Position numbers and translations under genes: made by a program. A stretch of 64,000 nt of DNA from Bacteroidales bacterium (GTDB lineage: Bacteria; Bacteroidota; Bacteroidia; Bacteroidales; UBA12077): assembly GCA_013138975.1 (NCBI GenBank), contig WTBR01000035.1, positions 43,733 to 107,732 on the forward strand. Direction: 5' to 3'. This document shows, piece after piece, positions 1 through 64,000 of the stretch. Positions within the stretch are counted from its first letter, which is position 1. The number at the start of each line of letters is the position of its first letter. A model generated the notes under the pieces. It did not search any database and had not been told where the DNA came from. It worked only from the letters and a program-made list of their open reading frames with translations.

Positions 1-132
1 GCCAAAAAATATAAATAATATTAGAAAGCATGTTTTCCAGATACTTTTTCAATATATCTACTTATAAAATGGGAGGAGTAAGTGAATTATAAAGATTATT
101 TAGCTACTACAGGTTTTGATTTTCAATTGAAA

Positions 133-153
133 AGCGGAATTGCAAATTCCGCT
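133..153. repeat. Short GC-rich palindrome (REP-like)
   Basis: agcggaat-tgcaa-attccgct: 8-bp perfect stem in AT-rich intergenic DNA. Confidence 0.45.
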
Positions 154-394
154 CAGCTGGGGGATTTGTTTGATAATTTCATAAAAAAAATACATTCACA
201 TAACCAAATAAACAAAGACATTCATTAAAAATATGTCATCAATTGTTGTTATATTTACATATAAGATGTATAACGTCAATGAATATATATACTAGTATGC
301 CCAATTTTGCGAACTCGATTTACATAAAAATTATTTGAAAAAAAAGAATCAATTCTATATTTTTATATTATAACTTTTAATAAATATAACCATA

Positions 395-1060
395 ATGAAG
401 AACATAGAACTATTAGTATACTTTGGAATAACAACTTTAACTCAATTAGCGTTAATCATTATCATAACTTTTTTAGGTAGAAAATTTACGGAACTTATTT
501 TTGCTAAATCATTAGAATCAAGAAAATTAAATCTATCAAAACAACTTGAAATTCATAAAAAGGAACTAGAATTAAATTTTGAAGAAACTAAAATGCGTTT
601 ATTATATGAACAAACTAAAATGACTGTAAAATTTTCTAAGCTTCATGAAGAAAGAGCGCATGTAATAAAAAAATACTATGCAGATTTAAGTACTTTAGAA
701 GATGTTTTAACACAATTTATTAAGCTATTCGAAGGAGACAAAGCAAAACTTGATAAAGATTTAATCTTGGCTCTATTAAAAGAGTGGAAAAAAATTCAAG
801 AAAGACTTAATAAATTATTCAGAACTAACAAAATTCTTCTTTCAAAAAATACATGTTTATATATCAATAATGTATCGTTAGTATTACTAACTCTAGATAA
901 AAAATTACAACAATTTTTAGAGTCAGTTGATATAAGAATTGTAGAACAAATAAATCAAGAATTAAGTATCAAAAAACAATTGCTTATAGACATTAACACC
1001 TTAAAACTTAATCTAGAGGATGAGTTTAGATTAATATTGGGAGTAGAAAATTCAGAATAA
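395..1060 (+). CDS. Hypothetical protein, N-terminal TM helix plus coiled coil
   Basis: 221-aa ORF, hydrophobic N-terminus (LLVYFGITTLTQLALIIIITFLG), K/E/L-rich helical body. Confidence 0.7.
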   Translation: MKNIELLVYFGITTLTQLALIIIITFLGRKFTELIFAKSLESRKLNLSKQLEIHKKELELNFEETKMRLLYEQTKMTVKFSKLHEERAHVIKKYYADLSTLEDVLTQFIKLFEGDKAKLDKDLILALLKEWKKIQERLNKLFRTNKILLSKNTCLYINNVSLVLLTLDKKLQQFLESVDIRIVEQINQELSIKKQLLIDINTLKLNLEDEFRLILGVENSE

Positions 1061-1075
1061 TAAAGACGTTATCAA

Positions 1076-2338
1076 TTAATTCGTTTTTTTCTCAAAAATA
1101 TACAGATTACCATTTTTGTTAACAATATCCTTTACAATTAATCTAAAATAAGGATTTAAAAATTTATAACACTCATATGAATCTTTTTTTATTAAACAAT
1201 CTTGTAGAAGTTCCTTTATATTATCTTTAAATCTATAAGTATTCTTAACTTTTAAATCTTTTTCCTTAATCCAGCCATTGTATTCTGCTAAGAAAAAAAG
1301 AATCTTTTCTTTTCCAACATAATTGACTTTTTTTCGCCATAATTCCAAATCAACATTTAGCATGGTTTCATCATCTAGCACCTTTTTAAAAGATTTTTCA
1401 AAGTAAATATCGTCAATAAAAACTTTCTCATTTTCAAGGTCTTCCAGTTGAATAATATCCATGACCGTATCACAAAATTTTTGAACTAAAGGAGGATAAC
1501 CATCAGAATATGTGTATACGTTTTTAGAAAAGTCATCCTTAAATGAGATTTTTGTATTTCCAATTTTTACTTGTGCTTTTGATATATAATCTTCTATATC
1601 TTTTTCAGTAAGTCTATCTAAAATAATAGGTCTAATTTTTCTTTTTGTTGATTTATGGTCTTCAATGATGTCATGGATTCCATCACCGATACCAATAATA
1701 ACAAATTTAACACCATGTGCAGTTTTTAATAAATCTGAAATACCTCCTTTATCTTTTATGGCATCAAACTCATCAATAAAAATGATTAACTCGTTTTCAA
1801 GCTGTTCGTTGATTTTTTTAATAAGGTTTATAAAACGGTCTTTTAATTTGTCAGGAAGCGAAAAGTCCTGATTATTTTCTTTTATATCAATGTTCTCAGG
1901 TTCACTAATGCCGATATTTTCCTGAAGGAGTTTTGTATACTCTTGCGCTTGATTAAGTTCTTTGTATAGTGAATAGATATTTTTTTGTTCTTCATCTGTT
2001 TTGTTTGAATCCTCTTTAACTAATAATTTTTTAATAATTCCATCTATGTTATTAGTATCTGAATTACATTCAACATAAACACAATTGTATTTATTTAAGT
2101 TAGTTTTAGAAAATTTATAACTTTGCATTTCGAATATCTCGGTATTCCCTGATAAGACCGATAGAGTTTGCCAAGCTAATGAAGACTTACCAATACCTCT
2201 TTCACCAATAATGACTAATACTGCACCTGGTTTTTGGGCGTAAATTAAAGATTCCTTTAAGACCTTTGCGCGACCAACAAATAACTCTTTATTAGTGCCT
2301 CTAATGGCAGTCGATGGAAATAATTCATTTAAATTCAT
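1076..2338 (-). CDS. P-loop NTPase, STAND/AAA_16-like, probable C-terminal winged helix
   Basis: FVGR motif, Walker A GERGIGKS, Walker B IIFIDEFD, SDGYP (GxP) motif. Confidence 0.8.
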   Translation of the reverse strand: MNLNELFPSTAIRGTNKELFVGRAKVLKESLIYAQKPGAVLVIIGERGIGKSSLAWQTLSVLSGNTEIFEMQSYKFSKTNLNKYNCVYVECNSDTNNIDGIIKKLLVKEDSNKTDEEQKNIYSLYKELNQAQEYTKLLQENIGISEPENIDIKENNQDFSLPDKLKDRFINLIKKINEQLENELIIFIDEFDAIKDKGGISDLLKTAHGVKFVIIGIGDGIHDIIEDHKSTKRKIRPIILDRLTEKDIEDYISKAQVKIGNTKISFKDDFSKNVYTYSDGYPPLVQKFCDTVMDIIQLEDLENEKVFIDDIYFEKSFKKVLDDETMLNVDLELWRKKVNYVGKEKILFFLAEYNGWIKEKDLKVKNTYRFKDNIKELLQDCLIKKDSYECYKFLNPYFRLIVKDIVNKNGNLYIFEKKTN

Positions 2339-2344
2339 ACAAAG

Positions 2345-2806
2345 CTATATTTTTAGCGTTTTATTTATACCTACTAAAATAAGCATTTCGCTGTATGTAA
2401 AAACATTTGTGTTTCCGTTTTTTGAAACTGGTCTATTAAACTTATCTCTATATCTACTTCCATTAACCTTTCGTCTAAATTGACGCCATGGTGTAAGTCT
2501 TTCTAGTTGCTGTGGAGTAGTAATTTTAGGTAAAAAGTTAAAGACCTCAAGTGAGTTTAAAACAATTTTATATTGAAGTAAATCTTCCAAATCAACAGCA
2601 TATTCTCTTGCTATATCTTCAGGACCAAAATGCTGTGAAGGATTGGAAGGATCTATTGTTGATTCTTTATTACTATCTAAAATATGGCATGATGCTTTTA
2701 GGCATTCCTCATATTTACCTTTCTCGGAATTTAGTGAAGTTATCATTTTTTTTGATTCACTTAGAAAGTCAGTTGGATCTGTTGGCATCTTGTTATTATC
2801 CATCAT
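2345..2806 (-). CDS. Hypothetical protein, apparently co-transcribed with the NTPase
   Basis: 153-aa ORF ending 6 bp upstream of the NTPase start. Confidence 0.6.
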   Translation of the reverse strand: MMDNNKMPTDPTDFLSESKKMITSLNSEKGKYEECLKASCHILDSNKESTIDPSNPSQHFGPEDIAREYAVDLEDLLQYKIVLNSLEVFNFLPKITTPQQLERLTPWRQFRRKVNGSRYRDKFNRPVSKNGNTNVFTYSEMLILVGINKTLKI

Positions 2807-2841
2807 GTTGAGATTTGAAATTGTCGTTAAACAAATTTAGC

Positions 2842-2889
2842 ATTTATTTTAAAGTTTTTTTATTTATTTTAAAGTTTTTTTATTTATTT
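2842..2889. repeat. 20-bp tandem duplication (2.4 copies)
   Basis: atttattttaaagttttttt x2 followed by atttattt. Confidence 0.8.
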
Positions 2890-2941
2890 CTATATTTTCC
2901 CGTTTTTTATAATTAATTTCTATTCTTTAAAAAAACAAGGC

Positions 2942-2995
2942 ATAATCGAGTAGCAAGCCAGTAGGCTAGTGCCTACTGGCTTGCTACTCGATTAT
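2942..2995. repeat. Perfect 25-bp inverted repeat with 4-nt loop
   Basis: ataatcgagtagcaagccagtaggc-tagt-gcctactggcttgctactcgattat. Confidence 0.95.
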
Positions 2996-3270
2996 AAATT
3001 GGCCGCCAACACCAACCTTGTCAGTTTAGTACTAACTATCAACGAAGTATAAAATTGTTTTAGTTTTTAGAAATAGCAAATTGCCGAAAGGCAAAAATGA
3101 TTAATAATACAAGCTCAAAATAAAAGCCATTAATATTGTTCGTAGCGTTTCCCTTTGGTTTAATAGTATATTTTTTCCAAAAAATGACAAGTTCTTGTCA
3201 TTGGTATTCTGGATTTTATTGTTTAAATTGCATATAATTACCTGTGTTAGAGTTGTAACCAAAAAAAATT

Positions 3271-5004
3271 ATGAGAAAAAAAATTATATTCCTGACTGTT
3301 ACATTTTTACTTCTTATTCTTTCTGTAAAAAAACAATACGGACAAACAGGGAGTGAATATTCCAGGAATATTGAAATATCGCTATGCAACTCAAATGCAT
3401 TTATTAATGTTAATGTTGAAATATCATATAAATTTTCAGGTTATGTTTCAAATCCTGATGATAAATCTGCATTAACAGGAGGGTTTTGGGATGATGGCTT
3501 GTTAAAAATGACTTTTAAAACATCATCTGTTTCAAATTATATAAATCTGGATGGAAAGCAAATAGCAACAAGTAGCATCAATGGGTTTAATGAAAATGTA
3601 ATTAAAATAATGGATTTGTATGCTGATGTCTACTCCGGAGCAAATAAAATAAATAACATAAAAATTGGAATTGATTATTCCCAAGCTGCCAAGCTTAATG
3701 GAATTCCAAAATCTGTTATAAACTCAATTAACTGGACGCAAATATTTAATACAGATAACAAAGAAGAAATTATTCGTATTTTCAATCAGGGATTTACTCT
3801 TAAAAATTTTACTTTCACTCATGGTTTTTCAGAGCCAACAAAGTTTATAGCAACACCAAAAAGCTCATGCTCTCAACTAAATAAAATAGGTATAAATGAC
3901 AAATATAATTCGACTGTAGCCGAAGCTGACAATTTATTACGTTCAGGACAACATGAAGAAGCAGAAAAAAAATATAAAGAAGCATCCAAATTAAAACCTA
4001 ATGAACAATACCCAAAAGAAAAAATAAATAAAATTCAAAAAATACAAAGTCAACAAAATCTAGCAGAAAATACTTCATCAGAACCTGAAATTATTGATGA
4101 GCCAGATAATGATTCAGATGAAACAAGCTACTCCAGTTCAACATCTAATAGTTCAAGCGAAAGTTCTCAATATTCGAACAATTCTAATAATAACCAGCAA
4201 GCTCAAAAACAACAAAGAATACAAGCCACTATAAACCAAATAAATCGATCAAACGCTCAAACCGAAAGTAATGTACAAAGTATTTACCAAACAGCCGATA
4301 AATTAAGTGTACTGGTTGGAAATGCTTTTGCTCAACAAAATGCTCAAGCCGAATATGAAAGAGAAAGAGAAGCAGAACTTAAGCGAGATCGTATGGAAGA
4401 AGAAAGAATAGAACGAGAAATAGAAATGGCATGGAATAGTATGTCTGAATTTGAAAATGATTTTAATTCCTATTTTAGAAAAAACATGTCAAATGTAATG
4501 AGCAAGAAATGTTTATATTTCTATTATGGAAATATAAATAAATACCGTGAAGATAAATCTGGAAATCTAAAGCTTTCTAACATCTTCCCTGTATATTGTA
4601 ATGCCGATGGAACTTGGCCTTATATCTCGGATATTACCAATAAAATAAAAGCAAAAAATGGGAATGTTATTATTAGAGGTTATTTTCTAACGGAAACTGA
4701 TGCCATTCGAGATAAAAATAGCATGACTTCAAAAGCCCACAACTCATATATTAACAACATTAACTCCAAAGCTTACTATTTCTCATTTAATGAACCAACT
4801 GAGAGCACCAATCAAAATACTGATTTTTGGGGAAATGAGAAGACTGAAAATACAAATAATTCCCAAAAAGATTTCTGGGGCAATGAACCTAGTACAAATA
4901 AAAGTACCAATACACAAACCGATTTCTGGGGTAATAAAGTTGATACTCTAAAGACAAAACAAGATAGTTTAAAAACTAAACCAAAGAATGACTTTTGGAA
5001 ATAA
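3271..5004 (+). CDS. Secreted protein with a TPR, S/N/Q-rich linker, coiled coil and C-terminal DFWG repeats
   Basis: Signal peptide ending YG|Q; TPR-like AEADNLLRSGQHEEAEKKYKEASKLKP; DFWGN x3 plus terminal DFWK. Confidence 0.8.
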   Translation: MRKKIIFLTVTFLLLILSVKKQYGQTGSEYSRNIEISLCNSNAFINVNVEISYKFSGYVSNPDDKSALTGGFWDDGLLKMTFKTSSVSNYINLDGKQIATSSINGFNENVIKIMDLYADVYSGANKINNIKIGIDYSQAAKLNGIPKSVINSINWTQIFNTDNKEEIIRIFNQGFTLKNFTFTHGFSEPTKFIATPKSSCSQLNKIGINDKYNSTVAEADNLLRSGQHEEAEKKYKEASKLKPNEQYPKEKINKIQKIQSQQNLAENTSSEPEIIDEPDNDSDETSYSSSTSNSSSESSQYSNNSNNNQQAQKQQRIQATINQINRSNAQTESNVQSIYQTADKLSVLVGNAFAQQNAQAEYEREREAELKRDRMEEERIEREIEMAWNSMSEFENDFNSYFRKNMSNVMSKKCLYFYYGNINKYREDKSGNLKLSNIFPVYCNADGTWPYISDITNKIKAKNGNVIIRGYFLTETDAIRDKNSMTSKAHNSYINNINSKAYYFSFNEPTESTNQNTDFWGNEKTENTNNSQKDFWGNEPSTNKSTNTQTDFWGNKVDTLKTKQDSLKTKPKNDFWK

Positions 5005-5031
5005 TAAATTTAAAAACAAATAGCTTTTATT

Positions 5032-6402
5032 ATGAGAAACCTTTTATTAACCATCTCAGTTGCACTTATATCAGTGACTTTATTTGCCCAAACAAATGAA
5101 AATAAAGCAAAGTCAGAGTTTTTTGCTGCACAAGAAGCTTATGATTACGCAAATTATAAAGAATGTGTTAATCATTTAAACACTACAGAAAACTTATTAG
5201 GAAGTACAAATCCTAGAATACTGCATTTAAAAATTAAAGCCTATTGCAACCTTAAATATTATTCAAAAGCTTATGAAACTCAAAAAATATTTTTTGAAAA
5301 AGCTACTGACTCAAATGATCCAAAATATAACGATATTTTAAAACTTCTTGCAGAGATAAATAAAAATGCCGCTAATGATTTCGTAGAAGTTGGCAAAACT
5401 TATATAGATAAGAAATATTATACTCAAGCAATTAATGAGTTTAACAAAGCACTGGAAATTGATCCAAAGAATATTAGTGCTCATTTTTATTTAGGAACTG
5501 CATTTTTGAATACGAATGAATATGATAAAGCAATATTATCGTATTCAAAGGCACGAACACTTAGCTCTTCCATTGAAGATGAAAATTCTCGCCTTGGTTG
5601 GCTATTTTACATTGCTTACAATAAAGGAATTGCATACGAGAATCTTGGGAAATATGATCTCGCTATTGCATCTTATGGAAATGCTATAAAAACTACGCCA
5701 GAAAAAAGTAGCACCTACATTATGTTAGCTTGTATTTATGCAAAACAAGATAATACAGCACAATCATTGGAATATGTCGAAAAAGCAAAAGAAAGAGGTT
5801 TTAATGATTTTGCAGGTATTGAAAAGAAACCTGTTATGGCTAATATTATAAATACAAATGAATATAAGAATATAAAGAATAGCTTGTTTGATAAAAGGGA
5901 TGGGCAATCGTATCGAATTGTTACAATTGGAAAACAAGTTTGGATGGCAGAAAACTTGAACTATGAAACTGAAAATTCATATTGTTACGATAATAATCCA
6001 TCGAATTGTGAAACTTATGGAAGACTTTACATATGGGATGCTGCAATAAAATCTTGCCCTGACCGATGGCACTTACCAAATAATGATGAATGGCAAATAT
6101 TAATTGATTATCAAGGTGGGAATAAAATTGCTGGTGGAAAGATAAAAACAAAAGGAATTGTTTTGTGGGGAAGCCCTAACAAGGATGCTACAAATGAATA
6201 CGGGTTTTCAGCTCTCCCAGGTGGATCACTTACAAATTTTGGAAAATTCGTACGATTAGGGAAAAATAGTAGTTGGTGGAGTACTTCAGAGAGCAACATT
6301 ATCCTTGCAAATTACCAACGTATTGGTCATCAAAACAACAATATTATTCTCGGCAAGGGTAGTAAAGAAGAAGGATTCTCCGTTAGATGTATGAAAGATT
6401 AA
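5032..6402 (+). CDS. Secreted TPR + FISUMP (Fib_succ_major) domain protein, copy 1
   Basis: Signal peptide LFA|Q; several TPRs; DKRDGQSY, QVWMAENLNY, YGRLYIW, CPDRWHLP, GFSALPGG, GFSVRCMKD. Confidence 0.92.
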   Translation: MRNLLLTISVALISVTLFAQTNENKAKSEFFAAQEAYDYANYKECVNHLNTTENLLGSTNPRILHLKIKAYCNLKYYSKAYETQKIFFEKATDSNDPKYNDILKLLAEINKNAANDFVEVGKTYIDKKYYTQAINEFNKALEIDPKNISAHFYLGTAFLNTNEYDKAILSYSKARTLSSSIEDENSRLGWLFYIAYNKGIAYENLGKYDLAIASYGNAIKTTPEKSSTYIMLACIYAKQDNTAQSLEYVEKAKERGFNDFAGIEKKPVMANIINTNEYKNIKNSLFDKRDGQSYRIVTIGKQVWMAENLNYETENSYCYDNNPSNCETYGRLYIWDAAIKSCPDRWHLPNNDEWQILIDYQGGNKIAGGKIKTKGIVLWGSPNKDATNEYGFSALPGGSLTNFGKFVRLGKNSSWWSTSESNIILANYQRIGHQNNNIILGKGSKEEGFSVRCMKD

Positions 6403-6447
6403 TAAATCAATCAAAAATATAATATAACAGACTCTAAAATTAAAACT

Positions 6448-7851
6448 ATGAGATTTTCTATTGTATCAATTCTACTTTTATTTATTACCATAAATTTGTT
6501 TGCCCAAACAAACGAAATAAAAGCTAAATCGGAGTTTTTTGCTGCACAAGAAGCCTATGATTATGAAAATTACAAAGAATGTGTTAATCATTTAAACACC
6601 ACAGAAAACTTATTAGGAAGTACAAATCCCAGAATACTGCATTTGAAAATAAAGGCCTATTGCAACCTTAAAGAATATTCAAAAGCGTATGAAGCTCAAA
6701 AAATATTTTTTAAAAAAGCTACAGACCCAAATGATCCAAAATATAACGATATTTTAAAACTTCTTGCTGAGATTAATAAAAATGCCGCCAATGATTTCGT
6801 TGAAGTTGGCAAAACTTATATAGATAAGAAATATTATACTCAAGCAACTAAAGAGTTCAACAAAGCACTGGAAATTGATCCAAAGAATATTAGTGCTCAT
6901 TTTTATTTAGGAACTACATTTTTAAATACGAATGAATATGATAAAGCAATATTAGCGTATTCAAAAGCACGAACACTTAGCTCTTCGATTGAAGATAAAA
7001 ATTCTCGCTTTGGTTGGCTGTTTTCCATTGCTTACAATAAAGCAATTGCATACGAAAATCTTGGAAAATATGATCTCGCTATTGCATCTTACGGAAATGC
7101 AATAAAGGTTAAACCAGATAAAAATAATACATATTATCAATTAGCATGCATAAATGCAAAGCAAAATAATAAAGAGAAAGCCCTTGATTTTATAGAAAAA
7201 GCTAAACAAAAAGGATTCAATGATTTTACGAAAGCAGAGAATAACCCTAATCTTGCAAATATTACAAATACTGCTAAATACAATGATATTAAAAATAGTA
7301 TGTATGATTTAAGAGATGGACAGGCTTATAAATTTGTGAGTATTGGTGAGCAAATCTGGTTGGCCGAAAACTTAAATTACAAAACTGATAATTCAGTTTG
7401 TTATGCTGATAATCCTGCTAATTGCGATACTTATGGAAGACTTTATACATGGGATGATGCTATGAATGCTTGTCCTGATGGTTGGCATTTACCTAGCCAT
7501 GGAGAATGGAAAAAATTAGAAATGTTTCTTGGAATGAGTGAGAAACATGCCAATAAATTTAGCTTTACAAAAAGCAGGGGTACTGTTGAAGGAAATATGT
7601 TGAAGTCTAATAGCGGATGGAATGATAATGGTAATGGAGATAACACTAGTGGATTTTCAGCTCTTCCTGCAGGTGGATACATACCTTCAAAATATGAAGG
7701 TATAGGTATTATATGCAATCTATGGAGTGCTCAAGAAACAAATGACATTTATGCAGTATTGCGAGTTATTTCTTATAAAAAGTCGAGTATATATTGTTAC
7801 CATACAGGAATTAAGTCTGCTTATGCAAGTGTTCGATGTATTAAAGATTAA
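6448..7851 (+). CDS. Secreted TPR + FISUMP domain protein, copy 2 (tandem paralog)
   Basis: N-terminal ~220 aa nearly identical to copy 1; DLRDGQAY, WLAENLNY, CPDGWHLP, SVRCIKD. Confidence 0.92.
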   Translation: MRFSIVSILLLFITINLFAQTNEIKAKSEFFAAQEAYDYENYKECVNHLNTTENLLGSTNPRILHLKIKAYCNLKEYSKAYEAQKIFFKKATDPNDPKYNDILKLLAEINKNAANDFVEVGKTYIDKKYYTQATKEFNKALEIDPKNISAHFYLGTTFLNTNEYDKAILAYSKARTLSSSIEDKNSRFGWLFSIAYNKAIAYENLGKYDLAIASYGNAIKVKPDKNNTYYQLACINAKQNNKEKALDFIEKAKQKGFNDFTKAENNPNLANITNTAKYNDIKNSMYDLRDGQAYKFVSIGEQIWLAENLNYKTDNSVCYADNPANCDTYGRLYTWDDAMNACPDGWHLPSHGEWKKLEMFLGMSEKHANKFSFTKSRGTVEGNMLKSNSGWNDNGNGDNTSGFSALPAGGYIPSKYEGIGIICNLWSAQETNDIYAVLRVISYKKSSIYCYHTGIKSAYASVRCIKD

Positions 7852-7865
7852 TGTATACAAACTTT

Positions 7866-8105
7866 ATGAAAACGCTTTTAACCATATTGCTTTCTCTATA
7901 TTCATTATATTGTTTCTTGCAAAACAACTATTTAACTTAAGAGCAAGAACAGAACCTGTATCATTTCTTGAAAAATACAAAAGCAAATTAAAAAACAATC
8001 ATAAATGAAGTGAAATGTCGTTTAATCATGAACAATGATAATGATTTAGCTAGGTGGAATTTCGATAAATATCAAGGATTTTCGGTTCGTTGTGTAAGAG
8101 ATTAA
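7866..8105 (+). pseudogene. Relic third FISUMP gene: signal-peptide start plus FISUMP C-terminus, middle deleted
   Basis: One frame reads MKTLLTILLSLYSLYCFLQ, has stops at 7938 and 7989, then NNDNDLARWNFDKYQGFSVRCVRD*. Confidence 0.75.
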
Positions 8106-8564
8106 TTGCTTCTTGAATCCTAGTATTCATTTTTCTTTATTTTATTTTCAATTGTGCGAAGCACAAAAGCGTGTTAGGAAAAACTAAAACAATTTTTTTT
8201 CATACTTACCAAACCAAACTCGATAAATTCAATATCAAATAGCACAAATAAATTACACTTTCATTGTCAGAAAGTAAATTACCTTTCCAAATTGCAAAAG
8301 CTGTCAGAAAGCTTAAAAAGTATCTTAATTAAATTACTTGTCAAAAAGAGTTGAATTGCTTTATATTCAGAATTTTTAGCAGCTTATTTATAACATAATA
8401 GTATTCTATCAACTGTTTCGATAAAAATATAATTATTAAACAACAATACAAAGCTTGTGATTCTAGTATGCTTCAATCCATCCTATTACCACTAGAAATT
8501 GTTGATAGAATTCTGTTAAGCTGGATTTGCAAAGGTTCTTTTAGGTAAAAAAAAATTTGGAAAG

Positions 8565-8589
8565 ATGCTTCGACAAGCTCAGCATGACA
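8565..8589. repeat. REP-like element (CTTCGACAAGCTCAGCATGACA family)
   Basis: Related copies at 35675-35700, 35717-35742 (inverted) and about 41389-41408. Confidence 0.7.
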
Positions 8590-8656
8590 TATAGTTGTTT
8601 GAAGTGGTGATTCAACTTCCTAGTTATTGGGAAAGTTTGACATTTTTAGGTTAAAT

Positions 8657-8698
8657 AAAAAGCACCTCATCCCGATAATTATCGGGAGAGATGCTTTT
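8657..8698. terminator. Hairpin, probable terminator, containing palindrome TCCCGATAATTATCGGGA
   Basis: aaaagcacctc-a-tcccgataattatcggga-gagatgctttt; related ccgatagctatcgg near 41215. Confidence 0.55.
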
Positions 8699-8890
8699 CT
8701 TATCTAACCAAATTAATAAGCAACTTTCATTACTTAACCATTAACCAAAAACTATTTTTAAATTCTTAATACTATATCATTTATTAAAGTGTGTCCAAAA
8801 AAAAATTGTTTTAAATAATTTGTCACGTTAAACTGTCTAAATATTTCATTTTTTTCGATATTAGACACCTCGATAACTCCTTATATCCAC

Positions 8891-8972
8891 AAGACCTGTT
8901 AGGTTTTAATTGATTAACAGGCAATTATATCGAATCGACATTCACTTATTAATGCGAAACCTGTTAGGTCTT
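8891..8972. repeat. Pair of ACCTGTTAGGT REP-like elements
   Basis: aagacctgttaggtttt (8891) and aaacctgttaggtctt (8957). Confidence 0.55.
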
Positions 8973-9074
8973 TTTGTTTGATAATCAACTTGCTGAGAAA
9001 ATACCTGCGGATATCAGGAACTATCAGAACAGAATGACAGTTACTTAATCTTTTGAAACAATCTCACTCTAATC

Positions 9075-9578
9075 TTATATTTCCTTATATTCTTCCAGAA
9101 TTTCTTTTACTCCTTCGGGCGAAACTCTACCATAAGTTTTATCGCCTACCAAAACTACAGGAGCTAATCCACAAGCTCCTACACAACGTAAGCAACTTAA
9201 AGAGAATTTACCATCATCGGTTGTTTCACCAACCTCAATTTCCAACTGGCGCTTAAATTCCTGTAATACATTATCGGCTCCACGCACATAACAAGCTGTT
9301 CCAGTACAAATCGAAATTGGAAATTTTCCTTTTGGTGTCATTGTAAAGAAAGAGTAGAATGTTACCACTCCATAAACTTTTGCAACCGACATATTTAGTT
9401 CTTTTGCAACAATCTCCTGAACTTCAGCTGGCAAATACCCAAATTTCTCTTGAGTTTTATGCAAAACATTTATTAATTCGCCTGGTTTATTATCAAAGGA
9501 CTTACAAATCTCTTTAATTGTATTCAGGTCTTTTTCTTTTATTTTAACTTTTATACTTGACATTGATTTTTCCTCCAA
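9075..9578 (-). CDS. hydC: [FeFe]-hydrogenase NuoE-like [2Fe-2S] subunit (HydC/HndA)
   Basis: CTGTACYVRG and CLRCVGACGLAP; VVTFYSFF; start may be ATG at 9563. Confidence 0.93.
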   Translation of the reverse strand: MEEKSMSSIKVKIKEKDLNTIKEICKSFDNKPGELINVLHKTQEKFGYLPAEVQEIVAKELNMSVAKVYGVVTFYSFFTMTPKGKFPISICTGTACYVRGADNVLQEFKRQLEIEVGETTDDGKFSLSCLRCVGACGLAPVVLVGDKTYGRVSPEGVKEILEEYKEI

Positions 9579-9669
9579 GTTTTTCAGAAACGCATTGCTC
9601 TTTATTATTTGGCATTTTGTTTCTTAATTATATTGTTTTATCTCAATATTTATGAGTCAAGATACTTGA

Positions 9670-11445
9670 CTAGCTCATTTCAATTTTTTTACTCTTATCG
9701 AAATAAGCCGTATGTAATAAATGATGCGCTTTTTCGCTCATTGGTTTTCCTAAAAACTCCTCGTACAATTTAATGATATAAGGATTTTCGTGAGATTTAC
9801 GAATTGGTTTACCTGCATCTTCACGATAAATTGCTTCTGAACGAGCTTTAAGAATACTTGAATCGCTATGGTGCAATGGCTGACCACCGCCACCGATACA
9901 ACCACCGGGACATGACATAATTTCAATTGCATGAAATTCTGATTTCCCTTCTTTAATTTCTTCAAGTAACTTACGTGCATTACCTAATCCATGTGCTATT
10001 CCAATATTAATTGGAGTACCGTCAAAATCGACAGTTGCTTTTCTTATTGCTTCGAAACCTCTAAGCTGTTCAAAATCTAATTTTTCAAGCTTCTTACCTG
10101 TATGTAATTCATATGCAGTACGAACCGCAGCTTCAATTACACCACCTGTAGTACCAAAAATTACTCCGGCACCCGATGATTCACCAAGCGGTTTATCAAA
10201 ATCTTCGTCAGGTAATATATTTAAATCAAGATTTGCTTCTTTAATTAAATGTGCTAACTCACGTGTTGATATTGAGAAATCAACATCCGGGTTATCATCT
10301 ACTTTAAATTCATCACGTTGTGCTTCGTACTTTTTAGCTAAACAAGGCATGATAGAAACTACAATAAGATCTTCACGCTTGGTGCTAATTTTATCGGCAA
10401 AATAAGTTTTTGCAATAGATCCAAACATTTGCTGTGGCGATCGTGCCGTTGATGGAATATCTTTCATTTCGGGGAAATGATGTTCGAAGAAACTAACCCA
10501 TGCAGGACAACAAGATGTTAACATTGGTAATTTCACTTCTTTATCGCCACCTAAATATTTTGTTATTCGATCTAACAATTCTGTTCCTTCTTCCATAATG
10601 GTTAAGTCAGCAGCAAAATCAGTATCAAAAACATAATCGAAACCTAAACGACGTAATGCTGATACCATTTTACCGGTAACTAAGGTTCCTGCTTCCATTC
10701 CGAACTCTTCGCCTAAAGCTGCACGCACTGCAGGAGCAGTTTGTACAATTACTTTTTTAGTAGGATCAGAAAGCGCATTAATTACATCTCTTGTATGATC
10801 TTTTTCTGTTAATGCACCAGTCGGGCAAACAGCAACACACTGACCACAATATGTACAAGAAGAGTGTTCTAAATCCATTTCAAATGCTGGCCCTACGGCT
10901 GATTCAAATCCACGGTGAAATGCAGATAATGCTCCAACTGTTTGGAATTCGTTACACATCATTTCGCAACGGCGACACATAATACATTTATCTAAATCAC
11001 GGATAATTGATGGAGAAAAGTCTGTTTTATATGTCGACATCTCAGCATATTCTTGTCCGGGAATTTCGCGAATACCTAATTTTGTAGCCATATCTTGTAA
11101 TTCACAGCTACCCGATTTAGGACATGTTAAACAATCTTTTGGATGATCGGAAAGAATAAACTCCATTACCGTTCTACGTGCATTAATAACACGCATAGAG
11201 TGAGTATTTACAACCATTCCGTCCCAAACGTTTGTTGAACAAGAAGGTGCAAGATTATTTCTGCCCTCAACCTCAACAACACAGATACGACATCCTCCTG
11301 GTTTGTTTTCAATATTTAAACCCTCAAGGTTCATATAACATAGTGTAGGGATTTCAATTCCTAATTCTTTTGCAGCTTTATAGATTGTAGTCCCTTGTTC
11401 TACTTCTATTTGCTTGTCATCTATAGTTAATTTTACTTTATTCAT
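9670..11445 (-). CDS. hydA: Group A [FeFe]-hydrogenase catalytic subunit (HydA/HndD)
   Basis: H-cluster motifs TSCCPAW, MPCLAKKYE, EIMSCPGGCIGGGGQP; N-terminal [2Fe-2S], His-ligated and 2x[4Fe-4S] motifs. Confidence 0.97.
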   Translation of the reverse strand: MNKVKLTIDDKQIEVEQGTTIYKAAKELGIEIPTLCYMNLEGLNIENKPGGCRICVVEVEGRNNLAPSCSTNVWDGMVVNTHSMRVINARRTVMEFILSDHPKDCLTCPKSGSCELQDMATKLGIREIPGQEYAEMSTYKTDFSPSIIRDLDKCIMCRRCEMMCNEFQTVGALSAFHRGFESAVGPAFEMDLEHSSCTYCGQCVAVCPTGALTEKDHTRDVINALSDPTKKVIVQTAPAVRAALGEEFGMEAGTLVTGKMVSALRRLGFDYVFDTDFAADLTIMEEGTELLDRITKYLGGDKEVKLPMLTSCCPAWVSFFEHHFPEMKDIPSTARSPQQMFGSIAKTYFADKISTKREDLIVVSIMPCLAKKYEAQRDEFKVDDNPDVDFSISTRELAHLIKEANLDLNILPDEDFDKPLGESSGAGVIFGTTGGVIEAAVRTAYELHTGKKLEKLDFEQLRGFEAIRKATVDFDGTPINIGIAHGLGNARKLLEEIKEGKSEFHAIEIMSCPGGCIGGGGQPLHHSDSSILKARSEAIYREDAGKPIRKSHENPYIIKLYEEFLGKPMSEKAHHLLHTAYFDKSKKIEMS

Positions 11446-11459
11446 CGTCCTAAAATTTA

Positions 11460-13253
11460 TTATTTTACAATGATTGCATCAAACTTACATCTCTCTTCAC
11501 AAGCTCCACACTTTATACAAATACTTGGATCAATAAAGTGAGATTGCTTTTTCTCTCCGGCAATAGCTCCTACCGGACAAACTCTTGCACATGCAGTACA
11601 ACCCACACAATTTTCTTCAATTACAAAGTAGGTCATTAAGTCTTTACACTGACCTGCATGACATTTCTTATCATTAATATGATCTAAATATTCATCGTAG
11701 AAATTATCAAGCGTAGATAATATTGGATTTGGAGATGTTTGACCCAATCCGCAAAGAGAAGTATCTTTTATTACATTACTCATGTTTCGTAAACGTTGGA
11801 TATCTTCCATCTCACCTTTACCTCCGGTAATTTTCTCCAACACTTCATGTAATCGTTTGTTTCCAATTCTGCATGGAGAACATTTTCCACAAGATTCTTC
11901 AACAGTAAATTCTAAATAGAATTTCGCCATTGAAACCATACAGTCATCTTCATCCATTACAATCATACCACCTGATCCCATCATTGAGCCCACAGCGATT
12001 AAGTTATCGAAATCAATTGGTGTATCAAGATGCTTTTCAGTTAAACAACCACCTGATGGACCTCCTGTTTGAACTGCTTTAAATTTCTTACCGTCTTTAA
12101 TTCCGCCACCAATTTCGAAAATCACTTCGCGAAGTGTTGTTCCCATTGGAACCTCAATTAGTCCAACATTATTAATTTTTCCTGCTAAAGCAAAAACTTT
12201 CGTTCCTTTTGCTTTTTCTGTTCCAATTTTATTAAACCAGTTAGCACCTTTATTTATTATAATTGGAATATTAGCATAGGTCTCAACATTGTTAACATTT
12301 GTTGGTTTACCTAAATAACCTTTTTCAGCAGGATATGGAGGTTTAATAGTTGGTTCACCACGCAAACCTTCCATTGAATGAATTAATGATGTTTCTTCGC
12401 CACAAACAAATGCTCCGGCACCGTATCTTAATTCAATATCGAATTCAAAATCAGTTCCAAGAATCTCTTTACCTAACAAACCATATTCTCTTGCTTGGTC
12501 TATAGCAATTATAAGTCTCTTAATTGCTAATGGATACTCTGCTCTAATATATATTAATCCTTTTGTTGCACCCATTGAGTAAGCGCAAATTGCCATTGCT
12601 TCAAGAACAGCATGTGGGTCACCCTCAAGTATTGATCGATCCATAAATGCTCCTGGATCACCTTCATCAGCGTTACATACAACATATTTTTGATCTGCTT
12701 CGTTTTTAGCAGCAATTTCCCATTTTAATCCTGTAGGAAACCCTCCTCCCCCACGACCTCTTAATCCTGATTCTTTTATTTGATCTACTACATCTTTAGG
12801 ACTCATTTCTGAAAGACATTTACCTAATGCCATATATCCATCACGAGCAATATATTCATCCAAATTTTCAGGATCGATAAATCCACAATTACGCAATGCA
12901 ATACGTATCTGCTTTTTATAAAAATCCATATGCTTTGAATCTGCTACAGTTTCTTTCTTTTTAGGATCTTTATAAAGCAATCGAGTAACCTGACGACCTT
13001 TTATAATATGTTCTTCAATTATTTCAGTTACATCTTCAGGTTTAACCTGTGTGTAAAATGTATTATCAGGAGATACCTTTACGATTGGGCCTTTTTCACA
13101 AAAACCAAAACAACCAGTCATTACAACCTGAACCTCATCCTGAAGTCCCTTATTTTCTAATTCCTGTTTTAAGTTCTCAACAATATCATCGCTCGCAGAA
13201 GCTCTACATCCTGTTCCTCCGCATACCAATAAATGTGTTTTATATTTTGTCAT
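11460..13253 (-). CDS. hydB: NuoF-like diaphorase subunit, full-length bifurcating type (HydB/HndC)
   Basis: N-terminal [2Fe-2S] (CGGTGC..CFGFC), GRGGGGFPTG, NADEGDPGAFMDR, GGPSGG, CGKCSPCR, C-terminal 2x[4Fe-4S]. Confidence 0.96.
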   Translation of the reverse strand: MTKYKTHLLVCGGTGCRASASDDIVENLKQELENKGLQDEVQVVMTGCFGFCEKGPIVKVSPDNTFYTQVKPEDVTEIIEEHIIKGRQVTRLLYKDPKKKETVADSKHMDFYKKQIRIALRNCGFIDPENLDEYIARDGYMALGKCLSEMSPKDVVDQIKESGLRGRGGGGFPTGLKWEIAAKNEADQKYVVCNADEGDPGAFMDRSILEGDPHAVLEAMAICAYSMGATKGLIYIRAEYPLAIKRLIIAIDQAREYGLLGKEILGTDFEFDIELRYGAGAFVCGEETSLIHSMEGLRGEPTIKPPYPAEKGYLGKPTNVNNVETYANIPIIINKGANWFNKIGTEKAKGTKVFALAGKINNVGLIEVPMGTTLREVIFEIGGGIKDGKKFKAVQTGGPSGGCLTEKHLDTPIDFDNLIAVGSMMGSGGMIVMDEDDCMVSMAKFYLEFTVEESCGKCSPCRIGNKRLHEVLEKITGGKGEMEDIQRLRNMSNVIKDTSLCGLGQTSPNPILSTLDNFYDEYLDHINDKKCHAGQCKDLMTYFVIEENCVGCTACARVCPVGAIAGEKKQSHFIDPSICIKCGACEERCKFDAIIVK

Positions 13254-13274
13254 TTTTAAATTCTCCTTTAGTTT

Positions 13275-13673
13275 TTATTTATCATCGATTACTTGATAAT
13301 TAACAGGTATTATTCCTTCTACCAATTCACCTAATTTGATGTATTTTTCAATAATTTCATCCGCTTTTTGAATATTAACATAACCAAAAACGATTGGATC
13401 TTCACCTGGCTTTTTTACTTCGATAGTAGGTTCTGCAAAACAATAACCCATATCACCGGTTTGTGTAACGACAGCTTCAACGTTTCTTTTCTCAAGGGCT
13501 TCAATCATAAAATCCATAACATCTTTTGCACCTGAGGCAATACCGCTGGTTGCCATACCAACTTTAATCTGAACGTAACTCTCAGGGCTATCTGCTTTTT
13601 CCCTTAAGTCCACTTTTGATTGCAAATCTTCTCTCATTTTCTTAAGATCTGCTAATGTTTTGATCTTTGCCAT
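13275..13673 (-). CDS. hydD: Thioredoxin-like ferredoxin subunit (HydD/HndB), Cys-depleted
   Basis: VGMATSGIASGA / TQTGDMGYCFAEP match the family but only one Cys remains. Confidence 0.85.
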   Translation of the reverse strand: MAKIKTLADLKKMREDLQSKVDLREKADSPESYVQIKVGMATSGIASGAKDVMDFMIEALEKRNVEAVVTQTGDMGYCFAEPTIEVKKPGEDPIVFGYVNIQKADEIIEKYIKLGELVEGIIPVNYQVIDDK

Positions 13674-13775
13674 ATTTAAATCTTATTTAAAGTGTTTATT
13701 ACATTTATGTTATACAAATTTATCATTTACATCATTTAGAATCCAATCAAATAGCGTTTTCGAAAGTATAATATT

Positions 13776-14321
13776 TTAAACTACACACATTTCATGTAAA
13801 TTCTCAGTTATCATTTCTTTTAAAAACCTTCTGATTTTAGGATCACTAATCTTAATATCACCAAGAGCTAATTTTATTTCTTGAGTATCAAGCTCATATT
13901 TTTTATTATTAATATGATGAATATATTTAAAATCAATAGTTGGATTTGCTGCTACTAACAAAATAATTGTTCCCGAAATATCCCCCAAAGGTGGCCTATC
14001 AATATGATCATATTGAAAGGTAGCATGCACTTGTGTTCCGATTCCAATTTCTGAAACTACTTTTACATATCCATTAGACTGTTCGGCACTATGCTTTAAT
14101 AATGGTAATCCCATACCCACTTTTCGAGTATTTCTGGTAGTTGTAAAAGGATCTGTTACGAATTCCAATAAACCCGAATCCATTCCTATACCATTATCCT
14201 TAATCCCAATTATTAAAATATTTTTCTCAATATTTTCCTTAATCAATATTCCTATATTTCTTGCCTCACCACGGATTGAGTTCTGAACAATATCTAAAAT
14301 ATGCATTGAAATATTATTCAT
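13776..14321 (-). CDS. Stand-alone HATPase_c (histidine-kinase-like ATPase)
   Basis: LDIVQNS (N box), DNGIGM (G1), DPFTTTR, GMGLPL (G2). Confidence 0.9.
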   Translation of the reverse strand: MNNISMHILDIVQNSIRGEARNIGILIKENIEKNILIIGIKDNGIGMDSGLLEFVTDPFTTTRNTRKVGMGLPLLKHSAEQSNGYVKVVSEIGIGTQVHATFQYDHIDRPPLGDISGTIILLVAANPTIDFKYIHHINNKKYELDTQEIKLALGDIKISDPKIRRFLKEMITENLHEMCVV

Positions 14322-15057
14322 TACACATTACCTTTCTACCAGCTTCTTCTTTTAAAGCAAGTTTTACTTCATTAAATGATTTATCATTCATTTGGAAAAT
14401 AGTTTTAACATTCCCTATATCTTCAAGGAAATGAGCATCTGAACTTTGTATAAAACAATAATCTGCCAGATAATTATTTTGTTGAATAAATTCCTTTTTT
14501 ATTGTGTGTTTAGAAATTTCAAGTGCATCTACATTTAAATCGTTTGGCACAAAACCCAACTGACTTATAATAGAGTATCTCATTCTGTCGATATGTGCAG
14601 GAATAAACAATCCGTTTAATTCATGAACTTTTGTTTCAATCTCACTTATTCCTATGTTAAGACCTGATATCAATAAATATTCAATTTGCTCAAGAATGTT
14701 TTCTTTTGAATCAAGCACAAGCTGATAACCAAATTTATTTACATCATTCTTGATTTTTGGAAGATGATCATCCAAAAAATATTGGAACTCATTTAATTCA
14801 TCATATTTGTCAAAGAACGCTAAACAATGAACCTCTTCTTTTGAAGCTACCTCTGCTCCTTTTAGAATAAATATATCATTGTCTTTTGCAATATCATCGA
14901 GCACTTTACAATTTTTAGTACTATTATGATCTGTTATTCCAAGTATGTCAATTTTTTCTCTTTTAGCTTTCTCAACTATGCTTATAGGACTCATCTCCAA
15001 ATCGCCACAAGGTGATAATACTGTATGTGTATGTAAATCGGCCTTGTATAAATTCAT
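14314..15057 (-). CDS. PHP-family phosphoesterase
   Basis: DLHTHT, ITDHN, GAE, PAHIDR, SSDAH; overlaps next gene. Confidence 0.92.
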   Translation of the reverse strand: MNLYKADLHTHTVLSPCGDLEMSPISIVEKAKREKIDILGITDHNSTKNCKVLDDIAKDNDIFILKGAEVASKEEVHCLAFFDKYDELNEFQYFLDDHLPKIKNDVNKFGYQLVLDSKENILEQIEYLLISGLNIGISEIETKVHELNGLFIPAHIDRMRYSIISQLGFVPNDLNVDALEISKHTIKKEFIQQNNYLADYCFIQSSDAHFLEDIGNVKTIFQMNDKSFNEVKLALKEEAGRKVMCNE

Positions 15058-15062
15058 GTCAC

Positions 15063-15392
15063 TTATAATAATTGGAATAGTTTACCGGCAATCTCAAAAG
15101 TATTTTCTTTTGCTCTTAAAATCGGAACTCCTTCTTGATTACTTTGCTTTACAGTATCTTCATCAGGATTAAATCCTTTCACAAGTATTACTGCTGCTAA
15201 ATCTTTTAATGAAGCAATTGCCATTACATTTTTATGTGTTTGTAATGTAATCCAAACCTGACCCTCTTTTGCGTTTCCCATTACATCACTTAACAAATCA
15301 GAAACATAACCTCCGGTAATTTCGTTTTCAATTCCAGATTGACCACACAATAATTCTAAATCTAAACTATTTATAATATCTGATACTTTCAT
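15063..15392 (-). CDS. DRTGG-domain protein
   Basis: GGYVSDLLSDVM, VWITLQTH, GVPIL, FEIAGKL. Confidence 0.88.
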   Translation of the reverse strand: MKVSDIINSLDLELLCGQSGIENEITGGYVSDLLSDVMGNAKEGQVWITLQTHKNVMAIASLKDLAAVILVKGFNPDEDTVKQSNQEGVPILRAKENTFEIAGKLFQLL

Positions 15393-15405
15393 AAGTTCTT
15401 AATTA

Positions 15406-16764
15406 TTAACATTTTCGGTTTAGTTTTTCTTCACCCCAAATATTCTTCATAATTTCATGTGATTGTTCCCAATCAATTATTCCTTTTTTCTCGAATATTT
15501 TCTGAATAAATATGCAATGATTAATTACAGCTTGTTCTTGGACAATATCCTCGGCTAATGCTTGACAATTTGGAGCACCACAAGCTCCACAATCTACATC
15601 GGGTAAGCATTTCATAATTTCTTTTACCCTTCGCATTTTTTTCATTGCCTCAGCCATATTAATATCCAATTTCATCATTGAACGTGGCTTTATTTTATTA
15701 ATTACCATACAATCTTCCAGATATTCACTATATCTTAAAATTGACTTTGGTTCATTTTCGTAACTATATTCTGTTTCTTTAAAATATTCTGCACGTTTTT
15801 TTAGTCGTTCTACTGTTAAAAAGCGATTTGTAGTAGTTAATACACCTCCTGCACAACTCTCATCACAAGCACGAAGCTCTAAAAAATCCACATCCTTAAC
15901 TTCCTCATTTTCCACCTTCTCAAGAAATTCCATTACATTATGAACGCCATCTATTGCTAAACATCGACCATTCATATTATCTGCTTCTCCGTTCGTTAAA
16001 CTCCAAACCGTAGCTTCCGGAGATAGTCTTTCTCTTTTACATTCTGTACATGAATTATAATCTCCGCGCTTAATACTGGTATAGGCCTTATTAAAAATAA
16101 AATCCATATTAATAACACCGGTTATAGGCGATTTATCTTCACTAACAGGACTCTTTACTGCTGCAATTTTTGCTGCACAAGGTGTTATGTAAAAAATCCC
16201 GATATCAGATTCATCTACTCCCTGATCTATCAATTTTTGTTTATAATATATTGCTGCGATATCAAGTGGAGGATGTTTTAATACAATATTATCAACTAAA
16301 GCAGGAAATCTAACTTGTATTAAACGTATTACTGCAGGACAAAATGAAGAAATCAGGGGTTTCTTGTTTTCGTTTTTTAATGCATATTCTTGCAGTGATT
16401 CTTTTAAAACATCAACACCGTGTTCTGCTTCATAAATATCTGTAAACCCCAAATCCATTAATGAATTATACACTTGAGATGTTTTTACATCTTCAGGAAA
16501 TTGCCCAATTAATACTGCGGACAAAATAGCTACTCTGTATTTATACTGAAATATTTTATTGAAATCATCTTGTTCTATAATTATAGCACCCACAGGACAA
16601 ACTCTAAAGCATTCACCACAATCGATGCATCTGTTTTCAAAAAGCTCAGCTTTACCATTGCGAACACGAATAGCCTCTGTAGGACATATATTCATACAAT
16701 GTGAACAACCAATACAATGGTCTTTTTGAATTTTTAATGCGTGATGAAAAGCTTTCTGATCCAT
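15406..16764 (-). CDS. [FeFe]-hydrogenase-like Fe-S protein (HfsB/HydS-related, probably sensory)
   Basis: N-terminal 2x[4Fe-4S]; divergent H-cluster motifs SSFCPA, TPCAAKI, ELRACDESCAGG; C-terminal CGACGAPNC FeS domain. Confidence 0.85.
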   Translation of the reverse strand: MDQKAFHHALKIQKDHCIGCSHCMNICPTEAIRVRNGKAELFENRCIDCGECFRVCPVGAIIIEQDDFNKIFQYKYRVAILSAVLIGQFPEDVKTSQVYNSLMDLGFTDIYEAEHGVDVLKESLQEYALKNENKKPLISSFCPAVIRLIQVRFPALVDNIVLKHPPLDIAAIYYKQKLIDQGVDESDIGIFYITPCAAKIAAVKSPVSEDKSPITGVINMDFIFNKAYTSIKRGDYNSCTECKRERLSPEATVWSLTNGEADNMNGRCLAIDGVHNVMEFLEKVENEEVKDVDFLELRACDESCAGGVLTTTNRFLTVERLKKRAEYFKETEYSYENEPKSILRYSEYLEDCMVINKIKPRSMMKLDINMAEAMKKMRRVKEIMKCLPDVDCGACGAPNCQALAEDIVQEQAVINHCIFIQKIFEKKGIIDWEQSHEIMKNIWGEEKLNRKC

Positions 16765-16775
16765 CTTAATTTAAT

Positions 16776-17189
16776 CTATTTTAGGTATGCAATTATTTTC
16801 AAATTTGTCCCTACTCCAACTTCGCTGCTTATATAAAACTCATCGGAATTATTCTTAATATTAGCTAATCCCATTCCTGCACCAAAACCCATTTCTCTAA
16901 CTTTTTCCGATGCCGTTGAATATCCTTCTTCCATTGCCAATTGTATATCCTCTATTCCAGGCCCTTTATCATCTATTTCAATTTCAATTTTCTCTGTATT
17001 GATATCAATTATTACTTTCCCTGAATATGCATGTGCTACCACATTAACCTCAGATTCATATAAAGCAACAACAACCCTTCTTATAACCTTGTGATCTCCT
17101 AGCAATTGTTTCAAAATCGTTTTCAATTGGCTTGATGCAAAACCAAGCTTAGAAAAATCTCCTGCCTCTATTTCGAATTCAAAATGCAT
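16776..17189 (-). CDS. Anti-sigma-factor-type Ser/Thr kinase (RsbT/RsbW-like)
   Basis: YESEVNVVAHA, DKGPGI, GYSTA, GFGAGMGL. Confidence 0.9.
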   Translation of the reverse strand: MHFEFEIEAGDFSKLGFASSQLKTILKQLLGDHKVIRRVVVALYESEVNVVAHAYSGKVIIDINTEKIEIEIDDKGPGIEDIQLAMEEGYSTASEKVREMGFGAGMGLANIKNNSDEFYISSEVGVGTNLKIIAYLK

Positions 17190-17191
17190 AA

Positions 17192-17536
17192 TTAAAATAT
17201 AGGTTCTATTCCTGCTTTATATAATTTACCTGCTGTTTTAAAAACAGAATCTGAACATTCAATCAGGATTATATTTATTTCTTTAGCTAAATCTATCATT
17301 TCTTTTCTCACTTTCTTATTGCGAGCAAATACGATACATGATATATCAGACATTTCAGCTGTTCTAATTGCCTGCAAATTTGCTAATCCGGTAATTAGTA
17401 GAACATCATCCGAATTCAATGTCAAAACATCACTCATAAGATCTGAAGCAAATCCTTTCTGAACTTCCAAATGTGTCATATCTTCCCCGCAAATTACTCT
17501 CCCATTTATAATGCTTACTACATCTTTAATTTTCAT
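17192..17536 (-). CDS. DRTGG-domain protein
   Basis: FASDLMSDVL, LLITGL, IRTAEM, FKTAGKLY. Confidence 0.88.
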   Translation of the reverse strand: MKIKDVVSIINGRVICGEDMTHLEVQKGFASDLMSDVLTLNSDDVLLITGLANLQAIRTAEMSDISCIVFARNKKVRKEMIDLAKEINIILIECSDSVFKTAGKLYKAGIEPIF

Positions 17537-17615
17537 TATAACACCGAATTATATTCTGTTAATAATTGTAATACGAATCATTCATTTATAATTCCAATGC
17601 AAATATATAATGTTT

Positions 17616-17650
17616 TTGTTATTTTCTTAACACTGTTATTTAAATAACAC
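17616..17650. promoter_or_regulatory. Tandem TGTTA-N6-TAACA operator (Rex-like) upstream of hydrogenase operon 1
   Basis: ttgttattttcttaacactgttatttaaataacac; 32/35 identical to 52576-52610. Confidence 0.7.
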
Positions 17651-17977
17651 TATAATGTTTTTATCAATGTACTCGTTTAATGTTTTATTCTTTGATTTTA
17701 AGGCACTTACAATGCTTGAAAATAAATATGTTATACAACTCTTTTTCTATTTTTATGACATTTCTTAAAAAAAATCATTTTATTTATTATCGATTATTAG
17801 AGCCCCTCCTCCTTTTAAGCTTCACACAATAAATAAAAAATCAGAATATTTTAATGTCTAAATAAATATGAAAATTTTGACCTTAAATAATTGACTTTGG
17901 AATATAAATTTCCGAAATTGTAATGGGAACAATGAAAAATAAATTAGATAATACTAAACTATTAAAACCATAAAATT

Positions 17978-18385
17978 ATGGCAAGAGATTATTACTGTCC
18001 GATATGCAAAGGGCAATTAAGAGTTAAGAACTCAATTTTACTTTCTGCAAAGTCAGCAAAAAACGAAAAGGGTTTAGTTTTTCTAAATTCAGATATAGGC
18101 GATTATGCAATTACCACTCACCCTAGCTTCCAAATTCGTGATGGTGAAGAATATATATTTAGCTGTCCTATTTGTCATGCTACTCTAAATAGAGAAGAGA
18201 ACCCTAATTTAGTTAAAATTTTTATGAAGGATGGCGATGATAATTTTGAGATCTATTTTTCAAGCTTAGCGGGAGAAAAATGCACATATAAAATAAGCGA
18301 TAAAATAATAGAACAAATTGGCCCGGATGTTAATCAATACCAACAATATTTTGATATTCCTGAAGATGATAAAAAATATCTTTAA
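17978..18385 (+). CDS. Hypothetical cytoplasmic protein with two CPxC knuckles (probable Zn/Fe binding)
   Basis: YYCPICK and FSCPICH; no signal peptide. Confidence 0.8.
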   Translation: MARDYYCPICKGQLRVKNSILLSAKSAKNEKGLVFLNSDIGDYAITTHPSFQIRDGEEYIFSCPICHATLNREENPNLVKIFMKDGDDNFEIYFSSLAGEKCTYKISDKIIEQIGPDVNQYQQYFDIPEDDKKYL

Positions 18386-18401
18386 TACACTAACGTGATA
18401 T

Positions 18402-18706
18402 AAAGACGTACTTAATGCCCGCAAGCAAATTTTCATTAATTTAAATATTAAGTAATTAGCCGTGGCACGGTTTACTAATATAGATGACATTTAATTATAA
18501 TCAACATGCTGATTATTAATAAATTCGTACCACGCTTTGCGAATATAAAGACTTACCTAATATCCGCAAATAAATCTTCATTAATTTAAATATTAAGTAT
18601 TTAGACGTACAACGGTTAACTAATATAGATGACATTTAATTATAATCAACTGCTAATTATTAATAAATTCGCATCACGTTTGGCGAAATCAAAGACGTAT
18701 TTAAAA
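18402..18706. repeat. Tandem ~145-bp imperfect direct repeat (2 units plus start of a third)
   Basis: Units begin aaagac(g/t)ta at 18402, 18547, 18691; identical blocks ttcattaatttaaatattaagta and actaatatagatgacatttaattataatcaac. Confidence 0.9.
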
Positions 18707-18893
18707 TAGAGCCTCAAATGGATTTACAAACCCTACAGAGGCTTACTTTTTATATATTGTTCATTTAAAATCGAAAATCCTGTCCTTAAAAGAATATTCA
18801 TTCTTTGGTAAAAATGATCGCCCTTATGTTTTAAAACACCGAACAAATCAATATTCTTAAAACCCTCATTTACAATACACTTACACTTCATTA

Positions 18894-18907
18894 TTGATGT
18901 ACATCAA
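18894..18907. promoter_or_regulatory. FNR-type box, perfect consensus
   Basis: TTGAT-gtac-ATCAA about 160 bp upstream of the heme lipoprotein gene. Confidence 0.75.
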
Positions 18908-19065
18908 TGCTAACTAAAATAATTATCAATAGTTTTTCTTGAAAGAAGTCAATTTATTCATTTTTCTTTGTAGCGGATATAAACATCTTTTTATCTTAAT
19001 ATCATTTATTCTTAATATTTAAAGTGAGAATGAATATTTTTTTTTTAAAACTAAACATTAATAAT

Positions 19066-20313
19066 ATGAAAAAAATGAATTTAATTAAGTTAACTGGCAT
19101 GCTTGCAATTGCAATTATGTTTTCGTTATCAAGTTGTAGTGACGATTCTACCGATGACAATGGTAATGACAATGGTACTCCGGATAATACAGTAACAAGT
19201 ACTTCTGAATTATTAGTTGAAAAATTTACTACTGCACCAAATTTAGATGGTGAAATTGACGCTATGTGGGGAGCAGCACAAAAATTAGTTGGAACAACTA
19301 CAGTACCTAGTTTAGGTGCAAGAATGACTTATCTTAATTCTGATGGTGAAGGTACAGAAGAAGATCTTGGTTTATTTGATCCTTATGCAGGAGAAGCTTA
19401 TGATTTTACATTACGTGCAGGATACACAGAAAGTGATATTTATTTCTTAATGGAATGGGCTGATGATAAAGATAGCAAAGACAGACAGTCTTGGTATTTT
19501 GATGCTACAGATAAACTTTGGAAAGGTGAGCACAAATATGCAAATGATTTAAATGATAAATTTTATGAAGATAAATTTGCATTTCTATTCCCAATTGGAG
19601 ATGTAACAGGATTTGATGCCGGATCTTGTTATTCAACTTGCCATGTTGCTACTTCTATTAATAATCCAAAAGATAAGCACACAAGACATTATCTTACTAC
19701 TGAAGGAGAAAAAATTGATATGTGGCACTGGAAACGTGTTAGAGGAACTTACTTAGGTCAAGTGGATGATCAAAAAATGGTTTATGACGATGCTACAGAA
19801 GGATCTTCTGCTAACGGAAGAGCTGGTGATGCAACAGGTAGTGGTGGATATTCAAATAACTCACAAACTCTTGCTATAACAGGAACAACTACAGAAGTTA
19901 GTGTTCCAATGTATATTATTCCTGAAGAAACTGAATATTATTGGATTGATGCTGACCAAATTACTAACGGTACAGCTAAATTAATTACTGCTGTTGATGC
20001 TGAAGGTGTACTTTCTTATGAAGGCGGTGGAACAATTGATCCTGCAGACGGTGGTTTTAACCAAGGAACAGGTACTAAACGTATTCCTAGTGTTACAACA
20101 AAAGCATTTACTGAAGGTAGAGGTGATATTATGATATCAGCTGTTCATAATGGTACTGGTTGGGTTACTGAATTCAGTCGTAAATTAGATACAATGGACG
20201 AAGACGATGTTGTATTTGATGTTACTGCAGAAATTCCATTTGGCTTAGCCATTTTTAACAATGCTGCAATTGCACATGCTATTAAAACAAATCTTGTTTT
20301 AACATTTGAATAA
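19066..20313 (+). CDS. Lipoprotein with EB_dh (ethylbenzene dehydrogenase gamma / DOMON-type heme) domain and CX3CH motif
   Basis: Likely start MKKMNL at 19066; lipobox LSSC then SDD; APNLDG, IYFLMEWAD, YEDKFA, CYSTCH, IDMWHWK, WVTEFSRKL. Confidence 0.85.
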   Translation: MKKMNLIKLTGMLAIAIMFSLSSCSDDSTDDNGNDNGTPDNTVTSTSELLVEKFTTAPNLDGEIDAMWGAAQKLVGTTTVPSLGARMTYLNSDGEGTEEDLGLFDPYAGEAYDFTLRAGYTESDIYFLMEWADDKDSKDRQSWYFDATDKLWKGEHKYANDLNDKFYEDKFAFLFPIGDVTGFDAGSCYSTCHVATSINNPKDKHTRHYLTTEGEKIDMWHWKRVRGTYLGQVDDQKMVYDDATEGSSANGRAGDATGSGGYSNNSQTLAITGTTTEVSVPMYIIPEETEYYWIDADQITNGTAKLITAVDAEGVLSYEGGGTIDPADGGFNQGTGTKRIPSVTTKAFTEGRGDIMISAVHNGTGWVTEFSRKLDTMDEDDVVFDVTAEIPFGLAIFNNAAIAHAIKTNLVLTFE

Positions 20314-20401
20314 TCAATAGAATAAGGATTAAATATCTTATGCACTACATAAATAGTAAATAAAATATAAAATCATAGATAATTAATTAGGTTTTTAATT
20401 T

Positions 20402-20431
20402 AAAGAGGGATGATTTTATCCCTCTTTTTTT
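20402..20431 (+). terminator. Rho-independent terminator
   Basis: aaagagggat-gatttt-atccctcttt followed by T run. Confidence 0.75.
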
Positions 20432-20462
20432 ATATATAAAGTAAAAAAAAACATTCAAAAAG

Positions 20463-21860
20463 ATGATTAGATTATTAAACAAGTTCGTTGAAAAATCATT
20501 CTTCCCTATTGTTTTTAAATATATCACAGGCGCCGTTTTTATTGCCTTACTAATTATTGGTTTTTCTGCAAACTCTTCCGATTCGGCGTTATTAAAATAT
20601 TTACGAAACTTTAATATTGCCAATCTTCTTGTTTGGTCGTATTGGTGGCCTATTATAATTATTAGTGCTGTATTTTTTGGTAGAATTTGGTGCATGGTTT
20701 GTCCTATTGAACTAGTAACATCATTTTTTGCAAAAATTGGATTCAAAAAAGAAAGACCTAAATGGATTAAATCCGGTTGGGCTATTACCATATTTTATAT
20801 CATTATATTATTTATCGGAATAAATGGTTTTGCTATACACCGAAATCCATTTGCAATGTCCATGTATTTGTTATCCATAACAATAGTCGCTGCATTTTCA
20901 GGCCTTATTTTTAAGAAAAATACATTCTGCCGATACATTTGCCCTGTTGGACATTTACTAGGCTTATATTCGCGTTTTTCTTTTCTAGGATGGAGAGTAA
21001 AAGATAAAGAAACATGTAAAACTTGTAAAGACTTATCATGTATTAGCAATGATTATTCATACAATCATAAGGCTAAAAGCTGCGGTGTAGATTTATATCC
21101 TGCCAATATTAAAGACAACTCTAAATGTATTTTATGTGGTGGTTGTAGAAAAACCTGCGGTAAGTATCAAACTGAAGAAAATCCAAATAGACCAAATCCC
21201 GGATTTACAAAAATAAATATTAGCGATAGAGTATTTAATCTTACAAAACTTTCATTGGCTGAATCCTTTTTTGTACTGATTGTTTCTGGTTTTGTGATAT
21301 ATGAGGTCTTTGTAGAATGGAAGATCAGTAAATCATTAATCATGTATCTTCCCAATTTAATTGGACAAGAATTTAATATTAGCAATCCATTTTTATTTGG
21401 TATTCAGAAATGTATTTTACTTTACTTTCTTTTACCTCTTTTAATCTGGTTTATTCCATTTATAGTTAATAAAAGAAAATCAAACTTAGGTTTTAAGGAA
21501 TATATGAAGCATGCTGCTATCATATTTATTCCTATTATGGCTGCGGCACATATAATTAAAGCATTATTAAAAATGACTTCGAGGATTCCATATTTTGAGC
21601 ATACATTCTCCGATGTATCCGGATTACAAAATACTCAACTGTTTTTAAATAATCAAATTGAACTATTAAGTGTACCTTCATTTATTAATAATACTGTTTC
21701 ATTAATAAACTTTGTTGTTATAGTAGCAGGTATCCTTCTTAGCTTTTTAGTTACCAAAAAATCTATTAAAGCTAATAATTTAAATAAAAATCTATACTTG
21801 ATTCCGATTATTTATGGTTCCACATTCTTAATAATGCTTGTTCTGTGGCAACTTTCCTAA
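20463..21860 (+). CDS. Polytopic membrane 4Fe-4S protein (NapH/MauN/CcoG-like)
   Basis: GRIWCMVCP and FCRYICPVG motifs, CKTCKDLSC, CILCGGCRKTC, many TM segments. Confidence 0.88.
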   Translation: MIRLLNKFVEKSFFPIVFKYITGAVFIALLIIGFSANSSDSALLKYLRNFNIANLLVWSYWWPIIIISAVFFGRIWCMVCPIELVTSFFAKIGFKKERPKWIKSGWAITIFYIIILFIGINGFAIHRNPFAMSMYLLSITIVAAFSGLIFKKNTFCRYICPVGHLLGLYSRFSFLGWRVKDKETCKTCKDLSCISNDYSYNHKAKSCGVDLYPANIKDNSKCILCGGCRKTCGKYQTEENPNRPNPGFTKINISDRVFNLTKLSLAESFFVLIVSGFVIYEVFVEWKISKSLIMYLPNLIGQEFNISNPFLFGIQKCILLYFLLPLLIWFIPFIVNKRKSNLGFKEYMKHAAIIFIPIMAAAHIIKALLKMTSRIPYFEHTFSDVSGLQNTQLFLNNQIELLSVPSFINNTVSLINFVVIVAGILLSFLVTKKSIKANNLNKNLYLIPIIYGSTFLIMLVLWQLS

Positions 21861-21944
21861 AAAATTAAATATAAAAAAATACAGATAATTTAGGAATACG
21901 TTTGTAGAATGTATTTATAACTCTTTTTTCTGCATACTAATAAT

Positions 21945-21986
21945 AAAAAAGCTCCAAACACTTTAAATAAAGTATTTGGAGCTTTT
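21945..21986. terminator. Bidirectional terminator between convergent genes
   Basis: aaaaaagctccaaa...tttggagctttt. Confidence 0.8.
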
Positions 21987-22012
21987 GGCTTGTAAATCTT
22001 TTACTAAGTATT

Positions 22013-25000
22013 TTAAAATTTGCTCTTCTTATATTTCCAATATGCAAAAACAGATAAAGACACTATTAAGAAAATACTAACATAAACAAAATTAGGTACA
22101 GGAACAGGATCACCACCTGCATATGAATGTAATCCTGATAGGTAATAATTCACACCAAAATACGTCATTAAAACAGATGCAAATCCGAATAATGCCAATG
22201 CATTAAATGCAAAAAATCCTCTTAGTTCTTTAATCATTCCTGAGTGTGTTACAAATGCATACACAATTATAGTTATTAAAGACCAAGTTTCTTTTGGATC
22301 CCAGCCCCAATATCTTCCCCATGATTCATTAGCCCATATTGCACCTAAAAATGTACCTATGGTTAACAAATACAATCCAACGGTTAATGCTTTATAGTTT
22401 ATAACTGTAAGCTCTTCAATTGTGGATTGAATATTTGATTTATTTCTCTCATTAGACAATGAATAGAGAATTAATACAATCACTGCAATAATTGCGCCTA
22501 TTCCTAAAAAACCATAACTACTAATAATTACAGAAACATGCAGGGTTAACCAGTATGATTGCAGCACAGGAACCAAATTAGTAATTTGTGGATCCATAAA
22601 GCTAAAATGCGCAACCATTAAAGTAAATCCTCCTAAAACTGCTGCTGCTGCTAATACAAATGACGAACGCTTAGCAAAAATAAATCCGGCTAAAATTGTA
22701 ATCCATGAAATAAAAATCATTGATTCGTAGCCATTACTCATAGGTGCGTGCCCTGAAACATACCAACGAATTCCAAGACCTAAAGCATGGAATAAAAATC
22801 CTCCTACCAGAAGTCCTGTAAAGATTTTAATTGTAAGTTTCGATTTTTTATTTTGTGCTATTATATTATAAATCAAAATAAATAAAAGCAGTAAACCTAA
22901 AGTAGCATAAAACGGAAACAGCTTTTCGTAAATCGCTGATTTATAATAAAATACCTCTGCCTTAACTTTTTTCTTACTTGGTAGTTCATATTGGGCAAAA
23001 TTTCTTTGATAGTCATGAATTGACTTTATTACTTCATTGGCCTGTCCGTAGTTGCCTGAACTCGCTCCTACTTGTATTCCTTCGACAAACGAACTAATAA
23101 CATTCTTTAAGTATAATGAGTTTTCACTGTTTGAAACAAGATTATATGCTTCTTTAGGTGCATGCCACTTTAAAGACTGATCGCCAACAGGGAAAATCTT
23201 CATAAATTCACCCAAATAAATCATATAGCAAATATTTAATCTTTCATCGACCTTTATTATTTCTTTATCAAATTTATTTCTTGCACTGGCAGGTTTCGCA
23301 TATGCAGCATCAACAAATTGTTTTATTTTATATGCATTCGTTTGCATGTCAACAATATCGGTAAACGCAGCATAATTGCCACTAATTCCAACTATTTTTT
23401 TCACTTCATCATTAGATACTTTAATAACTGGTACTTGTTGCCAGTTTCCAAAATCCAAATACAAACCTAAAAATACTTGCATAGGTGAATACCCATCGTG
23501 TACAGTTTCTTTCGAAACTTTTCGCAGTATATCATTACTCAAAGTATAAAGCGGCTCTGTTCTTCCACTTTGATTCTGAACTAAAATCTTTCCGAATTCG
23601 TTTGCTAAAGATTTTTCAACTACCAGTTTTTGATTTTGAGAATTAGCAAAAAATGAAAAAGATAAAAACAAAATCAAGAAACTTGCTACTTTAACCGGCT
23701 TCGACTTAAAATAACTCTTTGTTACTTTTCTGAAAAGAGAATTTTTATTCATCATTGATAATATTATAAAGAAGAAAAGTAAAAAATATCCGATGTAGGT
23801 TACAATCATTCCTGCAAAATCTCTACTTACTGTTAATATTGTTCCAAGTTCATCCTTATGATATGATGATTGATAGAATCGCCATCCTTTATATTTTAAT
23901 ATATGATTCATATAAATAGAATAAGGCATATTTATACCCTCGCTTTCATCTATTAAAATTACATCACTTTTATAAGATGATGGACTACTTGAACCTGGAT
24001 ATCGGTCTAAAATAAAATCTTCAAGTTTCAAACTAAATGGCAATTCCATTTCTAAAGGATTATAACTTATTTCAACTAAGTGCTCTCCGTTGTCAAATAT
24101 TGCTTTGTTGTTATTTACTTGTCCACTCCATAAATATAACTCTGTAAATTTATTTCCATAGTTTAATTCAAAGACTAAAGCATTTTTATTTGTTTGTTTT
24201 GTGTTTTTATCTACACTCACTGCTTTTACAGTTCCTTTTGCAGTAATCACATCAGGAATTATTGAAATATCTTTTACTTTATATATTTTCATTCTTTCAA
24301 AAGATACTACCTCTCCTACTTCATGCTCGGTTTCTGTTTCCGACATCATACTTCTTTCGCTTATGGTATATCCTGATTGTATTTTATAAGCATCTCCTTC
24401 TAGAGTAATTCTAATATCAACAGAGTCTTTTTCAACAAAACCAATTAATACACCTCCAAATTTTTTGATTTCTCCTTCTGATAATATTATAGTATAACGC
24501 GTCAAACTGCCTTTAGAAACTAATAATGAAACTATGGGTTTTCCATTTTCAGAATCAACAACTACTTCATCAGCATTTGATAAATTTGTTTTATATTTTA
24601 ACTTGTAAACAACATTATCAATTTTAACTTTCTTGCTATATCTTTCTTTTTTAGTTGACGTGAAGGTCATCTTTTTTGCATTGGAAAAAAGTATTGATCC
24701 ATCTGTATTCTTTATGTCAAATTTCAAATAATTATCACGTGAAGCATATTCATTTTGAGTTGCACCTTCACGAATCTGAATTACACCTTCGAATCCAAAA
24801 TAACGTGTAATTCCAGCTCCTATTATCATTAATACAAAAGCTGAATGAAAGAGCAAAATAGTTAATTTCTTCCTTTTATATAATTTAAATTGAACTATTT
24901 GTCCTATTAAATTAACAATCATCAAAAGCATTAATAATTCAAACCATTTGGTATTGTATACCATTATCTTAGCAGCTATAGCTCCAAAATCATTTTCATA

Positions 25001-25096
25001 AAATGTTGCAAAAGCCATTGACATTGCGAATACAAAAAATAAAACTCCCATAAACCAGGGAGTAAATAGAAAAATACCGTTCTTCTTTTTCATCAT
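22013..25096 (-). CDS. ccsBA: System II cytochrome c synthase, CcsB-CcsA fusion
   Basis: WWD motif WANESWGRYWGWDPKETW, LQSYWLTLH, GLHSYA, ResB-like FYQSSY. Confidence 0.95.
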   Translation of the reverse strand: MMKKKNGIFLFTPWFMGVLFFVFAMSMAFATFYENDFGAIAAKIMVYNTKWFELLMLLMIVNLIGQIVQFKLYKRKKLTILLFHSAFVLMIIGAGITRYFGFEGVIQIREGATQNEYASRDNYLKFDIKNTDGSILFSNAKKMTFTSTKKERYSKKVKIDNVVYKLKYKTNLSNADEVVVDSENGKPIVSLLVSKGSLTRYTIILSEGEIKKFGGVLIGFVEKDSVDIRITLEGDAYKIQSGYTISERSMMSETETEHEVGEVVSFERMKIYKVKDISIIPDVITAKGTVKAVSVDKNTKQTNKNALVFELNYGNKFTELYLWSGQVNNNKAIFDNGEHLVEISYNPLEMELPFSLKLEDFILDRYPGSSSPSSYKSDVILIDESEGINMPYSIYMNHILKYKGWRFYQSSYHKDELGTILTVSRDFAGMIVTYIGYFLLFFFIILSMMNKNSLFRKVTKSYFKSKPVKVASFLILFLSFSFFANSQNQKLVVEKSLANEFGKILVQNQSGRTEPLYTLSNDILRKVSKETVHDGYSPMQVFLGLYLDFGNWQQVPVIKVSNDEVKKIVGISGNYAAFTDIVDMQTNAYKIKQFVDAAYAKPASARNKFDKEIIKVDERLNICYMIYLGEFMKIFPVGDQSLKWHAPKEAYNLVSNSENSLYLKNVISSFVEGIQVGASSGNYGQANEVIKSIHDYQRNFAQYELPSKKKVKAEVFYYKSAIYEKLFPFYATLGLLLLFILIYNIIAQNKKSKLTIKIFTGLLVGGFLFHALGLGIRWYVSGHAPMSNGYESMIFISWITILAGFIFAKRSSFVLAAAAVLGGFTLMVAHFSFMDPQITNLVPVLQSYWLTLHVSVIISSYGFLGIGAIIAVIVLILYSLSNERNKSNIQSTIEELTVINYKALTVGLYLLTIGTFLGAIWANESWGRYWGWDPKETWSLITIIVYAFVTHSGMIKELRGFFAFNALALFGFASVLMTYFGVNYYLSGLHSYAGGDPVPVPNFVYVSIFLIVSLSVFAYWKYKKSKF

Positions 25097-25115
25097 ACTT
25101 TTTTCGTTTAATTAA

Positions 25116-25808
25116 TTATCCCATTTTAGAAACCATAATAAGTTTCTCCTTATTAATAATTTTAATATTAGGGCATTTATCATCTATAATACTATCTTCA
25201 GAAAATTCTTTTAATATTCTAACAACACTTTCTTTTGCCATACCTGATAATTCACCTAATTCCTGTCTTGATAAAATCATCGTGAAATTATCTGAACCAT
25301 GAACTTCATCTGCTAAATATATTAATGTTTCAGCCAATCGACCATGCATTTTTTTCTGTGTATGACTTAAAAATTTATAAAATGTACCAAGAGCCTTTCT
25401 ACTTATATCCTGCAACCAACCTTCTGCAAATTTACTATTTTGACGCATAAGTTCTTTAAGTACATCCATTTTAACAAAACATGCAGACACATCGGTTAAG
25501 GCAGCAACTGAATAATGATGTCTTTCATCAACAAAAGTTCCCGGTCCAGCAATTAATTGCTTCGGTTTAGCTATCCCCACCATCATTCTTTTATTATCGA
25601 AGCCCTCAATATAAATTTTTGCCATTCCATTACTTAAAAATACAGCATTTGAAGTTGGTGATCCTTGCTTAAAAATTATCTCACCGGGCTTGAAATCGGT
25701 CTTAAATTTATTCAAATTTACAATTTCAAGTTCCTTTTCCGTTAAATTTTTAAGGTTCTCCCACTCCAAATCACACTCTTCACATAATTCTTTTTTGGTT
25801 CTATCCAT
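25116..25808 (-). CDS. Crp/Fnr-family transcriptional regulator
   Basis: cNMP-domain motif IIFKQG; HTH SRQELGELSGMAKESVVRIL; N-terminal CEEC. Confidence 0.93.
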   Translation of the reverse strand: MDRTKKELCEECDLEWENLKNLTEKELEIVNLNKFKTDFKPGEIIFKQGSPTSNAVFLSNGMAKIYIEGFDNKRMMVGIAKPKQLIAGPGTFVDERHHYSVAALTDVSACFVKMDVLKELMRQNSKFAEGWLQDISRKALGTFYKFLSHTQKKMHGRLAETLIYLADEVHGSDNFTMILSRQELGELSGMAKESVVRILKEFSEDSIIDDKCPNIKIINKEKLIMVSKMG

Positions 25809-25862
25809 TATATTTTTTTTAGGCGTGCAAAATACATAATAAGATATTCAAATCTTTTATTC

Positions 25863-25884
25863 CGTATTGATATATATCAATACG
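25863..25884. promoter_or_regulatory. Perfect 22-bp palindrome containing a consensus FNR box
   Basis: cgta-TTGAT-atat-ATCAA-tacg between the divergent regulator and hexaheme genes. Confidence 0.8.
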
Positions 25885-26027
25885 AAAATTGATGTTAAAT
25901 GTTCAACCCAATGATTATAATCAGTTGTTATTTGTGTAACAATCAATTGCCAAAAATAGCAAATAAAGACCTTTTATTCTTATTTTGTCTTTATAAATCA
26001 TAATTCACTTAAATTTAAAAAATAGCT

Positions 26028-27134
26028 ATGAAAAAAACAATTAAATTATTAAGTATTCTGTTCCTTTTTGGTGCAATATTTATGTCTTGCGAAGGACCAG
26101 CAGGAATTGACGGTGTTGATGGTGTTGATGGTATTATCGGTGAAGCTGGCGGTGATGGAACCGCTATTTGTATGACTTGCCATAATGCAGGAACTGTTTA
26201 TGCTGCAAAAGTAGATCAATTCAATGAAGGTGCTCACGCACTTGGAACATATTATTCTCGTGGTGAAGATTGTTCAGGATGTCACAGTACTGACGGATTT
26301 TTAGCACGTATGGATTTTACTTCTGCTGACGAAATCTTTGACTTAGACTTAACTGATCAATCAGCAATTAGCTGTAGAGCTTGCCACATTGTTCACACTA
26401 CTTATGATGAAACTGATTGGAATTTAACTTTTGCAGATCAAGTAACAGAAACAATTTTAGGTATTGATAATGCAGATGTTGCTTCGGGTGAATTTGAAGA
26501 TATGGGTGATGTAAATATGTGTGTACAGTGTCACCAATCACGTAATCCTATAGAAGTACCTAGTGCTACTTCTACAACTGATGTAAATATATCTCATTAT
26601 TGGGGACCTCATCACGGACCTCAGGGAAGTATATTAAATTCTCAAGGTGGAGTTGAAGTAGGTACCGGATACCCAACAACAGCATTCAATCCAACAACTT
26701 CATTCGCTCATGATTGTATTAATTGCCATATGCCGAATGGTAATCACAATTTAGCTTTAGATGAATCAACTTGTACTTCTTGCCATAGTGACATTACAGA
26801 TAAACTTGCTGCAATTCAAGATGAGGTTGAAGGTAAATTAACCGACTTAGGAAGAACATTAGCTGGATTAGGAGGTTTAGATCCTGATACTGAAACTGAA
26901 ACTGTATGGAACGAAACTTTAGGAGAACATGTAGAAACTACTGACACTGTAGGATACCATGCAATGGGCTCAGGTTATGGTGGATATGGAGACAATCCTG
27001 TTGCTGCAGACTTAGGAAGATGTGTATTTAATTATTTAATTATTGCTGAAGATCAGAGTATGGGAATTCATAACCCTGATTATATTATTACATTATTAGA
27101 TAACACAATTACATTAGCTGAAACATTAAAATAA
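26028..27134 (+). CDS. Hexaheme c-type cytochrome lipoprotein with collagen-like linker
   Basis: Lipobox FMSC; GXX repeats; CMTCH, CSGCH, CRACH, CVQCH, CINCH, CTSCH; GPHHGPQ and SMGIHNPDY. Confidence 0.9.
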   Translation: MKKTIKLLSILFLFGAIFMSCEGPAGIDGVDGVDGIIGEAGGDGTAICMTCHNAGTVYAAKVDQFNEGAHALGTYYSRGEDCSGCHSTDGFLARMDFTSADEIFDLDLTDQSAISCRACHIVHTTYDETDWNLTFADQVTETILGIDNADVASGEFEDMGDVNMCVQCHQSRNPIEVPSATSTTDVNISHYWGPHHGPQGSILNSQGGVEVGTGYPTTAFNPTTSFAHDCINCHMPNGNHNLALDESTCTSCHSDITDKLAAIQDEVEGKLTDLGRTLAGLGGLDPDTETETVWNETLGEHVETTDTVGYHAMGSGYGGYGDNPVAADLGRCVFNYLIIAEDQSMGIHNPDYIITLLDNTITLAETLK

Positions 27135-27153
27135 AAACATATTAAATTTTATT

Positions 27154-27192
27154 AAGGAGTTACTTTGTAAAACAAAGTAGCTCCTTTTTTTA
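27154..27192 (+). terminator. Rho-independent terminator
   Basis: aaggagttactttg-taaaa-caaagtagctcctt plus T run. Confidence 0.85.
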
Positions 27193-27253
27193 TAAAAAAT
27201 AAAACGCATTTTTTTTAGAAGAATCGATTTAAAATAGAATACCTACTCTATAA

Positions 27254-27267
27254 TTGATTAAAATCAT
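27254..27267. promoter_or_regulatory. FNR-type box (9/10 match)
   Basis: TTGAT-taaa-ATCAT upstream of the lipoprotein/DUF5777 pair. Confidence 0.55.
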
Positions 27268-27402
27268 AATTAAAACAGTAACACGTCATATAAAAAAGTG
27301 ATATTAAATAACTACATTGTTTTAACATAGAAAAACATTAATATTGTTCAAGATGTCGTTCAAAAAAAAATTAACTTCATAAAAAAATAAAGGATATATA
27401 AG

Positions 27403-27765
27403 ATGAAAAAAAGTTTATTATTTATTTTAGGATTACTTTTATTCATATTTACATCATGTGAATATAAAATTATTGAACCTATAATTGTTGAGTTACCTGA
27501 CGAACCAGTTATTTTCTCTGAGCAAGTAGAACCTTTCCTTTTCGATAAATGTGGTTCATCTTGTCATTCTTCACAAAGTCCTATTTTAACGATAGGTAAT
27601 GCCTATGACAATTTAATTGAAGGCGGTTACATTAATACAGACAATCCTCCAGCAAGTGAAGTATATATTAAAGTTAATTCTGGTCATCATAGCAGCAACC
27701 CATTAAGTCCTGAAGAAATGGCTTATCTTCTTAAATGGATAGAAGAAGGTGCAATTGAAAACTAA
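27403..27765 (+). CDS. Small monoheme cytochrome c lipoprotein (atypical CX3CH)
   Basis: Lipobox FTSC; FSEQVEP..KCGSSCH; C-terminal LLKWIEEGA. Confidence 0.8.
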   Translation: MKKSLLFILGLLLFIFTSCEYKIIEPIIVELPDEPVIFSEQVEPFLFDKCGSSCHSSQSPILTIGNAYDNLIEGGYINTDNPPASEVYIKVNSGHHSSNPLSPEEMAYLLKWIEEGAIEN

Positions 27766-27800
27766 TTAAATAAAGGTATTATAAATAAATATTAAAAATC

Positions 27801-28667
27801 ATGAAGAAATTCGCTTATACAATTATCATCACAATGTTATTTGCTTTAACCAGTAGTTTAACATTTGCACAGGAAGAAACTGTAAAAAAAGTAGAAAAAC
27901 CGGTTTACGAACCTTTTCAAGCATCTACTTTAATTGAAAGTCAAACTGTTATAGGTTCTAACGCAAAACAATTAGAACTAATTATACATCACCGATTTGG
28001 TGGTACGGATAATGGTTTCACCGATTTATTTGGAATTTATGCTGCTTCAAATATTCGAATGGGATTACAGTACGGAATAACCGACAAATTAACAATTGGA
28101 ATTGGAACAGAGAAAGCGAACAAATTCAGTGACTTAAATGCTAAATATGTAATTATACAGCAAACCAGATCGGGAAGCATACCAGTATCAGTATCTGCAC
28201 ATGCTAATATTACACTGGATAGCAGAGAAGAGCAATTTTTTGGTGATAATTATGAGTATGTAGATCGTTTCTCATATTTTGCGCAAGTAATTGCTTCACG
28301 AAAATTTACAGATGCCTTATCAATTCAAATTGCACCGGGTTATGCGCATTTCAACTCTGTTGACAGTGTTTTTCAAAACAATAAAGGAGCAGTAATGATT
28401 GGTGGTAGATATAAATTTACAGAAACTATGTCTGCTATTGCTGAATATCATCTACCTATAAATATCAATCCTGCGCGAGATTATCATAGTGATATTGAAT
28501 CGGGATTAGCTTTTGGATTAGAAATAAGTACACCTACACATGCATTCCAGGTTTTTGCTACAAATTACCAAGGAATTATGGCTCAAAAGAATTATGTTAT
28601 GAATACTAATAAATTTGATAGTGAAGGGATATTAATAGGTTTTAATATTACTGTTAGATTTAATTAA
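27801..28667 (+). CDS. Outer-membrane beta-barrel protein, DUF5777-like
   Basis: Signal peptide TFA|Q; IHHRFG, LFGIY, YGITD, HAFQVFATN, terminal IGFNITVRF strand. Confidence 0.8.
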   Translation: MKKFAYTIIITMLFALTSSLTFAQEETVKKVEKPVYEPFQASTLIESQTVIGSNAKQLELIIHHRFGGTDNGFTDLFGIYAASNIRMGLQYGITDKLTIGIGTEKANKFSDLNAKYVIIQQTRSGSIPVSVSAHANITLDSREEQFFGDNYEYVDRFSYFAQVIASRKFTDALSIQIAPGYAHFNSVDSVFQNNKGAVMIGGRYKFTETMSAIAEYHLPININPARDYHSDIESGLAFGLEISTPTHAFQVFATNYQGIMAQKNYVMNTNKFDSEGILIGFNITVRFN

Positions 28668-28689
28668 AAGCACTCAGATTTAAAAATAT

Positions 28690-28724
28690 AAAAGCATCGG
28701 GATTTATACCTCGATGCTTTTTTT
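28690..28724 (+). terminator. Rho-independent terminator
   Basis: aaaagcatcg-g...c-tcgatgcttttttt. Confidence 0.8.
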
Positions 28725-29052
28725 ATGGTAAATTTTATTGAGTTAACGAACAATTATTTCAATAATATTTTATTAACGTGAATTCGACATAAGAATATGC
28801 TTTAATAATTTCAAAATCAATTCTACCTAAGTTATCTTAGTTCTAATTTACAACATTAATATTTGTTTGATTAACTCTGTCATTCTCGCCTGCCAAAGCC
28901 AAAGCACATTATTACAATCACTAATCGTTATTAGCTAGTATTCATTTCAATTTTCCCTGTTGAATATATTGGACTTTAACAGTACAAAAAGTAATTCTTA
29001 GTAACTACGCAGATATATTATAATATTAATATATAGCTATTTGAAAAATTAA

Positions 29053-29156
29053 TTTCACGCAAAGCACGCTAAGAAAAAAATATGCAAAGACCGCATTTAA
29101 CACAAAATAAGCTTTTTGCGATCTTTGCGAAAAACTTTGCGACTTTTGCGAGAAAT
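29053..29156. repeat. CGCAAAG/CTTTGCG REP-like cluster
   Basis: cgcaaag-like units on the left and four tttgcga units on the right form an imperfect inverted repeat. Confidence 0.65.
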
Positions 29157-29380
29157 ATAAAGTACTAATATTTTATCTGTTAGTTTTAAATAGTGTGCCT
29201 GAATTAGTTACAATTCTTTTCTATTCTCCAAAGTTTTTACTCAACTTCTAACTATATCTTGTTTTGAAATAAACTCTTTCAACAATTTACTTTATGTGAC
29301 TATTGTTAATTAAAGAAAAATCCTTTATAAATTGATGCAATTTAATTTAATAAATTCACATTGATTATTGTATATACTAA

Positions 29381-29418
29381 AAGGACTTACTAAAACAATT
29401 ATGTTTTAATAAGTCCTT
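29381..29418 (-). terminator. Hairpin terminator after the 19-heme gene
   Basis: aaggacttactaaaaca-atta-tgttttaataagtcctt. Confidence 0.75.
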
Positions 29419-29444
29419 CATTCAATATATCAAATTAAAAGATA

Positions 29445-32222
29445 TTACCCTGCTAACAATGAATATATAATTAGTATTACCAAGGTTATTCCAATTCCCA
29501 AGAAAAAGAATCCAGCTGCTTTTACCATATTCAATTTCCATTTTGTAATTTCTTTTTCAACTATAACTTTTTCTAAACGGCCTGAATCTACGAGCTCTTT
29601 ATATTCTTTTGGTCTATCTTTTTTAAACTCATCTAAAGGAGTAAGTCCTGTAAAAATAACTGTATCCATCGGGAATGCTTCAGGACGGAAGTGAGTATGA
29701 AAAAAGTGAACTGTAAAAATAAAACCTGTTGCCAATAAAGCTTCATCACTATGTATAATCTGCACTACATTAATAACCCAACCAGGTAATGCCCTTGAGA
29801 AAAATTCAGGAAACCATAGCATTAATCCAGAAAATCCAATAACGGCTACTCCCCAGAATACAGCCATGTAGTCAAATTTCTCCCAATAAGTCCATCTTCC
29901 GTAATTTGGTTTTGTCCCTTTTCCTATAAACCATTTTAAAGTTGCCCCTAAATCTCTCCAGTCCTGCATATTAAACATTAACGAATTACTACCAAAAACA
30001 AATTGTCTGAATGATTTTTTTCGTTCGATCATTTGTTTAATCAAGGAATACAAGTGAAATCCAAAATAACCAAAAGTTATTAAAGCACCAAACCTGTGAA
30101 TCATACTGGCGTTATAAACACCTCCAAGCGCATTGGTAATAAATTGAGCCCACTCCATATGAGCAAATTTTATTATCATTCCGGTTAATGCCAGAAGTAT
30201 AAAACTAATTATTACAAAAATATGTGTGATTCTTTGACTATATGAAAACCGTCTTACATATTTTACTTTTCCTTCAGGTCTAACATGCTTATTCTTTCTC
30301 AACTCAATTATTGACCTTGGAATCCATAAAAGGGTATGAAATCCGTAAAATCCAAATACTCCTACTAATAAAAATGTCATTGCCCAAAAAGCATAATATA
30401 ATGCCGGATATTTATTTTTATCATTATGTGTTGCATGTGTTAAATATCCTGTAAATCTCTCGTTTGCATCAGGATGACATTTTTGACATGTAGCAACAAT
30501 ATTATGAATCCCAACTTCCGAATCAGGATTATTTACACTTAAGATATTATGAGCACCATGGCAATCGGAACATCTTGCTGTTTTTAAGTAACCTAACAGG
30601 TATGCTTTTCCGTGATATGTCTCTAAATATGTTTCTGATAAATGCTCATGACAAGAACCACACTGATGTGTTATCTCTATCATAAACTCATCCTGATCTA
30701 TTCTTGAAATCATATGAGCGGAATGACAGTTGCCACAAGTTGGTAATTCTTTATCGCTTTCATTTTCAAACGAATGTATACTTCCTAAATATTCATCAGC
30801 TATTGGTTTATGACATTTTGCACAGGTTGAAACAAGATGTTGTGGATTAACTGATGAATTTTCATCAGATTCTTTTAACATATTATGCGTTGTATGACAA
30901 TCGGTACAAACAGCCGTTATGGTTAATCCCTTTTCCTCCAAGCTTTTACCATGTACACTTGATGAATAATCAAAATAAGCATCAACTTCTTTTAATCCTT
31001 TCCCCTCAATTGCTTTATTATCTTTTGAATGACATTTACCGCATAAATTAGGAATAGCAGTTCTATATGTTGGCGCTGTTTCATCGTATCTTGATTTTAC
31101 TTTATGGCTACCATGACAATCGGTACAATAAGGTGCATTTTCATCTTTTCTAAAATATGCCTGTCCATGTCCACTGGTAAAATATTTATTTGATACTTCT
31201 GCGTGGCAATTATCGCAATCAACTTCTTTTGCTGTTTCGCAAGGTCGTTCCAAAAAAGGTGAAACATCCGTATGACATTTTACACATGTAATTTTTTTAT
31301 GCTCATAATCATCTAAATCAGCTCTTTCAACTTTTAATGAAATTTTTTCTCCATCTACTACTTTATGAACACCATCCTTGCTATGACATTTTAAACAAGC
31401 ATTATCTGACATAGTAGCTTTAATATTCTTTACATTAATCTTATGAGGTGGATGACAATCGGTACAAGCTGGTATTGCGCCTGGAGCCTCTTCCCACAAT
31501 TCACCTTTGATAACCTTAACATGAACATCTTCAATTCTTGCATGACATTTCATACAAGTTTTTGCAACATTGTTTGCAGAAATACTTGAATTTGGGTTAT
31601 TATGTGGCAGTACTAAATGATTTCCATGGCAATTATTACAGGTTGCTGTAACTATTAATCCACTATTAAATAATCCTTGTCCATGAATACTCTGGCTATA
31701 ATTATCTAATATATTATGCTCGGTAATATTATATGCACGCGATACAGGAGCTCCCTCTTTATGACATTTTCCGCACAAAAACGGAATATTCATTTTATAA
31801 GTTAAAGATTTAGGATCCGTGGTAGGTAAAATTGTATGCTCTCCATGGCATTCTGTGCAAGTAGGTGCATATAGTTCATTTAATTTTAGCGCTTGACCGT
31901 GTATTCCTTTGTAGAAATTATCATCTGCCTTTGTATGGCAATCACCACAATTAACATTATTTAAATTTTCATTATGAGGAAAATCATCAACAGCAGCATC
32001 TTTATGACATGAAGCACATGAAACAGAATTATGTACAGATTTTATGATAATTCGTCCATCAACATACATTGACCTTCCATCGATTTCAGATACCAATTCA
32101 GTATCTTCATGGCACATAAAACAGTCTTCATCAGATTGGCTATATGTTAATGATATTTGCAAAAAAAATATAATTAAAAATAAATAATTTCTTTTTCCTG
32201 CAACAAGCTTTTCGAAAATCAT
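29445..32222 (-). CDS. CbcL-like fusion: 19-heme c-type domain plus FdnI/HydC-type cytochrome b
   Basis: Signal peptide TYS|Q; 19 CxxCH counted; RFSYSQRITH, LALTG, YGRWTYWEKFDY, IIHSDEALLA, VHFF. Confidence 0.92.
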   Translation of the reverse strand: MIFEKLVAGKRNYLFLIIFFLQISLTYSQSDEDCFMCHEDTELVSEIDGRSMYVDGRIIIKSVHNSVSCASCHKDAAVDDFPHNENLNNVNCGDCHTKADDNFYKGIHGQALKLNELYAPTCTECHGEHTILPTTDPKSLTYKMNIPFLCGKCHKEGAPVSRAYNITEHNILDNYSQSIHGQGLFNSGLIVTATCNNCHGNHLVLPHNNPNSSISANNVAKTCMKCHARIEDVHVKVIKGELWEEAPGAIPACTDCHPPHKINVKNIKATMSDNACLKCHSKDGVHKVVDGEKISLKVERADLDDYEHKKITCVKCHTDVSPFLERPCETAKEVDCDNCHAEVSNKYFTSGHGQAYFRKDENAPYCTDCHGSHKVKSRYDETAPTYRTAIPNLCGKCHSKDNKAIEGKGLKEVDAYFDYSSSVHGKSLEEKGLTITAVCTDCHTTHNMLKESDENSSVNPQHLVSTCAKCHKPIADEYLGSIHSFENESDKELPTCGNCHSAHMISRIDQDEFMIEITHQCGSCHEHLSETYLETYHGKAYLLGYLKTARCSDCHGAHNILSVNNPDSEVGIHNIVATCQKCHPDANERFTGYLTHATHNDKNKYPALYYAFWAMTFLLVGVFGFYGFHTLLWIPRSIIELRKNKHVRPEGKVKYVRRFSYSQRITHIFVIISFILLALTGMIIKFAHMEWAQFITNALGGVYNASMIHRFGALITFGYFGFHLYSLIKQMIERKKSFRQFVFGSNSLMFNMQDWRDLGATLKWFIGKGTKPNYGRWTYWEKFDYMAVFWGVAVIGFSGLMLWFPEFFSRALPGWVINVVQIIHSDEALLATGFIFTVHFFHTHFRPEAFPMDTVIFTGLTPLDEFKKDRPKEYKELVDSGRLEKVIVEKEITKWKLNMVKAAGFFFLGIGITLVILIIYSLLAG

Positions 32223-32385
32223 AAGTTTAGTTATTTATTATAATTATTTACGTAAATATATCTCTATTTCGCTGAAACGTCAAATTATTTATAACATTTT
32301 GTGTATATTTACATATCAACATATTAAACTAATTAGATGAGGTTTTAAATTATTAATTATCAATTATTAAATATCAATTAGCGAA

Positions 32386-32399
32386 TTGATATACATCAT
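32386..32399. promoter_or_regulatory. FNR-type box (9/10 match) in divergent promoter region
   Basis: TTGAT-atac-ATCAT between the cbcL-like and cbcA-like genes. Confidence 0.6.
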
Positions 32400-32605
32400 A
32401 AATATTGCGATATAAATCACCAAGGAATTGTTTTTATAGATCATTTAAAAACAAAACTTTGCCAATTAATAATAAATGATTTAAATTCGCCAAGTATAAA
32501 TTATGTTAATTTATAAAGACTTTTGTCATGATTTGTGGAGATTTTTGTCATATATTTAAAACGCATTACTAAAAATTATTTTAATCCTTATAACCTATTC
32601 TAAAA

Positions 32606-33532
32606 ATGAAAATTGCCTTACCTATTAAGTTTGTAATTATTTGTTCGTTTCTTTTTTTAATTCATCAAATTGTTCAAGCACAGGACAATGAAGAAAAAAT
32701 TAAAATGCCCGAATCAAATAATGTATGTCTCAATTGCCATGGGCATAAATATTTCTCATTCTATAATGAAAATACAGAAATAAATGAACGCAAATTAATG
32801 AATCCTTACTTTGTTATTGATTCAATTAGTTATCTTCAGGGAGCACATCAAGGACATTCCTGCATAGATTGCCATTCTGAGGATTATGGAGTTTATCCTC
32901 ATATAGCTGAATTAAAAATTGAACCAAAACTTACTTGTGTGGATTGCCATGATTTTGAGGCAATTGCAACTGAAGTAAAAAAGAGCGTTCATATGGAAGC
33001 GTTTGGTGAGTTTTTTCAATGTGAATTATGTCATGATCCTCATTCAAATAAATTAGTGAAATCTGATATGGCAGAGTTAGTTAGATATAATAATAACAGA
33101 TGTCTAAATTGTCATAATGATGTGGATAAATATCAAGTTTTTACTTCGCATGAAAATCCACAATTACTTGTTACGCACGATTGGTTGCCAAATCAGGCCT
33201 TACACTTTGCACATGTTCGCTGTATTGAATGTCATACAGCTGTAACAGACACTGCTGATGCTGTACACCATATTGTTCCAAAAGAACAAGCAGTAAAGAA
33301 TTGCAACGAATGTCATTCAGAAAATTCATTGTTACGCGACAAGCTTTATAAACATCAATTAAAAGAAGATCGTTCGGAATTTAACTTTTATAAGTCATTT
33401 ATTATTAATGACGCATATATAATAGGCGCAAATAAAAATTATTATGTTAATTTAATTAGCTTATTAATATTTGGTCTTACATTTTTTGGAATATTAACAC
33501 ATACAATTTTTAGAATTATTAAACGTAAATAA
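32606..33532 (+). CDS. Heptaheme cytochrome c with C-terminal membrane anchor (CbcA-like)
   Basis: Signal peptide VQA|Q; 7 CxxCH; HDWLPNQALH; C-terminal TM with His (GILTH). Confidence 0.9.
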   Translation: MKIALPIKFVIICSFLFLIHQIVQAQDNEEKIKMPESNNVCLNCHGHKYFSFYNENTEINERKLMNPYFVIDSISYLQGAHQGHSCIDCHSEDYGVYPHIAELKIEPKLTCVDCHDFEAIATEVKKSVHMEAFGEFFQCELCHDPHSNKLVKSDMAELVRYNNNRCLNCHNDVDKYQVFTSHENPQLLVTHDWLPNQALHFAHVRCIECHTAVTDTADAVHHIVPKEQAVKNCNECHSENSLLRDKLYKHQLKEDRSEFNFYKSFIINDAYIIGANKNYYVNLISLLIFGLTFFGILTHTIFRIIKRK

Positions 33533-33533
33533 A

Positions 33534-34151
33534 ATGAGCAACACTAAATTATATCTTTATCCAGTTTGGCTAAGAATATGGCATGCAATAAATGCCTTAT
33601 GTATAATACTTTTAGGTATTACAGGTATTAGTATGCAATATACAAATATAGAGTCACCATTGATTAATTTTAATTCTGCTGTATCTATCCATAATCTTGT
33701 TGGTGTAATTATAATAGCAAGTTATTTATTCTTTTTCATTGCTGGTATTATATCAGGTAATGTTAAACACTACAGGCTTCTTTTTAAAGGTTTATTAAAC
33801 CGATTATTTAAACAAGGAGAATATTATCTTTTTGGATATCTAAAAGGAGAGCCTAAACCATTTCATATTACAAAAGAGGAAAAGTTTAATCCTTTACAGA
33901 AAGTTTCTTACGTTGCTGCAATGTATGTTTTAGTTCCTGCGGTTATAATTACTGGAGTTGCATTATTATTTCCTGAAATGATTATAGAAAAGTTTTATAC
34001 TATGAGTGGAATTAGATTAACTACATTCTTCCATTCACTTGCCGGATTTTTCATACTAATTTTTCTAATTATTCATTTATACGTAATTACGATTGGGAAA
34101 CATCCATTAAAAAACTTTAAAAGTATTGTTAACGGTTATCATGAATCTTAA
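33534..34151 (+). CDS. Four-TM di-heme cytochrome b (CbcB/PhsC-like)
   Basis: RIWHAINA, SIHNLVG, KFNPLQK, FFHSL, IIHLY; starts 1 bp after the heptaheme gene. Confidence 0.92.
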   Translation: MSNTKLYLYPVWLRIWHAINALCIILLGITGISMQYTNIESPLINFNSAVSIHNLVGVIIIASYLFFFIAGIISGNVKHYRLLFKGLLNRLFKQGEYYLFGYLKGEPKPFHITKEEKFNPLQKVSYVAAMYVLVPAVIITGVALLFPEMIIEKFYTMSGIRLTTFFHSLAGFFILIFLIIHLYVITIGKHPLKNFKSIVNGYHES

Positions 34152-34298
34152 TTTACTTGTTCAATAAAGTGGATAGAATAATGAACTTAATAAGTCTTTG
34201 ATTTTGCTAAATAATTAAAAAAAGCTATTTTTGAACATAATAAAAGTAAAATTAAACCATATAATATATTATTAATTTACAAATTAAAAATTTTAGCT

Positions 34299-34814
34299 AT
34301 GAATGTAAAAAAATTATTATTAATTGTTTGTTCTGTATTTCTTGTAGTTAGCATGTCGAAAGCACAAGATTATGAGTACATTGGCGCTGCAAAATGTAAA
34401 ATGTGTCATAATAAAGAAGTTAAAGGTAAACAATACGACATTTGGAAAACTAAAGATCATGCAAAAGCAATGGAGTCTTTGGCAACTGACGAAGCAAAAA
34501 AATATTCAGATGATCCTCAAAATGATCCTAAATGTTTAAAGTGTCATTCAACTTATCATGTAGCTGCTAGTGCTGATTTAAACCTTACTATTAAAGCTGA
34601 TGAAGGTGTTTCATGTGAGTCTTGCCACGGACCAGGAAGTAAGTATAAATCAATGTCTATTATGAAAGATCACCAAGGCAGTTTAGATAATGGTATGATT
34701 GTACCTACAGAAGCTGTTTGTAAAACTTGCCATAACGAAGAGAGTCCTACTTATAAAGAATTTAATTATGCTGAAGCATTAAAGATGATTTCTCATCCAA
34801 ATCCTGCTAAATAA
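34299..34814 (+). CDS. Periplasmic tetraheme cytochrome (c554-like family)
   Basis: Signal peptide SKA|Q; YIGAAKCKMCH, CLKCH, GVSCESCHGPGS, CKTCH. Confidence 0.9.
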   Translation: MNVKKLLLIVCSVFLVVSMSKAQDYEYIGAAKCKMCHNKEVKGKQYDIWKTKDHAKAMESLATDEAKKYSDDPQNDPKCLKCHSTYHVAASADLNLTIKADEGVSCESCHGPGSKYKSMSIMKDHQGSLDNGMIVPTEAVCKTCHNEESPTYKEFNYAEALKMISHPNPAK

Positions 34815-34834
34815 TAAAATTCTTAATTAAATAT

Positions 34835-34868
34835 AAAAACTCCTTAATTTATAATTAAGGAGTTTTTT
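34835..34868. terminator. Bidirectional terminator
   Basis: aaaaactccttaatt-tat-aattaaggagtttttt. Confidence 0.85.
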
Positions 34869-35058
34869 ATTTTTCTATTTCTAGTACTTACACAATTATC
34901 ATTCCTAAAAAGCTTACACTCCAAATATTGTTTGTCGACAAAAATGGAATGACTAATTCAAAAAAAACTGTAATAAGGATAATAGTTTTTTATAGATTAT
35001 TTAAAGCTACACAAAGCCTTATTAACAAAAATAGCCCCACTTTCCGAGCAGTTTTTCA

Positions 35059-35439
35059 TTACTTCAACATTACAAGTAAACTTCCTGTAATATAGGCTAC
35101 AACCCACCATAAATAAGCAAATAAAGTATATCTATGTAACTTCTTTGGCACTTCAGTTCCTAAACCGTTTTTAGTATAAAACTTCCAAATTAATACAACA
35201 TCAATCAACATTGCAGCCAAGGCTGAATATCCCAAAAATCCATGAATTGTGAACGGAGAATTTGTTGATCCAATTATCATACAAATTGTAGCAGTAATAT
35301 CAAGTATGACACCAACAGTTATGAATAATAAAACAGCTTTTACAAGTTTATGTTTACGCTGCTCGGTAATTACACCAATTGAATAAGAAATTAAAGCTAG
35401 TGTCACCACTGTAGCTCCAATAATTGAAATAGTTTTCAT
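35059..35439 (-). CDS. Four-TM membrane protein, HsmA/TIGR03987-like (putative heme binding)
   Basis: TLALISYSIGV..E, LDITAT, HGFLG, LHRYT..W pattern. Confidence 0.65.
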   Translation of the reverse strand: MKTISIIGATVVTLALISYSIGVITEQRKHKLVKAVLLFITVGVILDITATICMIIGSTNSPFTIHGFLGYSALAAMLIDVVLIWKFYTKNGLGTEVPKKLHRYTLFAYLWWVVAYITGSLLVMLK

Positions 35440-35641
35440 ATTATTTCTTGTTTAATTTAGTTTAAACACAAATGAAACTAAAAATTCTGAATAAATTCTG
35501 AAGATTTTATATAATAAAATATGCTTTGTCTCCAATTCAATAAATTTGAATTGATATTAAGCATGTTAAGCTAATTTATAATGTTTTAATCTTTTGTTTT
35601 TTGTTTTTTGTGAGGCAATATCATTATTGACAAGTATAAAA

Positions 35642-35778
35642 AAAGAGGCTGTCCAAAAAGTCAAAAAATTGTCTATACTTCGACAAGCTCAGTATGACAA
35701 CTTTCTGTTAATCAGCTTGTCACACTGAGCCTGTCGAAGTGTTATTGCTTTAAGACTTGCTTTTTGGACACCCACTTT
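35642..35778. mobile_element. MITE-like element with 19-bp terminal inverted repeats and an internal REP pair
   Basis: aaagaggctgtccaaaaag ... ctttttggacacccacttt (2 mismatches); inner inverted pair 35675-35700 / 35717-35742. Confidence 0.7.
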
Positions 35779-35838
35779 CATTTAATTCTATGTAATATTC
35801 CGTATCAGTGATATTTAAAATTATTAGCATTAAATTGA

Positions 35839-36978
35839 TTAGCAGTTGATCTTATAGTATTTTTTTAATCCGTACAATGAAATTATATTTTGTAATACCT
35901 GAGAGGTACCTTCTATAACTTCCAAAACTTTTGCTTCGCGAAATAATCTTTCAACCGGATACTTATTATAAAATCCGTTACCTCCATGAACTTGCACAGC
36001 ATCTGTTGAAATTTGCATAGCTATTTTAGATGTTAGGTATTTAGCTATAATAGTTTCATTTACTGAGTCTTGATGATTTTGTTGACGTAGAGATGCTACT
36101 TTTTCCAGAAATGCACGAGTAGAATGAATATTGGCTACTGCATTGGCAATCATTTCTTGTATAAGCTGAAAGGTATAAATCTTTTTTCCAAATTGCTTTC
36201 TTTCTCTGGAATAATTAACCATAGCTTCAAGCGCTTCCTGTGCAATGGCAAGTCCACCCCAAGCAATGCTGTATCGACCATGATCCAGTGCCGTTGAAAC
36301 GATATATGCAAAACCACCTCCATCAACCCCAATTCGATTTTCCTTTGGGACTTCTACATTGGTAAATTCAATCTCACTTATATAAGATGCTTTTGCAGCC
36401 ATTAAACCTTTTATTGGTTTAATTGTGACACCTGGTGTTTTAGTGTCAACCATATATGCATTTACTTTTTTGCCATTTGTAGCAATAACAAGTAAATAAT
36501 CTGCTACACCGGAAAATGTAATCCACTTTTTACTTCCATTTATGATTACTGCATTTTCCTTTTCTTCGTAACTTGTTTGTATACTAGATGCATCGGTGCC
36601 AACATTTGGCTCTGTTAAGGCAAATGCTGTGATAATATTGCCCTCGGCCATATCTGGGAGCCATTTATTTTTTTGTGCTTCATTTCCCCATCGTAATATT
36701 GCTGAACCAACCAGCGAAGTATGAACTGTAAGTAAGGATCTCGCTGTACAATCTGCTTTACCAATTATTTCTGTAAGTAAACCATAATTGTATGGATCTA
36801 AGTTCATACCATTATACTTTTCGGGAAATGTTGCACCCAAAAACTTAGCTTTCCCCATTTCTTTAATCAGTTGAGCAGGAAATTGCTGCTTTTCTTCAAA
36901 TTCAGCTGCAAAAGGCCTGATTTTAGTATTGGCAAACTCTTTTGCACTCTCCAAAAAATCTTGTATAACTTCACTCAT
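35839..36978 (-). CDS. Acyl-ACP/CoA dehydrogenase (FkbI/ZmaE-like)
   Basis: RSLLTVH, FALTEPNVGTD, GSKKWITF, QVHGGNG, EVIEGTSQ; context with FkbH and ACP. Confidence 0.88.
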   Translation of the reverse strand: MSEVIQDFLESAKEFANTKIRPFAAEFEEKQQFPAQLIKEMGKAKFLGATFPEKYNGMNLDPYNYGLLTEIIGKADCTARSLLTVHTSLVGSAILRWGNEAQKNKWLPDMAEGNIITAFALTEPNVGTDASSIQTSYEEKENAVIINGSKKWITFSGVADYLLVIATNGKKVNAYMVDTKTPGVTIKPIKGLMAAKASYISEIEFTNVEVPKENRIGVDGGGFAYIVSTALDHGRYSIAWGGLAIAQEALEAMVNYSRERKQFGKKIYTFQLIQEMIANAVANIHSTRAFLEKVASLRQQNHQDSVNETIIAKYLTSKIAMQISTDAVQVHGGNGFYNKYPVERLFREAKVLEVIEGTSQVLQNIISLYGLKKYYKINC

Positions 36979-36989
36979 TGCATTAAATA

Positions 36990-37241
36990 TTAATCACTTA
37001 AAACTTCGGTTTTCTTCTTTATCAAGGCTTCAATTCTATTTACAGAACTAAAATTCGATATTTCCATATCATCATCATCAACTTCCATATTAAATTCTGT
37101 TTCAATATAGTTAAGCAGCTTCATTGAGAACAAAGAGTTTACAAATCCTTTTTCGAAGATATTATCATCATCCTTAATTTCAATCTCATCATCCAGATTT
37201 ATTAAATTATCTGAAATGAACTTTACAATTTTTTCTTTCAT
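36990..37241 (-). CDS. Discrete acyl carrier protein (FkbJ/ZmaD-like)
   Basis: 83 aa, acidic, GFVNSLF phosphopantetheine site, NFSSV. Confidence 0.9.
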   Translation of the reverse strand: MKEKIVKFISDNLINLDDEIEIKDDDNIFEKGFVNSLFSMKLLNYIETEFNMEVDDDDMEISNFSSVNRIEALIKKKTEVLSD

Positions 37242-37315
37242 TATATTCGTTTTTAAAATTTTATTGCATTCGTATAATCTGATTCTTATAAAATTATAAA
37301 TTTTTATGAGAAAAT

Positions 37316-37434
37316 GTACTAACGTTTCAGCTAGAAGTTAGCGAGATTTAACAACAATATTGCCTTCTTTTTTGCTTAGTTTCAAATAAAAAAACTTTAC
37401 ATAATACGTATTAAACCCGCTTACTTTTGAGCTG
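37316..37434 (-). other. Imperfect inverted repeat at the 3' end of the inserted gene (attC-like)
   Basis: cagctagaagttagcgagattta (37328) pairs with taaacccgcttacttttgagctg (37412); GTTAGTA follows on the minus strand. Confidence 0.4.
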
Positions 37435-38089
37435 TGGACATAGACTGACTTTCCCGATTACAACACTGTCTATCAACTTCATTCCATGCATCGATTCTGT
37501 TTTGCCAATTAAAACTTAACATATTTTCTTTAATCTTGTCACCTAATTTCTTTATATCTTTTTTCTTTTCGAAATTAGCCAACTGTTCTCCTAATTTCCT
37601 CGCACTATCTTCTAATAGTTCAAATTGTTCTGAGTCAATTTTTGAAAGCTCGGGAAGATCAAATTCTCCAAACTTAATTTCATGTAATTCTTCTTCTAAT
37701 GCTTTGACCTTAATTTTAATCTTTTTCTTTTCTGTATTAAGTTTTGTAATTTCTACTTTCTTTTCAGTTTCATTTTTGAGAAAATCATTAATTTTATTCT
37801 CTTTTTCCCTAATCTCATTCTCAGCATTTTCTAGCTGTTCAAGTAAAAGTTGATTATATTCTTCCATTTGAAGTTTAACACTATCAAAATACTCCTTTAT
37901 TTTCATAGGAGTCATGTCTTTATAGAACTTAATACTTTCATTTAATTGTGTAATGAGAGAATCTTTTGATTTAATTATTTCATCTTTGGCATTTTTATAT
38001 TCCTTACTCCATCTTATTTTAGCAATCCAAGCTAATATTGCTCCCAAAAGGCTTATTGCAGTGATGATTTGTTCGGTTGTAATTGCCAT
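37421..38089 (-). CDS. Hypothetical protein, N-terminal TM plus coiled coil (inserted gene)
   Basis: IITAISLLGAILAWIAKI then K/E-rich coiled coil. Confidence 0.75.
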   Translation of the reverse strand: MAITTEQIITAISLLGAILAWIAKIRWSKEYKNAKDEIIKSKDSLITQLNESIKFYKDMTPMKIKEYFDSVKLQMEEYNQLLLEQLENAENEIREKENKINDFLKNETEKKVEITKLNTEKKKIKIKVKALEEELHEIKFGEFDLPELSKIDSEQFELLEDSARKLGEQLANFEKKKDIKKLGDKIKENMLSFNWQNRIDAWNEVDRQCCNRESQSMSTAQK

Positions 38090-38180
38090 ATTTATAAAGT
38101 TTGCTAATTCTGTTAAATTAATTATTAAATCTTAAAAATTTCATTCCCAAATGCGTTTGCAGTTATAAATATTGCCCAAT

Positions 38181-38300
38181 AAAATAATATACTTCCCTAT
38201 TTTAACCTTAAACATGAAGTTATTTAGGGAAAACATCCTTAAATATTACAAATCCATTTTAATATAATCAGGGTTTGGTGGTATAAATGATAAATCATTT
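38181..38300 (-). repeat. Diverged duplicate of the fkbH 3' end and downstream sequence (other copy 38654-38771)
   Basis: Encodes NDLSFIPPNPDYIKMDL* versus NDLTFIPPNPEYIKMEL* in fkbH; ~65 bp of shared 3' flank. Confidence 0.92.
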
Positions 38301-38562
38301 AGAAACAAATTAAGACTTCTTCCCAAAACTTTGTTTTACCATCAGACGATTCCATTTTCAGTTGGTTACAATTTGTAACCAACTCACTTCCTTCTTTTTT
38401 AAGTCTGCTTTTTAATACCTTCCAGTAATTATTTGGATTAACGCTTTCGGATAGCAATCCAACAATATCGACTATCGAAAAATACCATTTTTCTTGTTCT
38501 TCGTCCCAATGTACACGAACCCGTTTGTCTTGAAATAATTTTATTGCATTTTCTTTTGTCAT
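38299..38562 (-). pseudogene. Truncated BRO-N / phage antirepressor-like gene
   Basis: IKLFQDKRVRVHWDEEQEKWYFSIVDIV, YWKVLKSRL, CNQLKMESSDGK, then family similarity appears to stop. Confidence 0.75.
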
Positions 38563-38717
38563 ATTTTCATTTCAATAAATCAATTCCAAAATTAGTCAAT
38601 ATTTTTTAGTCTAAATTGTAATTGGAAAACGAATTTTTACAATGAATGCCAACAAAATAATATACTTCACTATTTAGTATTAAACATGAAGTTATTTAGA
38701 GAAACCATCCTTAAATA

Positions 38718-39740
38718 TTACAATTCCATTTTAATATATTCAGGGTTTGGTGGTATAAATGTTAAATCATTTTCAAATACTATATGTCCATCATCACTAC
38801 GCTCAATTTCTTTAAAATTTGCAAATTTATAAGTAACATACATAATTTTATTTCTATCGGTACGCAGAAAATCTGCTGTAAGCGTCTTCCCATCCTGTTT
38901 AGTCTCATTCATGATATGATATAAAAGCAAACTTCCAACGCCTCTACTCATAACTCTGCAAGACATTAACAGCAGTTTCATGTGATTTACATTTTCCTGC
39001 AATTCTACTAAAGCTAAACCTATCTTTCCGTAACTTCCATATTTATCAGTAAGTTCACAAACATAAAGTCTATGGGTATCCGAAGTTCTAAATTCATCCA
39101 ACTCTTCGTAACTAAATGTTACACCTGTTGAATTTAGCTGATGTGTTCTCTCCGTAAGCTCCAATGCTCTCTTTAAGTCTTCACTTCCTGCTGGTTTAAT
39201 TTTAAACACCATATCAAGAGTTTTAAGAAATGATTCTTCAGGCCCCTGATATTCTTCTTCTTCAACTTTGCGTTTAATATCATCCATATACATCTTTCTT
39301 CGTTTTTCCGAATCAGAAGTAATAAACTTTGGATTCAATCTGGGATTTTCCAATAATGTTTTATACTCTAAGGCATCAATACATTCTACTGTTTCGAGTT
39401 CAGAATTAACTTCATCACGCTCAAATGGCTGATCGTCAATAAATATTAGGGTATCAAATCCAATATTAATATTTTCTTTAATATTTTTTACCGATAATGA
39501 TTTTGCATTCCAATTTATTTCCGGATATAGAAAATATTGATCCAAGCCAAATTCTTCAAGTTTTTTTATAGCATCCTCGTGATTATTTTTACTGGCAATG
39601 GATTGCAATATCCCTCTTTTATCAATCTCTTTTATAATTTCCGAAATATTATCTTTTAGCTTTACATTCTTATCTTCAAGTAAAACACCGTCCCAGATAG
39701 TATTATCCAGATCCCATATTATACATTTAGACTCTTTCAT
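38718..39740 (-). CDS. fkbH: FkbH-family glyceryl transferase/phosphatase (HAD IIIC)
   Basis: WDLDNTIW, SIASKN, INWNAKS, FIDDQPFER, RTHQLN, LLMSCRVM. Confidence 0.95.
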   Translation of the reverse strand: MKESKCIIWDLDNTIWDGVLLEDKNVKLKDNISEIIKEIDKRGILQSIASKNNHEDAIKKLEEFGLDQYFLYPEINWNAKSLSVKNIKENINIGFDTLIFIDDQPFERDEVNSELETVECIDALEYKTLLENPRLNPKFITSDSEKRRKMYMDDIKRKVEEEEYQGPEESFLKTLDMVFKIKPAGSEDLKRALELTERTHQLNSTGVTFSYEELDEFRTSDTHRLYVCELTDKYGSYGKIGLALVELQENVNHMKLLLMSCRVMSRGVGSLLLYHIMNETKQDGKTLTADFLRTDRNKIMYVTYKFANFKEIERSDDGHIVFENDLTFIPPNPEYIKMEL

Positions 39741-39758
39741 ATAAGTAATTATTATATA

Positions 39759-40613
39759 TTAATATTTATAAAATCCTTCGCCTGATTTCCTACCTAATAA
39801 ACCAGCATCTACCATTTTTTGTAATAATGGACATGGTCTGAATTTTGAATCCTTAAAATTATCGTACAAAACGTTTAACGAATCTAAAACAGTATCTAAT
39901 CCAATTAAATCTGCTGTTTCTAAAGGTCCCATACTATGCATATACCCTTTTTTAAAGATCGCATCAACATCAGCCGGATTAGCAATACTTTCATACACCA
40001 CAAATGCAGCTTCGTTCATAAAAAGATGTGACAAACGGTTGGCTACAAAACCTGGACTATCATTAACTACAACAGACTGTTTATCAATTGATTTTAAAAA
40101 AGCTTTAATAACATCAATTGTCTCTTGAGAAGTATGAAAGCCTTTAATTGTCTCAACCATTGCTTTTAAAGGAACAGGATTCATAAAATGAAGTCCTATT
40201 ACTTTTGATGGATCTACAAAATGAGATGCAAGCTTAGTGATAGGTATACATGAGGTATTAATGGCAAAAATAGTATCAGGTTTACAAAGGTCTTTTATCT
40301 CCTTAATAACTCCAATTTTTATATCAACCAACTCATTTACATTCTCAATTACAAGATCAACTTTATTAAAATTATTATACGTTAACTGAAAAGTTATTTT
40401 TTGTAATACTTCATCCAAGGATTCTGTAACCAGACTTCTATTCATCATTTTTACCATTCGGTAATCTGATTTAATCTTACTTTTTGCATCCTCAAGTGCA
40501 TCAGCTGATATATCCTTTAAAATCACAGGATAGCCTTTTAAAGCCAGATTAAGAGATACTCCACAGCCCATTACTCCAGCGCCGATTACTGCTATTTGAC
40601 CTATTTCTTTCAT
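39759..40613 (-). CDS. 3-hydroxyacyl-CoA/ACP dehydrogenase (FkbK/ZmaG-like)
   Basis: GAGVMG, NTSCIPIT, GLHFMNP, MGPLETADLIGLD, GRKSGEGFY. Confidence 0.9.
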   Translation of the reverse strand: MKEIGQIAVIGAGVMGCGVSLNLALKGYPVILKDISADALEDAKSKIKSDYRMVKMMNRSLVTESLDEVLQKITFQLTYNNFNKVDLVIENVNELVDIKIGVIKEIKDLCKPDTIFAINTSCIPITKLASHFVDPSKVIGLHFMNPVPLKAMVETIKGFHTSQETIDVIKAFLKSIDKQSVVVNDSPGFVANRLSHLFMNEAAFVVYESIANPADVDAIFKKGYMHSMGPLETADLIGLDTVLDSLNVLYDNFKDSKFRPCPLLQKMVDAGLLGRKSGEGFYKY

Positions 40614-41120
40614 TTTCAGTTAATTTTAATATTTTACACAAAACTGCTTAGAACAAAGATGTCTATATCCTATTTTAAATTGACTCTAAAATATAAATAT
40701 TCAATCCTAAAATATTTATTGAATACTTCAGTTAATAGTAGGTAGAGTGTATAAAAACGCAGTAAGGATTTCGTTATATAAAGCTTCGCTAACAAAACTC
40801 ACATGCAATTTAATCCTAAATTATTAATTACGAAAATACACTTATTAATAAAAAAATATTAATAAAAAACCGCATTTTTTGTCTAAAAATTATTTTTAGT
40901 AATTAAACCTCAAGTATTTTTAATTCAAACATTAGATTAATACATACGAATAAATAATCGTAAAGCATAAGATTGACATTATAAACACGAGCTATAAAGG
41001 TACGAATGGGATTTACGAAACGGATCCTGACACACCAAAATCCTAAGTTACAAATAAGTCACTTTTTGAAGTTTGCAAAATGAATTATTTAAGCTAGTAA
41101 GAAAAATATGCAACACTAAT

Positions 41121-41462
41121 TAGTTCTGTCTATAAAGTAAGAGTCTTGTTCAGAATGTTCGATTTTGAGGCTTGCGAAATTGCAAAAATTAAGGAGTTTA
41201 CAAGGCTTTGAATTCCGATAGCTATCGGAATATCTTTGACGCTTTCTTATCAAAGACTTGAAAAAAAGGCAGTTTTCTTGCTGACACTAGTTAAAGTCTG
41301 TCCATAAATTCGGGTGTTTGATTCAGAAAGTTCGAGATCAAGGTTTGTGAAGTTTTAAAAATCAAGAGTTTACTTTTGTAAATGCGATGTACTGAGCATG
41401 TCGAAGTAACTGATTTTTAAAACGAGCATAACGCAGATATCGGACTTTATGGACAAACACTA
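41121..41462. mobile_element. Two adjacent degenerate ~170-bp MITE-like elements
   Basis: Second copy bounded by gtctgtccataaa (41296) / tttatggacaaac (41446); first begins tctgtctataaa with similar 5' half; each holds a different REP. Confidence 0.55.
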
Positions 41463-41501
41463 TTTAAGTCTTATCTTAATATTCAAATTGTCCAATAATG
41501 T

Positions 41502-42509
41502 TTATTGATTTTTAATTATTTTAAATAAAGAGTTAAGCCATTCATCAGTATCATTTAAACTACTAACTAATGTTAATTTTTCACCACCATTTTTTATAAA
41601 CAATTCCTGATATTCATGCTGAATCTCAATAATTGTTTCAAGACAATCTGTTACGAATGATGGGGATACAACTAATATTTTTTTAATACCCTTTTGAGCT
41701 AAATCTTTAATAATTTGATCGGTAAAAGGATTTAGCCATTTGTTTGATAATCGAGACTGAAAGCCTACTGAAAATTCGTTTTGCGTCAAACCTAAACCTT
41801 TTACTATAAGTCGATTAGTTTCATAGCATGTAGCTTTATAACACAACTTGCCATGTTCGGGCATTTCATTAATACATTCGCAACTATCATTTGATATAGA
41901 GGAATGAATTTTATCTATATGACTTATAGGCAAACCATGATAAGAAAAAATAATATGATCATAATCCTTTGGATCATATTTTAAAATTTGATTCACATAT
42001 GTGTTTATAAATTCAGGATGATTATAAAACTGATGAATGAGTTTAATGCCTGGTATTACATTCCAGTTTTTCAATTCATTAAATATGGCTTCAAATGCAG
42101 ATCCTGTAGTTGATGATGCGTACTGCGGATATAAAGGTAATATGATAATTTCGTCTGGGTTTTCCTCCTTTATTTGCTTTAAAGTAGTTATTAATGATGG
42201 ATTTCCATATCGCATCCCCAAATAAATCTTATAATCTTTATTAAATTTATTCTGCAGTTTATTCTTTAATTCTGTAGAGTAATGAAGTAAGGCTGACCCT
42301 TTTTCTGTCCATAAATTCTTATACAACTTGCTAGACTTACGAGCACGAAAAGGAATAATTATTCCATTTACTAATATCTTTCTTAAAAAAAATGGTAATG
42401 TAATTACACGTTTATCATTTAAAAACTCCGACAAATACCGTCTTACATCCGATAGTGCAGGACTATCCGGAGTACCAATATTTATAAGTAATACCGCAAC
42501 TTTCTTCAA
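41502..42509 (-). CDS. hemH: Ferrochelatase
   Basis: LLINIGTP, GMRYGNP, PLYPQYASSTTGS, FSYHGLP, FQSRL, FVTDCLET. Confidence 0.96.
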   Translation of the reverse strand: MKKVAVLLINIGTPDSPALSDVRRYLSEFLNDKRVITLPFFLRKILVNGIIIPFRARKSSKLYKNLWTEKGSALLHYSTELKNKLQNKFNKDYKIYLGMRYGNPSLITTLKQIKEENPDEIIILPLYPQYASSTTGSAFEAIFNELKNWNVIPGIKLIHQFYNHPEFINTYVNQILKYDPKDYDHIIFSYHGLPISHIDKIHSSISNDSCECINEMPEHGKLCYKATCYETNRLIVKGLGLTQNEFSVGFQSRLSNKWLNPFTDQIIKDLAQKGIKKILVVSPSFVTDCLETIIEIQHEYQELFIKNGGEKLTLVSSLNDTDEWLNSLFKIIKNQ

Positions 42510-42511
42510 AT

Positions 42512-42769
42512 CTATACTATTCTTGTTTTATATTTCAACCTATAAATATATTTTCCTGTATATTGACCAATAATAAACATTGCTACAAATAAAACTATGT
42601 ATTTCCAATCAGAATTAATATTACAAAGATATCTTAACAAGATGGATATACCTACTGGCACATGTATGGCCAGAAACCATTTTAATGAAAAACGTTTTAC
42701 ACCTCCCCGCCAATAACCAAAAGGTACATTTATAATATAAACCAAAATTGATACTAATATAGGAATCAT
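42512..42769 (-). CDS. Small membrane protein of unknown function
   Basis: INVPFGYWR..FSLKWFLAIHVPV; tightly packed in the operon. Confidence 0.75.
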   Translation of the reverse strand: MIPILVSILVYIINVPFGYWRGGVKRFSLKWFLAIHVPVGISILLRYLCNINSDWKYIVLFVAMFIIGQYTGKYIYRLKYKTRIV

Positions 42770-42770
42770 T

Positions 42771-44147
42771 CTATATGGTGCTATTAATTATTTCATTGGC
42801 AACTTGCTTACCCTGTTTTACTCTATCTGCCATTCCAATTCCATCTCTGATATTTCCTGCAAGTATTAATCCCGGATATTTTTTCTGGATTTGTTCTATA
42901 GCATTAAACCTGACACCTGATGATGCTTCATATTGAGGAATAGCTTTTTTATATCGTAATATTGTTAATAAATCTGGTTTTTGAGTACTCTTCAATGTTT
43001 CAGCTATTTCAGAAAGGACTATTTCTTCTATTTCATTATCGGTCATTTCAATTATTTCAGGTTTTTTTACACCACCCATAAATACTGAGATAATTGCTCC
43101 TTCTTTTGGTGCTCTGTCTGCAAATAGAGTCGATGGAAATAAAATCCCCAAACTGTTTCGATTTTCTTTTGATGGCACCAAGCCACCAAATGCATTTAGC
43201 TCTATTCCCTTCCAATTATTATAACAAACAACAGCTTGGACTACTTTTGCGTAATTAAGGTTCGTAAGATCCTTCATTTCGTCTTCCTGCAAGAAAGATA
43301 ATAAATTAGTTAAATTCGATGCATCAACTGTTGTAATAACAATGTCAGATTGAATCTCAATTGGATTTTTATTGGATAGTAGATTTGTGATAAATCCTTT
43401 TCCATTTGGTTTTACCTCAACATCTGAACTATTCAATAAGATATTTTCATATCCAATTTCCTGAGTAATTGCATCTGTAAGGTTTTTTAATCCTCCTTTT
43501 ACTGAAAAAACTTCACGACTAACTCTTTTCTCTATTTCAGTTTTGGGTTCTTTTTTCTTCTTTAATGCTCCTTTAATAAAGCTACCATAATTTTGTTCTA
43601 AATTATAAAGTTTAGGTAGAGCATATTTTGTTACAAGTTTTGATGGATCTCCTGCATATATTCCTGAAATAAAAGGATCAATGGCATAATTAAGAAAACT
43701 TTTACCCATGCGTCTAAGTACTAATTCAGCCACAGATTCATCAGGATTTAAACCTGGTTTTCGAAAAGGTTCTCCGAGAATTCTAAATTTATCTTTTAAA
43801 CTAAACAATGGTGTAAATACTGCTGAAATAAAACCGGAAGGTAGTGCATGCCAATTCTTATTTTTCCATATCCATCTGTTGTTAGCCTTTGGATTAGCTG
43901 CTTCAGGCTTTATTTTATCTTTTAAATCATCAAACAGTTCAACGAGTTCTGTTGTTCCAATTATACCTGTATTGGGCCCCGTTTCAAATATAAACTCATC
44001 TTGCTTTACGGTATTAATAACTCCTCCCGTTCTATTATCTTTTTCTATTAACAATACTTTTTTTCCAGCTTTGCTAAGATAAAAAGCAGTTGTAAGCCCT
44101 GATAGTCCGGCTCCTAAAACAACAATATCAACTTTTTTATTACTCAT
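42771..44147 (-). CDS. hemG: Protoporphyrinogen/coproporphyrinogen oxidase (HemY-type flavoprotein)
   Basis: Likely start MSNKK at 44147; GAGLSGL, FETGPN, PFISGIYAGD, FGGLVP, AIPQY. Confidence 0.93.
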   Translation of the reverse strand: MSNKKVDIVVLGAGLSGLTTAFYLSKAGKKVLLIEKDNRTGGVINTVKQDEFIFETGPNTGIIGTTELVELFDDLKDKIKPEAANPKANNRWIWKNKNWHALPSGFISAVFTPLFSLKDKFRILGEPFRKPGLNPDESVAELVLRRMGKSFLNYAIDPFISGIYAGDPSKLVTKYALPKLYNLEQNYGSFIKGALKKKKEPKTEIEKRVSREVFSVKGGLKNLTDAITQEIGYENILLNSSDVEVKPNGKGFITNLLSNKNPIEIQSDIVITTVDASNLTNLLSFLQEDEMKDLTNLNYAKVVQAVVCYNNWKGIELNAFGGLVPSKENRNSLGILFPSTLFADRAPKEGAIISVFMGGVKKPEIIEMTDNEIEEIVLSEIAETLKSTQKPDLLTILRYKKAIPQYEASSGVRFNAIEQIQKKYPGLILAGNIRDGIGMADRVKQGKQVANEIINSTI

Positions 44148-44148
44148 T

Positions 44149-45528
44149 TTATACGGTTTTGGAATATTTGTTTTCTTGTTCAATATACTCTGGATCAAAA
44201 GTTGCAGCAATATTTCTAATAAATAATGAGCCCTTTCCAGAAACTTCAATTTTATTATCAATGAATGTCATTAAATCATCGCTTATAAAATTTTTAAGTT
44301 TGTTTTCATTAAATCCTGTAATTTTCTCTACAGCATCTATATTTATTTGATATTTTTCGGCAATCTTTGAAAGATCAAGTTGATTATTGCACATAAGTTC
44401 ATTAATGATGTCCCGAACAATAATTTGATCTTTTGTTAATAACATCCTTTTTTCTACCGGAAACTTTCCCTTGTTTACGGTCTCAATATAAATATCTAAT
44501 TCCTTAACATTTTGTGCGTATCCATTCTCAAGTTGACTTATCGACGAAACACCAAAAGCATAAACTTGTCCTGTTGTTCTTTTTGTGCAATAGCCCTGAA
44601 AATTACGATGTAAACTATTTTGATTTAAAGCCTGGCCTAGTTCATCTTTAGGCAATACATAATGATCTAAACCAACTGGTAAATATCCTGATTCTAATAA
44701 TAATTCTCGTGCAGACAAGAACATTTCCATTTTAAGCTCAGATGAAGGAAGTCCCTTTTTTTCGAGTATAATTTGATGTTTTTTTAACCACGGAACATGT
44801 GCATATGAAAAAGTTACTAATCGATCTGGTTTAATTTTTATCGCCTGATTTATTGTTTTTAAGAAACCATCTACATTTTGTCCAGGCAAACCATAAATAA
44901 AATCGAGGTTTACAGCAACTAATGGATTTTTCTTTTTTAAATAACTAACTATTTCGTTAACAGGCAGAGCTGATGGAGAACGATTTACCGATTTCAAAAT
45001 TTCCGTATTAAAATCCTGAATACCTAAGCTAAATCGGTTAAATTTCGCACCCAATAAACGATCAATATAGTCGTAATCAAGCTGTGCAGGATTGCATTCT
45101 ATAGCAATTTCAGGATTTTCAATTAGTGAAAATTCATTAAATATTAAATTATTTATTTCTTCAATATATTTAACATCAATTGCATTAGGTGTGCCCCCTC
45201 CGTAATGAATTTGAGAAACTTTTCTGTTTTTATCTAAAGATCCAAAAACCTTTATAATCTCTTTTTTCAAAGCTTTTATGTATTCTTCAATCAACTGTTC
45301 TTCTTTAATGGTGCATGCATTACATCCACAATAAAAGCATATCTTTTTACAAAAAGGAATATGAATATATAAAGCTATATGATTAGGTTCTTGATTATTA
45401 GATTGCTCAATAAATTGTACATATTCAGATTCTGCAAATCCTTCTTTAAAATGATTAGCGGGGGGGTAACTTGTATAACGTGGTACCGGAATATTATATT
45501 TCTCAAGTATTTTTTTATCTACTTTCAT
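44149..45528 (-). CDS. hemN: Oxygen-independent coproporphyrinogen III oxidase (radical SAM)
   Basis: PRYTSYP, YIHIPFCKKICFYCGC, GGGTP, YAHVPW, RNFQGY. Confidence 0.96.
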   Translation of the reverse strand: MKVDKKILEKYNIPVPRYTSYPPANHFKEGFAESEYVQFIEQSNNQEPNHIALYIHIPFCKKICFYCGCNACTIKEEQLIEEYIKALKKEIIKVFGSLDKNRKVSQIHYGGGTPNAIDVKYIEEINNLIFNEFSLIENPEIAIECNPAQLDYDYIDRLLGAKFNRFSLGIQDFNTEILKSVNRSPSALPVNEIVSYLKKKNPLVAVNLDFIYGLPGQNVDGFLKTINQAIKIKPDRLVTFSYAHVPWLKKHQIILEKKGLPSSELKMEMFLSARELLLESGYLPVGLDHYVLPKDELGQALNQNSLHRNFQGYCTKRTTGQVYAFGVSSISQLENGYAQNVKELDIYIETVNKGKFPVEKRMLLTKDQIIVRDIINELMCNNQLDLSKIAEKYQINIDAVEKITGFNENKLKNFISDDLMTFIDNKIEVSGKGSLFIRNIAATFDPEYIEQENKYSKTV

Positions 45529-46729
45529 TTTTCTTTAATCTTAATGGATAATTATATAATAATACTAAAAATACAAATACAGCAAGAATAAACTCTACCC
45601 TATAGAGTCCGCTATAACCAATTTTGTCTCCAAGTCTACCACTTAAAATCGCAATTATTAAACCACTTAAATGAGTAACTACAATTTGAACAGTAAAGTC
45701 TGTACCTTCTCTGCCCTTTCTTACAATATCCATTGAAGTGGTGTAGATTATTACAGTTGATAATCCATATGCACCCCACAGAAGACAAATTCCAATATAA
45801 ATCTCAAAAAGAAGCGGTGTATGATTTGCCAGATATATAAAGAATGTAGCAGCTGATAAATTAATTAAAGCGAATATATAAATCGACGCTTTTCTCCCTA
45901 TTTTCTTTATAATGATACCTGCAAGTAATGCTGAAAGAGCCGCTACAGAGGTCCCAACAATACCTGACATAAATCCAATTTGTTTCACATTATAACCTAG
46001 ATCAACTAAGTAAGGTTTAAGCATTGCAAGAATTCCTATTATCCCAGAATAGTAGAAACCAAGAACAAGTAGACGTTTCCGACATGTTTTATCTTTAAAA
46101 AACACAAAGATATCACGTATTTTAACTCGTGGCTTATTAAACGTTTCCAAGCTGCCTTTTCCTTTATACAAAATCGTAGGTACTATTGCAAACACAACAA
46201 AAGCTGCTAATAAAAACAGCAAATTCTTCCAGCCAAAATAATAATATGCTAATAACAATACGCCAGTACCTAATAAACTTCCTATAAAACTTCCTGCCGA
46301 TTGCATGCTGTTTCCTGTTCCTCGTTCTTCAGGTTTTAAAATCAAAATGGCAAAAATATCTGTGGCAATATCCTGAGTTGCAGAAGCAATAAAAGCCACA
46401 AGCATTAAAATAATAATTAGACTAAAATCCGTTTTCAAATTAAAGAAACCAATACTAATAATCACAATTGCATAAAATAGTTCAGAAATAATAATCCAAC
46501 GTCTTATTTGCTTTCCGTTTTGCGTATAATTATCGACAAAGGGTGCCCAAAGAAACTTTAGAATCCACGGTAATTTTACTAATTGCAAGAGTCCTATGGA
46601 TTCCAACGAATATTGTTCCTGTCTCATAATTACAGGAACAACAGTAGAGAAAAAACTCATTGGAACCGACTGTGCTATATACAGACTAAATAAAACCGGA
46701 AATTTTTGCCAATCTTTTGATTTTTTCAA
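45515..46729 (-). CDS. MFS permease, AmpG/RhtX/FptX family
   Basis: LYIAQSVP, LPWILKFLWAPFVD, SATQDIATD, EGTDFT. Confidence 0.88.
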   Translation of the reverse strand: MKKSKDWQKFPVLFSLYIAQSVPMSFFSTVVPVIMRQEQYSLESIGLLQLVKLPWILKFLWAPFVDNYTQNGKQIRRWIIISELFYAIVIISIGFFNLKTDFSLIIILMLVAFIASATQDIATDIFAILILKPEERGTGNSMQSAGSFIGSLLGTGVLLLAYYYFGWKNLLFLLAAFVVFAIVPTILYKGKGSLETFNKPRVKIRDIFVFFKDKTCRKRLLVLGFYYSGIIGILAMLKPYLVDLGYNVKQIGFMSGIVGTSVAALSALLAGIIIKKIGRKASIYIFALINLSAATFFIYLANHTPLLFEIYIGICLLWGAYGLSTVIIYTTSMDIVRKGREGTDFTVQIVVTHLSGLIIAILSGRLGDKIGYSGLYRVEFILAVFVFLVLLYNYPLRLKKNESR

Positions 46730-46741
46730 TTTCTTATAAGA

Positions 46742-48853
46742 TTAAAATTTCAATGAAATATTTACTCCAATTTGCATTGGTTTACCCATTTGAACATAAG
46801 TGTTTCCTAATGCTTCGAATAAAAATGACCTATATTCTGAATTTAATATATTTTTTGCCCATATATCAAACTGCATTTTATTCTTTATGAAGGATATTTT
46901 TGCATTTAATAAACCATATGTCTCCTCATAATAAGAATTATCAAGATTCCAGTATGTTACTCCTTTTTGCTGATAACTAGCATTCATTTTAAAATAATCA
47001 ATAAATGAAATACTATTTAATTTAATCAATTGTGACAACTGAATAGCAAAAGTGTGTCTTGGAATATATGGAGTGAATTGATCATTATAATTAGTAGTAG
47101 AATCTTTTACATATTCGAGTATTCTTGAATGTGTATAACCATATGCAATCATGCCTTGAAATCCTTTAACACTCCTATTTTTTACGGATACCTCAACACC
47201 AGTGTTTTCTGATAATCCTGCATTGTCGAGATATGATCCTCTTCCACTTGGGACGGTTCTATATATCTGTTGATCTTGAAGTTTTGTGTAAAAACCCGCT
47301 AATTCTGAGTAAATAAAACTATTAAACATGGAAGTTTTTAAACCAAGTTCAAAATTATATGTCATTTCGTTTTTAAACATCAGATGTTCTGGTTCTTCAA
47401 AGGTAGAGTTAAATCCTCCTGGCTTATATCCAGTAGTATATGAAGCATAAATAGTAGATTTATTTATTTGATAGCTTAATGCAATTTTCGGCAATAAAAT
47501 ATAATCCTTTAGTTTTTTGTATGTTGTATCAGTATCTGCTAACTCAGTACCACCTCTTGTCATATTATATTTGTAGTTTAATTCTGATATTTCATAATCA
47601 TATCTTAAACCAGCAGTTATCGATAAATTCTTTGTTACATTTAAGGTAGACTGATGAAAAAGCGCAAAACTTGAAACATTTAATCCGTAATTCTTAATAT
47701 ACCAAATATCAGATGCATGCACATCAACTTCTACAGCTTTGTCAAAAACCTGCATAAATCCGAATGCACCAAATAGCCATTTATATTTTTCATTTCCTAC
47801 AGAATTAACTATAAGTTCATCCGAAATCATATTTTGATTCATAAATTGCTGAACAAAATACAAAGAGTCAGGAGAAAAATCTTGATCAATTTTCTGTACA
47901 TCATCAAGAAATTGATATGAAAAAGTATTATTCAGTTCCCATTTATTTCCTGAATATTTTAATTTCAATCCATTTGAAAATAAGAGTCTGTCGTATGAAC
48001 TTTGCTGATTATAGTTAATATCTTCGGCTTTTTGTAAAGAATCATTAAATATTGCATATGGATATCCACCCTGATCACTCTTATCAAAACTAGCAATATT
48101 TTCAATTGTTAATTTCTTAGAAATATTATAAATGATTTTACTTCTTAATCCAACAGAATTAAATTCGTCAACCTTTGAGTTAAAATACTTATTGGTGTAA
48201 AATCCGTCTCCATGTTGATAATTACCTGATAATGAAAATGCAATCTTTTCATTAAGTTTAGTATAATGGCTAGCATTCAATTTGTAATTTCCATAAGTTG
48301 CCGCAGTTATATGAATATTTGTTCCTTGGTAATTTTCTGGCGATAAAGTTAAAATATTAATAAGTCCTCCCATACAATTTCTACCATATAGCGTCCCTTG
48401 AGGTCCTCTAAGAATTTCTATTCGTTCAATATCAAAAAAATCAAAATCAAAGGCTGCTTTTTCAAAAAAGGGTACATTATCAACATATAAACCTACAGAA
48501 GGAGAGTTTATTCTTGATCCTACACCTCTAATATAAACAGGAGATGTAAGTTTGGAGCCATAATCCGGCATCACAAAGTTAGCAGCAAAATTACTAACCT
48601 GATTTAAAGAATTAATTTCATTAGATTCTATTAATGATTTCGATATTAGTGAAACTGATGCAGGAAGTTTTTTGAGTTTAGACTTATCTTTTGATGCAAC
48701 AATCACAATTTCTCCTAATTCCACTTCAGGAATCATAAGGCTATCGGTTGTTACAATAATTTCTTGAGCAATAATTGTTACAATAGAATTTAATATTAGA
48801 AATAAGGATAAAATAATTTTCATATTCATACTTTCAGTTTTAATAAGTTCCAA
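46742..48853 (-). CDS. TonB-dependent receptor (FyuA/iron-complex-like)
   Basis: Plug motifs YIRGVGS, VGLYVD, ERIEILRGPQGTLYGRN; GYKPGGFN; terminal F; true start probably a few codons downstream. Confidence 0.93.
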   Translation of the reverse strand: MELIKTESMNMKIILSLFLILNSIVTIIAQEIIVTTDSLMIPEVELGEIVIVASKDKSKLKKLPASVSLISKSLIESNEINSLNQVSNFAANFVMPDYGSKLTSPVYIRGVGSRINSPSVGLYVDNVPFFEKAAFDFDFFDIERIEILRGPQGTLYGRNCMGGLINILTLSPENYQGTNIHITAATYGNYKLNASHYTKLNEKIAFSLSGNYQHGDGFYTNKYFNSKVDEFNSVGLRSKIIYNISKKLTIENIASFDKSDQGGYPYAIFNDSLQKAEDINYNQQSSYDRLLFSNGLKLKYSGNKWELNNTFSYQFLDDVQKIDQDFSPDSLYFVQQFMNQNMISDELIVNSVGNEKYKWLFGAFGFMQVFDKAVEVDVHASDIWYIKNYGLNVSSFALFHQSTLNVTKNLSITAGLRYDYEISELNYKYNMTRGGTELADTDTTYKKLKDYILLPKIALSYQINKSTIYASYTTGYKPGGFNSTFEEPEHLMFKNEMTYNFELGLKTSMFNSFIYSELAGFYTKLQDQQIYRTVPSGRGSYLDNAGLSENTGVEVSVKNRSVKGFQGMIAYGYTHSRILEYVKDSTTNYNDQFTPYIPRHTFAIQLSQLIKLNSISFIDYFKMNASYQQKGVTYWNLDNSYYEETYGLLNAKISFIKNKMQFDIWAKNILNSEYRSFLFEALGNTYVQMGKPMQIGVNISLKF

Positions 48854-49036
48854 AAATCATGAATAATTCTGAAGCAAATCTGTAGTTTACGGCAATCTCT
48901 GGCTACATATGAAAATATTAAAACTTAGAACCCTGGCAGTGTGAATTTTATAACAGAACAAAATATATAATTATTTTTCTATATACGTATATTCATATTA
49001 AGAACAATGTTATATTTAAATAAAGTTAATAAAATG

Positions 49037-49065
49037 AAAAAAGGGTAGCTAAATGCTACCCTCTT
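49037..49065 (-). terminator. Terminator after hydrogenase operon 2
   Basis: aaaaaagggtagc-taaat-gctaccct. Confidence 0.8.
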
Positions 49066-49089
49066 CTCAATCTTAATATATAATATTAA

Positions 49090-50880
49090 TTATACTCTTT
49101 TTCTTTTAACATAATGAGTGTGTAATAACTCATGTGATTTATGTCCAAGAGGTTCTCCAAGGAACTCTTTATATATTTGAGTAATCTCAGGATTTTCATG
49201 TGATTTACGTATTTCCATACCTTCATCTTCACGATAAATTGCATCAGCACGTTTTTGACGAATTTCAGGAGTAGTTGGAATTGGTTGGCCTCCACCACCA
49301 ATACATCCACCTGGACAACCCATTACCTCTACAAAGTGATAATTAGCTGTTCCTGCTTTGATTGCATCCATTATTTGATGAGCATTTTTTAAACCGTGTG
49401 CAATAGCTGTTTTTAACTCAACACCTTCTAGGAAACTCCAAGCTGGTAATACATTCTCTATCTTAACTGAAGCTTCACGAACACCTTCCATACCACGAAC
49501 AGCAGTAATGTTTAAGTTTTCGAAAGGAACTTCTCTACCGGTTACTAATTCATATGCGGTACGAAGAGCTGCTTCCATTACACCACCTGTTGCGCCAAAA
49601 ATTACAGCAGCACCAGTTGATTGCCCCATTAAACTATCAAATTTCTCATCTGGTAATGAATTAAAATCAATACCGGCTTGCTTAATCATTACAGCAAGTT
49701 CACGAGTAGTAATACCTAAATCTACATCTTGATATCCACTACCTCTCATTTCTGGACGTGCAGCTTCAAATTTCTTAGCTGTACAAGGCATGATAGATAC
49801 ACTAACAATTTTTGCAGGATCTAATTTCTTTTTTTCTGCATAATATGTTTTAACAAGAGCACCAAACATCTGCTGTGGTGACTTACATGTAGATAAATTA
49901 TCCAAATAATCTGGATACATATGCTCTATATACTTAACCCAACCTGGTGAACATGAAGTAAACATAGGTAATTTTACACTTGCATCTTTATCTACTAGCG
50001 CTTTTTTAAGTCTGGTAAGTAACTCAGTACCTTCTTCCATTATTGTTAAATCGGCAGAAAAATCAGTATCAAGAACTGAATCAAAACCTAATCTTCTTAA
50101 CGAAGCAGCCAATTTACCTGTAACAATATTTCCTGCTTCCATTCCAAACTCTTCGCCTAAAGCAATACGAGTAGCTGGAGCTGTTTGAACAACAACATGC
50201 ACATTTGGATCATGTATAGCATCCCAAACCTGCTCAATATAATTTTTCTCAATCAACGCACCTGTAGGGCAGCGAATTACACACTGACCACAATTAGTAC
50301 AAACTACATCAAACATTGAGTTTTCGAAGAAAGTAGATATCTTCATTTTATCGCCTTTATAAGCAACTCCTAATGCACTTACATGTTGCAAATCATGACA
50401 AGTTCTTACACAACGCTGACAACGAATACATTTACTATCATCCTTAATTATTGAAGGAGAAAAGTTATCTATTGTATAATTTTTTTCAGGTACAAGATCA
50501 AGAAACATATTCTCGCTTATAATCATATCACTTGCTAAATCCTGCAACTCACAACTTTTATTCTTGTAACATTTTGTACAATCAGCATTATGCTCTGAAA
50601 GCAGTAATTCAACAATATGCTTACGAGCATTTCTTACCTTATGTGTGTTTGTATGAATAACCATTCCTTCTTGAGCAGGCATTGCACACGAAGCAACAAG
50701 GTTTTTAGCACCCTCTTGTTCAACAACACATACTCTACAGTTTCCTGCTACACATAAATCTTCGTGATAACAAAGAGTAGGAATATGAATATTTAATTCC
50801 TTTGCAGCATCAAGAACAGTTTTCCCAGCCTCAACGCTTACGTCGATTCCGTCTATATTTAAATTTACTGTATTAGCCAT
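49090..50880 (-). CDS. hydA: Second group A [FeFe]-hydrogenase catalytic subunit
   Basis: TSCSPGW, MPCTAKKFE, EVMGCPGGCIGGGGQP; full N-terminal Fe-S domain set. Confidence 0.97.
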   Translation of the reverse strand: MANTVNLNIDGIDVSVEAGKTVLDAAKELNIHIPTLCYHEDLCVAGNCRVCVVEQEGAKNLVASCAMPAQEGMVIHTNTHKVRNARKHIVELLLSEHNADCTKCYKNKSCELQDLASDMIISENMFLDLVPEKNYTIDNFSPSIIKDDSKCIRCQRCVRTCHDLQHVSALGVAYKGDKMKISTFFENSMFDVVCTNCGQCVIRCPTGALIEKNYIEQVWDAIHDPNVHVVVQTAPATRIALGEEFGMEAGNIVTGKLAASLRRLGFDSVLDTDFSADLTIMEEGTELLTRLKKALVDKDASVKLPMFTSCSPGWVKYIEHMYPDYLDNLSTCKSPQQMFGALVKTYYAEKKKLDPAKIVSVSIMPCTAKKFEAARPEMRGSGYQDVDLGITTRELAVMIKQAGIDFNSLPDEKFDSLMGQSTGAAVIFGATGGVMEAALRTAYELVTGREVPFENLNITAVRGMEGVREASVKIENVLPAWSFLEGVELKTAIAHGLKNAHQIMDAIKAGTANYHFVEVMGCPGGCIGGGGQPIPTTPEIRQKRADAIYREDEGMEIRKSHENPEITQIYKEFLGEPLGHKSHELLHTHYVKRKRV

Positions 50881-50914
50881 GTTTTATCTAAATTTTATTT
50901 TTATCAATAATTAA

Positions 50915-52075
50915 TTAGTAAATCATTTCTTCTTTAAAGTTATCAACGATAGAAGAGAATGAATTAGCCACAGACTGACCTAAACCACATTTAGCAGATA
51001 CTTTCATTGTGTCTGCTAATTTTTGTAAAGTATCTAAATAAGTAGCTGATTTTTCGCCTTTCTTAACTGCCTCTATACCCAATTTAAGTTGCTGGCAACC
51101 TACACGACAAGGAGTACATTGTCCACATGATTCTTCCTCAAAAAACTCAACGTAATTCTTTAATACATTATACATTGATCTTGAACTATTGAAAAGCATC
51201 ATAGAACCTCCAGTTGGTACACCTTCGAATCCAATAATTGTGTCTTTGAATTTTTTTCTTGGCACACAAAATCCTGAAGCTCCACCTACTTGTACAGCTT
51301 TAGTGTCTCCATCACCGAAATCTTCAACAAAATCTTCTAGTGACATACCTAGCTCTAATTCAAAAATTCCTGCAACAGGAGTATCTCCAGATACACTAAA
51401 CAGTTTAGAACCACGAGAATCAGATGTTCCAAGTGTTTTAAACTCATCAGCACCTAACCTCATAATCATTAATGTATTAACGAAAGTTTCAACATTATTA
51501 ATAACAGTAGGTTTTCCAAATAATCCTGATACTGTAGGATACGGAGGTTTATTACGAGGTTCTCCACGTTTTCCTTCAATTGACTCAAACAAAGCACTTT
51601 CTTCTCCACAAATATATGCTCCACTACCCATACTTATTTTAATTTCAAAATCTAAGTTATTTTCTTTTACACATTTATGAAATAACTCAAGTTCTGCCAT
51701 TAAATCTGGTAACATATAAACATATTCACCTCTTAAATATAAGTAACCTTTTTTTGCACCAATAGCTTTAGCACAAATAGCCATACCACTGAAAACTTTT
51801 CGAGGAACTCTTGTTAGAATTTCACGATCTTTAAATGTTCCAGGCTCACCTTCGTCAGCATTACAAACCACATATTTTATTGGATCTGCTTCATTAGCAG
51901 TATATTTCCATTTCAAACCAGTTGGAAATCCAGCACCCCCACGACCTTTAAGTCCTGAGTCTGTTACTTCTGAAATAATTTGATCACTTGATTTTTTTAA
52001 AGTCTCTCCAAGTACTTTATACTTTTCTTGCGTATAAGCACCAAATATTATATCAACTCTTTTTAAGTTTTTCAT
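50915..52075 (-). CDS. hydB: Short NuoF-like diaphorase subunit (non-bifurcating type)
   Basis: 386 aa; GRGGAGFPTG, NADEGEPGTFKDR, GAYICGEE, GGASG, CGQCTPCR; no N- or C-terminal ferredoxin domains. Confidence 0.92.
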   Translation of the reverse strand: MKNLKRVDIIFGAYTQEKYKVLGETLKKSSDQIISEVTDSGLKGRGGAGFPTGLKWKYTANEADPIKYVVCNADEGEPGTFKDREILTRVPRKVFSGMAICAKAIGAKKGYLYLRGEYVYMLPDLMAELELFHKCVKENNLDFEIKISMGSGAYICGEESALFESIEGKRGEPRNKPPYPTVSGLFGKPTVINNVETFVNTLMIMRLGADEFKTLGTSDSRGSKLFSVSGDTPVAGIFELELGMSLEDFVEDFGDGDTKAVQVGGASGFCVPRKKFKDTIIGFEGVPTGGSMMLFNSSRSMYNVLKNYVEFFEEESCGQCTPCRVGCQQLKLGIEAVKKGEKSATYLDTLQKLADTMKVSAKCGLGQSVANSFSSIVDNFKEEMIY

Positions 52076-52087
52076 TTCTAAATCTCC

Positions 52088-52561
52088 TTATTTTCGAATA
52101 TATTCCATTATAATTTCGGTTATCTTATTCACATCTAAGCTATCATAAGGGGTTGAGTTTATTAGCATAGCAGGCCCTTTATGGCACCAACCCAAACAAT
52201 TTGTTTCAAGAAGAGTAAACTTATTGTCTTTTGTTGTTTCACCAACCTTAATTTTAAGTAAATCTTCAATAGTTTGAATCATTTGCTTCTTACCTTTCAT
52301 ATCGCAAGTAATAGTTTTGCATATACGAATTACATACGTACCTCTAGGCTCTGTGTCAAGAAATGAGTAGAAAGTTGCTGTTCCATACACCAATGCAGCA
52401 GACATATTCAATTCCTCTGCTACCTCAGACATGGCAACATCAGAAATGGATTGTTCTTCTGTGATGATGCCCTGCAAAATAGGAAGTAAACTTTCTCTAT
52501 TTCTTCCATGTTTGTCAGCTAATTGCTTAACTAATTCTTTAATTTCTGGCATTTCGATCAA
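52088..52561 (-). CDS. hydC: NuoE-like [2Fe-2S] subunit
   Basis: ATFYSF, CKTITC, CLGWC; start may be ATG at 52552. Confidence 0.92.
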   Translation of the reverse strand: MIEMPEIKELVKQLADKHGRNRESLLPILQGIITEEQSISDVAMSEVAEELNMSAALVYGTATFYSFLDTEPRGTYVIRICKTITCDMKGKKQMIQTIEDLLKIKVGETTKDNKFTLLETNCLGWCHKGPAMLINSTPYDSLDVNKITEIIMEYIRK

Positions 52562-52575
52562 GTTTTATTTAGTTA

Positions 52576-52610
52576 TTGTTATTTTGTTAACAGTGTTATT
52601 TTAATAACAC
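52576..52610. promoter_or_regulatory. Tandem TGTTA-N6-TAACA operator (Rex-like) upstream of hydrogenase operon 2
   Basis: ttgttattttgttaacagtgttattttaataacac; 32/35 identical to 17616-17650. Confidence 0.7.
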
Positions 52611-52946
52611 GATAATTGTATTTAAACACTCTTATTTCAGAAATAAATATAGAATTCATAAATCCACAAGAACATGACATTTCTTAGAATTTAACATGAC
52701 AAAAGTCATAATAAAGGGCTTGGGGTAATGATAAACTACTAACAAAGAGCATATTAATATTTGTGTATGTTGATTAACATATATAATTAACATTTAAATC
52801 CAAAAACTCAAGTCTCCCACGATAAGAAATAGACTATTAGGCTACTATAAAAGAACAACAAAAAAACCTCATTCTTAAAACCCAATATCCTCTTTTAATT
52901 ATATACTTTGAAAACCGTAACAAAAAACATAATGGCTTTTAAAAAT

Positions 52947-52975
52947 AAAAAATGGCACTTAAAGTGCCATTTTTT
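52947..52975. terminator. Terminator after the S46 peptidase
   Basis: aaaaaatggcactt-a-aagtgccattttt. Confidence 0.85.
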
Positions 52976-52976
52976 A

Positions 52977-55103
52977 TCATTCAATTATCGTCATTTCTTC
53001 GAGCAAATGTCCAGCTCCAGCAAATTTATCAACTATAAAAAGTAAATATCTTATATCCAGTGTAACGTTTCTGCTTCGCTCCGGATCAAACTCCATATCG
53101 CTCATTATACCATCCCAAGCGCGATCGAAGTTAAGTCCAATTAAATTACCTTCTGCATCTAGAACCGGGCTACCTGAATTACCTCCTGTTGTATGATTGG
53201 TTGCAATAAAGCAAACTGGGACTGTCCCATTTACTTCATATCTGCCAAAATCTTTTGCTATATAAACTTCTTTTAATTTTTCAGGAACATCATAATCATA
53301 AATATTAGGGTTATCCTTTTCAATCACACCATCCAAAGTTGTATAATATTTATATTCTACCCCATCACGCGGGGAAAAACCAGCCACTTTCCCATAAGAT
53401 ACACGCATTGTAAAATTGGCATCCGGAAATAAAACTTTATCCTTTTGCATTTTCATTAATCCTTTCATATAACTCCTATACAATAACTGAATTCTTCGAT
53501 TTAGAGAATCGCTAATAGGATTTACTTTATCAACAAACACTTTATTAAATGCTGTATAAAATTTATATATGGGATCATCGGATAGTTCCTTTATTCCTTC
53601 TTTTGTTTCAAGAAGAATCTTCATTCTTTCCTGATTTGTAAAAACCGTTGATTTATATAAAGATTCTATAAATGCCTCAGAATTATTAAGCACTGTTTCT
53701 TCTATTTCTGGATAAAATCTTTTATCAACATTTGAATAATACATAGGAAGTAAACCATTAAAGATATCTTTATCGATTGCTTTAACATAATCCTTATAAA
53801 ATGAGTTCATCGTTTTATTTAGGCGTTCAATTTCCTTAGCAAACTCATCTTCTTCCTCTGTTTCAGCCATTTCTATTAATTTGTCAAATTGAGAAGCAAA
53901 TCTAACTATCTCAATTGACTTAATTGATTCCCAATAATAGTCAGAAGCTACAACATAGTCTTCACCCTCATTATAAACTTTAGATAATTCTGATATTACA
54001 TCTTTATATTCGTCTTTTTTGCTAGCCCATTCAATGAATTGTGCTTCCAACTCAAGTTTCTTTTCAACTGTATTTAATCTATTTAATCCAATTATTTCAC
54101 CCTTCCATCGCTTCCATGAGTTGCTAGCTCCTGCATTTTTACTAGCATATTTAATACGTATAGTATCATTTGCATCCATATACGAATTCATTATTTCTAT
54201 ACGCTTATCCCTTACCTTTATTCTATTTGGATTTCTTACATCTTTAGTAAGTTTAATTGCATCGGAAGTAATATAATTATTTGTACTACCTGGATAACCT
54301 AGAACCCACGTAAAATCGCCTTCATTTAATCCTTTAATTGAAATTGGTAAAAACTTTTTAGGTTTATAAGGTACATTATCTGCTGAATATTCAGCAGGAT
54401 TATTATCCTTATCGGCATAAATTCTAAAAATAGAAAAGTCGCCTGTATGCCTTGGCCACATCCAATTATCAGTATCTCCACCAAACTTACCAATTGCTGA
54501 TGGAGGTGCACCAACTAAACGAACATCTTTATATTCCTTATAAATAAACATAAAGTACTGATTACCATAATAAAATGGTTTTACACTTGCTTTTAAGTCT
54601 GTTTCTCCAACGGCATCTTCACCAATTGTTTTAATATTTTCATTTATTAATTCTTGTCTCTCTTTTTCAGAGAAATTATTCTTAACTCCTTTTAATACTT
54701 TACTTGTAACATCCTCTATACTATTCAAAAATGTAACTTTCAAATCAGGGTTTGGTAGTTCCTCTTGCTGATTCATTGCCCAAAAACCATCGGTTAAATA
54801 GTCATGTTCAATTGAACTATGTCTTTGAATTGCACCATATCCACAATGATGATTTGTTAAAAGCAAGCCTTTATCAGACACAAGCTCACCAGTACAACCT
54901 CTTCCAAATATCACAATGGCATCCATTATACAAGCCTGATTTATACTATAGATATCTTCAGCTGAAAGCTTAAAGCCCTTTTCCTGCATATCCTGTATAT
55001 TAAATTTCTCAATTAATAACGGAATCCACATTCCTTCATCGCCTTTACTTAGATTTGCTAAACCTAAAAAAAGTAAAGTAAAAACTATTGCTATTTTTTT
55101 CAT
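52977..55103 (-). CDS. S46 dipeptidyl peptidase, DPP11-like
   Basis: DEGMW, TNHHCG, DNWMWPRHTGDFS, TTGGNSGSPV; FDR (Arg at S1) suggests Asp/Glu specificity. Confidence 0.92.
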   Translation of the reverse strand: MKKIAIVFTLLFLGLANLSKGDEGMWIPLLIEKFNIQDMQEKGFKLSAEDIYSINQACIMDAIVIFGRGCTGELVSDKGLLLTNHHCGYGAIQRHSSIEHDYLTDGFWAMNQQEELPNPDLKVTFLNSIEDVTSKVLKGVKNNFSEKERQELINENIKTIGEDAVGETDLKASVKPFYYGNQYFMFIYKEYKDVRLVGAPPSAIGKFGGDTDNWMWPRHTGDFSIFRIYADKDNNPAEYSADNVPYKPKKFLPISIKGLNEGDFTWVLGYPGSTNNYITSDAIKLTKDVRNPNRIKVRDKRIEIMNSYMDANDTIRIKYASKNAGASNSWKRWKGEIIGLNRLNTVEKKLELEAQFIEWASKKDEYKDVISELSKVYNEGEDYVVASDYYWESIKSIEIVRFASQFDKLIEMAETEEEDEFAKEIERLNKTMNSFYKDYVKAIDKDIFNGLLPMYYSNVDKRFYPEIEETVLNNSEAFIESLYKSTVFTNQERMKILLETKEGIKELSDDPIYKFYTAFNKVFVDKVNPISDSLNRRIQLLYRSYMKGLMKMQKDKVLFPDANFTMRVSYGKVAGFSPRDGVEYKYYTTLDGVIEKDNPNIYDYDVPEKLKEVYIAKDFGRYEVNGTVPVCFIATNHTTGGNSGSPVLDAEGNLIGLNFDRAWDGIMSDMEFDPERSRNVTLDIRYLLFIVDKFAGAGHLLEEMTIIE

Positions 55104-55115
55104 TTTTATATTTAA

Positions 55116-55706
55116 TTAATCATTAATGAAATCATCTAATTCTGTATATAACTTTTGTATAGGCAAACCCATTACATTAAAGAAAGATCCATTTATCTTT
55201 TCTACCCCGATATACCCAATCCACTCTTGAATACCATATGCACCTGCTTTATCAAAAGGTTGAAAATTATTTATATAAAAATCTATTTCGGCATACGTTA
55301 ATTTCTTAAAGTAAACATCTGTGCACGCTGAGAATAATAAGTGCTTATAACTTGATTTGATACAAACTCCTGTATAAACTTGATGACATTTACCTGATAA
55401 TTCTTTTAATATTCTCTCTGCATCATCACGATCAATGGGTTTTTGGAGTACATTCCCATTTAACCAAACTATTGTATCTGCTGTAATCAGAATCTCCATG
55501 TCTTCAATAGCTCCATATGAACTAGCCTTCTTTTTAGCAATGTGTAATGGTATTTCCTCTTTCACTAAATTATCAGGATAAGATTCTTCAACTAATTTTT
55601 TTAGCTTTATTTCAAATTCTAATCCAATTTCTTTTAGCAAATAATGACGACGAGGCGACGCTGAAGCCAATATAATCTTATAATCATCTATGTTAGGAAT
55701 AAACAT
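55116..55706 (-). CDS. maf: Maf-family nucleotide pyrophosphatase
   Basis: ILASASPRR, ITADTIV, DKAGAYGIQ, NVMGLP. Confidence 0.95.
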   Translation of the reverse strand: MFIPNIDDYKIILASASPRRHYLLKEIGLEFEIKLKKLVEESYPDNLVKEEIPLHIAKKKASSYGAIEDMEILITADTIVWLNGNVLQKPIDRDDAERILKELSGKCHQVYTGVCIKSSYKHLLFSACTDVYFKKLTYAEIDFYINNFQPFDKAGAYGIQEWIGYIGVEKINGSFFNVMGLPIQKLYTELDDFIND

Positions 55707-55717
55707 AATATTAAGTT

Positions 55718-56668
55718 TTAGTAATTCTGAATTATAATATAATTAGCAACTAAGGCATATAATATTCCTGCAAGCATAATTAATTTAGATAAATTACTTG
55801 CACGCCGGTATTCTTTTTTATTTTCGGCTACGAATATGTAATAAACGAGTAATAATAATGGAATAATTAATACTACAATAAAGTATATTAAAGTAATTAC
55901 ATCATTTAAGAATCTTAAATTAAGATACAATAATGAAAATAATGTTGTGAGAATAAATGTAATTACAATAATCTTTGAATTTAATACACCTAAAACTATT
56001 GGCATTGTTCTTCTTCCATATGCACTATCTCCTTCAAAATCTTCAATATCTTTAATTATTTCACGTATCATTGATAATAAAAATGCAAACATTGCAAATG
56101 CACTTACCCAAAATATAATATGCGTAAAGTTAAGATGCATTTCTTTCATTAATAATCCGTATTCTTTATTTAATAAGGGTATTTCAAAAAGAATAACCAT
56201 TAATGGTACTAAGGCTGTTAAAAAAGCAACGATAATATTACCTATTAAAAATTGTCTTTTATATGTTGTTGAGTAAAACCACAAAATCCCTGTAATTAAT
56301 ATAAAAACGATAGATAGAGCAGGAATTCCAATATAAAATGAAATATAAATACCTAAACCAATTCCAATTGTATTTAATATAACATGAAGCAGAATTGCCC
56401 AACGTCGATTAAGAGTTCTTCCAACAATAACCGTATCTGGTCTATTAACTAAATCGGTTTTAGTGTCGAAATAATCGTTAATTACATATCCTGCTGCGGT
56501 AATAAAAACTGTAGCCATGACCAAAAAGAAGAAATTTAACTCCGAGAACTGCAATTCAAATTCATATATCTCAAGAATTGGTTTTATAATACTCCAACGC
56601 ATTAAATACTGAGTTAGAATTATTATTAACAGATTCTTATAACGAACAAGATGCAAATATTTTATCAT
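55718..56668 (-). CDS. UbiA-family prenyltransferase (DGGGP-synthase-like clade)
   Basis: AAGYVINDYFD..TDLVNRP and REIIKDIEDFEGD. Confidence 0.9.
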   Translation of the reverse strand: MIKYLHLVRYKNLLIIILTQYLMRWSIIKPILEIYEFELQFSELNFFFLVMATVFITAAGYVINDYFDTKTDLVNRPDTVIVGRTLNRRWAILLHVILNTIGIGLGIYISFYIGIPALSIVFILITGILWFYSTTYKRQFLIGNIIVAFLTALVPLMVILFEIPLLNKEYGLLMKEMHLNFTHIIFWVSAFAMFAFLLSMIREIIKDIEDFEGDSAYGRRTMPIVLGVLNSKIIVITFILTTLFSLLYLNLRFLNDVITLIYFIVVLIIPLLLLVYYIFVAENKKEYRRASNLSKLIMLAGILYALVANYIIIQNY

Positions 56669-56731
56669 CTACTTAAAGCTTATTAGTTTATGTCAATACC
56701 AGTTACGTAACTATCCTTAATTACTTTTACT

Positions 56732-57241
56732 TTAATCAAACTTTTTCCATTTACCTTGTAATCGCAATACTTGTTCGATTACATCTCGCACACAACCTCT
56801 TCCTCCAGGAAATGTTGAAATATATTTTGAGATTGCTTTTATTTCTTCAGCAGCATCCGATGGGCAAGTTGAAAGCCCAACCATTTGCATCACTTCATAA
56901 TCCGGCAAATCGTCACCCATATATAAAATTTCCTCGGGCTTTAATCCATATTTAAAATAAAAATCCTCAAAATCATTTACTTTATCTCTTGAATTCATAT
57001 AAATATCGGTGATTCCAAGATATTGAAATCGCTTTTTTGTTGCCTCAGAGCTTCCTCCTGAAATTATACCAACAATATAACCATGTTTTAATGCTTGGAC
57101 TACTGCGTATCCATCTTTCATATTAACAGACCTAACAAATTCACCACTAGGATCAAGATATATTTGTCCATCGGTAAAAACACCATCAACATCGAATACA
57201 AATGCTTTTATATTTTGAAGATCTTCTTTAAAATTTGCCAT
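56732..57241 (-). CDS. kdsC: KDO 8-phosphate phosphatase (HAD IIIA)
   Basis: FDVDGVFTDG, KDGY, YMGDDLPD, GGRGCVR. Confidence 0.9.
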   Translation of the reverse strand: MANFKEDLQNIKAFVFDVDGVFTDGQIYLDPSGEFVRSVNMKDGYAVVQALKHGYIVGIISGGSSEATKKRFQYLGITDIYMNSRDKVNDFEDFYFKYGLKPEEILYMGDDLPDYEVMQMVGLSTCPSDAAEEIKAISKYISTFPGGRGCVRDVIEQVLRLQGKWKKFD

Positions 57242-57247
57242 ATTTAT

Positions 57248-58051
57248 TTACTTTTTTCCTTTTTTCTGATTTAAGATAAAAATACTTTCACTTACAAATC
57301 TATATATTTTCTCGAATTCAGGATTATCTTTTAACATTTCTAAATGTTTTTGAATAACATTCTTATCATTTCTTACCGCAGGTCCTGTTTGAGCTTTTAT
57401 CGGATTACTATCAATTGCTTTTTGTACAGTTTCTATAATTAATGGTTTAAGTAAATCAAAAGAAACTCCAGATTGATCCAATATTTCAGTTGCCGCTGAA
57501 TACATATGATTTGCAAAATTACATGCAAAAACAGCTGAAAGATGCAACATTTTTCTCTTTTCAGAATTAATTAAAGAAACACTATTAGTTAGACAATTAG
57601 CCAGATTCAATAGTTTACTTTCTAATTGCTTATTGCTCGCCTCAATACAAATAGGAATATTTGAAAAATTGATTTTTCTGGATTTCGAGAATGTTTGTAA
57701 TGGATAAAATACTCCGTAATTTTTGAATTGATTTTCAAATATGTCTATTGAGATACTTCCTGCTGTATGAACTATCATACCATACTTCAGGTCTAAATGC
57801 TTTATCATTTCTTCAATTATCTCATCCTTAACAGCAATTATATATAAATCTGCTTTATCAGGAATTTGACTTAATTCATTGGTATAAAGCGAATCAACTT
57901 TAAGTGCCAACTCTTTAGCTGACTCTGTTGTTTTACTATATATACATTTTATAAAAAATCCTGCTTTACTTAATGCAATAGATAAATGAGTAGCAACATT
58001 TCCTGCTCCAAGAACTACAATTCCATTTTCGAAATCACTTTTCAAACTCAT
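57248..58051 (-). CDS. Rossmann-like and DUF2520 domain protein
   Basis: GAGNVA, HTAGS, FYPLQTFS, HLSAVFACNF, QTGPAVR. Confidence 0.9.
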   Translation of the reverse strand: MSLKSDFENGIVVLGAGNVATHLSIALSKAGFFIKCIYSKTTESAKELALKVDSLYTNELSQIPDKADLYIIAVKDEIIEEMIKHLDLKYGMIVHTAGSISIDIFENQFKNYGVFYPLQTFSKSRKINFSNIPICIEASNKQLESKLLNLANCLTNSVSLINSEKRKMLHLSAVFACNFANHMYSAATEILDQSGVSFDLLKPLIIETVQKAIDSNPIKAQTGPAVRNDKNVIQKHLEMLKDNPEFEKIYRFVSESIFILNQKKGKK

Positions 58052-58114
58052 TCTAATTATTTTAAGAATATAAAATTAATCGAAAATATTAAGCTTTCAA
58101 ACCTGCCGCAAAAT

Positions 58115-58146
58115 AAAAAAGCCCCTTTTCTTTCAAAAAGAGGCTT
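58115..58146 (-). terminator. Terminator after acyl-CoA dehydrogenase
   Basis: aaaaaagccccttt...aaagaggctt. Confidence 0.7.
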
Positions 58147-58163
58147 CTTCAACTTATAATATA

Positions 58164-59948
58164 TTAGAAACAGTATTTGTTTTCTTCAATTAATTTATCT
58201 GCTATCCTTCTACGAGCATCTTTAACATTTACTCCAGAAACCTTAGTGTAAATCTGAGTTCCTTTTACTAATTTATCTGATAACTCATCATCATCAATTG
58301 AATAAATAGCATCTAATGCATGCTTATTAATCAAAGATGCAGTTTCAAAGATATATACATCAAGCATATCCTTATATATCTTTATCATTTCTTCAGATTG
58401 AGTTGCTTCAGCTTTTTGAACACGTAACATTGTAGATTCTGCAACATATACATTCATCAAGATATCAGAAATACTGTTCTGAACTTCTTGCTCTTGCATT
58501 AATTTGCGATCAAACTTATTAACAGCTGCTTCCATAAGCATCATTGCAATATTTTTGAAATTTTCTACAAATACCAATTTATCTTCGTAATATCCTTTAG
58601 TTTCAAAAGTATCTGTTAGATTATCTAATCCAGCAATAATTTCTTTTGCTTTTTCAAATAAAGGAATATGATTCTTTTGTCCTCTTTTAATAATAGTATC
58701 AGTTATAATAAGTCTATTAACTTCATTTGTTCCTTCGAAAATACGATTAATACGAGAATCTCTGTAAGCTTTGTCAGCAGGCATTTCCGCAGAAAAGCCC
58801 ATTCCACCCATTATTTGAACCATTTCATCAACAACATAATCTAATGTTTCTGATCCAAATACTTTCATAATAGCTGCTTCAGCACCATATTCACCAAATG
58901 CACCCATCACTGCTCTACCGTAATCACATCCTTCTTCAGCTTTGTTTATTTCAATGGCATTATCAATATCTTTACTTACTCTATAAACTGCACATTCAGT
59001 AGTAAATGTTCTAATTGCTTGCTCAGCTATTTTATGTTTAATTGATCCAAAATTAGCAATTAAAGTACCAAATTGCTTACGCTCATTAGCATAATTAATA
59101 GCTTGAGAAATAGCTCTCTTTGCAGCTCCAAGTACGTTTCCACCTAACTTAATACGTCCCATATGAAGAATATTCAATGCGATTCTGAATCCTTCTCCAC
59201 GCTTACCTAAAAGATTTTCAATTGGAACTTTTACATCATTATAAAAGATCTGTCTTGTAGATGATCCTTTTATACCCATTTTCTTTTCTTCAGGGTTTAA
59301 AACAATACCATCCCAATTTTTTTCAACAATAAACGCACTATATACGCGATCATTATCAATTTTAGCAAAAACAGTTTGAACATCCGCAAAACCACCATTA
59401 GTGATCCACATTTTTTGTCCATTCATTATATAATGTTTACCATCCTCTGAAAGAACTGCTTTCGTTTTACCAGAGTTAGCATCAGATCCAGCTCCTGGCT
59501 CAGTTAAACAATAAGCCCCAGCCCACTCGCCAGTAGCAAGTTTTGTTAAATATTTTTGTTTTTGTTCATGATTTCCATAATAAGCAATAGGTAAAGAGCC
59601 AATCCCTGTATGAGCAGAAAAAGCAACAGCAAACGAATTACCAGCACCCATTCTTTCACTTGCTAACATTGATGTAACAAATGATTGTCCGAAACCATCG
59701 TATTCTTCCGGTATAGAAACACCTAAAAGCCCTAATTCACCAGCCTTTTCAACTACACTTCTCATTAATCCTTCTTCTTGAGAATCAATTCTATCAAGAA
59801 TAGGAAAAATTTCAGCTTCAAGAAAATCATCACATGTTTGTGCAATCATCAGCTGTTCTTCGTCAAATTCTTCTGGTATAAAAATACTATTGGCTTCAGT
59901 TTTCTTTAATAAAAATTCACCACCCTTTATGGTTAAATCTTTTCCCAT
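58164..59948 (-). CDS. Long-form acyl-CoA dehydrogenase (FadE-like)
   Basis: KGGEFL, YCLTEPGAGSDA, KMGIKGSST, RINRIFEGTNE. Confidence 0.93.
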   Translation of the reverse strand: MGKDLTIKGGEFLLKKTEANSIFIPEEFDEEQLMIAQTCDDFLEAEIFPILDRIDSQEEGLMRSVVEKAGELGLLGVSIPEEYDGFGQSFVTSMLASERMGAGNSFAVAFSAHTGIGSLPIAYYGNHEQKQKYLTKLATGEWAGAYCLTEPGAGSDANSGKTKAVLSEDGKHYIMNGQKMWITNGGFADVQTVFAKIDNDRVYSAFIVEKNWDGIVLNPEEKKMGIKGSSTRQIFYNDVKVPIENLLGKRGEGFRIALNILHMGRIKLGGNVLGAAKRAISQAINYANERKQFGTLIANFGSIKHKIAEQAIRTFTTECAVYRVSKDIDNAIEINKAEEGCDYGRAVMGAFGEYGAEAAIMKVFGSETLDYVVDEMVQIMGGMGFSAEMPADKAYRDSRINRIFEGTNEVNRLIITDTIIKRGQKNHIPLFEKAKEIIAGLDNLTDTFETKGYYEDKLVFVENFKNIAMMLMEAAVNKFDRKLMQEQEVQNSISDILMNVYVAESTMLRVQKAEATQSEEMIKIYKDMLDVYIFETASLINKHALDAIYSIDDDELSDKLVKGTQIYTKVSGVNVKDARRRIADKLIEENKYCF

Positions 59949-59964
59949 CTTATTTAGTTTAAAT

Positions 59965-60765
59965 TTATAATTTTAAAGTTTGTTCTATAAGTTCTGCAAT
60001 ATCGTAATTTTTTATTTCCTCTTCCTTGTTTTTGTATTTTAATCCATCAGTCATCATTACCATGCAATATGGACAAGCAGTTACTATAATATCAGCATTT
60101 GTTTCTAAAGCATCTTCTGTACGTTCAATAAAAACTTCCTTATCACCCTTTTCTGCTTCTTTAAACATTTGTCCACCACCAGCTCCACAACATAAAGCAT
60201 TACTTTTATTTCGCTTCATTTCTACTTTCTTTGAAGGAATGGCTGCTAAAACCTCTCTTGGTGCATTGTATTCATCATTAGCACGTCCAAGATAACAAGG
60301 ATCATGATATGTTAAAGTTTTATCTTTAAATAAATCACTTTCAATTTTAAGTTTGCCTTCAGCAATTAGCTGTTGTAAAAATTGGGTGTGATGCAATACT
60401 TCGTAATTTCCGTCATACTCTGAATATTCATTCTTAAATGTATTAAAAGCATGGGGATCACAAGTAAGTATCTTTTTAACTTCGTAAGAATTTAATAGTT
60501 CTATGTTCATCATTGCTTGCATCTGAAATAACATTTCATTACCTGCACGACGAGCAACATCTCCGCTTGATGATTCTTCAACACCTAAAACAGCATAACT
60601 GATATTTAAGTGAGTTAAAATCTTCACAAAAGCACGTGTAACTTTTTTATATCTATCATCGAATGCTCCAGCACTACCTACCCAAAGTAAATACTCTGGC
60701 TTTTCTCCTTTTGCAAAAAGGTCAGCCATTACAGGAACTTCAATTTTTTGTTTACCTTCTGTCAT
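59965..60765 (-). CDS. CCG-domain Fe-S protein (HdrD/GlpC-like)
   Basis: YHDPCYLGR, CCGAGG, TACPYC; first CCG domain partly Cys-to-Ser (WVGSAG, ESSSG). Confidence 0.9.
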   Translation of the reverse strand: MTEGKQKIEVPVMADLFAKGEKPEYLLWVGSAGAFDDRYKKVTRAFVKILTHLNISYAVLGVEESSSGDVARRAGNEMLFQMQAMMNIELLNSYEVKKILTCDPHAFNTFKNEYSEYDGNYEVLHHTQFLQQLIAEGKLKIESDLFKDKTLTYHDPCYLGRANDEYNAPREVLAAIPSKKVEMKRNKSNALCCGAGGGQMFKEAEKGDKEVFIERTEDALETNADIIVTACPYCMVMMTDGLKYKNKEEEIKNYDIAELIEQTLKL

Positions 60766-60794
60766 ATTAAAATATATTTCGGTCTAAAAAGGTT

Positions 60795-62111
60795 TTACTT
60801 ATTAATATACAATTCATCAGCCCACAACATTCTATCGTCTTGTGAGAATTGCCAAGGAGCTCCATTATTTTCAATATTACTAAAAATAGCATTTAGCTCC
60901 CCAGGAGCAGCTGCCTGTTCCATAACAATATATCTTCTTAACTCAAGTATTGACGAAACCTGATCAATATTTACAGGACAAGCGTTTGTACAAGCATTAC
61001 AAGTTGTACAAGCCCATAATTCTTCGGCTGTAATTGAATCAAATAATGTTTTATCATCTGAATAATCGACTCCATTCTTATCAAGATTCTTACCGGTTAT
61101 TTCAAGTCTATCACGAATATCCATCATTACCTTTCGAGGTGATAGTTTTTTACCAGTAATATTTGCAGGACAAACGCTTGTACATCTACCACACTCAGTA
61201 CATGTATATGCATCCATAAGATGCTTCCAGGTTAAGTCTTTAACATCCTGTGCACCAAATGCAACCTCTTCAGCATTTTCGTCCATTGGTGGTTCTTCAC
61301 CACTCAGCATACTTTTTACCTCAGTAGTAATTGATGACATATTAGCTAATTTACCTACTGGTTCTAATTTTGTATAATAAACATTAAAGAAGGATAAGAA
61401 TACATGGAAGTGTTTTGAATAAGGTATATAATTTAAGAAAATCATAATACCTACAATATGTAACCACCAACAAGTTCTTTCAATAAGAATTAATGTTTCT
61501 GATGGAAGGTTTTTTAACATTGGAACGAAGAATGAACTCAAGAAAAAAGATCCTACTTCGTGGTAATGCGCTACTCCCCTTGTTTGAAGAATATAATCAG
61601 AAGCATTCATAAAAAAGATTGATGTCATTAAAATAACTTCAGCAATCAAAATTAGGTTTGCATCTAAACGTGGCCACCATTTCATTTCAGGTTTCCAGAA
61701 TCTATCAAGTTTCAAAACATTTCTTCTTATTAAGAATGCAATACATCCAATCATAACAAAAAGTGCGAAAAACTCAAAAGAGCTTACTGCAATTGGATAT
61801 AAAAATCCAAATATTGGAGCTAGTATCCTGTGAGTTCCTGCTACTCCATCGATCATTGTTTCCAACATTTCAATGTTTACCAAAATGAAACCTGCATATA
61901 CTAATACGTGTAAAATACCTGAAATAGGTAATCTCATCATTTTTGATTGGCCAACAGCAACCTTAAGAACAAGACCCCATCTTTTTTTCTTATTATCTTT
62001 TATTTCCAGATCTCTTCCTAGCTTAATATTTCTTGAAATCTTTTTGATATTCCAAGCAAAAAAAGCAATAGCTCCAGCCCATAATAAAATAAATAATATA
62101 CTATTTATCAT
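60795..62111 (-). CDS. Membrane Fe-S oxidoreductase (FadF/EMO N-terminal half)
   Basis: TM domain with His (GILH, WWLH, SKHFH); CTECGRCTSVCP and CTTCNACTNACP. Confidence 0.9.
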   Translation of the reverse strand: MINSILFILLWAGAIAFFAWNIKKISRNIKLGRDLEIKDNKKKRWGLVLKVAVGQSKMMRLPISGILHVLVYAGFILVNIEMLETMIDGVAGTHRILAPIFGFLYPIAVSSFEFFALFVMIGCIAFLIRRNVLKLDRFWKPEMKWWPRLDANLILIAEVILMTSIFFMNASDYILQTRGVAHYHEVGSFFLSSFFVPMLKNLPSETLILIERTCWWLHIVGIMIFLNYIPYSKHFHVFLSFFNVYYTKLEPVGKLANMSSITTEVKSMLSGEEPPMDENAEEVAFGAQDVKDLTWKHLMDAYTCTECGRCTSVCPANITGKKLSPRKVMMDIRDRLEITGKNLDKNGVDYSDDKTLFDSITAEELWACTTCNACTNACPVNIDQVSSILELRRYIVMEQAAAPGELNAIFSNIENNGAPWQFSQDDRMLWADELYINK

Positions 62112-62257
62112 ATTTTTATAAGTTTATAAAGTAATGTTCATTTTAAAAAATTGATAACACTTTAATCAAGTGTCTAAAATTTAAAAATGCCCAAATGCCT
62201 AAAATTTTATTTTCTATAAAACTTTAGGCATTTTAGCTCACTTTAAGTATTTATTAA

Positions 62258-63217
62258 TTATTTAATTTCCTTAACAGCTTCAATGAAATCTGGTAAAATT
62301 TTTGCGGCATCACCAATTATTCCATAATCTGCAGCTTCAAATATAGGAGCATCTTTATCTGTATTAATAGCAACAATACATTTTGATGAACTAATACCAG
62401 CTAAATGCTGAATTGCACCAGAAATACCAGCAGCAATATATAAGTTAGGAGCAATAATTTTACCTGTTTGTCCGGTATGCTCCTCGTGAGGTCTCCAACC
62501 TTCGTCAGAAACAGGACGAGAACAAGCAGTAGCGGCACCTAATAATTCTGCTAACTCTTCAATTGGAGCCCATTGTTCACCTGATTTCATTCCACGACCA
62601 CCAGAAACAACAATTTCTGCATCGTTTAGTAAAATTTTACCCGTTTGCTTTTGAACATTAGAAACTGTTGTTTTAACATCTCCTATAGTAGCTTCAAAAT
62701 TCTCTATTGCAGGAGATTTTACATTTTCTTCAAATTCAAATGAATTTTGTGCTAATGTAAGAATCTTAACATCAGACTTAATCACAACATTAGAATATGC
62801 TTTACCAGAATATACTTTTTTAAATATAGTAAAAGGCTCAACACTTGCAGGTAATTTACTAACACCAGCACCTAATCCTGCTTTTAATTTTACTGATAAT
62901 CGTGGAGCTAGAGCTTTACCCATATTATTCTGAGCAATAATTACAACTGTAGCTTCTTCTTTTGTTGCAACTTCTGCAATAACGGAAGTATACACTTGAT
63001 TATCTAAATTCTTTAATTTATCATTGTTTACAGATACAATTTTATCCGCAGCATAATTCCCAAGTTTCTTAAGTTCATCTTCCTGAACATCTCCTATTGA
63101 AAGGACAACAGTTTGGGTATTTAACATTTCAGCAATTTTACTTGCGTACGAAACTAATTCAAAAGACATTTTCTTGAATTTTCCATCCCAGTTTTCTGTA
63201 AATACTAATACTGACAT
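62258..63217 (-). CDS. etfA: Electron transfer flavoprotein alpha subunit
   Basis: VVSGGRG, GQTGK, GISGAIQHLAG, AINTDKDAPIF. Confidence 0.96.
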   Translation of the reverse strand: MSVLVFTENWDGKFKKMSFELVSYASKIAEMLNTQTVVLSIGDVQEDELKKLGNYAADKIVSVNNDKLKNLDNQVYTSVIAEVATKEEATVVIIAQNNMGKALAPRLSVKLKAGLGAGVSKLPASVEPFTIFKKVYSGKAYSNVVIKSDVKILTLAQNSFEFEENVKSPAIENFEATIGDVKTTVSNVQKQTGKILLNDAEIVVSGGRGMKSGEQWAPIEELAELLGAATACSRPVSDEGWRPHEEHTGQTGKIIAPNLYIAAGISGAIQHLAGISSSKCIVAINTDKDAPIFEAADYGIIGDAAKILPDFIEAVKEIK

Positions 63218-63288
63218 ATCTTATTTTATTTAATTCTTATTTAAGTTAATTTTTAACCTACCGGTTCGGCAGGCTGATGATTCCTGAT

Positions 63289-64000
63289 TTAGATAACCTT
63301 TGCTTCATTTTGAAGCAAGCTTACTAATTCTTTTACATTTTCAGGTTCAATCATTTTACACGCTGGTTTAGCTTGTGGTAATTCAAAATTAACAATTTCA
63401 GTTAATGCTTCAATCTCAACTGGAGCAACCACATTTAAAGGCTTTTTACGAGCCATCATAATTCCACGCATTGCCGCAATCATTGGTTCCTTAGCAATAC
63501 CTTTTTGTACGATTGATACAACTGGTAATTCAGAAGTTACATCTTCAGTACCACCATCAATTTCACGTGTTATATTAACTTGTCCATTTTCAATATTCAT
63601 TTTTGATACCGCAGAAATTGAAGGAATATTCAAAAATTCTGCAATCATTCCACCTACTGCAGAACCATTATAATCTGCCGACTCAATTCCACTAAAAATT
63701 AAATCGAAAGGATTGCTTTTTAAGTACTCTGCAATTTGAGCCGCTACATAATATGCATCTTTTGGTTCAGCATCCACTCGTACTGCATCATCAGCACCAA
63801 TAGCTAAAGCTTTTCTCATCGTTGGTTCTGCGTCTTTTCCACCTACAGTAATAACTGTAATATTATCAATTGAATTTGCTGCATCTGATTTAAGTTCTAT
63901 AGCTCTGGTCAATGCTAGTTCATCCCAAGGATTAATAATCCACTGCACTCCGGTAGTATCAAAAGCTGTATTATCATTTACAAACTTAGCTTTCGTTGTA
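63289..64000 (-). CDS. etfB: Electron transfer flavoprotein beta subunit (5' end lies beyond the window)
   Basis: INPWDELAL, RKALAIGAD, GIMMARKK; frame open to the window edge. Confidence 0.94.
   Translation of the reverse strand, partial: TTKAKFVNDNTAFDTTGVQWIINPWDELALTRAIELKSDAANSIDNITVITVGGKDAEPTMRKALAIGADDAVRVDAEPKDAYYVAAQIAEYLKSNPFDLIFSGIESADYNGSAVGGMIAEFLNIPSISAVSKMNIENGQVNITREIDGGTEDVTSELPVVSIVQKGIAKEPMIAAMRGIMMARKKPLNVVAPVEIEALTEIVNFELPQAKPACKMIEPENVKELVSLLQNEAKVI

Follow-up and report, generated by a model that had tools for sequence, protein, structure and literature searches.

The segment between positions 19066 and 35439 of the 64,000-nucleotide stretch of DNA analyzed in this work (the window), which comes from a marine-sediment Bacteroidales genome, is a real, co-conserved respiratory island of the porin-cytochrome type. 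Its new part is the outer-membrane set, i.e., a hexaheme lipoprotein, a PSCyt1-like monoheme lipoprotein and a DUF5777 beta-barrel. The reading that we prefer, and hold with middling confidence, is that the island encodes an anaerobically induced respiratory branch that carries menaquinol electrons as far as the outer membrane and probably further, an extracellular role being plausible. A Crp/Fnr-type regulator would control this branch, and menaquinol would be oxidized by two inner-membrane bc-cytochromes, a CbcL-like fusion of a 19-heme domain with a cytochrome b and a CbcA/CbcB-like pair. The periplasmic heme domains of both would reduce a soluble c554-type tetraheme cytochrome and the hexaheme lipoprotein, the latter held at the outer membrane by its lipid and by a stalk of collagen-like Gly-X-Y repeats. 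The monoheme lipoprotein and the 12-strand DUF5777 barrel would constitute an outer-membrane station, from which electrons would reach an acceptor at that membrane or outside it, for instance humic matter, a metal oxide or a redox protein of the cell surface; an EB_dh-like heme lipoprotein with an export signal would be an example of such a surface acceptor.

A motif scan of the island genes found 36 CxxCH motifs (19+7+4+6) and two conserved CX3CH sites, one in the EB_dh-like lipoprotein and one in the 120-residue monoheme lipoprotein, which confirms the 38 heme c motifs counted in the first-pass annotation. Their density is far above chance, with 36 CxxCH in 4,648 residues encoded by the island versus 1 in the 13,579 residues of all other called window genes. 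Residue shuffles of the four cytochromes gave means of 0.02 to 0.08 motifs and a maximum of 2. Lipoboxes were found in all three lipoproteins. Family matches and localization signals bore out the parts list of that annotation, and the CbcL-like and CbcA/CbcB-like architectures its proposal of Geobacter-like inner-membrane modules. Elsewhere, the window encodes two HydABC-type [FeFe] hydrogenases (9075 to 13253 and 49090 to 52561), a sensory-type hydrogenase (15406 to 16764), and hemH, protoporphyrinogen oxidase and hemN-like genes (41502 to 45528).

The segment is an accessory island, since G003, a genome of the same genus, keeps the flanks without the stretch matching window positions 25116 to 48853. 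We compared 80 related loci fetched with the barrel alone as bait; because of this bait, and because several loci duplicate genomes of another genome set used here, their counts are not independent samples. The barrel adjoins the small cytochrome in 76 of the 80, and the loci also contain the Crp/Fnr regulator (59/80), the heptaheme cytochrome (54/80), the hexaheme lipoprotein (52/80) and the cytochrome b (51/80), with the c554-type tetraheme cytochrome in 14 and an HsmA-like gene in 6. The claimed co-conservation of the island genes thus holds for the core and fails for two accessory genes, those for the EB_dh/DOMON-like heme lipoprotein (19066 to 20313, plus strand; Pfam EB_dh, 6.5e-31), found in 3/80 loci, and for a NapH-like polyferredoxin membrane protein (20463 to 21860, plus strand), found in 1/80. 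The NapH-like protein has 9 hydrophobic segments, a Fer4_5 match (1.1e-8) and a match to TIGR02163 (1.7e-10) far under the cut-off. The fused ResB-CcsA (CcsBA) system II cytochrome c synthase (22013 to 25096, minus strand; PF01578, 1.2e-44; PF05140, 4.1e-22) exceeds the TIGR03144 cut-off (198.6 versus 187.6 bits). It had been taken for the island's own; its linkage is confined to the genus (12/80 loci), and it is present in the island-less G003.

Expression of the island may respond to anaerobiosis. The Crp/Fnr-family regulator (25116 to 25808, minus strand; cNMP_binding and HTH_Crp_2 domains) matches the Crp, FnrL and Fnr models weakly, in each case below the cut-off, and carries an N-terminal CxxC that lies within the first 45 residues in 56 of 60 orthologs. 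Exact FNR-type boxes (TTGAT-N4-ATCAA) occur upstream of the EB_dh-like gene (18894 to 18907) and between the regulator and hexaheme genes (25867 to 25880). Boxes with one mismatch are found upstream of the EB_dh-like gene (18491 to 18504 and 18636 to 18649), upstream of the small cytochrome gene (27254 to 27267) and between the divergent CbcL-like and heptaheme genes (32386 to 32399). Shuffles of the 3,914 bp of island intergenic DNA, which hold these six boxes, gave a mean of 0.67, and 0/2000 reached 6. The boxes are shared by related loci, where one lies at most 250 bp upstream of 31/60 regulator genes (52%) and 24/52 hexaheme genes (46%), versus 31/1035 other genes (3%). They mark the putative promoters of the island. 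The first-pass annotation had overlooked these boxes as well as the collagen-like stalk described below.

The two inner-membrane bc-cytochromes fit Geobacter types by their predicted architecture. The CbcL-like fusion (29445 to 32222, minus strand) joins a 19-heme c domain, in which 19/19 CxxCH are invariant in 15 orthologs, to a C-terminal six-helix HydC/FdnI-type cytochrome b (Ni_hydr_CYTB) with six hydrophobic helices; His residues are invariant at 629, 667, 709, 723, 824, 839 and 844. According to PMC6295460, the CbcL family has 3 to 23 hemes and 416 to 1034 residues, with five Bacteroidetes members counted. The island protein matches the published type, a six-helix diheme cytochrome b with a multiheme c domain. 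By architecture and description it resembles Geobacter sulfurreducens CbcL and the CbcL/MtoC/MtrH family, in which a periplasmic multiheme c domain is combined with a six-helix HydC/FdnI-type diheme b domain and His are conserved in helices 1 to 3 and 5. In contrast to Geobacter CbcL, it has 19 hemes rather than 9 and a different outer-membrane set alongside.

The second module consists of a CbcA-like heptaheme cytochrome (32606 to 33532, plus strand; 7 CxxCH) and a 205-residue CbcB-like four-helix cytochrome b (33534 to 34151, plus strand; PF01292, Ni_hydr_CYTB, 2.6e-24). Across 49 orthologs, the former has an invariant distal His for each of its seven hemes and an invariant His299 in its C-terminal membrane helix; the latter has four invariant His across 51 orthologs and matches NF011582, "thiosulfate reductase cytochrome B" (2.3e-51), below the cut-off (174.8 versus 204 bits). 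The CbcBA preprint (10.1101/2021.04.15.440034) likewise describes a C-terminal membrane helix with a His in CbcA and names cbcBA-homologous clusters in Marinilabiliales, Prolixibacter and Labilibaculum. G. sulfurreducens CbcBA shares with the island pair a seven-heme cytochrome, the His-bearing C-terminal helix and a four-helix "thiosulfate-reductase-like" cytochrome b. The island pair differs in its gene order (A then B), in its association with a Crp/Fnr-type regulator rather than the sigma-54 BccR system, and in lying among genes for a barrel and lipoproteins. Of the 80 loci, 67 contain one or more modules of the quinol-dehydrogenase type (CbcBA-like, CbcL-like, NrfCD-like or ImcH-like); of the 13 loci without one, 4 end at most 121 bp past the barrel. 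The modules are interchangeable at one genomic site within the genus, where 4 genomes have CbcL together with CbcBA and 3 have an NrfCD-like set.

The downstream end of the island encodes the periplasmic tetraheme cytochrome of the c554 family (34299 to 34814, plus strand; PF13435, Cytochrome_C554, 1.9e-17), with four CxxCH and a signal peptide without a lipobox. It is followed by a four-helix HsmA-family-like membrane protein (35059 to 35439, minus strand), for which the Pfam search gave no family and TIGR03987 gave a sub-threshold match (5.4e-16; 58.7 versus 78.2 bits).

The hexaheme lipoprotein (26028 to 27134, plus strand) has 8 uninterrupted Gly-X-Y triplets (residues 23 to 46) after its lipobox Cys21, followed by six CxxCH. 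Such runs comprise 3 to 12 triplets in 52 orthologs, whereas none exceeds 3 in 517 other ORFs. There are 1238 cluster representatives of the hexaheme family at E ≤ 1e-30. Since the protein has five invariant distal His only for six hemes, with an invariant Arg172 and a near-invariant Gln170 both beside heme 4, a coordination site may be open at one of the hemes, and the lipoprotein itself could be a catalytic terminal reductase. The statement that the window holds no terminal reductase is therefore unsafe, even though none is named, molybdopterin enzymes included, among the 50 window ORFs searched against Pfam, a scan that left aside three short and the overlapping shadow ORFs.

These features also suit a branch confined to the periplasm, which we consider possible and clearly less probable than the preferred reading. 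The hexaheme protein would then sit on the inner leaflet of the outer membrane and act there as the terminal reductase or oxidase of some small, soluble compound, for instance a chelated metal, an oxyanion or an organic oxidant; the barrel would admit this substrate, and the small cytochrome would relay electrons. A weak local match of the last two heme motifs to the Thermincola potens surface reductase OcwA (PDB 6qvm, E 0.012), in which, similarly, one heme may be incompletely coordinated, is consistent with such a role. OcwA has nine hemes rather than six, the island protein is a lipoprotein with a Gly-X-Y stalk, and the similarity is too weak to claim membership in the OcwA family. On the other side, neighboring genes point to no substrate, and three or four alternative quinol dehydrogenases would be unusual for one soluble substrate. 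The stalk and the tandem multicopy relatives are more characteristic of cytochromes that are extended or lie at the surface. Giant proteins carry the hexaheme unit in 2 to 7 tandem copies, and in clusters of Chloroflexota and Myxococcota its relatives accompany Pfam Collagen repeats; both observations hint at an outside partner.

The small monoheme lipoprotein (27403 to 27765, plus strand) has a conserved C-E-Y start after the lipobox, and its CX3CH aligns with CxxCH (52) or CX4CH (25) in relatives, the longer of which carry PF07635 and PF13442. The DUF5777 barrel (27801 to 28667, plus strand; PF19089, 2e-71) has a signal-peptidase-I type signal, about 265 mature residues, a C-terminal ...GFNITVRF(N) and an Atlas model with a pTM of 0.83. 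Its roughly 12 predicted strands were read from the sequence strand pattern, covarying pairs being weak. Many invariant charged or polar residues are spread over these putative strands, between their periplasmic and outer ends, as in solute channels, and the Atlas places the barrel by features near families of transporter type (Phenol_MetA_deg, score 0.94), which is no more than a lead; both, like its small size, fit substrate entry into the periplasm. The DUF5777 profile had 0 matches among PDB sequences at E ≤ 1. As in MtrCAB of Shewanella and OmbB-OmaB-OmcB and Ext of Geobacter, a barrel, a multiheme lipoprotein, periplasmic cytochromes and quinol oxidases are clustered in an accessory, modular island. 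Unlike in those conduits, the barrel has about 12 predicted strands rather than 20 to 26 and no sequence match to them, its constant partner is a monoheme lipoprotein, and the multiheme lipoprotein lacks an export signal and carries a collagen-like stalk. The label "conduit" given to the locus is thus unproven, the barrel being unlike MtrB or OmbB, and passage of electrons by a barrel of about 12 strands lacks an explanation. From domain architectures and topology signals, we infer the proposed electron path, in which the small cytochrome would contact the barrel and electrons may cross the outer membrane.

One heme c with a small outer-membrane barrel is also the minimal redox unit of Cyc2-type iron oxidizers, and it raises the question of direction. 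Outward flow, as in our preferred reading, is what the gene setting suggests. Conversely, a cathode, a partner cell, reduced humics or Fe(II) outside the cell might supply electrons that enter through the small cytochrome and barrel, pass to the periplasmic cytochromes and end up in the quinone pool or at reductases of oxygen or nitrate, a direction that we regard as improbable. In 49/80 loci there is also a monoheme cytochrome c of class I (PF00034, PF13442), a type that is usually high potential, and the genome encodes alternative complex III and cytochrome oxidase. The CbcL family includes MtoC of iron oxidizers, and sequence is silent on direction (PMC6295460). In contrast to Cyc2, the island parts are separate polypeptides, with a lipid-anchored cytochrome and a barrel of another family; a cytochrome-barrel fusion was found in 0/120 best barrel relatives and 0/71 long small-cytochrome relatives. 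Furthermore, FNR-type control and the fermentative, hydrogenase-rich setting are better suited to electron disposal, and the window showed no link to carbon fixation.

DUF5777 is widespread, being present in 167/401 Bacteroidota genomes and 90/180 genera. In 29 DUF5777 loci of other genera, the neighbors are YceI-like proteins (24 and 6 matches to two reference types), a membrane protein resembling tRNA_anti (12) and a small cytochrome (17, besides which there are 2 and 8 further small CxxCH ORFs). As this phylum-wide grouping, overlooked in the first-pass annotation, also occurs in genera without multiheme cytochromes, the general role of DUF5777 need not be metal respiration. YceI-like proteins are isoprenoid binders. 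The small cytochrome and DUF5777, with YceI-like proteins elsewhere, might hence form a general envelope module for redox or lipid handling, recruited beside respiratory cytochromes with no conduit. At the outer membrane, such a module might handle a metal or an isoprenoid quinone, or it might give protection from oxidants. We give this alternative little credence, no more than inward flow. Window-type barrels form a clustered subfamily whose neighbors are multiheme cytochromes and not YceI (81/137 rows), the labels needing 12 changes versus 49 in shuffles, in a sampling biased to the window type. The tight order of hexaheme protein, small cytochrome, barrel and quinol module with one regulator argues for a single pathway.

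Hints of a partner outside the cell bear on the respiratory branch to the outer membrane that we prefer. The N terminus of the EB_dh-like lipoprotein, CSDDSTDD, fits the Bacteroidota lipoprotein export signal as defined in PMC5080379. By that definition, it is the only island lipoprotein with the signal, and hence the only predicted surface part. Among its relatives, CX3CH is kept in 4/4 aligned and an export-signal-like start in 3/4, and in two loci (L113 and L121) its gene immediately precedes those for the small cytochrome and the barrel. The export signal was found in 0/44 hexaheme and 0/66 monoheme lipoproteins; these may thus face the periplasm, in keeping with a periplasmic branch, and their surface exposure is only conjectural. 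A second small-cytochrome/DUF5777 pair in the genome adjoins a type-1 copper protein whose T9SS sorting domain predicts a secreted or surface redox protein; this paralogous pair and the EB_dh-like partner point outside, against a periplasmic end point. Two larger clusters elsewhere in the genome, each a porin-like gene with a 20- to 30-heme giant cytochrome, had also been overlooked and could be the real exit, the island merely feeding them.

According to PMC5760507, fermentative Bacteroidetes of the Marinilabiliales type are known to reduce metal oxides, by genes that are unknown. The outer-membrane set of the island, which recurs in many relatives, may reveal a route of electrons to or across the outer membrane of Bacteroidota.

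Thirteen genes lie within positions 19066 to 35439 of the window (contig C57, 43733 to 107732), in a genome of 6.8 Mb and 221 contigs with about 30% G+C, and the nearest kin of the island proteins in a species-level genome collection are MAGs of Bacteroidales and Marinilabiliales. The best match at the DNA level was a metagenome from marine sediment, possibly the origin of this genome. The first-pass annotation had taken these genes for a candidate extracellular electron-transfer island, and its count of heme motifs was borne out: four cytochromes carry 19, 7, 4, and 6 CxxCH motifs, and two lipoproteins, an EB_dh-like one (19066 to 20313) and one of 120 aa (27403 to 27765, plus strand; the small cytochrome), carry a single CX3CH each. 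The density of CxxCH was 36 per 4,648 aa for the island genes versus 1 per 13,579 aa for the remaining genes of the window, and shuffling the residues of the cytochromes yielded at most 2 CxxCH per protein. Where the small cytochrome has CX3CH, 52 aligned relatives have CxxCH and 25 have CX4CH, and the CX3CH of the EB_dh-like protein was conserved in 4 of 4 relatives. The CcsBA protein (22013 to 25096, minus strand) scored 198.6 bits against TIGR03144, above the cut-off of 187.6, and also matched PF05140 and PF01578, identifying it as a system II cytochrome c synthase. The full-length match of the HsmA-like protein (35059 to 35439, minus strand) to TIGR03987 (5.4e-16, 58.7 bits) stayed under the curated cut-off of 78.2.

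The surroundings of the island include a sensory-type [FeFe] hydrogenase homolog of 452 aa, encoded amid DRTGG, histidine-kinase-like ATPase, and PHP-domain genes (13776 to 17536); this set adjoins a HydABC-type hydrogenase (9075 to 13253) and looks like a hydrogen-sensing regulatory set. Genes for acyl-CoA dehydrogenase, acyl-carrier-like, HAD-like, and 3-hydroxyacyl-CoA dehydrogenase proteins (35839 to 40613) stand between the cytochrome and heme-synthesis genes. The hemN-like, protoporphyrinogen oxidase, and ferrochelatase genes are immediately followed by those for an MFS transporter and a TonB-dependent receptor (45515 to 48853), which may supply iron or heme to the cytochromes. Farther along, at 58164 to 63948, lie genes for both subunits (alpha and beta) of an electron-transfer flavoprotein, an oxidoreductase with FeS/CCG domains, and a long acyl-CoA dehydrogenase; this set likely feeds electrons from acyl-CoA oxidation to the quinone pool. 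A UbiA-family prenyltransferase is encoded at 55718 to 56668. A tandem pair of paralogs (456 and 467 aa) with TPR repeats and a Fib_succ_major domain lies at 5032 to 7851.

The modules of the inner membrane add new members to known kinds and have in part been mentioned in the literature. The 925-aa CbcL-like protein (29445 to 32222, minus strand) has a signal sequence and 19 CxxCH motifs, every one invariant in 15 orthologs, and its C-terminus resembles Ni_hydr_CYTB/FdnI-gamma (PF01292, 7e-9; TIGR01583, 9.5e-10, under the cut-off). Six hydrophobic segments span residues 607 to 923, and the invariant His residues 629, 667, 709, 723, 824, 839, and 844 lie in or beside helices 1, 2, 3, and 5. With a multiheme c domain and a six-helix HydC/FdnI-type b domain, the protein has the architecture of the CbcL/MtoC/MtrH family, for which Zhong and Shi (PMC6295460) give a length of 416 to 1034 aa, 3 to 23 hemes, six helices in most members, and five Bacteroidetes homologs; the His pattern of CbcL has been described by Joshi et al. 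(10.1101/2021.04.15.440034). The CbcA-like heptaheme cytochrome (32606 to 33532, plus strand; 308 aa) has 7 CxxCH and, across 49 orthologs, 7 invariant distal His residues and a C-terminal helix (residues 283 to 301) that carries the invariant His299. Its neighbor, the 205-aa CbcB-like cytochrome b (33534 to 34151, plus strand), has four hydrophobic segments and four invariant His residues, and matches NF011582, "thiosulfate reductase cytochrome B," at 2.3e-51 and 174.8 bits, under the cut-off of 204. Both hallmarks of CbcBA, a seven-heme cytochrome c with a His-bearing C-terminal helix and a four-helix diheme b partner, are thus present; Joshi et al. list the same features and previously reported homologous cbcBA clusters in Marinilabiliales, Prolixibacter, and Labilibaculum (10.1101/2021.04.15.440034). 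The membership of these modules in the CbcL and CbcBA families is putative and judged from their architecture. The CbcBA operon of Geobacter has a sigma-54/BccR-type regulator, whereas the sole regulator of the island belongs to the Crp/Fnr family. Elsewhere in the genome, an ImcH-like NapC/NirT cytochrome (contig C31, 41648 to 43174) has three helices and six CxxCH. In the reading favored below, menaquinol would be oxidised at the CbcL-like and CbcBA-like complexes; the opposite direction, inward electron uptake, seems improbable.

Lipoboxes were found in three proteins of the island. In the hexaheme lipoprotein (26028 to 27134, plus strand), the lipidated Cys is followed by eight unbroken Gly-X-Y triplets and then by the first heme motif. 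This run comprised 3 to 12 triplets in 52 hexaheme orthologs, 8 being commonest; among 517 other ORFs from these loci, the longest run had 3. Six heme motifs, five further His residues, and Arg172 are invariant. The family counts 1238 representatives at E<=1e-30, including giant proteins with 2 to 7 tandem copies, and its Atlas clusters come from Bacteroidota, Chloroflexota, Gemmatimonadota, and Myxococcota, some with Pfam Collagen; a match of the hexaheme lipoprotein to the MtrC/MtrF_II-IV domain (4.9e-5) was under the cut-off. Five metagenomic relatives of 1327 to 1946 aa (P0193, P0207, P0220, P0287, and P0297) carry the unit in 4 to 7 tandem copies and would be giant multiheme cytochromes built of the hexaheme module.

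The small cytochrome starts with C-E-Y after the lipobox; PSCyt1 (PF07635) and PF13442 are found in its longer relatives. No His or Met was universally conserved as a distal heme ligand in window-type small cytochromes, His95 occurring in 24 of 42 (alignment A4). Across loci L049 to L128 around DUF5777 barrels, the small cytochrome and the hexaheme lipoprotein shared CX4CH at 17 loci, both lacked it at 25, and differed at 4; such joint variation may reflect lineage or a common maturation constraint. The small cytochrome of the window itself has CX3CH spacing.

The barrel (27801 to 28667, plus strand) belongs to DUF5777, matching PF19089 at 2e-71 and 240.6 bits versus a gathering score of 23.1. 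Its precursor carries a type I signal and, in the manner of outer-membrane proteins, has an aromatic residue at its end; the pattern of hydrophobic alternation suggests 12 strands joined by short turns on the periplasmic side. The few covarying pairs that match hairpins and closure of strand 1 with strand 12 are a weak signal, and mutual-information contacts were dominated by subfamily signal. A profile search found no PDB sequence relative at E<=1. Invariant residues of the barrel include His64, Arg65, Arg156, Glu241, and His247. A heme between His64 and His247 was rejected as unsupported, as these residues lie at opposite barrel ends in the inferred topology; His183 was not kept across the wider window-type set.

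This arrangement differs from the Mtr/Pcc and Cyc2 architectures. In Mtr/Pcc systems, a 20- to 26-strand porin sheathes a multiheme cytochrome, whereas here the precursor has 288 aa and about 12 inferred strands. Cyc2 combines a monoheme cytochrome and a barrel in one polypeptide, whereas here the two are encoded by separate genes. No cytochrome-barrel fusion was present in the best 120 of 2081 barrel relatives, all of 282 to 320 aa with PF19089 only; no longer barrel relative scored among the matches listed, and none of the 71 long small-cytochrome relatives listed carried PF19089. A fused Cyc2-like form was thus not found among the matches listed, which is weak evidence drawn from best hits only.

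Window-type barrels, used as the only bait in the species-level genome collection, retrieved at least 443 related stretches, of which the best 80 loci were kept. Neighbors were counted in the fetched flanks of at most 10 kb, many ending at contig ends; all loci were selected by the barrel, 8 of the 80 are the same contigs as in the genus survey, and the counts describe the family, not independent trials. The small cytochrome was found near the barrel in 76 of 80 loci, the Crp/Fnr regulator in 59, the heptaheme cytochrome in 54, the hexaheme lipoprotein in 52, cytochrome b in 51, and a class I monoheme cytochrome c in 49. Less frequent neighbors were NrfC-like (20), CbcL-like (18), tetraheme (14), ImcH-like (13), NrfD-like (13), CcsBA (12), HsmA-like (6), EB_dh (3), and NapH-like (1; 20463 to 21860 in the window) genes. 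At least one quinol-dehydrogenase-type module was present in 67 of the 80 loci, and 4 of the 13 loci without one end within 121 bp of the barrel. A compact form of the cassette occurs in two cultured strains, Carboxylicivirga mesophila JCM 18290 and C. sediminis JR1, in the order regulator, hexaheme, small cytochrome, barrel, monoheme c, CbcA-like, CbcB-like.

Within the genus, the window-type set was present in 7 of 25 genomes, our own counted, with CbcL and CbcBA as quinol module in 4 and an NrfCD-like set instead in 3. Another genome of the genus, G003, is without DUF5777 and has no match to positions 25116 to 48853 of the window, a segment that includes the acyl-CoA dehydrogenase set at 35839 to 40613. 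G003 retains the flanks, namely, the zinc-ribbon gene, CcsBA-like, HydABC genes, and S46 peptidase. Because the flanks persist without the segment and the modules vary within the genus, we regard the segment as an accessory island with swappable quinol modules.

For regulation, the FNR consensus TTGAT-N4-ATCAA served as a motif fixed before counting. Window-wide, FNR-type boxes with at most 1 mismatch numbered 14 versus 11.2 by chance, that is, not above chance. The 3,914 bp of island intergenic DNA held six boxes (shuffle mean 0.67; 0 of 2000 shuffles reached 6), located upstream of EB_dh, in the regulator/hexaheme gap, upstream of the small cytochrome, and in the CbcL-like/heptaheme gap. With the window total at chance, the enrichment holds only for island promoters. 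In the 80 loci, the 250 bp upstream of the gene contained a box for 31 of 60 regulator, 24 of 52 hexaheme, and 14 of 75 small-cytochrome genes, versus 31 of 1035 other genes. The window regulator (25116 to 25808, minus strand) has only C9 and C12 as N-terminal Cys residues, plus C110 and C212; an N-terminal CxxC occurred in 56 of 60 regulator orthologs and three N-terminal Cys in 42 of 60, and matches to Fnr models were far under the cut-offs. Each of the EB_dh, NapH-like, hexaheme, barrel, and tetraheme genes is followed by a terminator-like hairpin.

Export of Bacteroidota lipoproteins to the surface is signaled directly after the Cys by C-X-K-(D/E)2 or S-D-D-type sequences, according to PMC5080379. 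The start of the EB_dh-like protein, CSDDSTDD, fits this signal, as do those of 3 of 4 relatives. No such signal was found in the core c-type lipoproteins (0 of 44 hexaheme and 0 of 66 monoheme orthologs in which a lipobox could be recognised). By this criterion, a surface location is predicted for the accessory EB_dh-like heme protein only, and the hexaheme and monoheme lipoproteins may face the periplasm or be exported by another route. The former placement would suit the main rival explanation, a periplasmic reductase system with the hexaheme protein as its enzyme and the barrel as a solute channel. Two gene neighborhoods point instead to the outside. In loci L113 and L121, an EB_dh-like lipoprotein gene lies directly upstream of the small cytochrome and barrel genes; the second small-cytochrome/DUF5777 pair of the genome, on contig C175, is preceded by a gene for a copper protein with a T9SS sorting domain and the ligand pattern His...Cys-x2-His-x4-Met, which would be a secreted redox protein. 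We consider the periplasmic system rather unlikely.

The favored reading, to which we give about an even chance, is a branch of the respiratory chain that would be under Fnr-type control and run from menaquinol to the outer membrane. Electrons would pass to the tetraheme cytochrome (34299 to 34814) and the stalked hexaheme lipoprotein, and from there to the monoheme lipoprotein and the barrel at the outer membrane, with the final acceptor at that membrane or beyond it.

Of 401 Bacteroidota genomes sampled, 167 encode DUF5777. At 29 loci from other genera, its neighbors were YceI-like genes and a small cytochrome c, frequently joined by a membrane protein of the tRNA_anti-like type, and context labels clustered in a barrel tree whose sampling is biased. 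A general envelope redox or lipid module is a further reading, which seems improbable. In the C175 locus (L001, 1205 to 7032), the gene for the type-1 copper protein with its T9SS sorting domain comes before those for a monoheme lipoprotein of 125 aa, the DUF5777 barrel, a protein resembling YceI, and a large sensor protein, an order that recurs in at least five loci of the genus (L001, L007 to L010). Outside the window, two clusters (C68, 34547 to 43754; C185, 10482 to 15436) place a porin-like protein (651 and 540 aa, both aromatic-ended) beside giant cytochromes with 9, 20, and 30 CxxCH in one cluster and 21 and 20 in the other. The C68 cluster has NrfA/NrfH-like genes and another CcsBA-like gene nearby, and the whole genome has 20 ORFs with at least 3 CxxCH, 204 motifs in total. 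A comparable porin-like and multiheme cluster is reported for a Lentimicrobium MAG (PMC13013709). The porin-like/20- to 30-heme clusters of C68 and C185 could be alternative electron exits.

Tentatively, we propose as a possibility that the lipid-anchored monoheme cytochrome and the 12-strand DUF5777 barrel form a minimal trans-outer-membrane electron gate across Bacteroidota, wiring swappable quinol-oxidising cytochromes to varied outside partners. The gate would act like Cyc2 or MtrAB, yet is unrelated to either. Its partners would be hexaheme cytochromes on collagen-like stalks, probably as trimers; heme lipoproteins of the DOMON/EB_dh type; and blue copper proteins secreted through the T9SS. 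The literature searched, without subscription journals and supplements, yielded no mention of DUF5777 and, among the papers listed, no joint mention of a collagen-like stalk and a multiheme cytochrome and no account of electron transfer in Carboxylicivirga; neither a paper on deep-sea chitin nor a preprint on peat touches on this system. Within that scope, the outer-membrane set appears to be undescribed, as do its collagen-like stalk, regulation, and breadth.

A multiheme cytochrome with a collagen-like stalk is of structural interest in itself. If the barrel and the monoheme lipoprotein carry electrons across the outer membrane, they would represent a third architecture beside Mtr/Pcc and Cyc2 and a first function for DUF5777, and would widen the marker set for genome-based prediction of extracellular electron transfer. 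Bench testing is possible because two cultured Carboxylicivirga strains carry the cassette. Marinilabiliales and Bacteroidales are among the main polymer degraders of anoxic sediments. Some such bacteria reduce Mn or Fe oxides by means of genes described as unknown in PMC5760507. The cassette is a concrete, widely conserved candidate for sediment metal-oxide reduction, and the gate, if true, would account for metal and humic reduction in "fermentative" sediment Bacteroidota.

Follow-up and report, generated by a model that had tools for sequence, protein, structure and literature searches.

Three consecutive genes in the genome of an uncultured marine-sediment Bacteroidales bacterium raise the question of whether two cytochrome lipoproteins and a small outer-membrane barrel act together, and if so, in what. 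They lie within a 64-kb stretch of DNA, the whole of which is referred to as the window. An earlier note had described them as co-oriented envelope genes, and all three open reading frames are indeed on the plus strand, with exactly the ends that it gave. The first encodes a hexahaem c-type lipoprotein (26028..27134, + strand, 368 aa), the second a class-I-like monohaem c-type lipoprotein, here named sCYT (27403..27765, + strand, 120 aa), and the third a DUF5777 outer-membrane beta-barrel (27801..28667, + strand, 288 aa). The sCYT and barrel genes are 35 nt apart.

Hexahaem lipoprotein

The signal peptide of the hexahaem protein ends in a lipobox (...FMSC). Six haem motifs were identified (CMTCH, CSGCH, CRACH, CVQCH, CINCH and CTSCH), all of them CxxCH; the CxxCK which carries the catalytic haem of NrfA proper is absent. 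These six motifs, together with H70, H123, H195, H240 and H348, are invariant across 87 homologues. The collagen-like stalk that had been claimed for this protein was found as eight G-x-x triplets, from G23 to G44, beginning two residues past the lipobox cysteine. A helical C-terminus ending in GIHNPDY had also been described; the motif is present at residues 346-352, but it precedes the last helix of the model and is not the very end of the protein. The model (pLDDT 87.1) has helices at 256-280, 327-342 and 350-366.

Structural comparison of the model gave as best matches the cell-surface cytochromes of Gram-positive metal reducers, namely the S-layer undecahaem cytochrome of Carboxydothermus ferrireducens (6qvm; Z 13.9, 24% identity, 239 residues aligned) and OcwA of Thermincola potens (6i5b; Z 13.5, 22% identity over 232 aligned residues), followed by NrfA (6v0a; Z 12.5), the aligned span across the three being 225-239 residues. 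Foldseek E values were 3.4e-05 and 3.8e-05, and from sequence alone 6qvm was matched with an E value of 0.012 only. The model therefore predicts the haem core and C-terminal helix bundle shared by the NrfA/OcwA family, and the earlier proposal of an NrfA-like fold lacking CxxCK agrees with these matches. OcwA, described as a terminal reductase on the cell surface whose C-terminal part forms a bundle of three helices (PMC6703420), shows long C-terminal helices and an inserted beta-hairpin as in the hexahaem model, and it too is without CxxCK. The hexahaem protein differs from OcwA, the undecahaem cytochrome and NrfA in having six haems as against nine, eleven and five, respectively, and in that a Gram-negative bacterium makes it as a lipoprotein with a collagen-like stalk. 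It could also work in the periplasm as an enzyme on a soluble substrate; nitrite and hydroxylamine are both reduced by OcwA (PMC6703420).

Predicted regulatory sites

Divergent from the hexahaem gene lies a gene for a Crp/Fnr-family transcription regulator (25116..25808, - strand, 230 aa), with Pfam domains cNMP_binding (1.7e-14) and HTH_Crp_2 (7.7e-13). Judged on size and position, a divergent gene of 229-254 aa occupies the same place in 10 of 11 same-order relatives. In FNR-type regulators, on the E. coli pattern, an N-terminal cluster of cysteines holds the oxygen-sensing iron-sulfur centre; the regulator of the window has N-terminal cysteines at positions 9 and 12 only, and those of the relatives start ...CNAPCCVNCE....

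Between the two divergent genes a perfect Crp/Fnr-type box was identified, TTGATatatATCAA (25867..25880). Only one other perfect match to TTGAT-N4-ATCAA occurs in the window, upstream of the EB_dh gene discussed below (18894..18907). The start of the hexahaem gene is 161 nt from the box at 25867 (TTGATATATATCAA). Ten relatives were compared, nine of them with the hexahaem gene at that place. At a distance of 144-161 nt from the hexahaem start, the window and five of the ten (L123, L127, L129, L124 and L130) share a perfect box, and two more carry one mismatch (L126 and L128). With both a regulator and a predicted site in a target promoter present, the hexahaem gene is a candidate member of a Crp/Fnr regulon.

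The monohaem-barrel pair had been credited with a separate FNR-type box. The sequence in question, TTGATtaaaATCAt, carries one mismatch, and boxes of this quality occur about as often as chance predicts for so AT-rich a window: 14 were found against 11.2 expected, and 14 were reached in 24 of 100 shuffles. It is located at 27254..27267 (TTGATTAAAATCAT), 149 nt before the monohaem gene; in five genus relatives the spacer at that place measures only 73-84 nt and contains no box. The claim is accordingly a weak one. A second weak one-mismatch box is found at 32386..32399, between the genes for the 925-aa and heptahaem proteins described below.

The terminator reported between the hexahaem gene and the pair was recovered as an intrinsic-terminator-like hairpin (27154..27186, + strand) whose 15-bp stem precedes a run of T residues; the five genus relatives compared (L123, L126-L129) have a hairpin in the same position. 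A further terminator-like hairpin (28690..28721, + strand) closes the monohaem-barrel unit. In total, six terminator-like sites were found in 25700-29500 compared to 1.3 expected. Contigs of relatives (90-99% alike) from RNA libraries cover parts of the hexahaem gene in three runs from three studies, and one run also covers 27564-27910, which spans the sCYT-barrel junction, and 27990-28523. RNA libraries can hold DNA, so this coverage is only a hint of expression.

The DUF5777 barrel

Full-length homology to PF19089 (DUF5777) was found for the barrel (E 2e-71; score 240.6 bits, cut-off 23.1; all 247 profile positions covered), which is its only Pfam family. No mention of DUF5777 was found in the literature searched. 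The model (pLDDT 94.0, pTM 0.85) has 12 strands, and among solved structures it most resembles channels and translocators that likewise have 12: KdgM (Z 17.9), FapF (17.8), the COG4313 channel (17.0), which takes up hydrophobic molecules, and NanC (16.5), and further the autotransporter domains EstA (16.3), AIDA-I (15.8), NalP (15.1), BrkA (14.4) and Hbp (14.2). Many conserved charged residues line the lumen, which may be closed, and no cofactor motif is evident.

The known porin-cytochrome conduits, MtrCAB of Shewanella and MtoAB/PioAB, likewise have a barrel gene beside genes for c-type cytochrome lipoproteins and quinone-side cytochromes in the cluster, and the role supposed for the present genes, to move electrons at the outer membrane or through it, is theirs too. 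If the present barrel were of the MtrB type, it would sheathe a cytochrome whose haem chain crosses the membrane. This reading draws on the position of the barrel gene next to cytochrome genes and on a weak match of the hexahaem protein to the MtrC/MtrF domain II/IV family (23.4 bits, cut-off 30), yet it is hardly credible. Barrels of the Mtr and Mto conduits have 26 strands and that of Cyc2 is predicted to have 16, as against 12 here, and a 12-stranded barrel has no room for a cytochrome domain, which measures about 20 x 20 x 10 Å (dimensions and the strand numbers 26 and 16 from PMC8406198). With 12 strands the barrel cannot sheathe a cytochrome as the 26-strand MtrB does, and a large enclosing barrel of the MtrAB/MtoAB type was ruled out on the model; a mechanism unlike that of MtrB, as had been anticipated, is therefore required. 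Nor was a periplasmic multihaem partner of about ten haems, as in those conduits, found beside the barrel: the cytochrome invariably linked to it carries one haem motif, and the hexahaem protein is linked in one clade only. The MtrCAB-type barrels have no sequence relationship to DUF5777, given that Pfam yields DUF5777 only.

Small monohaem lipoprotein

The sCYT protein carries a lipobox (...FTSC) and one haem motif, CGSSCH, of the CX3CH type. The closest three homologues in the database (P0121-P0123; 96, 87 and 75% identity) share this motif, which is therefore a genuine variant and not a sequencing error; the next homologue (69%) carries CVSCH. Among the nearest sCYT genes in 80 sampled barrel loci there were 44 CxxCH and 27 Cx4CH motifs. 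In an alignment of 73 rows, C19, C50, C54, H55 and W112 are invariant. Class I cytochromes combine CxxCH with a Met as sixth haem ligand; in the subgroup to which the window belongs the "MP" of most family members is replaced by GHH or GHP. The family profile matches class I cytochromes in the PDB (c555, 2.4e-09; FoxE, 4.9e-09; c6, approximately 1e-05), which points to a class I c-type cytochrome. PF13442 was weakly matched by nine of 12 members, the protein of the window being without any Pfam match.

Pairing of sCYT and the barrel

The question of whether DUF5777 genes are linked to cytochrome lipoproteins was addressed with 80 barrel loci, one genome per genus across the phylum, drawn from the 150 best-scoring places (69 further, lower-scoring matches were left out). 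An sCYT gene was located on the same strand within three genes of the barrel in 68 of the 80, within two genes in 59, and directly adjacent in 19; the remaining 12 have no same-strand sCYT gene within three genes. The background, based on genes more than three positions away from the barrel, was five in 412. In the genome from which the window derives, exactly two barrels and two strong sCYT genes were found, and they form two adjacent pairs. DUF5777 is thereby very strongly linked to genes for c-type cytochrome lipoproteins, and throughout the phylum sCYT and the barrel form a gene pair that is almost obligate and has not been studied. The barrel occurs in 166 of 401 genomes of the phylum and sCYT in 265; being commoner, sCYT can function in its absence.

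If the barrel were just a small porin or a structural protein of the outer membrane, unconnected in function with the cytochromes and beside their genes by coincidence, this would suit a fold that is generic for 12-stranded outer-membrane proteins and the lack of an evident cofactor motif. The gene-neighbourhood counts (68/80 against 5/412) make this very unlikely, and the link holds across a deeply branched barrel tree of 105 rows and for both paralogous pairs of the genome.

Could the barrel instead be a translocator or anchor, which carries sCYT or its N-terminal linker of about 30 residues across the outer membrane and so displays the haem domain on the cell surface, comparable to autotransporter beta-domains or surface-lipoprotein assembly barrels? 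Several of the top structural matches are protein-conducting 12-stranded barrels (FapF, EstA, AIDA-I, NalP, BrkA and Hbp), the barrel and lipoprotein genes are strictly adjacent or near, and in all 73 sCYT rows the lipobox cysteine is followed by an extended linker rich in proline and acidic residues. Surface-exposed lipoproteins are common in Bacteroidota. However, the plain solute porins KdgM and NanC score equally well, so the fold does not discriminate between a solute porin and a translocator. Two acidic residues between positions +2 and +6 after the cysteine occur in just 21 of the 73 rows, which is an unclear fit to the lipoprotein export signal of Bacteroidota. In addition, a haem at the surface, in the absence of a cofactor within the membrane, would leave no electron path across some 3-4 nm. 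We regard translocation as quite improbable.

The clade of the window

In the usual gene order sCYT is followed by a YceI-like gene (about 182 aa) and then the barrel; three YceI-like examples matched PF04264 with E values from 3.9e-08 to 2.4e-18. The paralogous pair in the genome of the window, on contig C175, also has a YceI-like gene. The barrel of the window itself falls in a clade of 17 rows (SH-aLRT 100, stem length 1.02) in which sCYT is directly upstream of the barrel in all 17 and a YceI-like gene is found in none. A gene with at least three haem motifs lies within three genes in 12 of these 17 rows compared to 0 of the 88 other rows, and this clade is the only part of the barrel family found beside multihaem cytochromes. 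Of the three-gene unit proposed earlier, the sCYT-barrel part is conserved, usually with a YceI-like gene between, but the hexahaem gene joins it in one clade only. The interpretation offered in the earlier note is, taken as a whole, partly supported.

Elsewhere the barrel stands with YceI-like, cupredoxin or sensor genes and not with respiratory genes. Since the pair is common in the phylum and none of the 88 other rows is near a multihaem gene, it is not itself a metal-respiration conduit; the barrel being so widespread and elsewhere beside non-respiratory genes, its core function may not be respiration.

These gene orders bear on a reading that we hold to be unlikely, though credible: the sCYT/YceI-like/barrel cassette would serve envelope redox maintenance, exchanging single electrons with an isoprenoid quinone or an oxidised lipid in the outer membrane, like YceI-lipocalin/cytochrome b561 systems, and the copy in the window would draw its electrons from multihaem and b561 proteins. 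In its favour are the usual gene order with the PF04264 matches, the presence in the window of b561-type PF01292 domains at 33534-34151 and inside the 925-aa protein, and the COG4313 channel among the best structural matches of the barrel (Z 17.0). Polyisoprenoids, ubiquinone-8 among them, are ligands of YceI-like X158 domains, which co-occur with c-type cytochrome domains in Cbp2D (PMC8981238), and the envelope is guarded from lipid peroxyl radicals by BcnA, a lipocalin, and LcoA, a b561 cytochrome (PMC9113575). In BcnA-LcoA and Cbp2D a YceI-like protein is coupled with a cytochrome, as in the family cassette with its small c-type cytochrome. These systems, as described (PMC9113575; PMC8981238), have no dedicated outer-membrane barrel. 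The YceI-like gene is, however, absent from the clade of the window, sCYT directly adjoining the barrel in 17 of 17 rows, and an anaerobic, multihaem-rich, Crp/Fnr-controlled island does not suggest defence against oxygen radicals. A YceI-b561 envelope system proper, a YceI-family lipocalin linked to b561, was rejected for this locus: b561-type genes are present in the window, but there is no YceI-like gene beside the pair.

Predicted complex and comparison with Cyc2

A complex of sCYT and the barrel was predicted with a score of 0.45, the best of three controls being 0.00. Three runs agreed in at least 89% of contacts, with a partner pLDDT of at least 80. In the benchmark 116 of 157 solved complexes attained the mark, as did two of 215 mismatched pairs; scores of 0.60 or less accounted for only 18 of the 157 and for both of the passing mismatches. 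The alignments were our own, so these counts hold only roughly. The prediction lends weak support to binding of sCYT to the barrel; the role of cytochrome scaffold or exporter that had been proposed for DUF5777 is a conjecture.

We give about an even chance to the explanation that the three genes encode the outer-membrane-proximal part of a Crp/Fnr-switched electron-transfer chain, probably used under anoxia, with sCYT and the barrel docked. The two would form a dedicated pair, probably binding each other. The 12-strand barrel, too narrow to enclose a cytochrome, would most likely dock sCYT at one mouth and let a small diffusible partner reach the haem; candidates are metal ions or chelates in solution and other redox carriers that are small or dissolve in lipid.

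The logic is that proposed for Cyc2, a fused monohaem cytochrome-porin iron oxidase, which likewise combines one haem with one small outer-membrane barrel. The Cyc2 barrel is too narrow for a protein, and dissolved substrate would therefore have to come to the haem (PMC8406198). Here, however, two separate and unrelated proteins would be involved. Cyc2 is one polypeptide of at least 365 aa with 16 predicted strands, as against two genes of 120 and 288 aa and 12 strands. A search for a fused sCYT-barrel gave no homologue of 505-2000 aa, which is weak evidence. The Cyc2 hallmark AXPXFAR[Q/K][T/Y] upstream of CXXCH (PMC8406198) does not occur in sCYT, which reads ...VEPFLFDKCGSSCH. Comparison with hhalign of the DUF5777 alignment and one Cyc2-like porin (L115, which is not an authentic Cyc2) gave a probability of 0.3% and no relationship, and that of sCYT with the cytochrome part of L115 revealed nothing beyond the haem motif.

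Neighbouring genes and quinone-side modules

Upstream of the locus a gene for an exported protein with an EB_dh domain was identified (19024..20313, + strand, 429 aa; PF09459, E 6.5e-31), EB_dh being the ethylbenzene-dehydrogenase-type haem-binding domain; the protein has one C(x2-4)CH motif. Just upstream of sCYT, L066, L072 and L090 encode proteins that match it in size (411-463 aa), position and number of haem motifs (one). The next gene (20463..21860, + strand, 465 aa) encodes a membrane protein with Fer4_5 iron-sulfur domains (PF12801, E 1.1e-08, two stretches), which we take to resemble NapH and which is possibly a quinol-side module. It is followed by a gene for CcsBA, a fused ResB-CcsB cytochrome c maturation protein (22013..25096, - strand, 1027 aa; Cytochrom_C_asm 1.2e-44, ResB 4.1e-22, and NCBIfam TIGR03144 1.4e-58, above cut-off); a gene of 1021-1047 aa is at this place in L123, L126-L129, L132 and L133.

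Downstream, a membrane fusion of a 19-CxxCH cytochrome c and a C-terminal b-type cytochrome domain is encoded (29445..32222, - strand, 925 aa), with Ni_hydr_CYTB (7e-09) over residues 590-744 and several multihaem Pfam families. Its place is taken in L128, L129, L132 and L133 by genes of 928-943 aa that likewise encode 19 haem motifs. Its architecture is like that of CbcL of Geobacter sulfurreducens, an inner-membrane quinone oxidoreductase for extracellular acceptors that combines a c domain of nine haems with a membrane-embedded b domain of two (PMC9129911). The likeness is at the level of Pfam families, and CbcL has nine CxxCH motifs where the present protein has 19. Then come genes for a heptahaem cytochrome with a C-terminal hydrophobic stretch in its translation (32606..33532, + strand, 308 aa), a cytochrome b561-type membrane protein (33534..34151, + strand, 205 aa; PF01292 Ni_hydr_CYTB, E 2.6e-24) and a tetrahaem cytochrome c554-like protein (34299..34814, + strand, 171 aa; Cytochrome_C554, E 1.9e-17).

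Based on these annotations, the Crp/Fnr regulator would switch on the chain, probably under anoxia, and electrons of the quinone pool would exit via the CbcL-like fusion, the heptahaem and b561 proteins, or both. Periplasmic multihaem cytochromes would carry them onward to the hexahaem and sCYT lipoproteins at the outer membrane, the former presenting its OcwA/NrfA-type head on the collagen-like stalk. The direction of electron flow, like binding, topology and substrate, is inferred from the gene content and models.

A hexahaem homologue is present in all 11 same-order relatives, and among these and the window three kinds of quinone-side module were observed. The 19-haem/cytochrome b fusion with the heptahaem, b561 and tetrahaem genes is found in five loci, the window included. 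In four relatives a heptahaem gene is directly downstream, followed by a b561-sized gene where the DNA continues. Three relatives have a Tat iron-sulfur protein and an NrfD-like protein, and in relatives such an NrfC/NrfD-like pair would take over the quinone exit. The genome of the window has 20 open reading frames with at least three CxxCH motifs, the maximum being 30 in one open reading frame.

Genes of the three envelope proteins

The window (contig C57 in our numbering; G+C about 30%) comes from an assembly of 6.8 Mb in 221 contigs that is 97.8% complete, and sequencing runs with DNA near-identical to it are labelled sediment or marine sediment metagenome. Three open reading frames on the forward strand were found at exactly the positions claimed in the earlier note: a hexahaem lipoprotein gene (26028-27134; 368 aa, six CxxCH motifs, no CxxCK), a small monohaem lipoprotein gene, here sCYT (27403-27765; 120 aa, one CGSSCH), and a barrel gene (27801-28667) whose product matches Pfam family DUF5777 over its full length (E 2e-71). 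No NCBIfam family was found for any of the three products. The hexahaem protein carries eight G-x-x triplets, the first lying two residues past the lipobox cysteine. The CX3CH spacing in sCYT is not an error, since CGSSCH is kept in the three closest database homologues (96, 87 and 75% identity); the next (69%) has CVSCH.

Pairing of sCYT with DUF5777

In the genome from which the window derives, DUF5777 genes number exactly two, as do strong sCYT-family members, and each sCYT gene is located directly upstream of a barrel gene. The barrel is present in 21 of 41 close relatives' genomes; at most of these loci it is immediately preceded by the gene of a 119-141-aa lipoprotein bearing a single C(x2-4)CH motif. 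Across the phylum, a whole-genome family search over 401 genomes of at least 90% completeness identified it in 166.

Eighty barrel loci were compared, with one genome per genus hand-picked from the 150 best-scoring places (which excludes 69 lower-scoring DUF5777 matches) and all listed places taken per chosen genome. A same-strand sCYT homologue lies within three genes of the barrel in 68 of the 80, within two genes in 59 and directly adjacent in 19, and in L073, one of the 12 exceptions, a divergent sCYT gene adjoins the barrel. Among 412 genes farther from the barrel, five encode sCYT and 11 carry any such haem motif. Coincidence is a very improbable explanation of this adjacency of barrel and cytochrome. 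sCYT occurs more widely than the barrel, in 265 of these 401 genomes, and in genomes lacking DUF5777 it is solitary or has other neighbours; the dependence is therefore one-way. The earlier note had grouped all three genes into a possible new porin-cytochrome unit. Its link between barrel and cytochrome stands, but the conserved unit is sCYT plus the barrel, and the hexahaem context is specific to one clade.

The commonest gene order is sCYT, a gene of about 182 aa, then the barrel; the middle gene was YceI-like (PF04264) in three examples. A role of the pair with a lipid-soluble carrier, modelled on YceI/b561 systems, is conceivable on this pattern and is considered unlikely. A scan with a single protein returned four loci, two of them new. 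In a search for fused cytochrome-barrel forms no homologue of 505-2000 aa turned up, which is weak evidence, fusions of about 400 aa falling outside that size range.

Several variants of the cassette were observed. The second pair of the window's own genome (L001; contig C175, 183-3736) lies in a different cassette, ordered as a plastocyanin-like copper protein with a type IX secretion tail, sCYT (CSVCH), DUF5777, a YceI-like protein and a protein with two-component regulator propeller repeats. At locus L031 (4857-6677) two full-length DUF5777 barrels are in tandem in a single ORF of about 606 aa. L132, the closest named relative (barrel identity 79%), has two tandem sCYT genes before the barrel (6912-7298 and 7612-7965), both with CxxCH. 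In a third barrel sub-group of genus relatives (L012-L015 and L023) the place of sCYT is taken by an upstream lipoprotein of 256-275 aa with a Laminin_G_3 (concanavalin-like) domain and no haem motif, and a YceI-sized gene lies downstream of the barrel.

Predicted structure of the barrel and of its complex with sCYT

The barrel was modelled with 12 strands (pLDDT 94.0, pTM 0.85). Its best structural matches were all 12-stranded: KdgM (Z 17.9, rmsd 2.0, 167 residues aligned), FapF (17.8), a COG4313 channel (17.0) and NanC (16.5), followed by autotransporter barrels (14-16) and LpxR (15.5); Foldseek gave the same kinds of match at a TM of about 0.5. On the model, the fold does not separate a solute porin from a peptide translocator, and a role of the barrel as translocator or anchor, with which these matches are compatible, is judged quite unlikely.

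According to the model, a cytochrome domain cannot be held by a 12-stranded barrel. An MtrB-type sheath is for that reason hardly credible, and the mechanism, as the earlier note had anticipated, must differ from that of a sheathed haem wire. Five barrel columns are invariant in 90 sequences (H64, G78, H247, F249 and G280). To judge from the alternation of hydrophobicity, H64 would lie close to where strand 1 ends on the outer side and H247 where strand 11 begins on the periplasmic side, both in a hydrophobic, presumably lipid-facing register of the barrel wall. The two histidines were considered as a lumenal haem or metal site; this tentative placement, at opposite ends of the wall, makes it improbable that they share one.

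The gene pairing had already made it likely that sCYT binds the barrel. Complex prediction scored the two proteins at 0.45 (best of three controls 0.00), which is called weak support: of 157 solved complexes 116 pass the mark, as do 2 of 215 mismatches, and among those passing, just 18 of the solved complexes and both mismatches score 0.60 or less. Since the prediction was run on our own alignments, these counts apply approximately. Contact agreement between runs was at least 89% and partner pLDDT at least 80. The reading that we favour, and to which we give an even chance, is that the pair, docked at the outer membrane, ends an electron-transfer chain, and that the barrel lets a small partner get to the haem. 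It is preferred because a 12-stranded barrel cannot hold the cytochrome and because of the complex prediction and the gene pairing.

The sCYT family

The lipobox cysteine, the haem motif and a tryptophan near the C-terminus are kept in 73 of 73 aligned sCYT members. The family profile matched solved class I cytochromes, namely c555 (2.4e-09) and FoxE (4.9e-09) and also the ACIII monohaem domain and c6. An "MP" conserved in most members is a possible methionine ligand; the window's subgroup has GHH or GHP at that place, which may give a different axial ligand and potential. Inspected for a lipoprotein export signal, positions +2 to +6 after the cysteine hold none, one and two acidic residues in 13, 39 and 21 of the 73 sCYT members, respectively; for 84 hexahaem sequences the corresponding numbers are 9, 61 and 14. 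These counts do not point clearly to surface exposure.

The hexahaem lipoprotein

The hexahaem protein has 315 homologues, all unnamed or "hypothetical"; the labels of their sources are Bacteroidota, Chlorobi, Latescibacteria and Gemmatimonadota, and Pfam Collagen repeats occur in some of them. The six haem motifs and another five histidines show no variation across 87 sequences. In the model (pLDDT 87.1) the haem-binding core is accompanied by three long helices at the C-terminus and a beta-hairpin insertion. A sequence-only search of the PDB gave a best match of E 0.012, and fold comparison was needed. It returned the S-layer undecahaem cytochrome of Carboxydothermus ferrireducens (Z 13.9) and Thermincola OcwA (Z 13.5), then NrfA (Z 12.5, 12.0 and 11.8), then octahaem nitrite reductase, MccA and HAO. 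Published work places OcwA at the cell surface as a terminal reductase, in which a globular haem domain is followed by a bundle of three C-terminal helices; this NrfA relative lacks CxxCK and can also reduce nitrite and hydroxylamine (PMC6703420). The description "NrfA-like without CxxCK", made earlier from the sequence, agrees with the six CxxCH motifs and these fold matches.

Gene neighbourhood of the multihaem clade

In a quick maximum-likelihood tree (IQ-TREE) of 105 barrels, from which L002 (identical to the window), L018, L022, L028, L030, L122 and ORFs outside 260-380 aa were left out, the window barrel falls in a clade of 17 rows with a long stem and SH-aLRT support of 100. In each of the 17, sCYT immediately precedes the barrel without an intervening YceI-like gene. 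Genes with three or more CxxCH motifs lie within three genes of the barrel in 12 of the 17 rows versus none of the 88 others, counts that are lower bounds because the genus loci have flanks of 1.5 kb only.

In 11 relatives of the same taxonomic order, for which wider flanks were used (L123-L133), a hexahaem homologue is present in every case, directly upstream of sCYT in nine, and 10 have a divergent gene of 229-254 aa, matched by place and length, at the position of the window's Crp/Fnr gene. Three forms were distinguished downstream. The first (window, L128, L129, L132 and L133) has a divergent gene for a 19-haem/cytochrome b fusion of 925-943 aa, then heptahaem, b561 and tetrahaem genes. 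The second (L123, L126 and L127) has a Tat-signal iron-sulfur protein and an NrfD-like membrane protein, domains assigned by a Pfam run on the copies in L016. In the third (L124, L125, L130 and L131) a heptahaem gene is directly downstream, followed by a b561-sized gene in L124, L125 and L130; locus L131 extends no further than the heptahaem gene. Elsewhere in the class, in other families (L066, L072, L077 and L090), the pair occurs with a Tat-signal protein of 308-327 aa and a membrane protein of the NrfD-like kind (435-439 aa), and in L066, L072 and L090 additionally with a one-haem protein of 411-463 aa. Every version therefore couples the pair to a quinone-side membrane module and further cytochromes. 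Nothing resembling a separate catalytic subunit was seen among the domains scanned.

The 925-aa protein is built like CbcL, with a b-type membrane domain fused to its multihaem c domain. CbcL itself is described as an inner-membrane quinone oxidoreductase for extracellular acceptors, with a multihaem c and a dihaem b membrane domain (PMC9129911). Other products of the window are a CcsBA maturase, an EB_dh haem-domain protein and a Fer4_5 membrane protein, and 20 ORFs across the genome contain at least three CxxCH motifs.

Two further multihaem clusters were noted in this genome, on contigs C68 (23493-46894; ORFs with 13, 9, 20 and 30 CxxCH) and C185 (12111-15436; 21 and 20 CxxCH). Flanking the island, a 135-aa gene (17978-18385), whose product starts MARDYYCPICKGQLRV and has one C..CH, recurs in L126 and L128, and a 126-aa gene with a hydrophobic-looking product (35059-35439) recurs in L123, L128, L132 and L133.

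Regulation and transcription

Only two perfect TTGAT-N4-ATCAA sites were identified in the 64 kb, at 18894 (upstream of the EB_dh gene) and at 25867, between the Crp/Fnr and hexahaem genes. Ten relatives were examined for the latter box, nine with the hexahaem gene in this place; located 144-161 nt ahead of the hexahaem start, it has no mismatch in the window and in five of the ten, and one mismatch in two more. The FNR-type box attributed earlier to the sCYT-barrel pair itself is weak, being a one-mismatch site no better than chance with no counterpart in five genus relatives (L123 and L126-L129).

Where a terminator was proposed, between the hexahaem gene and the pair, there is indeed a strong hairpin with a T run, and a second hairpin comes after the barrel gene. 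The spacer between hexahaem and sCYT genes is 73-84 nt in the five genus relatives, mainly conserved hairpin, and 268 nt in the window. As the short spacer has no box, the pair in these relatives would most simply be transcribed by read-through from the hexahaem promoter; the longer spacer of the window may or may not hold an additional promoter.

RNA-library contigs of relatives (90-99% alike; three libraries from three studies) cover parts of the hexahaem gene, and in one of the three libraries also the sCYT-barrel junction and part of the barrel gene, DNA being possible in these libraries; their depths cannot rank the genes. None covers 27114-27264 and cover is slight over 27265-27566, and the contigs are uninformative on the transcript end.

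Proposed role and relation to known systems

Screens for extracellular electron transfer and iron cycling depend on Mtr/Pcc-type conduits and Cyc2, and Bacteroidota, abundant in anoxic sediments, are seldom credited with either process. Here a barrel family without a described function is almost always encoded with a small cytochrome, and one of its clades sits in clusters that hold every other part of a trans-envelope chain. We tentatively propose, while holding it to be somewhat doubtful, that sCYT and DUF5777 form an unrecognised, phylum-wide minimal outer-membrane redox module, which in the window is the outlet of a complete extracellular electron-transfer chain. The module would amount to a split cytochrome-porin whose parts have no relation to those of Cyc2 or Mtr, one haem being docked on a 12-stranded barrel that admits a small redox partner. 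In this Bacteroidales clade it would have been recruited as the outer-membrane outlet: electrons might enter through the CbcL-like 19-haem/cytochrome b fusion, or NrfCD, and pass by way of the OcwA-like hexahaem protein on its collagen stalk to sCYT and the barrel.

If this is true, marine-sediment Bacteroidales have a metal- or electrode-respiring route invisible to current marker-gene screens. Should the pair be a working redox module, DUF5777 (166 of the 401 sampled genomes of the phylum) would gain a function and sediment Bacteroidales a testable route to external electron acceptors or donors; a 12-strand mechanism differing from the sheathed haem wire would be of interest to membrane bioenergetics. 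In the literature searched (outside subscription journals and supplements) there was no mention of DUF5777 and nothing joining YceI, cytochrome c and a beta-barrel in Flavobacter, and extracellular electron transfer in Bacteroidota with a multihaem cytochrome lipoprotein gave only an unrelated match. The window adds a tree-defined multihaem clade, an OcwA-like hexahaem protein on a collagen stalk, a conserved Crp/Fnr box and the CX3CH variant.

Functionally, the locus is closest to a porin-cytochrome or Cyc2-type module, but it differs from both in their defining features (strand number, fusion, motif and, to judge from one Cyc2-like protein, homology). In models of Cyc2 the cytochrome domain measures roughly 20 x 20 x 10 A, and it is proposed to plug the mouth of a 16-strand porin (PMC8406198). 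No homology of DUF5777 or sCYT to the one Cyc2-like protein compared (from L115) was found, so that "split Cyc2" is an analogy only.

Two genomes without DUF5777 encode proteins of 390 and 397 aa (L111, 1772-2944; L115, 3144-4337) with no match to a Pfam or NCBIfam family. Both have an N-terminal ...P(R/K)FA(S/T)R...CxxCH, a beta-rich body and an aromatic last residue, a Cyc2-like fused cytochrome-porin architecture in which the Cyc2 motif is partly matched, and two to three sCYT-family genes directly follow each of them.

Follow-up and report, generated by a model that had tools for sequence, protein, structure and literature searches.

In the import pairs FptA/FptX (pyochelin), RhtA/RhtX (rhizobactin 1021), and FyuA/YbtX (yersiniabactin), the gene for a TonB-dependent outer-membrane receptor (TBDR) lies beside that for a single AmpG-like MFS permease, and import proceeds in two steps. 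Heme can also be completed from a salvaged late intermediate. Haemophilus influenzae, a ferrochelatase-only auxotroph, salvages protoporphyrin IX (PPIX), and trypanosomatids reportedly retain only the last three heme enzymes. We know of no dedicated precursor transporter for PPIX-salvaging H. influenzae or Lactococcus lactis. The latter is likewise described as a ferrochelatase-only auxotroph that salvages PPIX (PMC4696147). For Bacteroidota with only the late hem genes, use of coproporphyrinogen III or PPIX has been suggested (PMC12094164, PMC13096392), and the Hus system (HusAB) of Porphyromonas gingivalis is a proposed, as yet hypothetical route by which either compound would enter the cell for HemN/HemG/HemH (PMC12094164). 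According to recent reviews on P. gingivalis, such precursor salvage is a theoretical hypothesis (PMC12094164). In the literature that we searched, the salvage idea was found and the transporter described below was not.

The locus analyzed here comes from a marine-sediment member of Bacteroidales and lies in a 64,000-nt stretch of one contig (the window). It probably encodes an import route that takes a metal-free heme precursor of the late pathway across both membranes, joined to heme-finishing enzymes. An ORF check of the window placed six tightly packed genes, all on the minus strand, at positions 41502-48853, in the 5' to 3' order TBDR, MFS permease, hemN, hemY, a gene for an 85-aa membrane protein, and hemH. 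Both the order and the coordinates agree with the original prediction, which had, however, labeled the fourth gene "hemG." Its description of the genes as overlapping or at most 12 bp apart is borne out by the measured spacing: the TBDR and permease genes are separated by a 12-nt gap, hemN starts inside the end of the permease gene (a 14-nt overlap), and the remaining gaps are 1 nt (hemN to hemY, with ATG 44147 as the hemY start), 1 nt (hemY to the small gene), and 2 nt (small gene to hemH). The listed ORF for the hemY product begins at TTG 44261, a start that would overlap hemN. This arrangement is far beyond chance because it recurs in 80 loci of other genomes. The intergenic leader/promoter region of the operon (48854-49034, minus strand) lies behind a terminator-like hairpin (49069-49035) that ends hydA. 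An Rfam search of this leader at E≤1 returned nothing but a weak rli61 match (27 bits against a gathering score of 50), and thus neither a cobalamin nor any other riboswitch; a small RPPP ORF, present at that place in relatives, is missing as well.

The TBDR (46742-48853, minus strand) contains a plug domain (PF07715, residues 60-163, 61.3 bits against a cut-off of 23.9, 1.5e-16), and its residues 49-702 align with residues 14-653 (the whole chain) of FyuA (4epa), its best solved relative (E 2.6e-32). At E≤0.001, no Pfam barrel model matched the C-terminal region, where a receptor of this kind would have a 22-strand barrel. The 703-aa ORF begins at TTG 48853, but translation more likely starts directly ahead of the signal peptide, at ATG 48829 or 48823; the stretch ELGEIVIVAS that follows the signal peptide is a candidate TonB box. 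The NCBIfam models for siderophore, B12, and hemin receptors all scored under their cut-offs, and the FRAP/NPNL box, the motif of heme receptors, is absent from all 77 members of the receptor cluster. The permease (45515-46729, minus strand), a predicted inner-membrane importer of the AmpG/RhtX-FptX kind, belongs to the MFS (PF07690 MFS_1, residues 13-357, 115.8 bits against 33.4, 2.7e-33). Its best NCBIfam model is that of RhtX/FptX (TIGR02718), which it matches at 167.7 bits against a cut-off of 356.15. It shares the MFS subfamily fold of the muropeptide permease AmpG, its best solved relative (8zgz, 7e-27), but reaches only 143.9 bits against the cut-off of 350 for the AmpG model (TIGR00901) and is found in the context of heme synthesis, not cell-wall recycling. 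The sequence proximity of the receptor to FyuA, which serves a siderophore, and of the permease to the RhtX/FptX and AmpG models speaks against precursor import. The operon genes, including the permease, are present in the genome in a single copy, and permease orthologues with 42-83% identity occur in the 80 related loci.

The three enzymes are those of late heme synthesis. HemN (44149-45528, minus strand), an oxygen-independent coproporphyrinogen III dehydrogenase of the radical SAM type (HemN/CgdH), scores 452.5 bits against the equivalog cut-off of 324.95 for TIGR00538, and its CX3CX2CXC (C60, C64, C67, and C69) and GGGTP motifs are invariant in 28 sequences; the fourth Cys tells HemN from HemW. 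The next protein (42771-44147, minus strand) is a HemY-type FAD protoporphyrinogen oxidase (PPO) with an amine-oxidase fold (TIGR00562, 287.8 bits against 97.85; PF01593, 4.3e-40) and has as solved relatives the tobacco PPO (1sez, the best at 190 bits) and the Bacillus subtilis enzyme (3i6d, 145 bits). The flavodoxin-like HemG was considered and ruled out: Pfam shows only FAD/NAD-binding and amine-oxidase families, so the earlier "hemG" label has to be given up. The ferrochelatase HemH (41502-42509, minus strand; TIGR00109, 261.4 bits against an equivalog cut-off of 124.6; PF00762, 2.3e-97) has the human ferrochelatases as its best solved relatives and matched no B. subtilis enzyme at E≤1e-10. 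It carries four near-invariant Cys residues (C210, C212, C223, and C228), while H191 and E291/E295, which we take to be catalytic, are invariant in 23 sequences. The 85-aa protein (42512-42769, minus strand) matched no family in Pfam or NCBIfam searches. Its PFGYWR and WFLAIHxPV blocks are invariant in 16 sequences, but only 6 of the 81 loci encode it, and only 10 of its best 80 metagenome relatives adjoin hem genes.

A Pfam scan of the 54 ORFs of the window contained no early hem gene, as the original prediction had noted, and the genome-wide check that this called for gave the result that salvage needs: in the 97.8%-complete genome, hemA, hemB, hemC, and hemE were all missing and the best match to hemL reached 185 bits against a cut-off of 527, these absences, like the others reported here, resting on draft assemblies. 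The genome does carry an orphan hemD. Since a HmuY homologue is encoded elsewhere, on another contig, the host may take up heme as well.

Conservation of the locus was examined in a set of 81 loci (80 relatives and the window). Complete ORFs fall into clusters for the permease (79 loci), TBDR (72), hemN (71), hemY (62), and hemH (31), and each further gene cluster occurs in at most 6 loci; thus only the module is conserved, with a receptor-permease-hemN core common to the 80 related loci and otherwise unrelated flanks. Neither a siderophore-synthesis gene nor a hemophore gene is conserved beside the module in these 81 loci. The distribution was followed in 301 evenly drawn genomes of the order Bacteroidales, in which matches over the cut-off or orthologues were found for HemN (85 genomes), the permease (43), and hemE (45), leaving 256 genomes without a hemE over the cut-off. 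The permease is present in 39 of the 41 genomes with HemN but no hemE, in 1 of the 44 with both (G112), and in 3 of the 216 lacking HemN. Of the two exceptions without the permease, one (G185) has a contig end that truncates the hemE adjoining hemN, and the other (G295) is 92% complete with hemE-containing congeners. Two counts speak against precursor import: four permease-bearing genomes carry hemB, among them G112, which also has hemE, and no hemH was seen in 11 of the 43. The Fisher p of 1e-20 is too favorable a value because the genomes are related. The gene linked most tightly to the permease is hemN: of the 40 genomes having both, 38 show the hemN match after that of the permease, in the same orientation and no more than 209 nt away. 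The proposed comparison of operon conservation with the absence of early genes has therefore come out in favor of the original prediction, the linkage being conserved and complementary to hemE. A HemN tree of 41 rows mixes salvage-linked with de novo HemNs, and its well-supported branches force at least six changes of state, with sister pairs from the same family (f20 and f10). The enzyme is thus the usual HemN, and the pattern has emerged several times.

The complementarity of permease and hemE, together with the linkage to hemN, argues that the transporter takes the place of the early pathway in supplying HemN, which supports the earlier suggestion that a coproporphyrin(ogen)-type compound is imported into a late-only heme pathway. 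In the proposed mechanism, a precursor given off by neighbors in the anoxic sediment would cross the outer membrane through the TBDR and the inner membrane through the permease; HemN would then convert coproporphyrinogen III to protoporphyrinogen IX, HemY would oxidize the latter to protoporphyrin IX, and HemH would insert iron. From the gene distribution, the cargo is most likely coproporphyrinogen III or coproporphyrin III. Direction of transport, cargo, and the reduction of any oxidized coproporphyrin are all points that we infer. HemN needs a reduced porphyrinogen, excreted coproporphyrin is usually oxidized, and a linked reductase is lacking, which counts against this mechanism; since no reductase gene is conserved alongside the operon, the porphyrinogen is favored as the cargo.

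The organization resembles that of FptA/FptX, RhtA/RhtX, and FyuA/YbtX, and a pair of this kind, importing a siderophore or other metallophore and so bringing iron to the ferrochelatase, would suit an enzyme that needs iron, a receptor whose best solved relative is FyuA, and a permease whose best NCBIfam model is RhtX/FptX. Unlike those pairs, however, this one scores far below the family cut-offs for both receptor and permease (167.7 against 356 for the latter), has no siderophore genes nearby, and is welded to hemN, not to hemH, and its putative cargo would be a metal-free tetrapyrrole instead of a ferric chelate. Its distribution tracks hemN and hemE, not the need for iron: it is kept out of hemE-containing genomes that need iron equally, and it occurs in genomes showing no ferrochelatase. 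Iron delivery, which the original prediction had offered as its second option, is therefore disfavored, and we regard it as very unlikely. Import of iron/siderophore, B12, or heme all fit poorly to the distribution.

Somewhat less improbable, though still unlikely, is that the tetrapyrrole brought in by the pair is a later or another one (protoporphyrin(ogen) IX or heme), with HemN, HemY, and HemH merely co-located or acting as a chaperone or dechelatase. TBDR-MFS-hemY-hemH loci without HemN do exist (in G192 and at locus L036), G103 has the TBDR-permease pair with hemH elsewhere, and G074 has the permease alone; in these three sampled genomes without HemN (G192, G103, and G074), what is imported may be a porphyrin(ogen) from further along the pathway. 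Bacteroides and P. gingivalis are reported to grow on PPIX plus iron (PMC4696147, PMC12094164), and HemN-like HemW proteins are described as heme chaperones (PMC13096392). Nevertheless, most genomes lacking HemN are also heme auxotrophs, and the rarity of the permease among them argues against a general heme/PPIX importer; with PPIX or heme as the cargo, hemN and hemY would no longer be needed, but hemN is nearly always adjacent; and this HemN scores above its equivalog cut-off and has the fourth Cys, while the receptors lack the FRAP/NPNL box. A coproporphyrin-dependent variant, with HemY oxidizing the imported copro-compound in the role of CgoX, HemH metallating it in that of CpfC, and coproheme being decarboxylated anaerobically by the radical SAM "HemN," is the least probable of these alternatives. 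Its substrate would be oxidized coproporphyrin III, which is the commonest excreted form, and it has a precedent in AhbD, which decarboxylates Fe-coproporphyrin by radical SAM chemistry; HemY also matches the B. subtilis CgoX. Against it, HemY is nearer to plant PPO, HemH is nearest to the human ferrochelatases, and HemN passes its equivalog model and interleaves with the enzymes of genomes that run the de novo protoporphyrin pathway.

Import of coproporphyrin(ogen) III would place the operon with Hmu (HmuYRSTUV) and Hus of P. gingivalis as receptor-based tetrapyrrole acquisition in Bacteroidota, but it belongs to neither system: no hemophore-like lipoprotein is conserved beside the receptor in the 81 loci, the inner-membrane step would fall to an MFS permease, and the transport genes lie inside a hem operon. 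As in L. lactis and H. influenzae, the pathway cannot be started and heme would be completed from an imported late intermediate; those organisms enter at the last step only, whereas the operon keeps three enzymatic steps and a candidate transporter. Its three-step late-entry logic from coproporphyrinogen is that of trypanosomatids, which are eukaryotic, are said to have oxygen-dependent enzymes, and use a transporter that is unrelated or not known.

In blastn comparisons with the loci of three same-genus genomes, the operon lies in an extra segment. G299 matches window positions 24765-25072 and then, 66 nt on, position 49029 onward, so ∼24 kb (25073-49028) is missing at this position; in G098 and G211, window position 49037/49027 is succeeded, ∼260-390 nt later, by a match to positions ∼17650-16400, which makes the segment ∼31.4 kb (17642-49036). 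The segment showed neither a tRNA nor flanking repeats nor an integrase. Pfam placed heme-demanding genes close by: a ResB/CcsA fusion (22013-25096), cytochrome b561 (33534-34151), and multiheme cytochromes c at 26028-27134, 29445-32222, 32606-33532, and 34299-34814 with 6, 19, 7, and 4 CXXCH heme-binding motifs, respectively, so that the extra segment carries 36 of these motifs. Heme made by the operon would serve, among others, these cytochromes. As for the idea that it supplies the neighboring heme-rich genes, operon and multiheme cytochromes share one extra segment within the genus, but the link is not conserved in other lineages. The chances are about even for a joint reading in which the operon represents the first bacterial system dedicated to taking up a metal-free heme precursor (coproporphyrinogen/coproporphyrin III), its pair derived from siderophore-type importers, the early pathway was replaced by the transporter at least six separate times, and the operon arrived, or was kept, with the block of multiheme cytochromes.

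Many Bacteroidota retain only the last heme enzymes, and a transporter that matches "HemN without HemE" almost one-to-one provides a concrete, testable gene pair. If this reading is true, approximately 1 in 7 Bacteroidales of the sample (43 of 301), among them Prevotella-group, Parabacteroides, Tannerella, and Porphyromonas species of the mouth and gut, would be "late-entry" heme producers living on porphyrins leaked by their neighbors. Its confirmation would mean that anoxic communities of the gut, mouth, and sediment trade in porphyrin(ogen)s, would explain some of the heme dependencies that block cultivation, and would offer a measurable or blockable nutrient-uptake step in periodontal and gut Bacteroidales.

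The operon at 41502-48853 on the minus strand comprises six genes, which overlap by up to 14 nt or lie at most 12 nt apart when the start of the oxidase gene is taken as the ATG at 44147, 1 nt past the hemN stop. The 703-aa receptor (TBDR) contains a Plug domain, and its residues 49 to 702 can be aligned over the full length of the FyuA chain (4epa; E value, 2.6e-32). The 404-aa MFS permease scores 167.7 bits against the RhtX/FptX model and 143.9 bits against the AmpG model, both far under the cut-offs, and its best solved relative is AmpG. They are followed by HemN (TIGR00538; 452.5 bits versus a cut-off of 325), which carries the CX3CX2CXC motif; a HemY-type FAD protoporphyrinogen oxidase (TIGR00562, 287.8 bits; nearest solved relative, tobacco PPO); an 85-aa small membrane protein of no family (42512-42769); and ferrochelatase (HemH; 41502-42509; TIGR00109, 261.4 bits; nearest solved relative, human ferrochelatase). 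The gene order of the original prediction was borne out, but its hemG label was wrong, that protein being HemY.

The source genome, a 6.81-Mb draft in 221 contigs (97.8% complete, ∼30% G+C), cannot start the heme pathway, as judged from whole-genome family searches: hemA, hemB, hemC, and hemE were not found, and hemL gave only weak aminotransferase matches (best, 185 bits versus a cut-off of 527). The lack of these early genes, which the original prediction had noted for the window, extends to the entire genome. HemF was likewise not found genome-wide. An orphan hemD is present, as is also reported for other Bacteroidota in PMC13096392. The operon genes are single copy, with a HemN-like paralogue (28% identical) on contig C51, and a homologue of HmuY, encoded on a different contig from the operon, suggests that heme uptake exists in this organism, too. 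The DNA sequencing runs that contain this stretch are sediment metagenomes, and no RNA run containing it was found.

Searches with the permease, taking one genome per species, yielded 80 loci with relatives that are 42 to 83% identical, including metagenome-assembled genomes and named genomes of the Prevotella group, Parabacteroides, Tannerella, and Porphyromonas levii. Among the isolates with such a locus are Xylanibacter ruminicola KHT3, Prevotella pallens ATCC 700821, Segatella salivae DSM 15606, and Porphyromonas levii DSM 23370. When every complete ORF of ≥70 aa in these loci and in the window (81 loci, many of them cut by contig ends) was clustered, the clusters covered 79 loci for the permease, 72 for the receptor, 71 for hemN, 62 for hemY, 31 for hemH, and 6 for the small protein, with no more than 5 for any other ORF. 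The linkage of the module is conserved while its flanks vary. The commonest layouts are TBDR-MFS-hemN-hemY (16 loci) and TBDR-MFS-hemN-hemY-hemH (14 loci), and TBDR-hemN-hemY-MFS is seen in five. Among 401 genomes sampled across the phylum, no permease orthologues were detected beyond the order; the only matches there, 28 to 33% identical, came from 3 genomes.

The distribution of the permease was compared with that of the heme genes in 301 evenly drawn genomes of the order, 292 of which have a completeness of ≥90% and a contamination of ≤5%. Matches were obtained for the permease in 43, hemB in 56, and hemH in 78 of these genomes, and HemN and hemE exceeded their cut-offs in 85 and 45, respectively. 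A same-strand hemN match lies within 209 nt after the permease match in 38 of the 40 genomes that have both genes. The permease is encoded in 39 of the 41 genomes with HemN but no hemE, as opposed to 1 of the 44 with both (genome G112) and 3 of the 216 without HemN, so that the predicted link between this operon and early-gene absence was upheld along with its conservation. Splitting the HemN genomes by hemB gave the same picture (36 of 38 hemB-negative versus 4 of 47 hemB-positive genomes). The Fisher p value of 1e-20 is inflated by the kinship of the genomes; both states, hemE positive and permease positive, occur within seven GTDB families. As for the two HemN genomes that have neither hemE nor the permease, a contig start cuts hemE, directly beside hemN-hemH, in G185, and G295 is 92% complete, has hemE-positive congeners, and shows a hemB fragment where a contig ends. 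HemN in this sample is therefore kept only alongside HemE or, failing that, the transporter. In a quick IQ-TREE search on 41 HemN sequences (20 from hemE-positive genomes, 20 from permease-positive ones, and that of the window), the two kinds interleave and form same-family sister pairs, and parsimony requires 10 state changes, of which well-supported branches force 6 or more. Thus, these operons carry the ordinary HemN, and the swap between early pathway and transporter has occurred repeatedly.

Encoded in one operon, the receptor and the permease would together import a cargo. They are the same kind of pair as the siderophore-type receptor/permease pairs, here read as turned to a tetrapyrrole precursor. 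Delivery of iron or a siderophore, which the original prediction had offered as an alternative in the form of iron supply to ferrochelatase, does not account for the absence of the pair from genomes that make heme de novo. Import of heme or PPIX leaves unexplained the near absence of the pair from the HemN-less genomes, most of which are auxotrophs, and also why hemN is its tightest neighbor. Import of B12 has no support, as the region at 40500-49300 contains no riboswitch among Rfam matches at an E value of ≤1, the one weak rli61 match falling under its gathering score.

Given a distribution in which import would replace the steps through HemE and be useful only with HemN, the cargo should be the substrate of HemN or its oxidized form. 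Since no conserved reductase accompanies the module among the 81 loci, the reduced porphyrinogen is favored, which is plausible in anoxic habitats. In certain lineages, the cargo may also include later porphyrin(ogen)s, because the pair accompanies hemY-hemH without HemN in genome G192 and locus L036 and stands alone in genome G103, and hemH was not seen in 11 of the 43 permease genomes. No HemF was found as a substitute in the three permease-positive, HemN-negative genomes (four genomes searched). The 65 invariant columns in 29 permease sequences mix acidic and basic residues and gave no hint of the cargo. The ferrochelatases of the clade that includes the window protein (23 sequences) share four near-invariant cysteines, C210, C212, C223, and C228, which may form an internal [2Fe-2S] site.

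The 85-aa protein, which matches no Pfam family and has a paralogue on contig C134, belongs to an unnamed family of more than 524 metagenome relatives with invariant PFGYWR and WFLAIHxPV blocks, including a conserved His. A general role as a HemY/HemH partner is ruled out, as hem genes adjoin only 10 of its 80 best relatives; the remaining ones adjoin genes for DEAD helicase, glutathione peroxidase, PTA, and similar proteins. Its position between hemY and hemH is limited to the closest members.

A strong terminator-like hairpin at 49069-49035, after hydA, closes the upstream [FeFe]-hydrogenase genes, and the operon therefore has its own 180-nt leader. Promoter-like sites were at least as frequent in shuffled sequences, and no upstream motif common to the window and its relatives was found, the relatives carrying lineage-specific elements. 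Of the 52 loci that extend ≥450 nt upstream, 22, all from environmental lineages, have a small same-strand ORF absent from the window that directly precedes the receptor gene (L002:4467-4796, plus strand; also L003, L005, L007, L008, L010, L012, L013, L016, L018, L020-L022, L024-L026, L037, L040-L042, and L054). Its product, ∼110 to 135 aa and without a Pfam family, begins with a hydrophobic helix at its N terminus (MFxFGxF...PY), varies in its middle part, has RPPP followed by 3 to 6 residues at its C terminus, and may be a ribosome-arrest leader peptide that controls the operon; a SecM-like cluster at rank 27 of a language-model search is a lead only. Prevotellaceae-type loci carry upstream of the receptor gene an inverted repeat, ATCCTCA, 4 nt, TGAGGAT, with both arms exact in L071, L074, L057, and L065 and one arm in L069, L072, L076, L029, L055, L067, L081, L051, L021, and L031. 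Read by eye, it lies ∼25 to 35 nt 5′ of a TAnnTTTG-like promoter box in L069, L071, and L074. This repeat, which has no site in the window, is a candidate operator. The 888 nt 3′ of hemH (40614-41501) contain no ORF of at least 60 aa and no Rfam match at an E value of ≤1.

Three genomes of the same genus (G098, G211, and G299) all lack the permease, HemN, hemB, hemE, and hemH. Over hydABC, they are 78% identical to the window as far as 49027-49037; the next match corresponds to window positions ∼17650-16400, after ∼260 to 390 nt, in G098 and G211 and to position 25072, 66 nt away, in G299, so that the source genome carries 24 to 31 kb extra here. This segment encodes a Crp-like regulator, four cytochromes c (36 CXXCH motifs), cytochrome b561, the whole operon, and an FkbH/ACP/acyl-CoA-dehydrogenase/hbd set; its edges show no tRNA, flanking repeats, or integrase among Pfam matches. 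The predicted supply of neighboring heme proteins by the operon is weakly supported by this shared segment, as defined by three comparators, but the neighborhood is not common to other lineages. The segment separates two paralogous gene sets for trimeric [FeFe]-hydrogenases of the group A6 type (9075-17536 and 49090-52561, minus strand), the first followed by genes for a sensory-hydrogenase-like protein, histidine-kinase-like ATPases, and PHP and DRTGG domain proteins. A 925-aa polypeptide (29445-32222, minus strand) combines 19 CXXCH motifs, MtrC/MtrF-like domains, and a cytochrome b561 membrane domain. The minus-strand genes at 35839-40613, for an FkbH-domain protein, an acyl carrier protein, an acyl-CoA dehydrogenase, and a 3-hydroxyacyl-CoA dehydrogenase, resemble those for making hydroxymalonyl/methoxymalonyl-ACP extender units; the window encodes no polyketide synthase.

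No description of a receptor-permease-hemN operon was found in the full-text literature searched, most subscription journals lying outside it, and the term MFS has 0 occurrences in PMC13096392 and PMC12094164. These two papers put forward precursor salvage in P. gingivalis, explicitly as an untested hypothesis and with Hus as the candidate system, and PMC4696147 shows that E. coli can cross-feed porphyrins to Bacteroides. The salvage idea itself has been published; what appears to be new here is the proposed use of a siderophore-type receptor/permease pair for a tetrapyrrole precursor.
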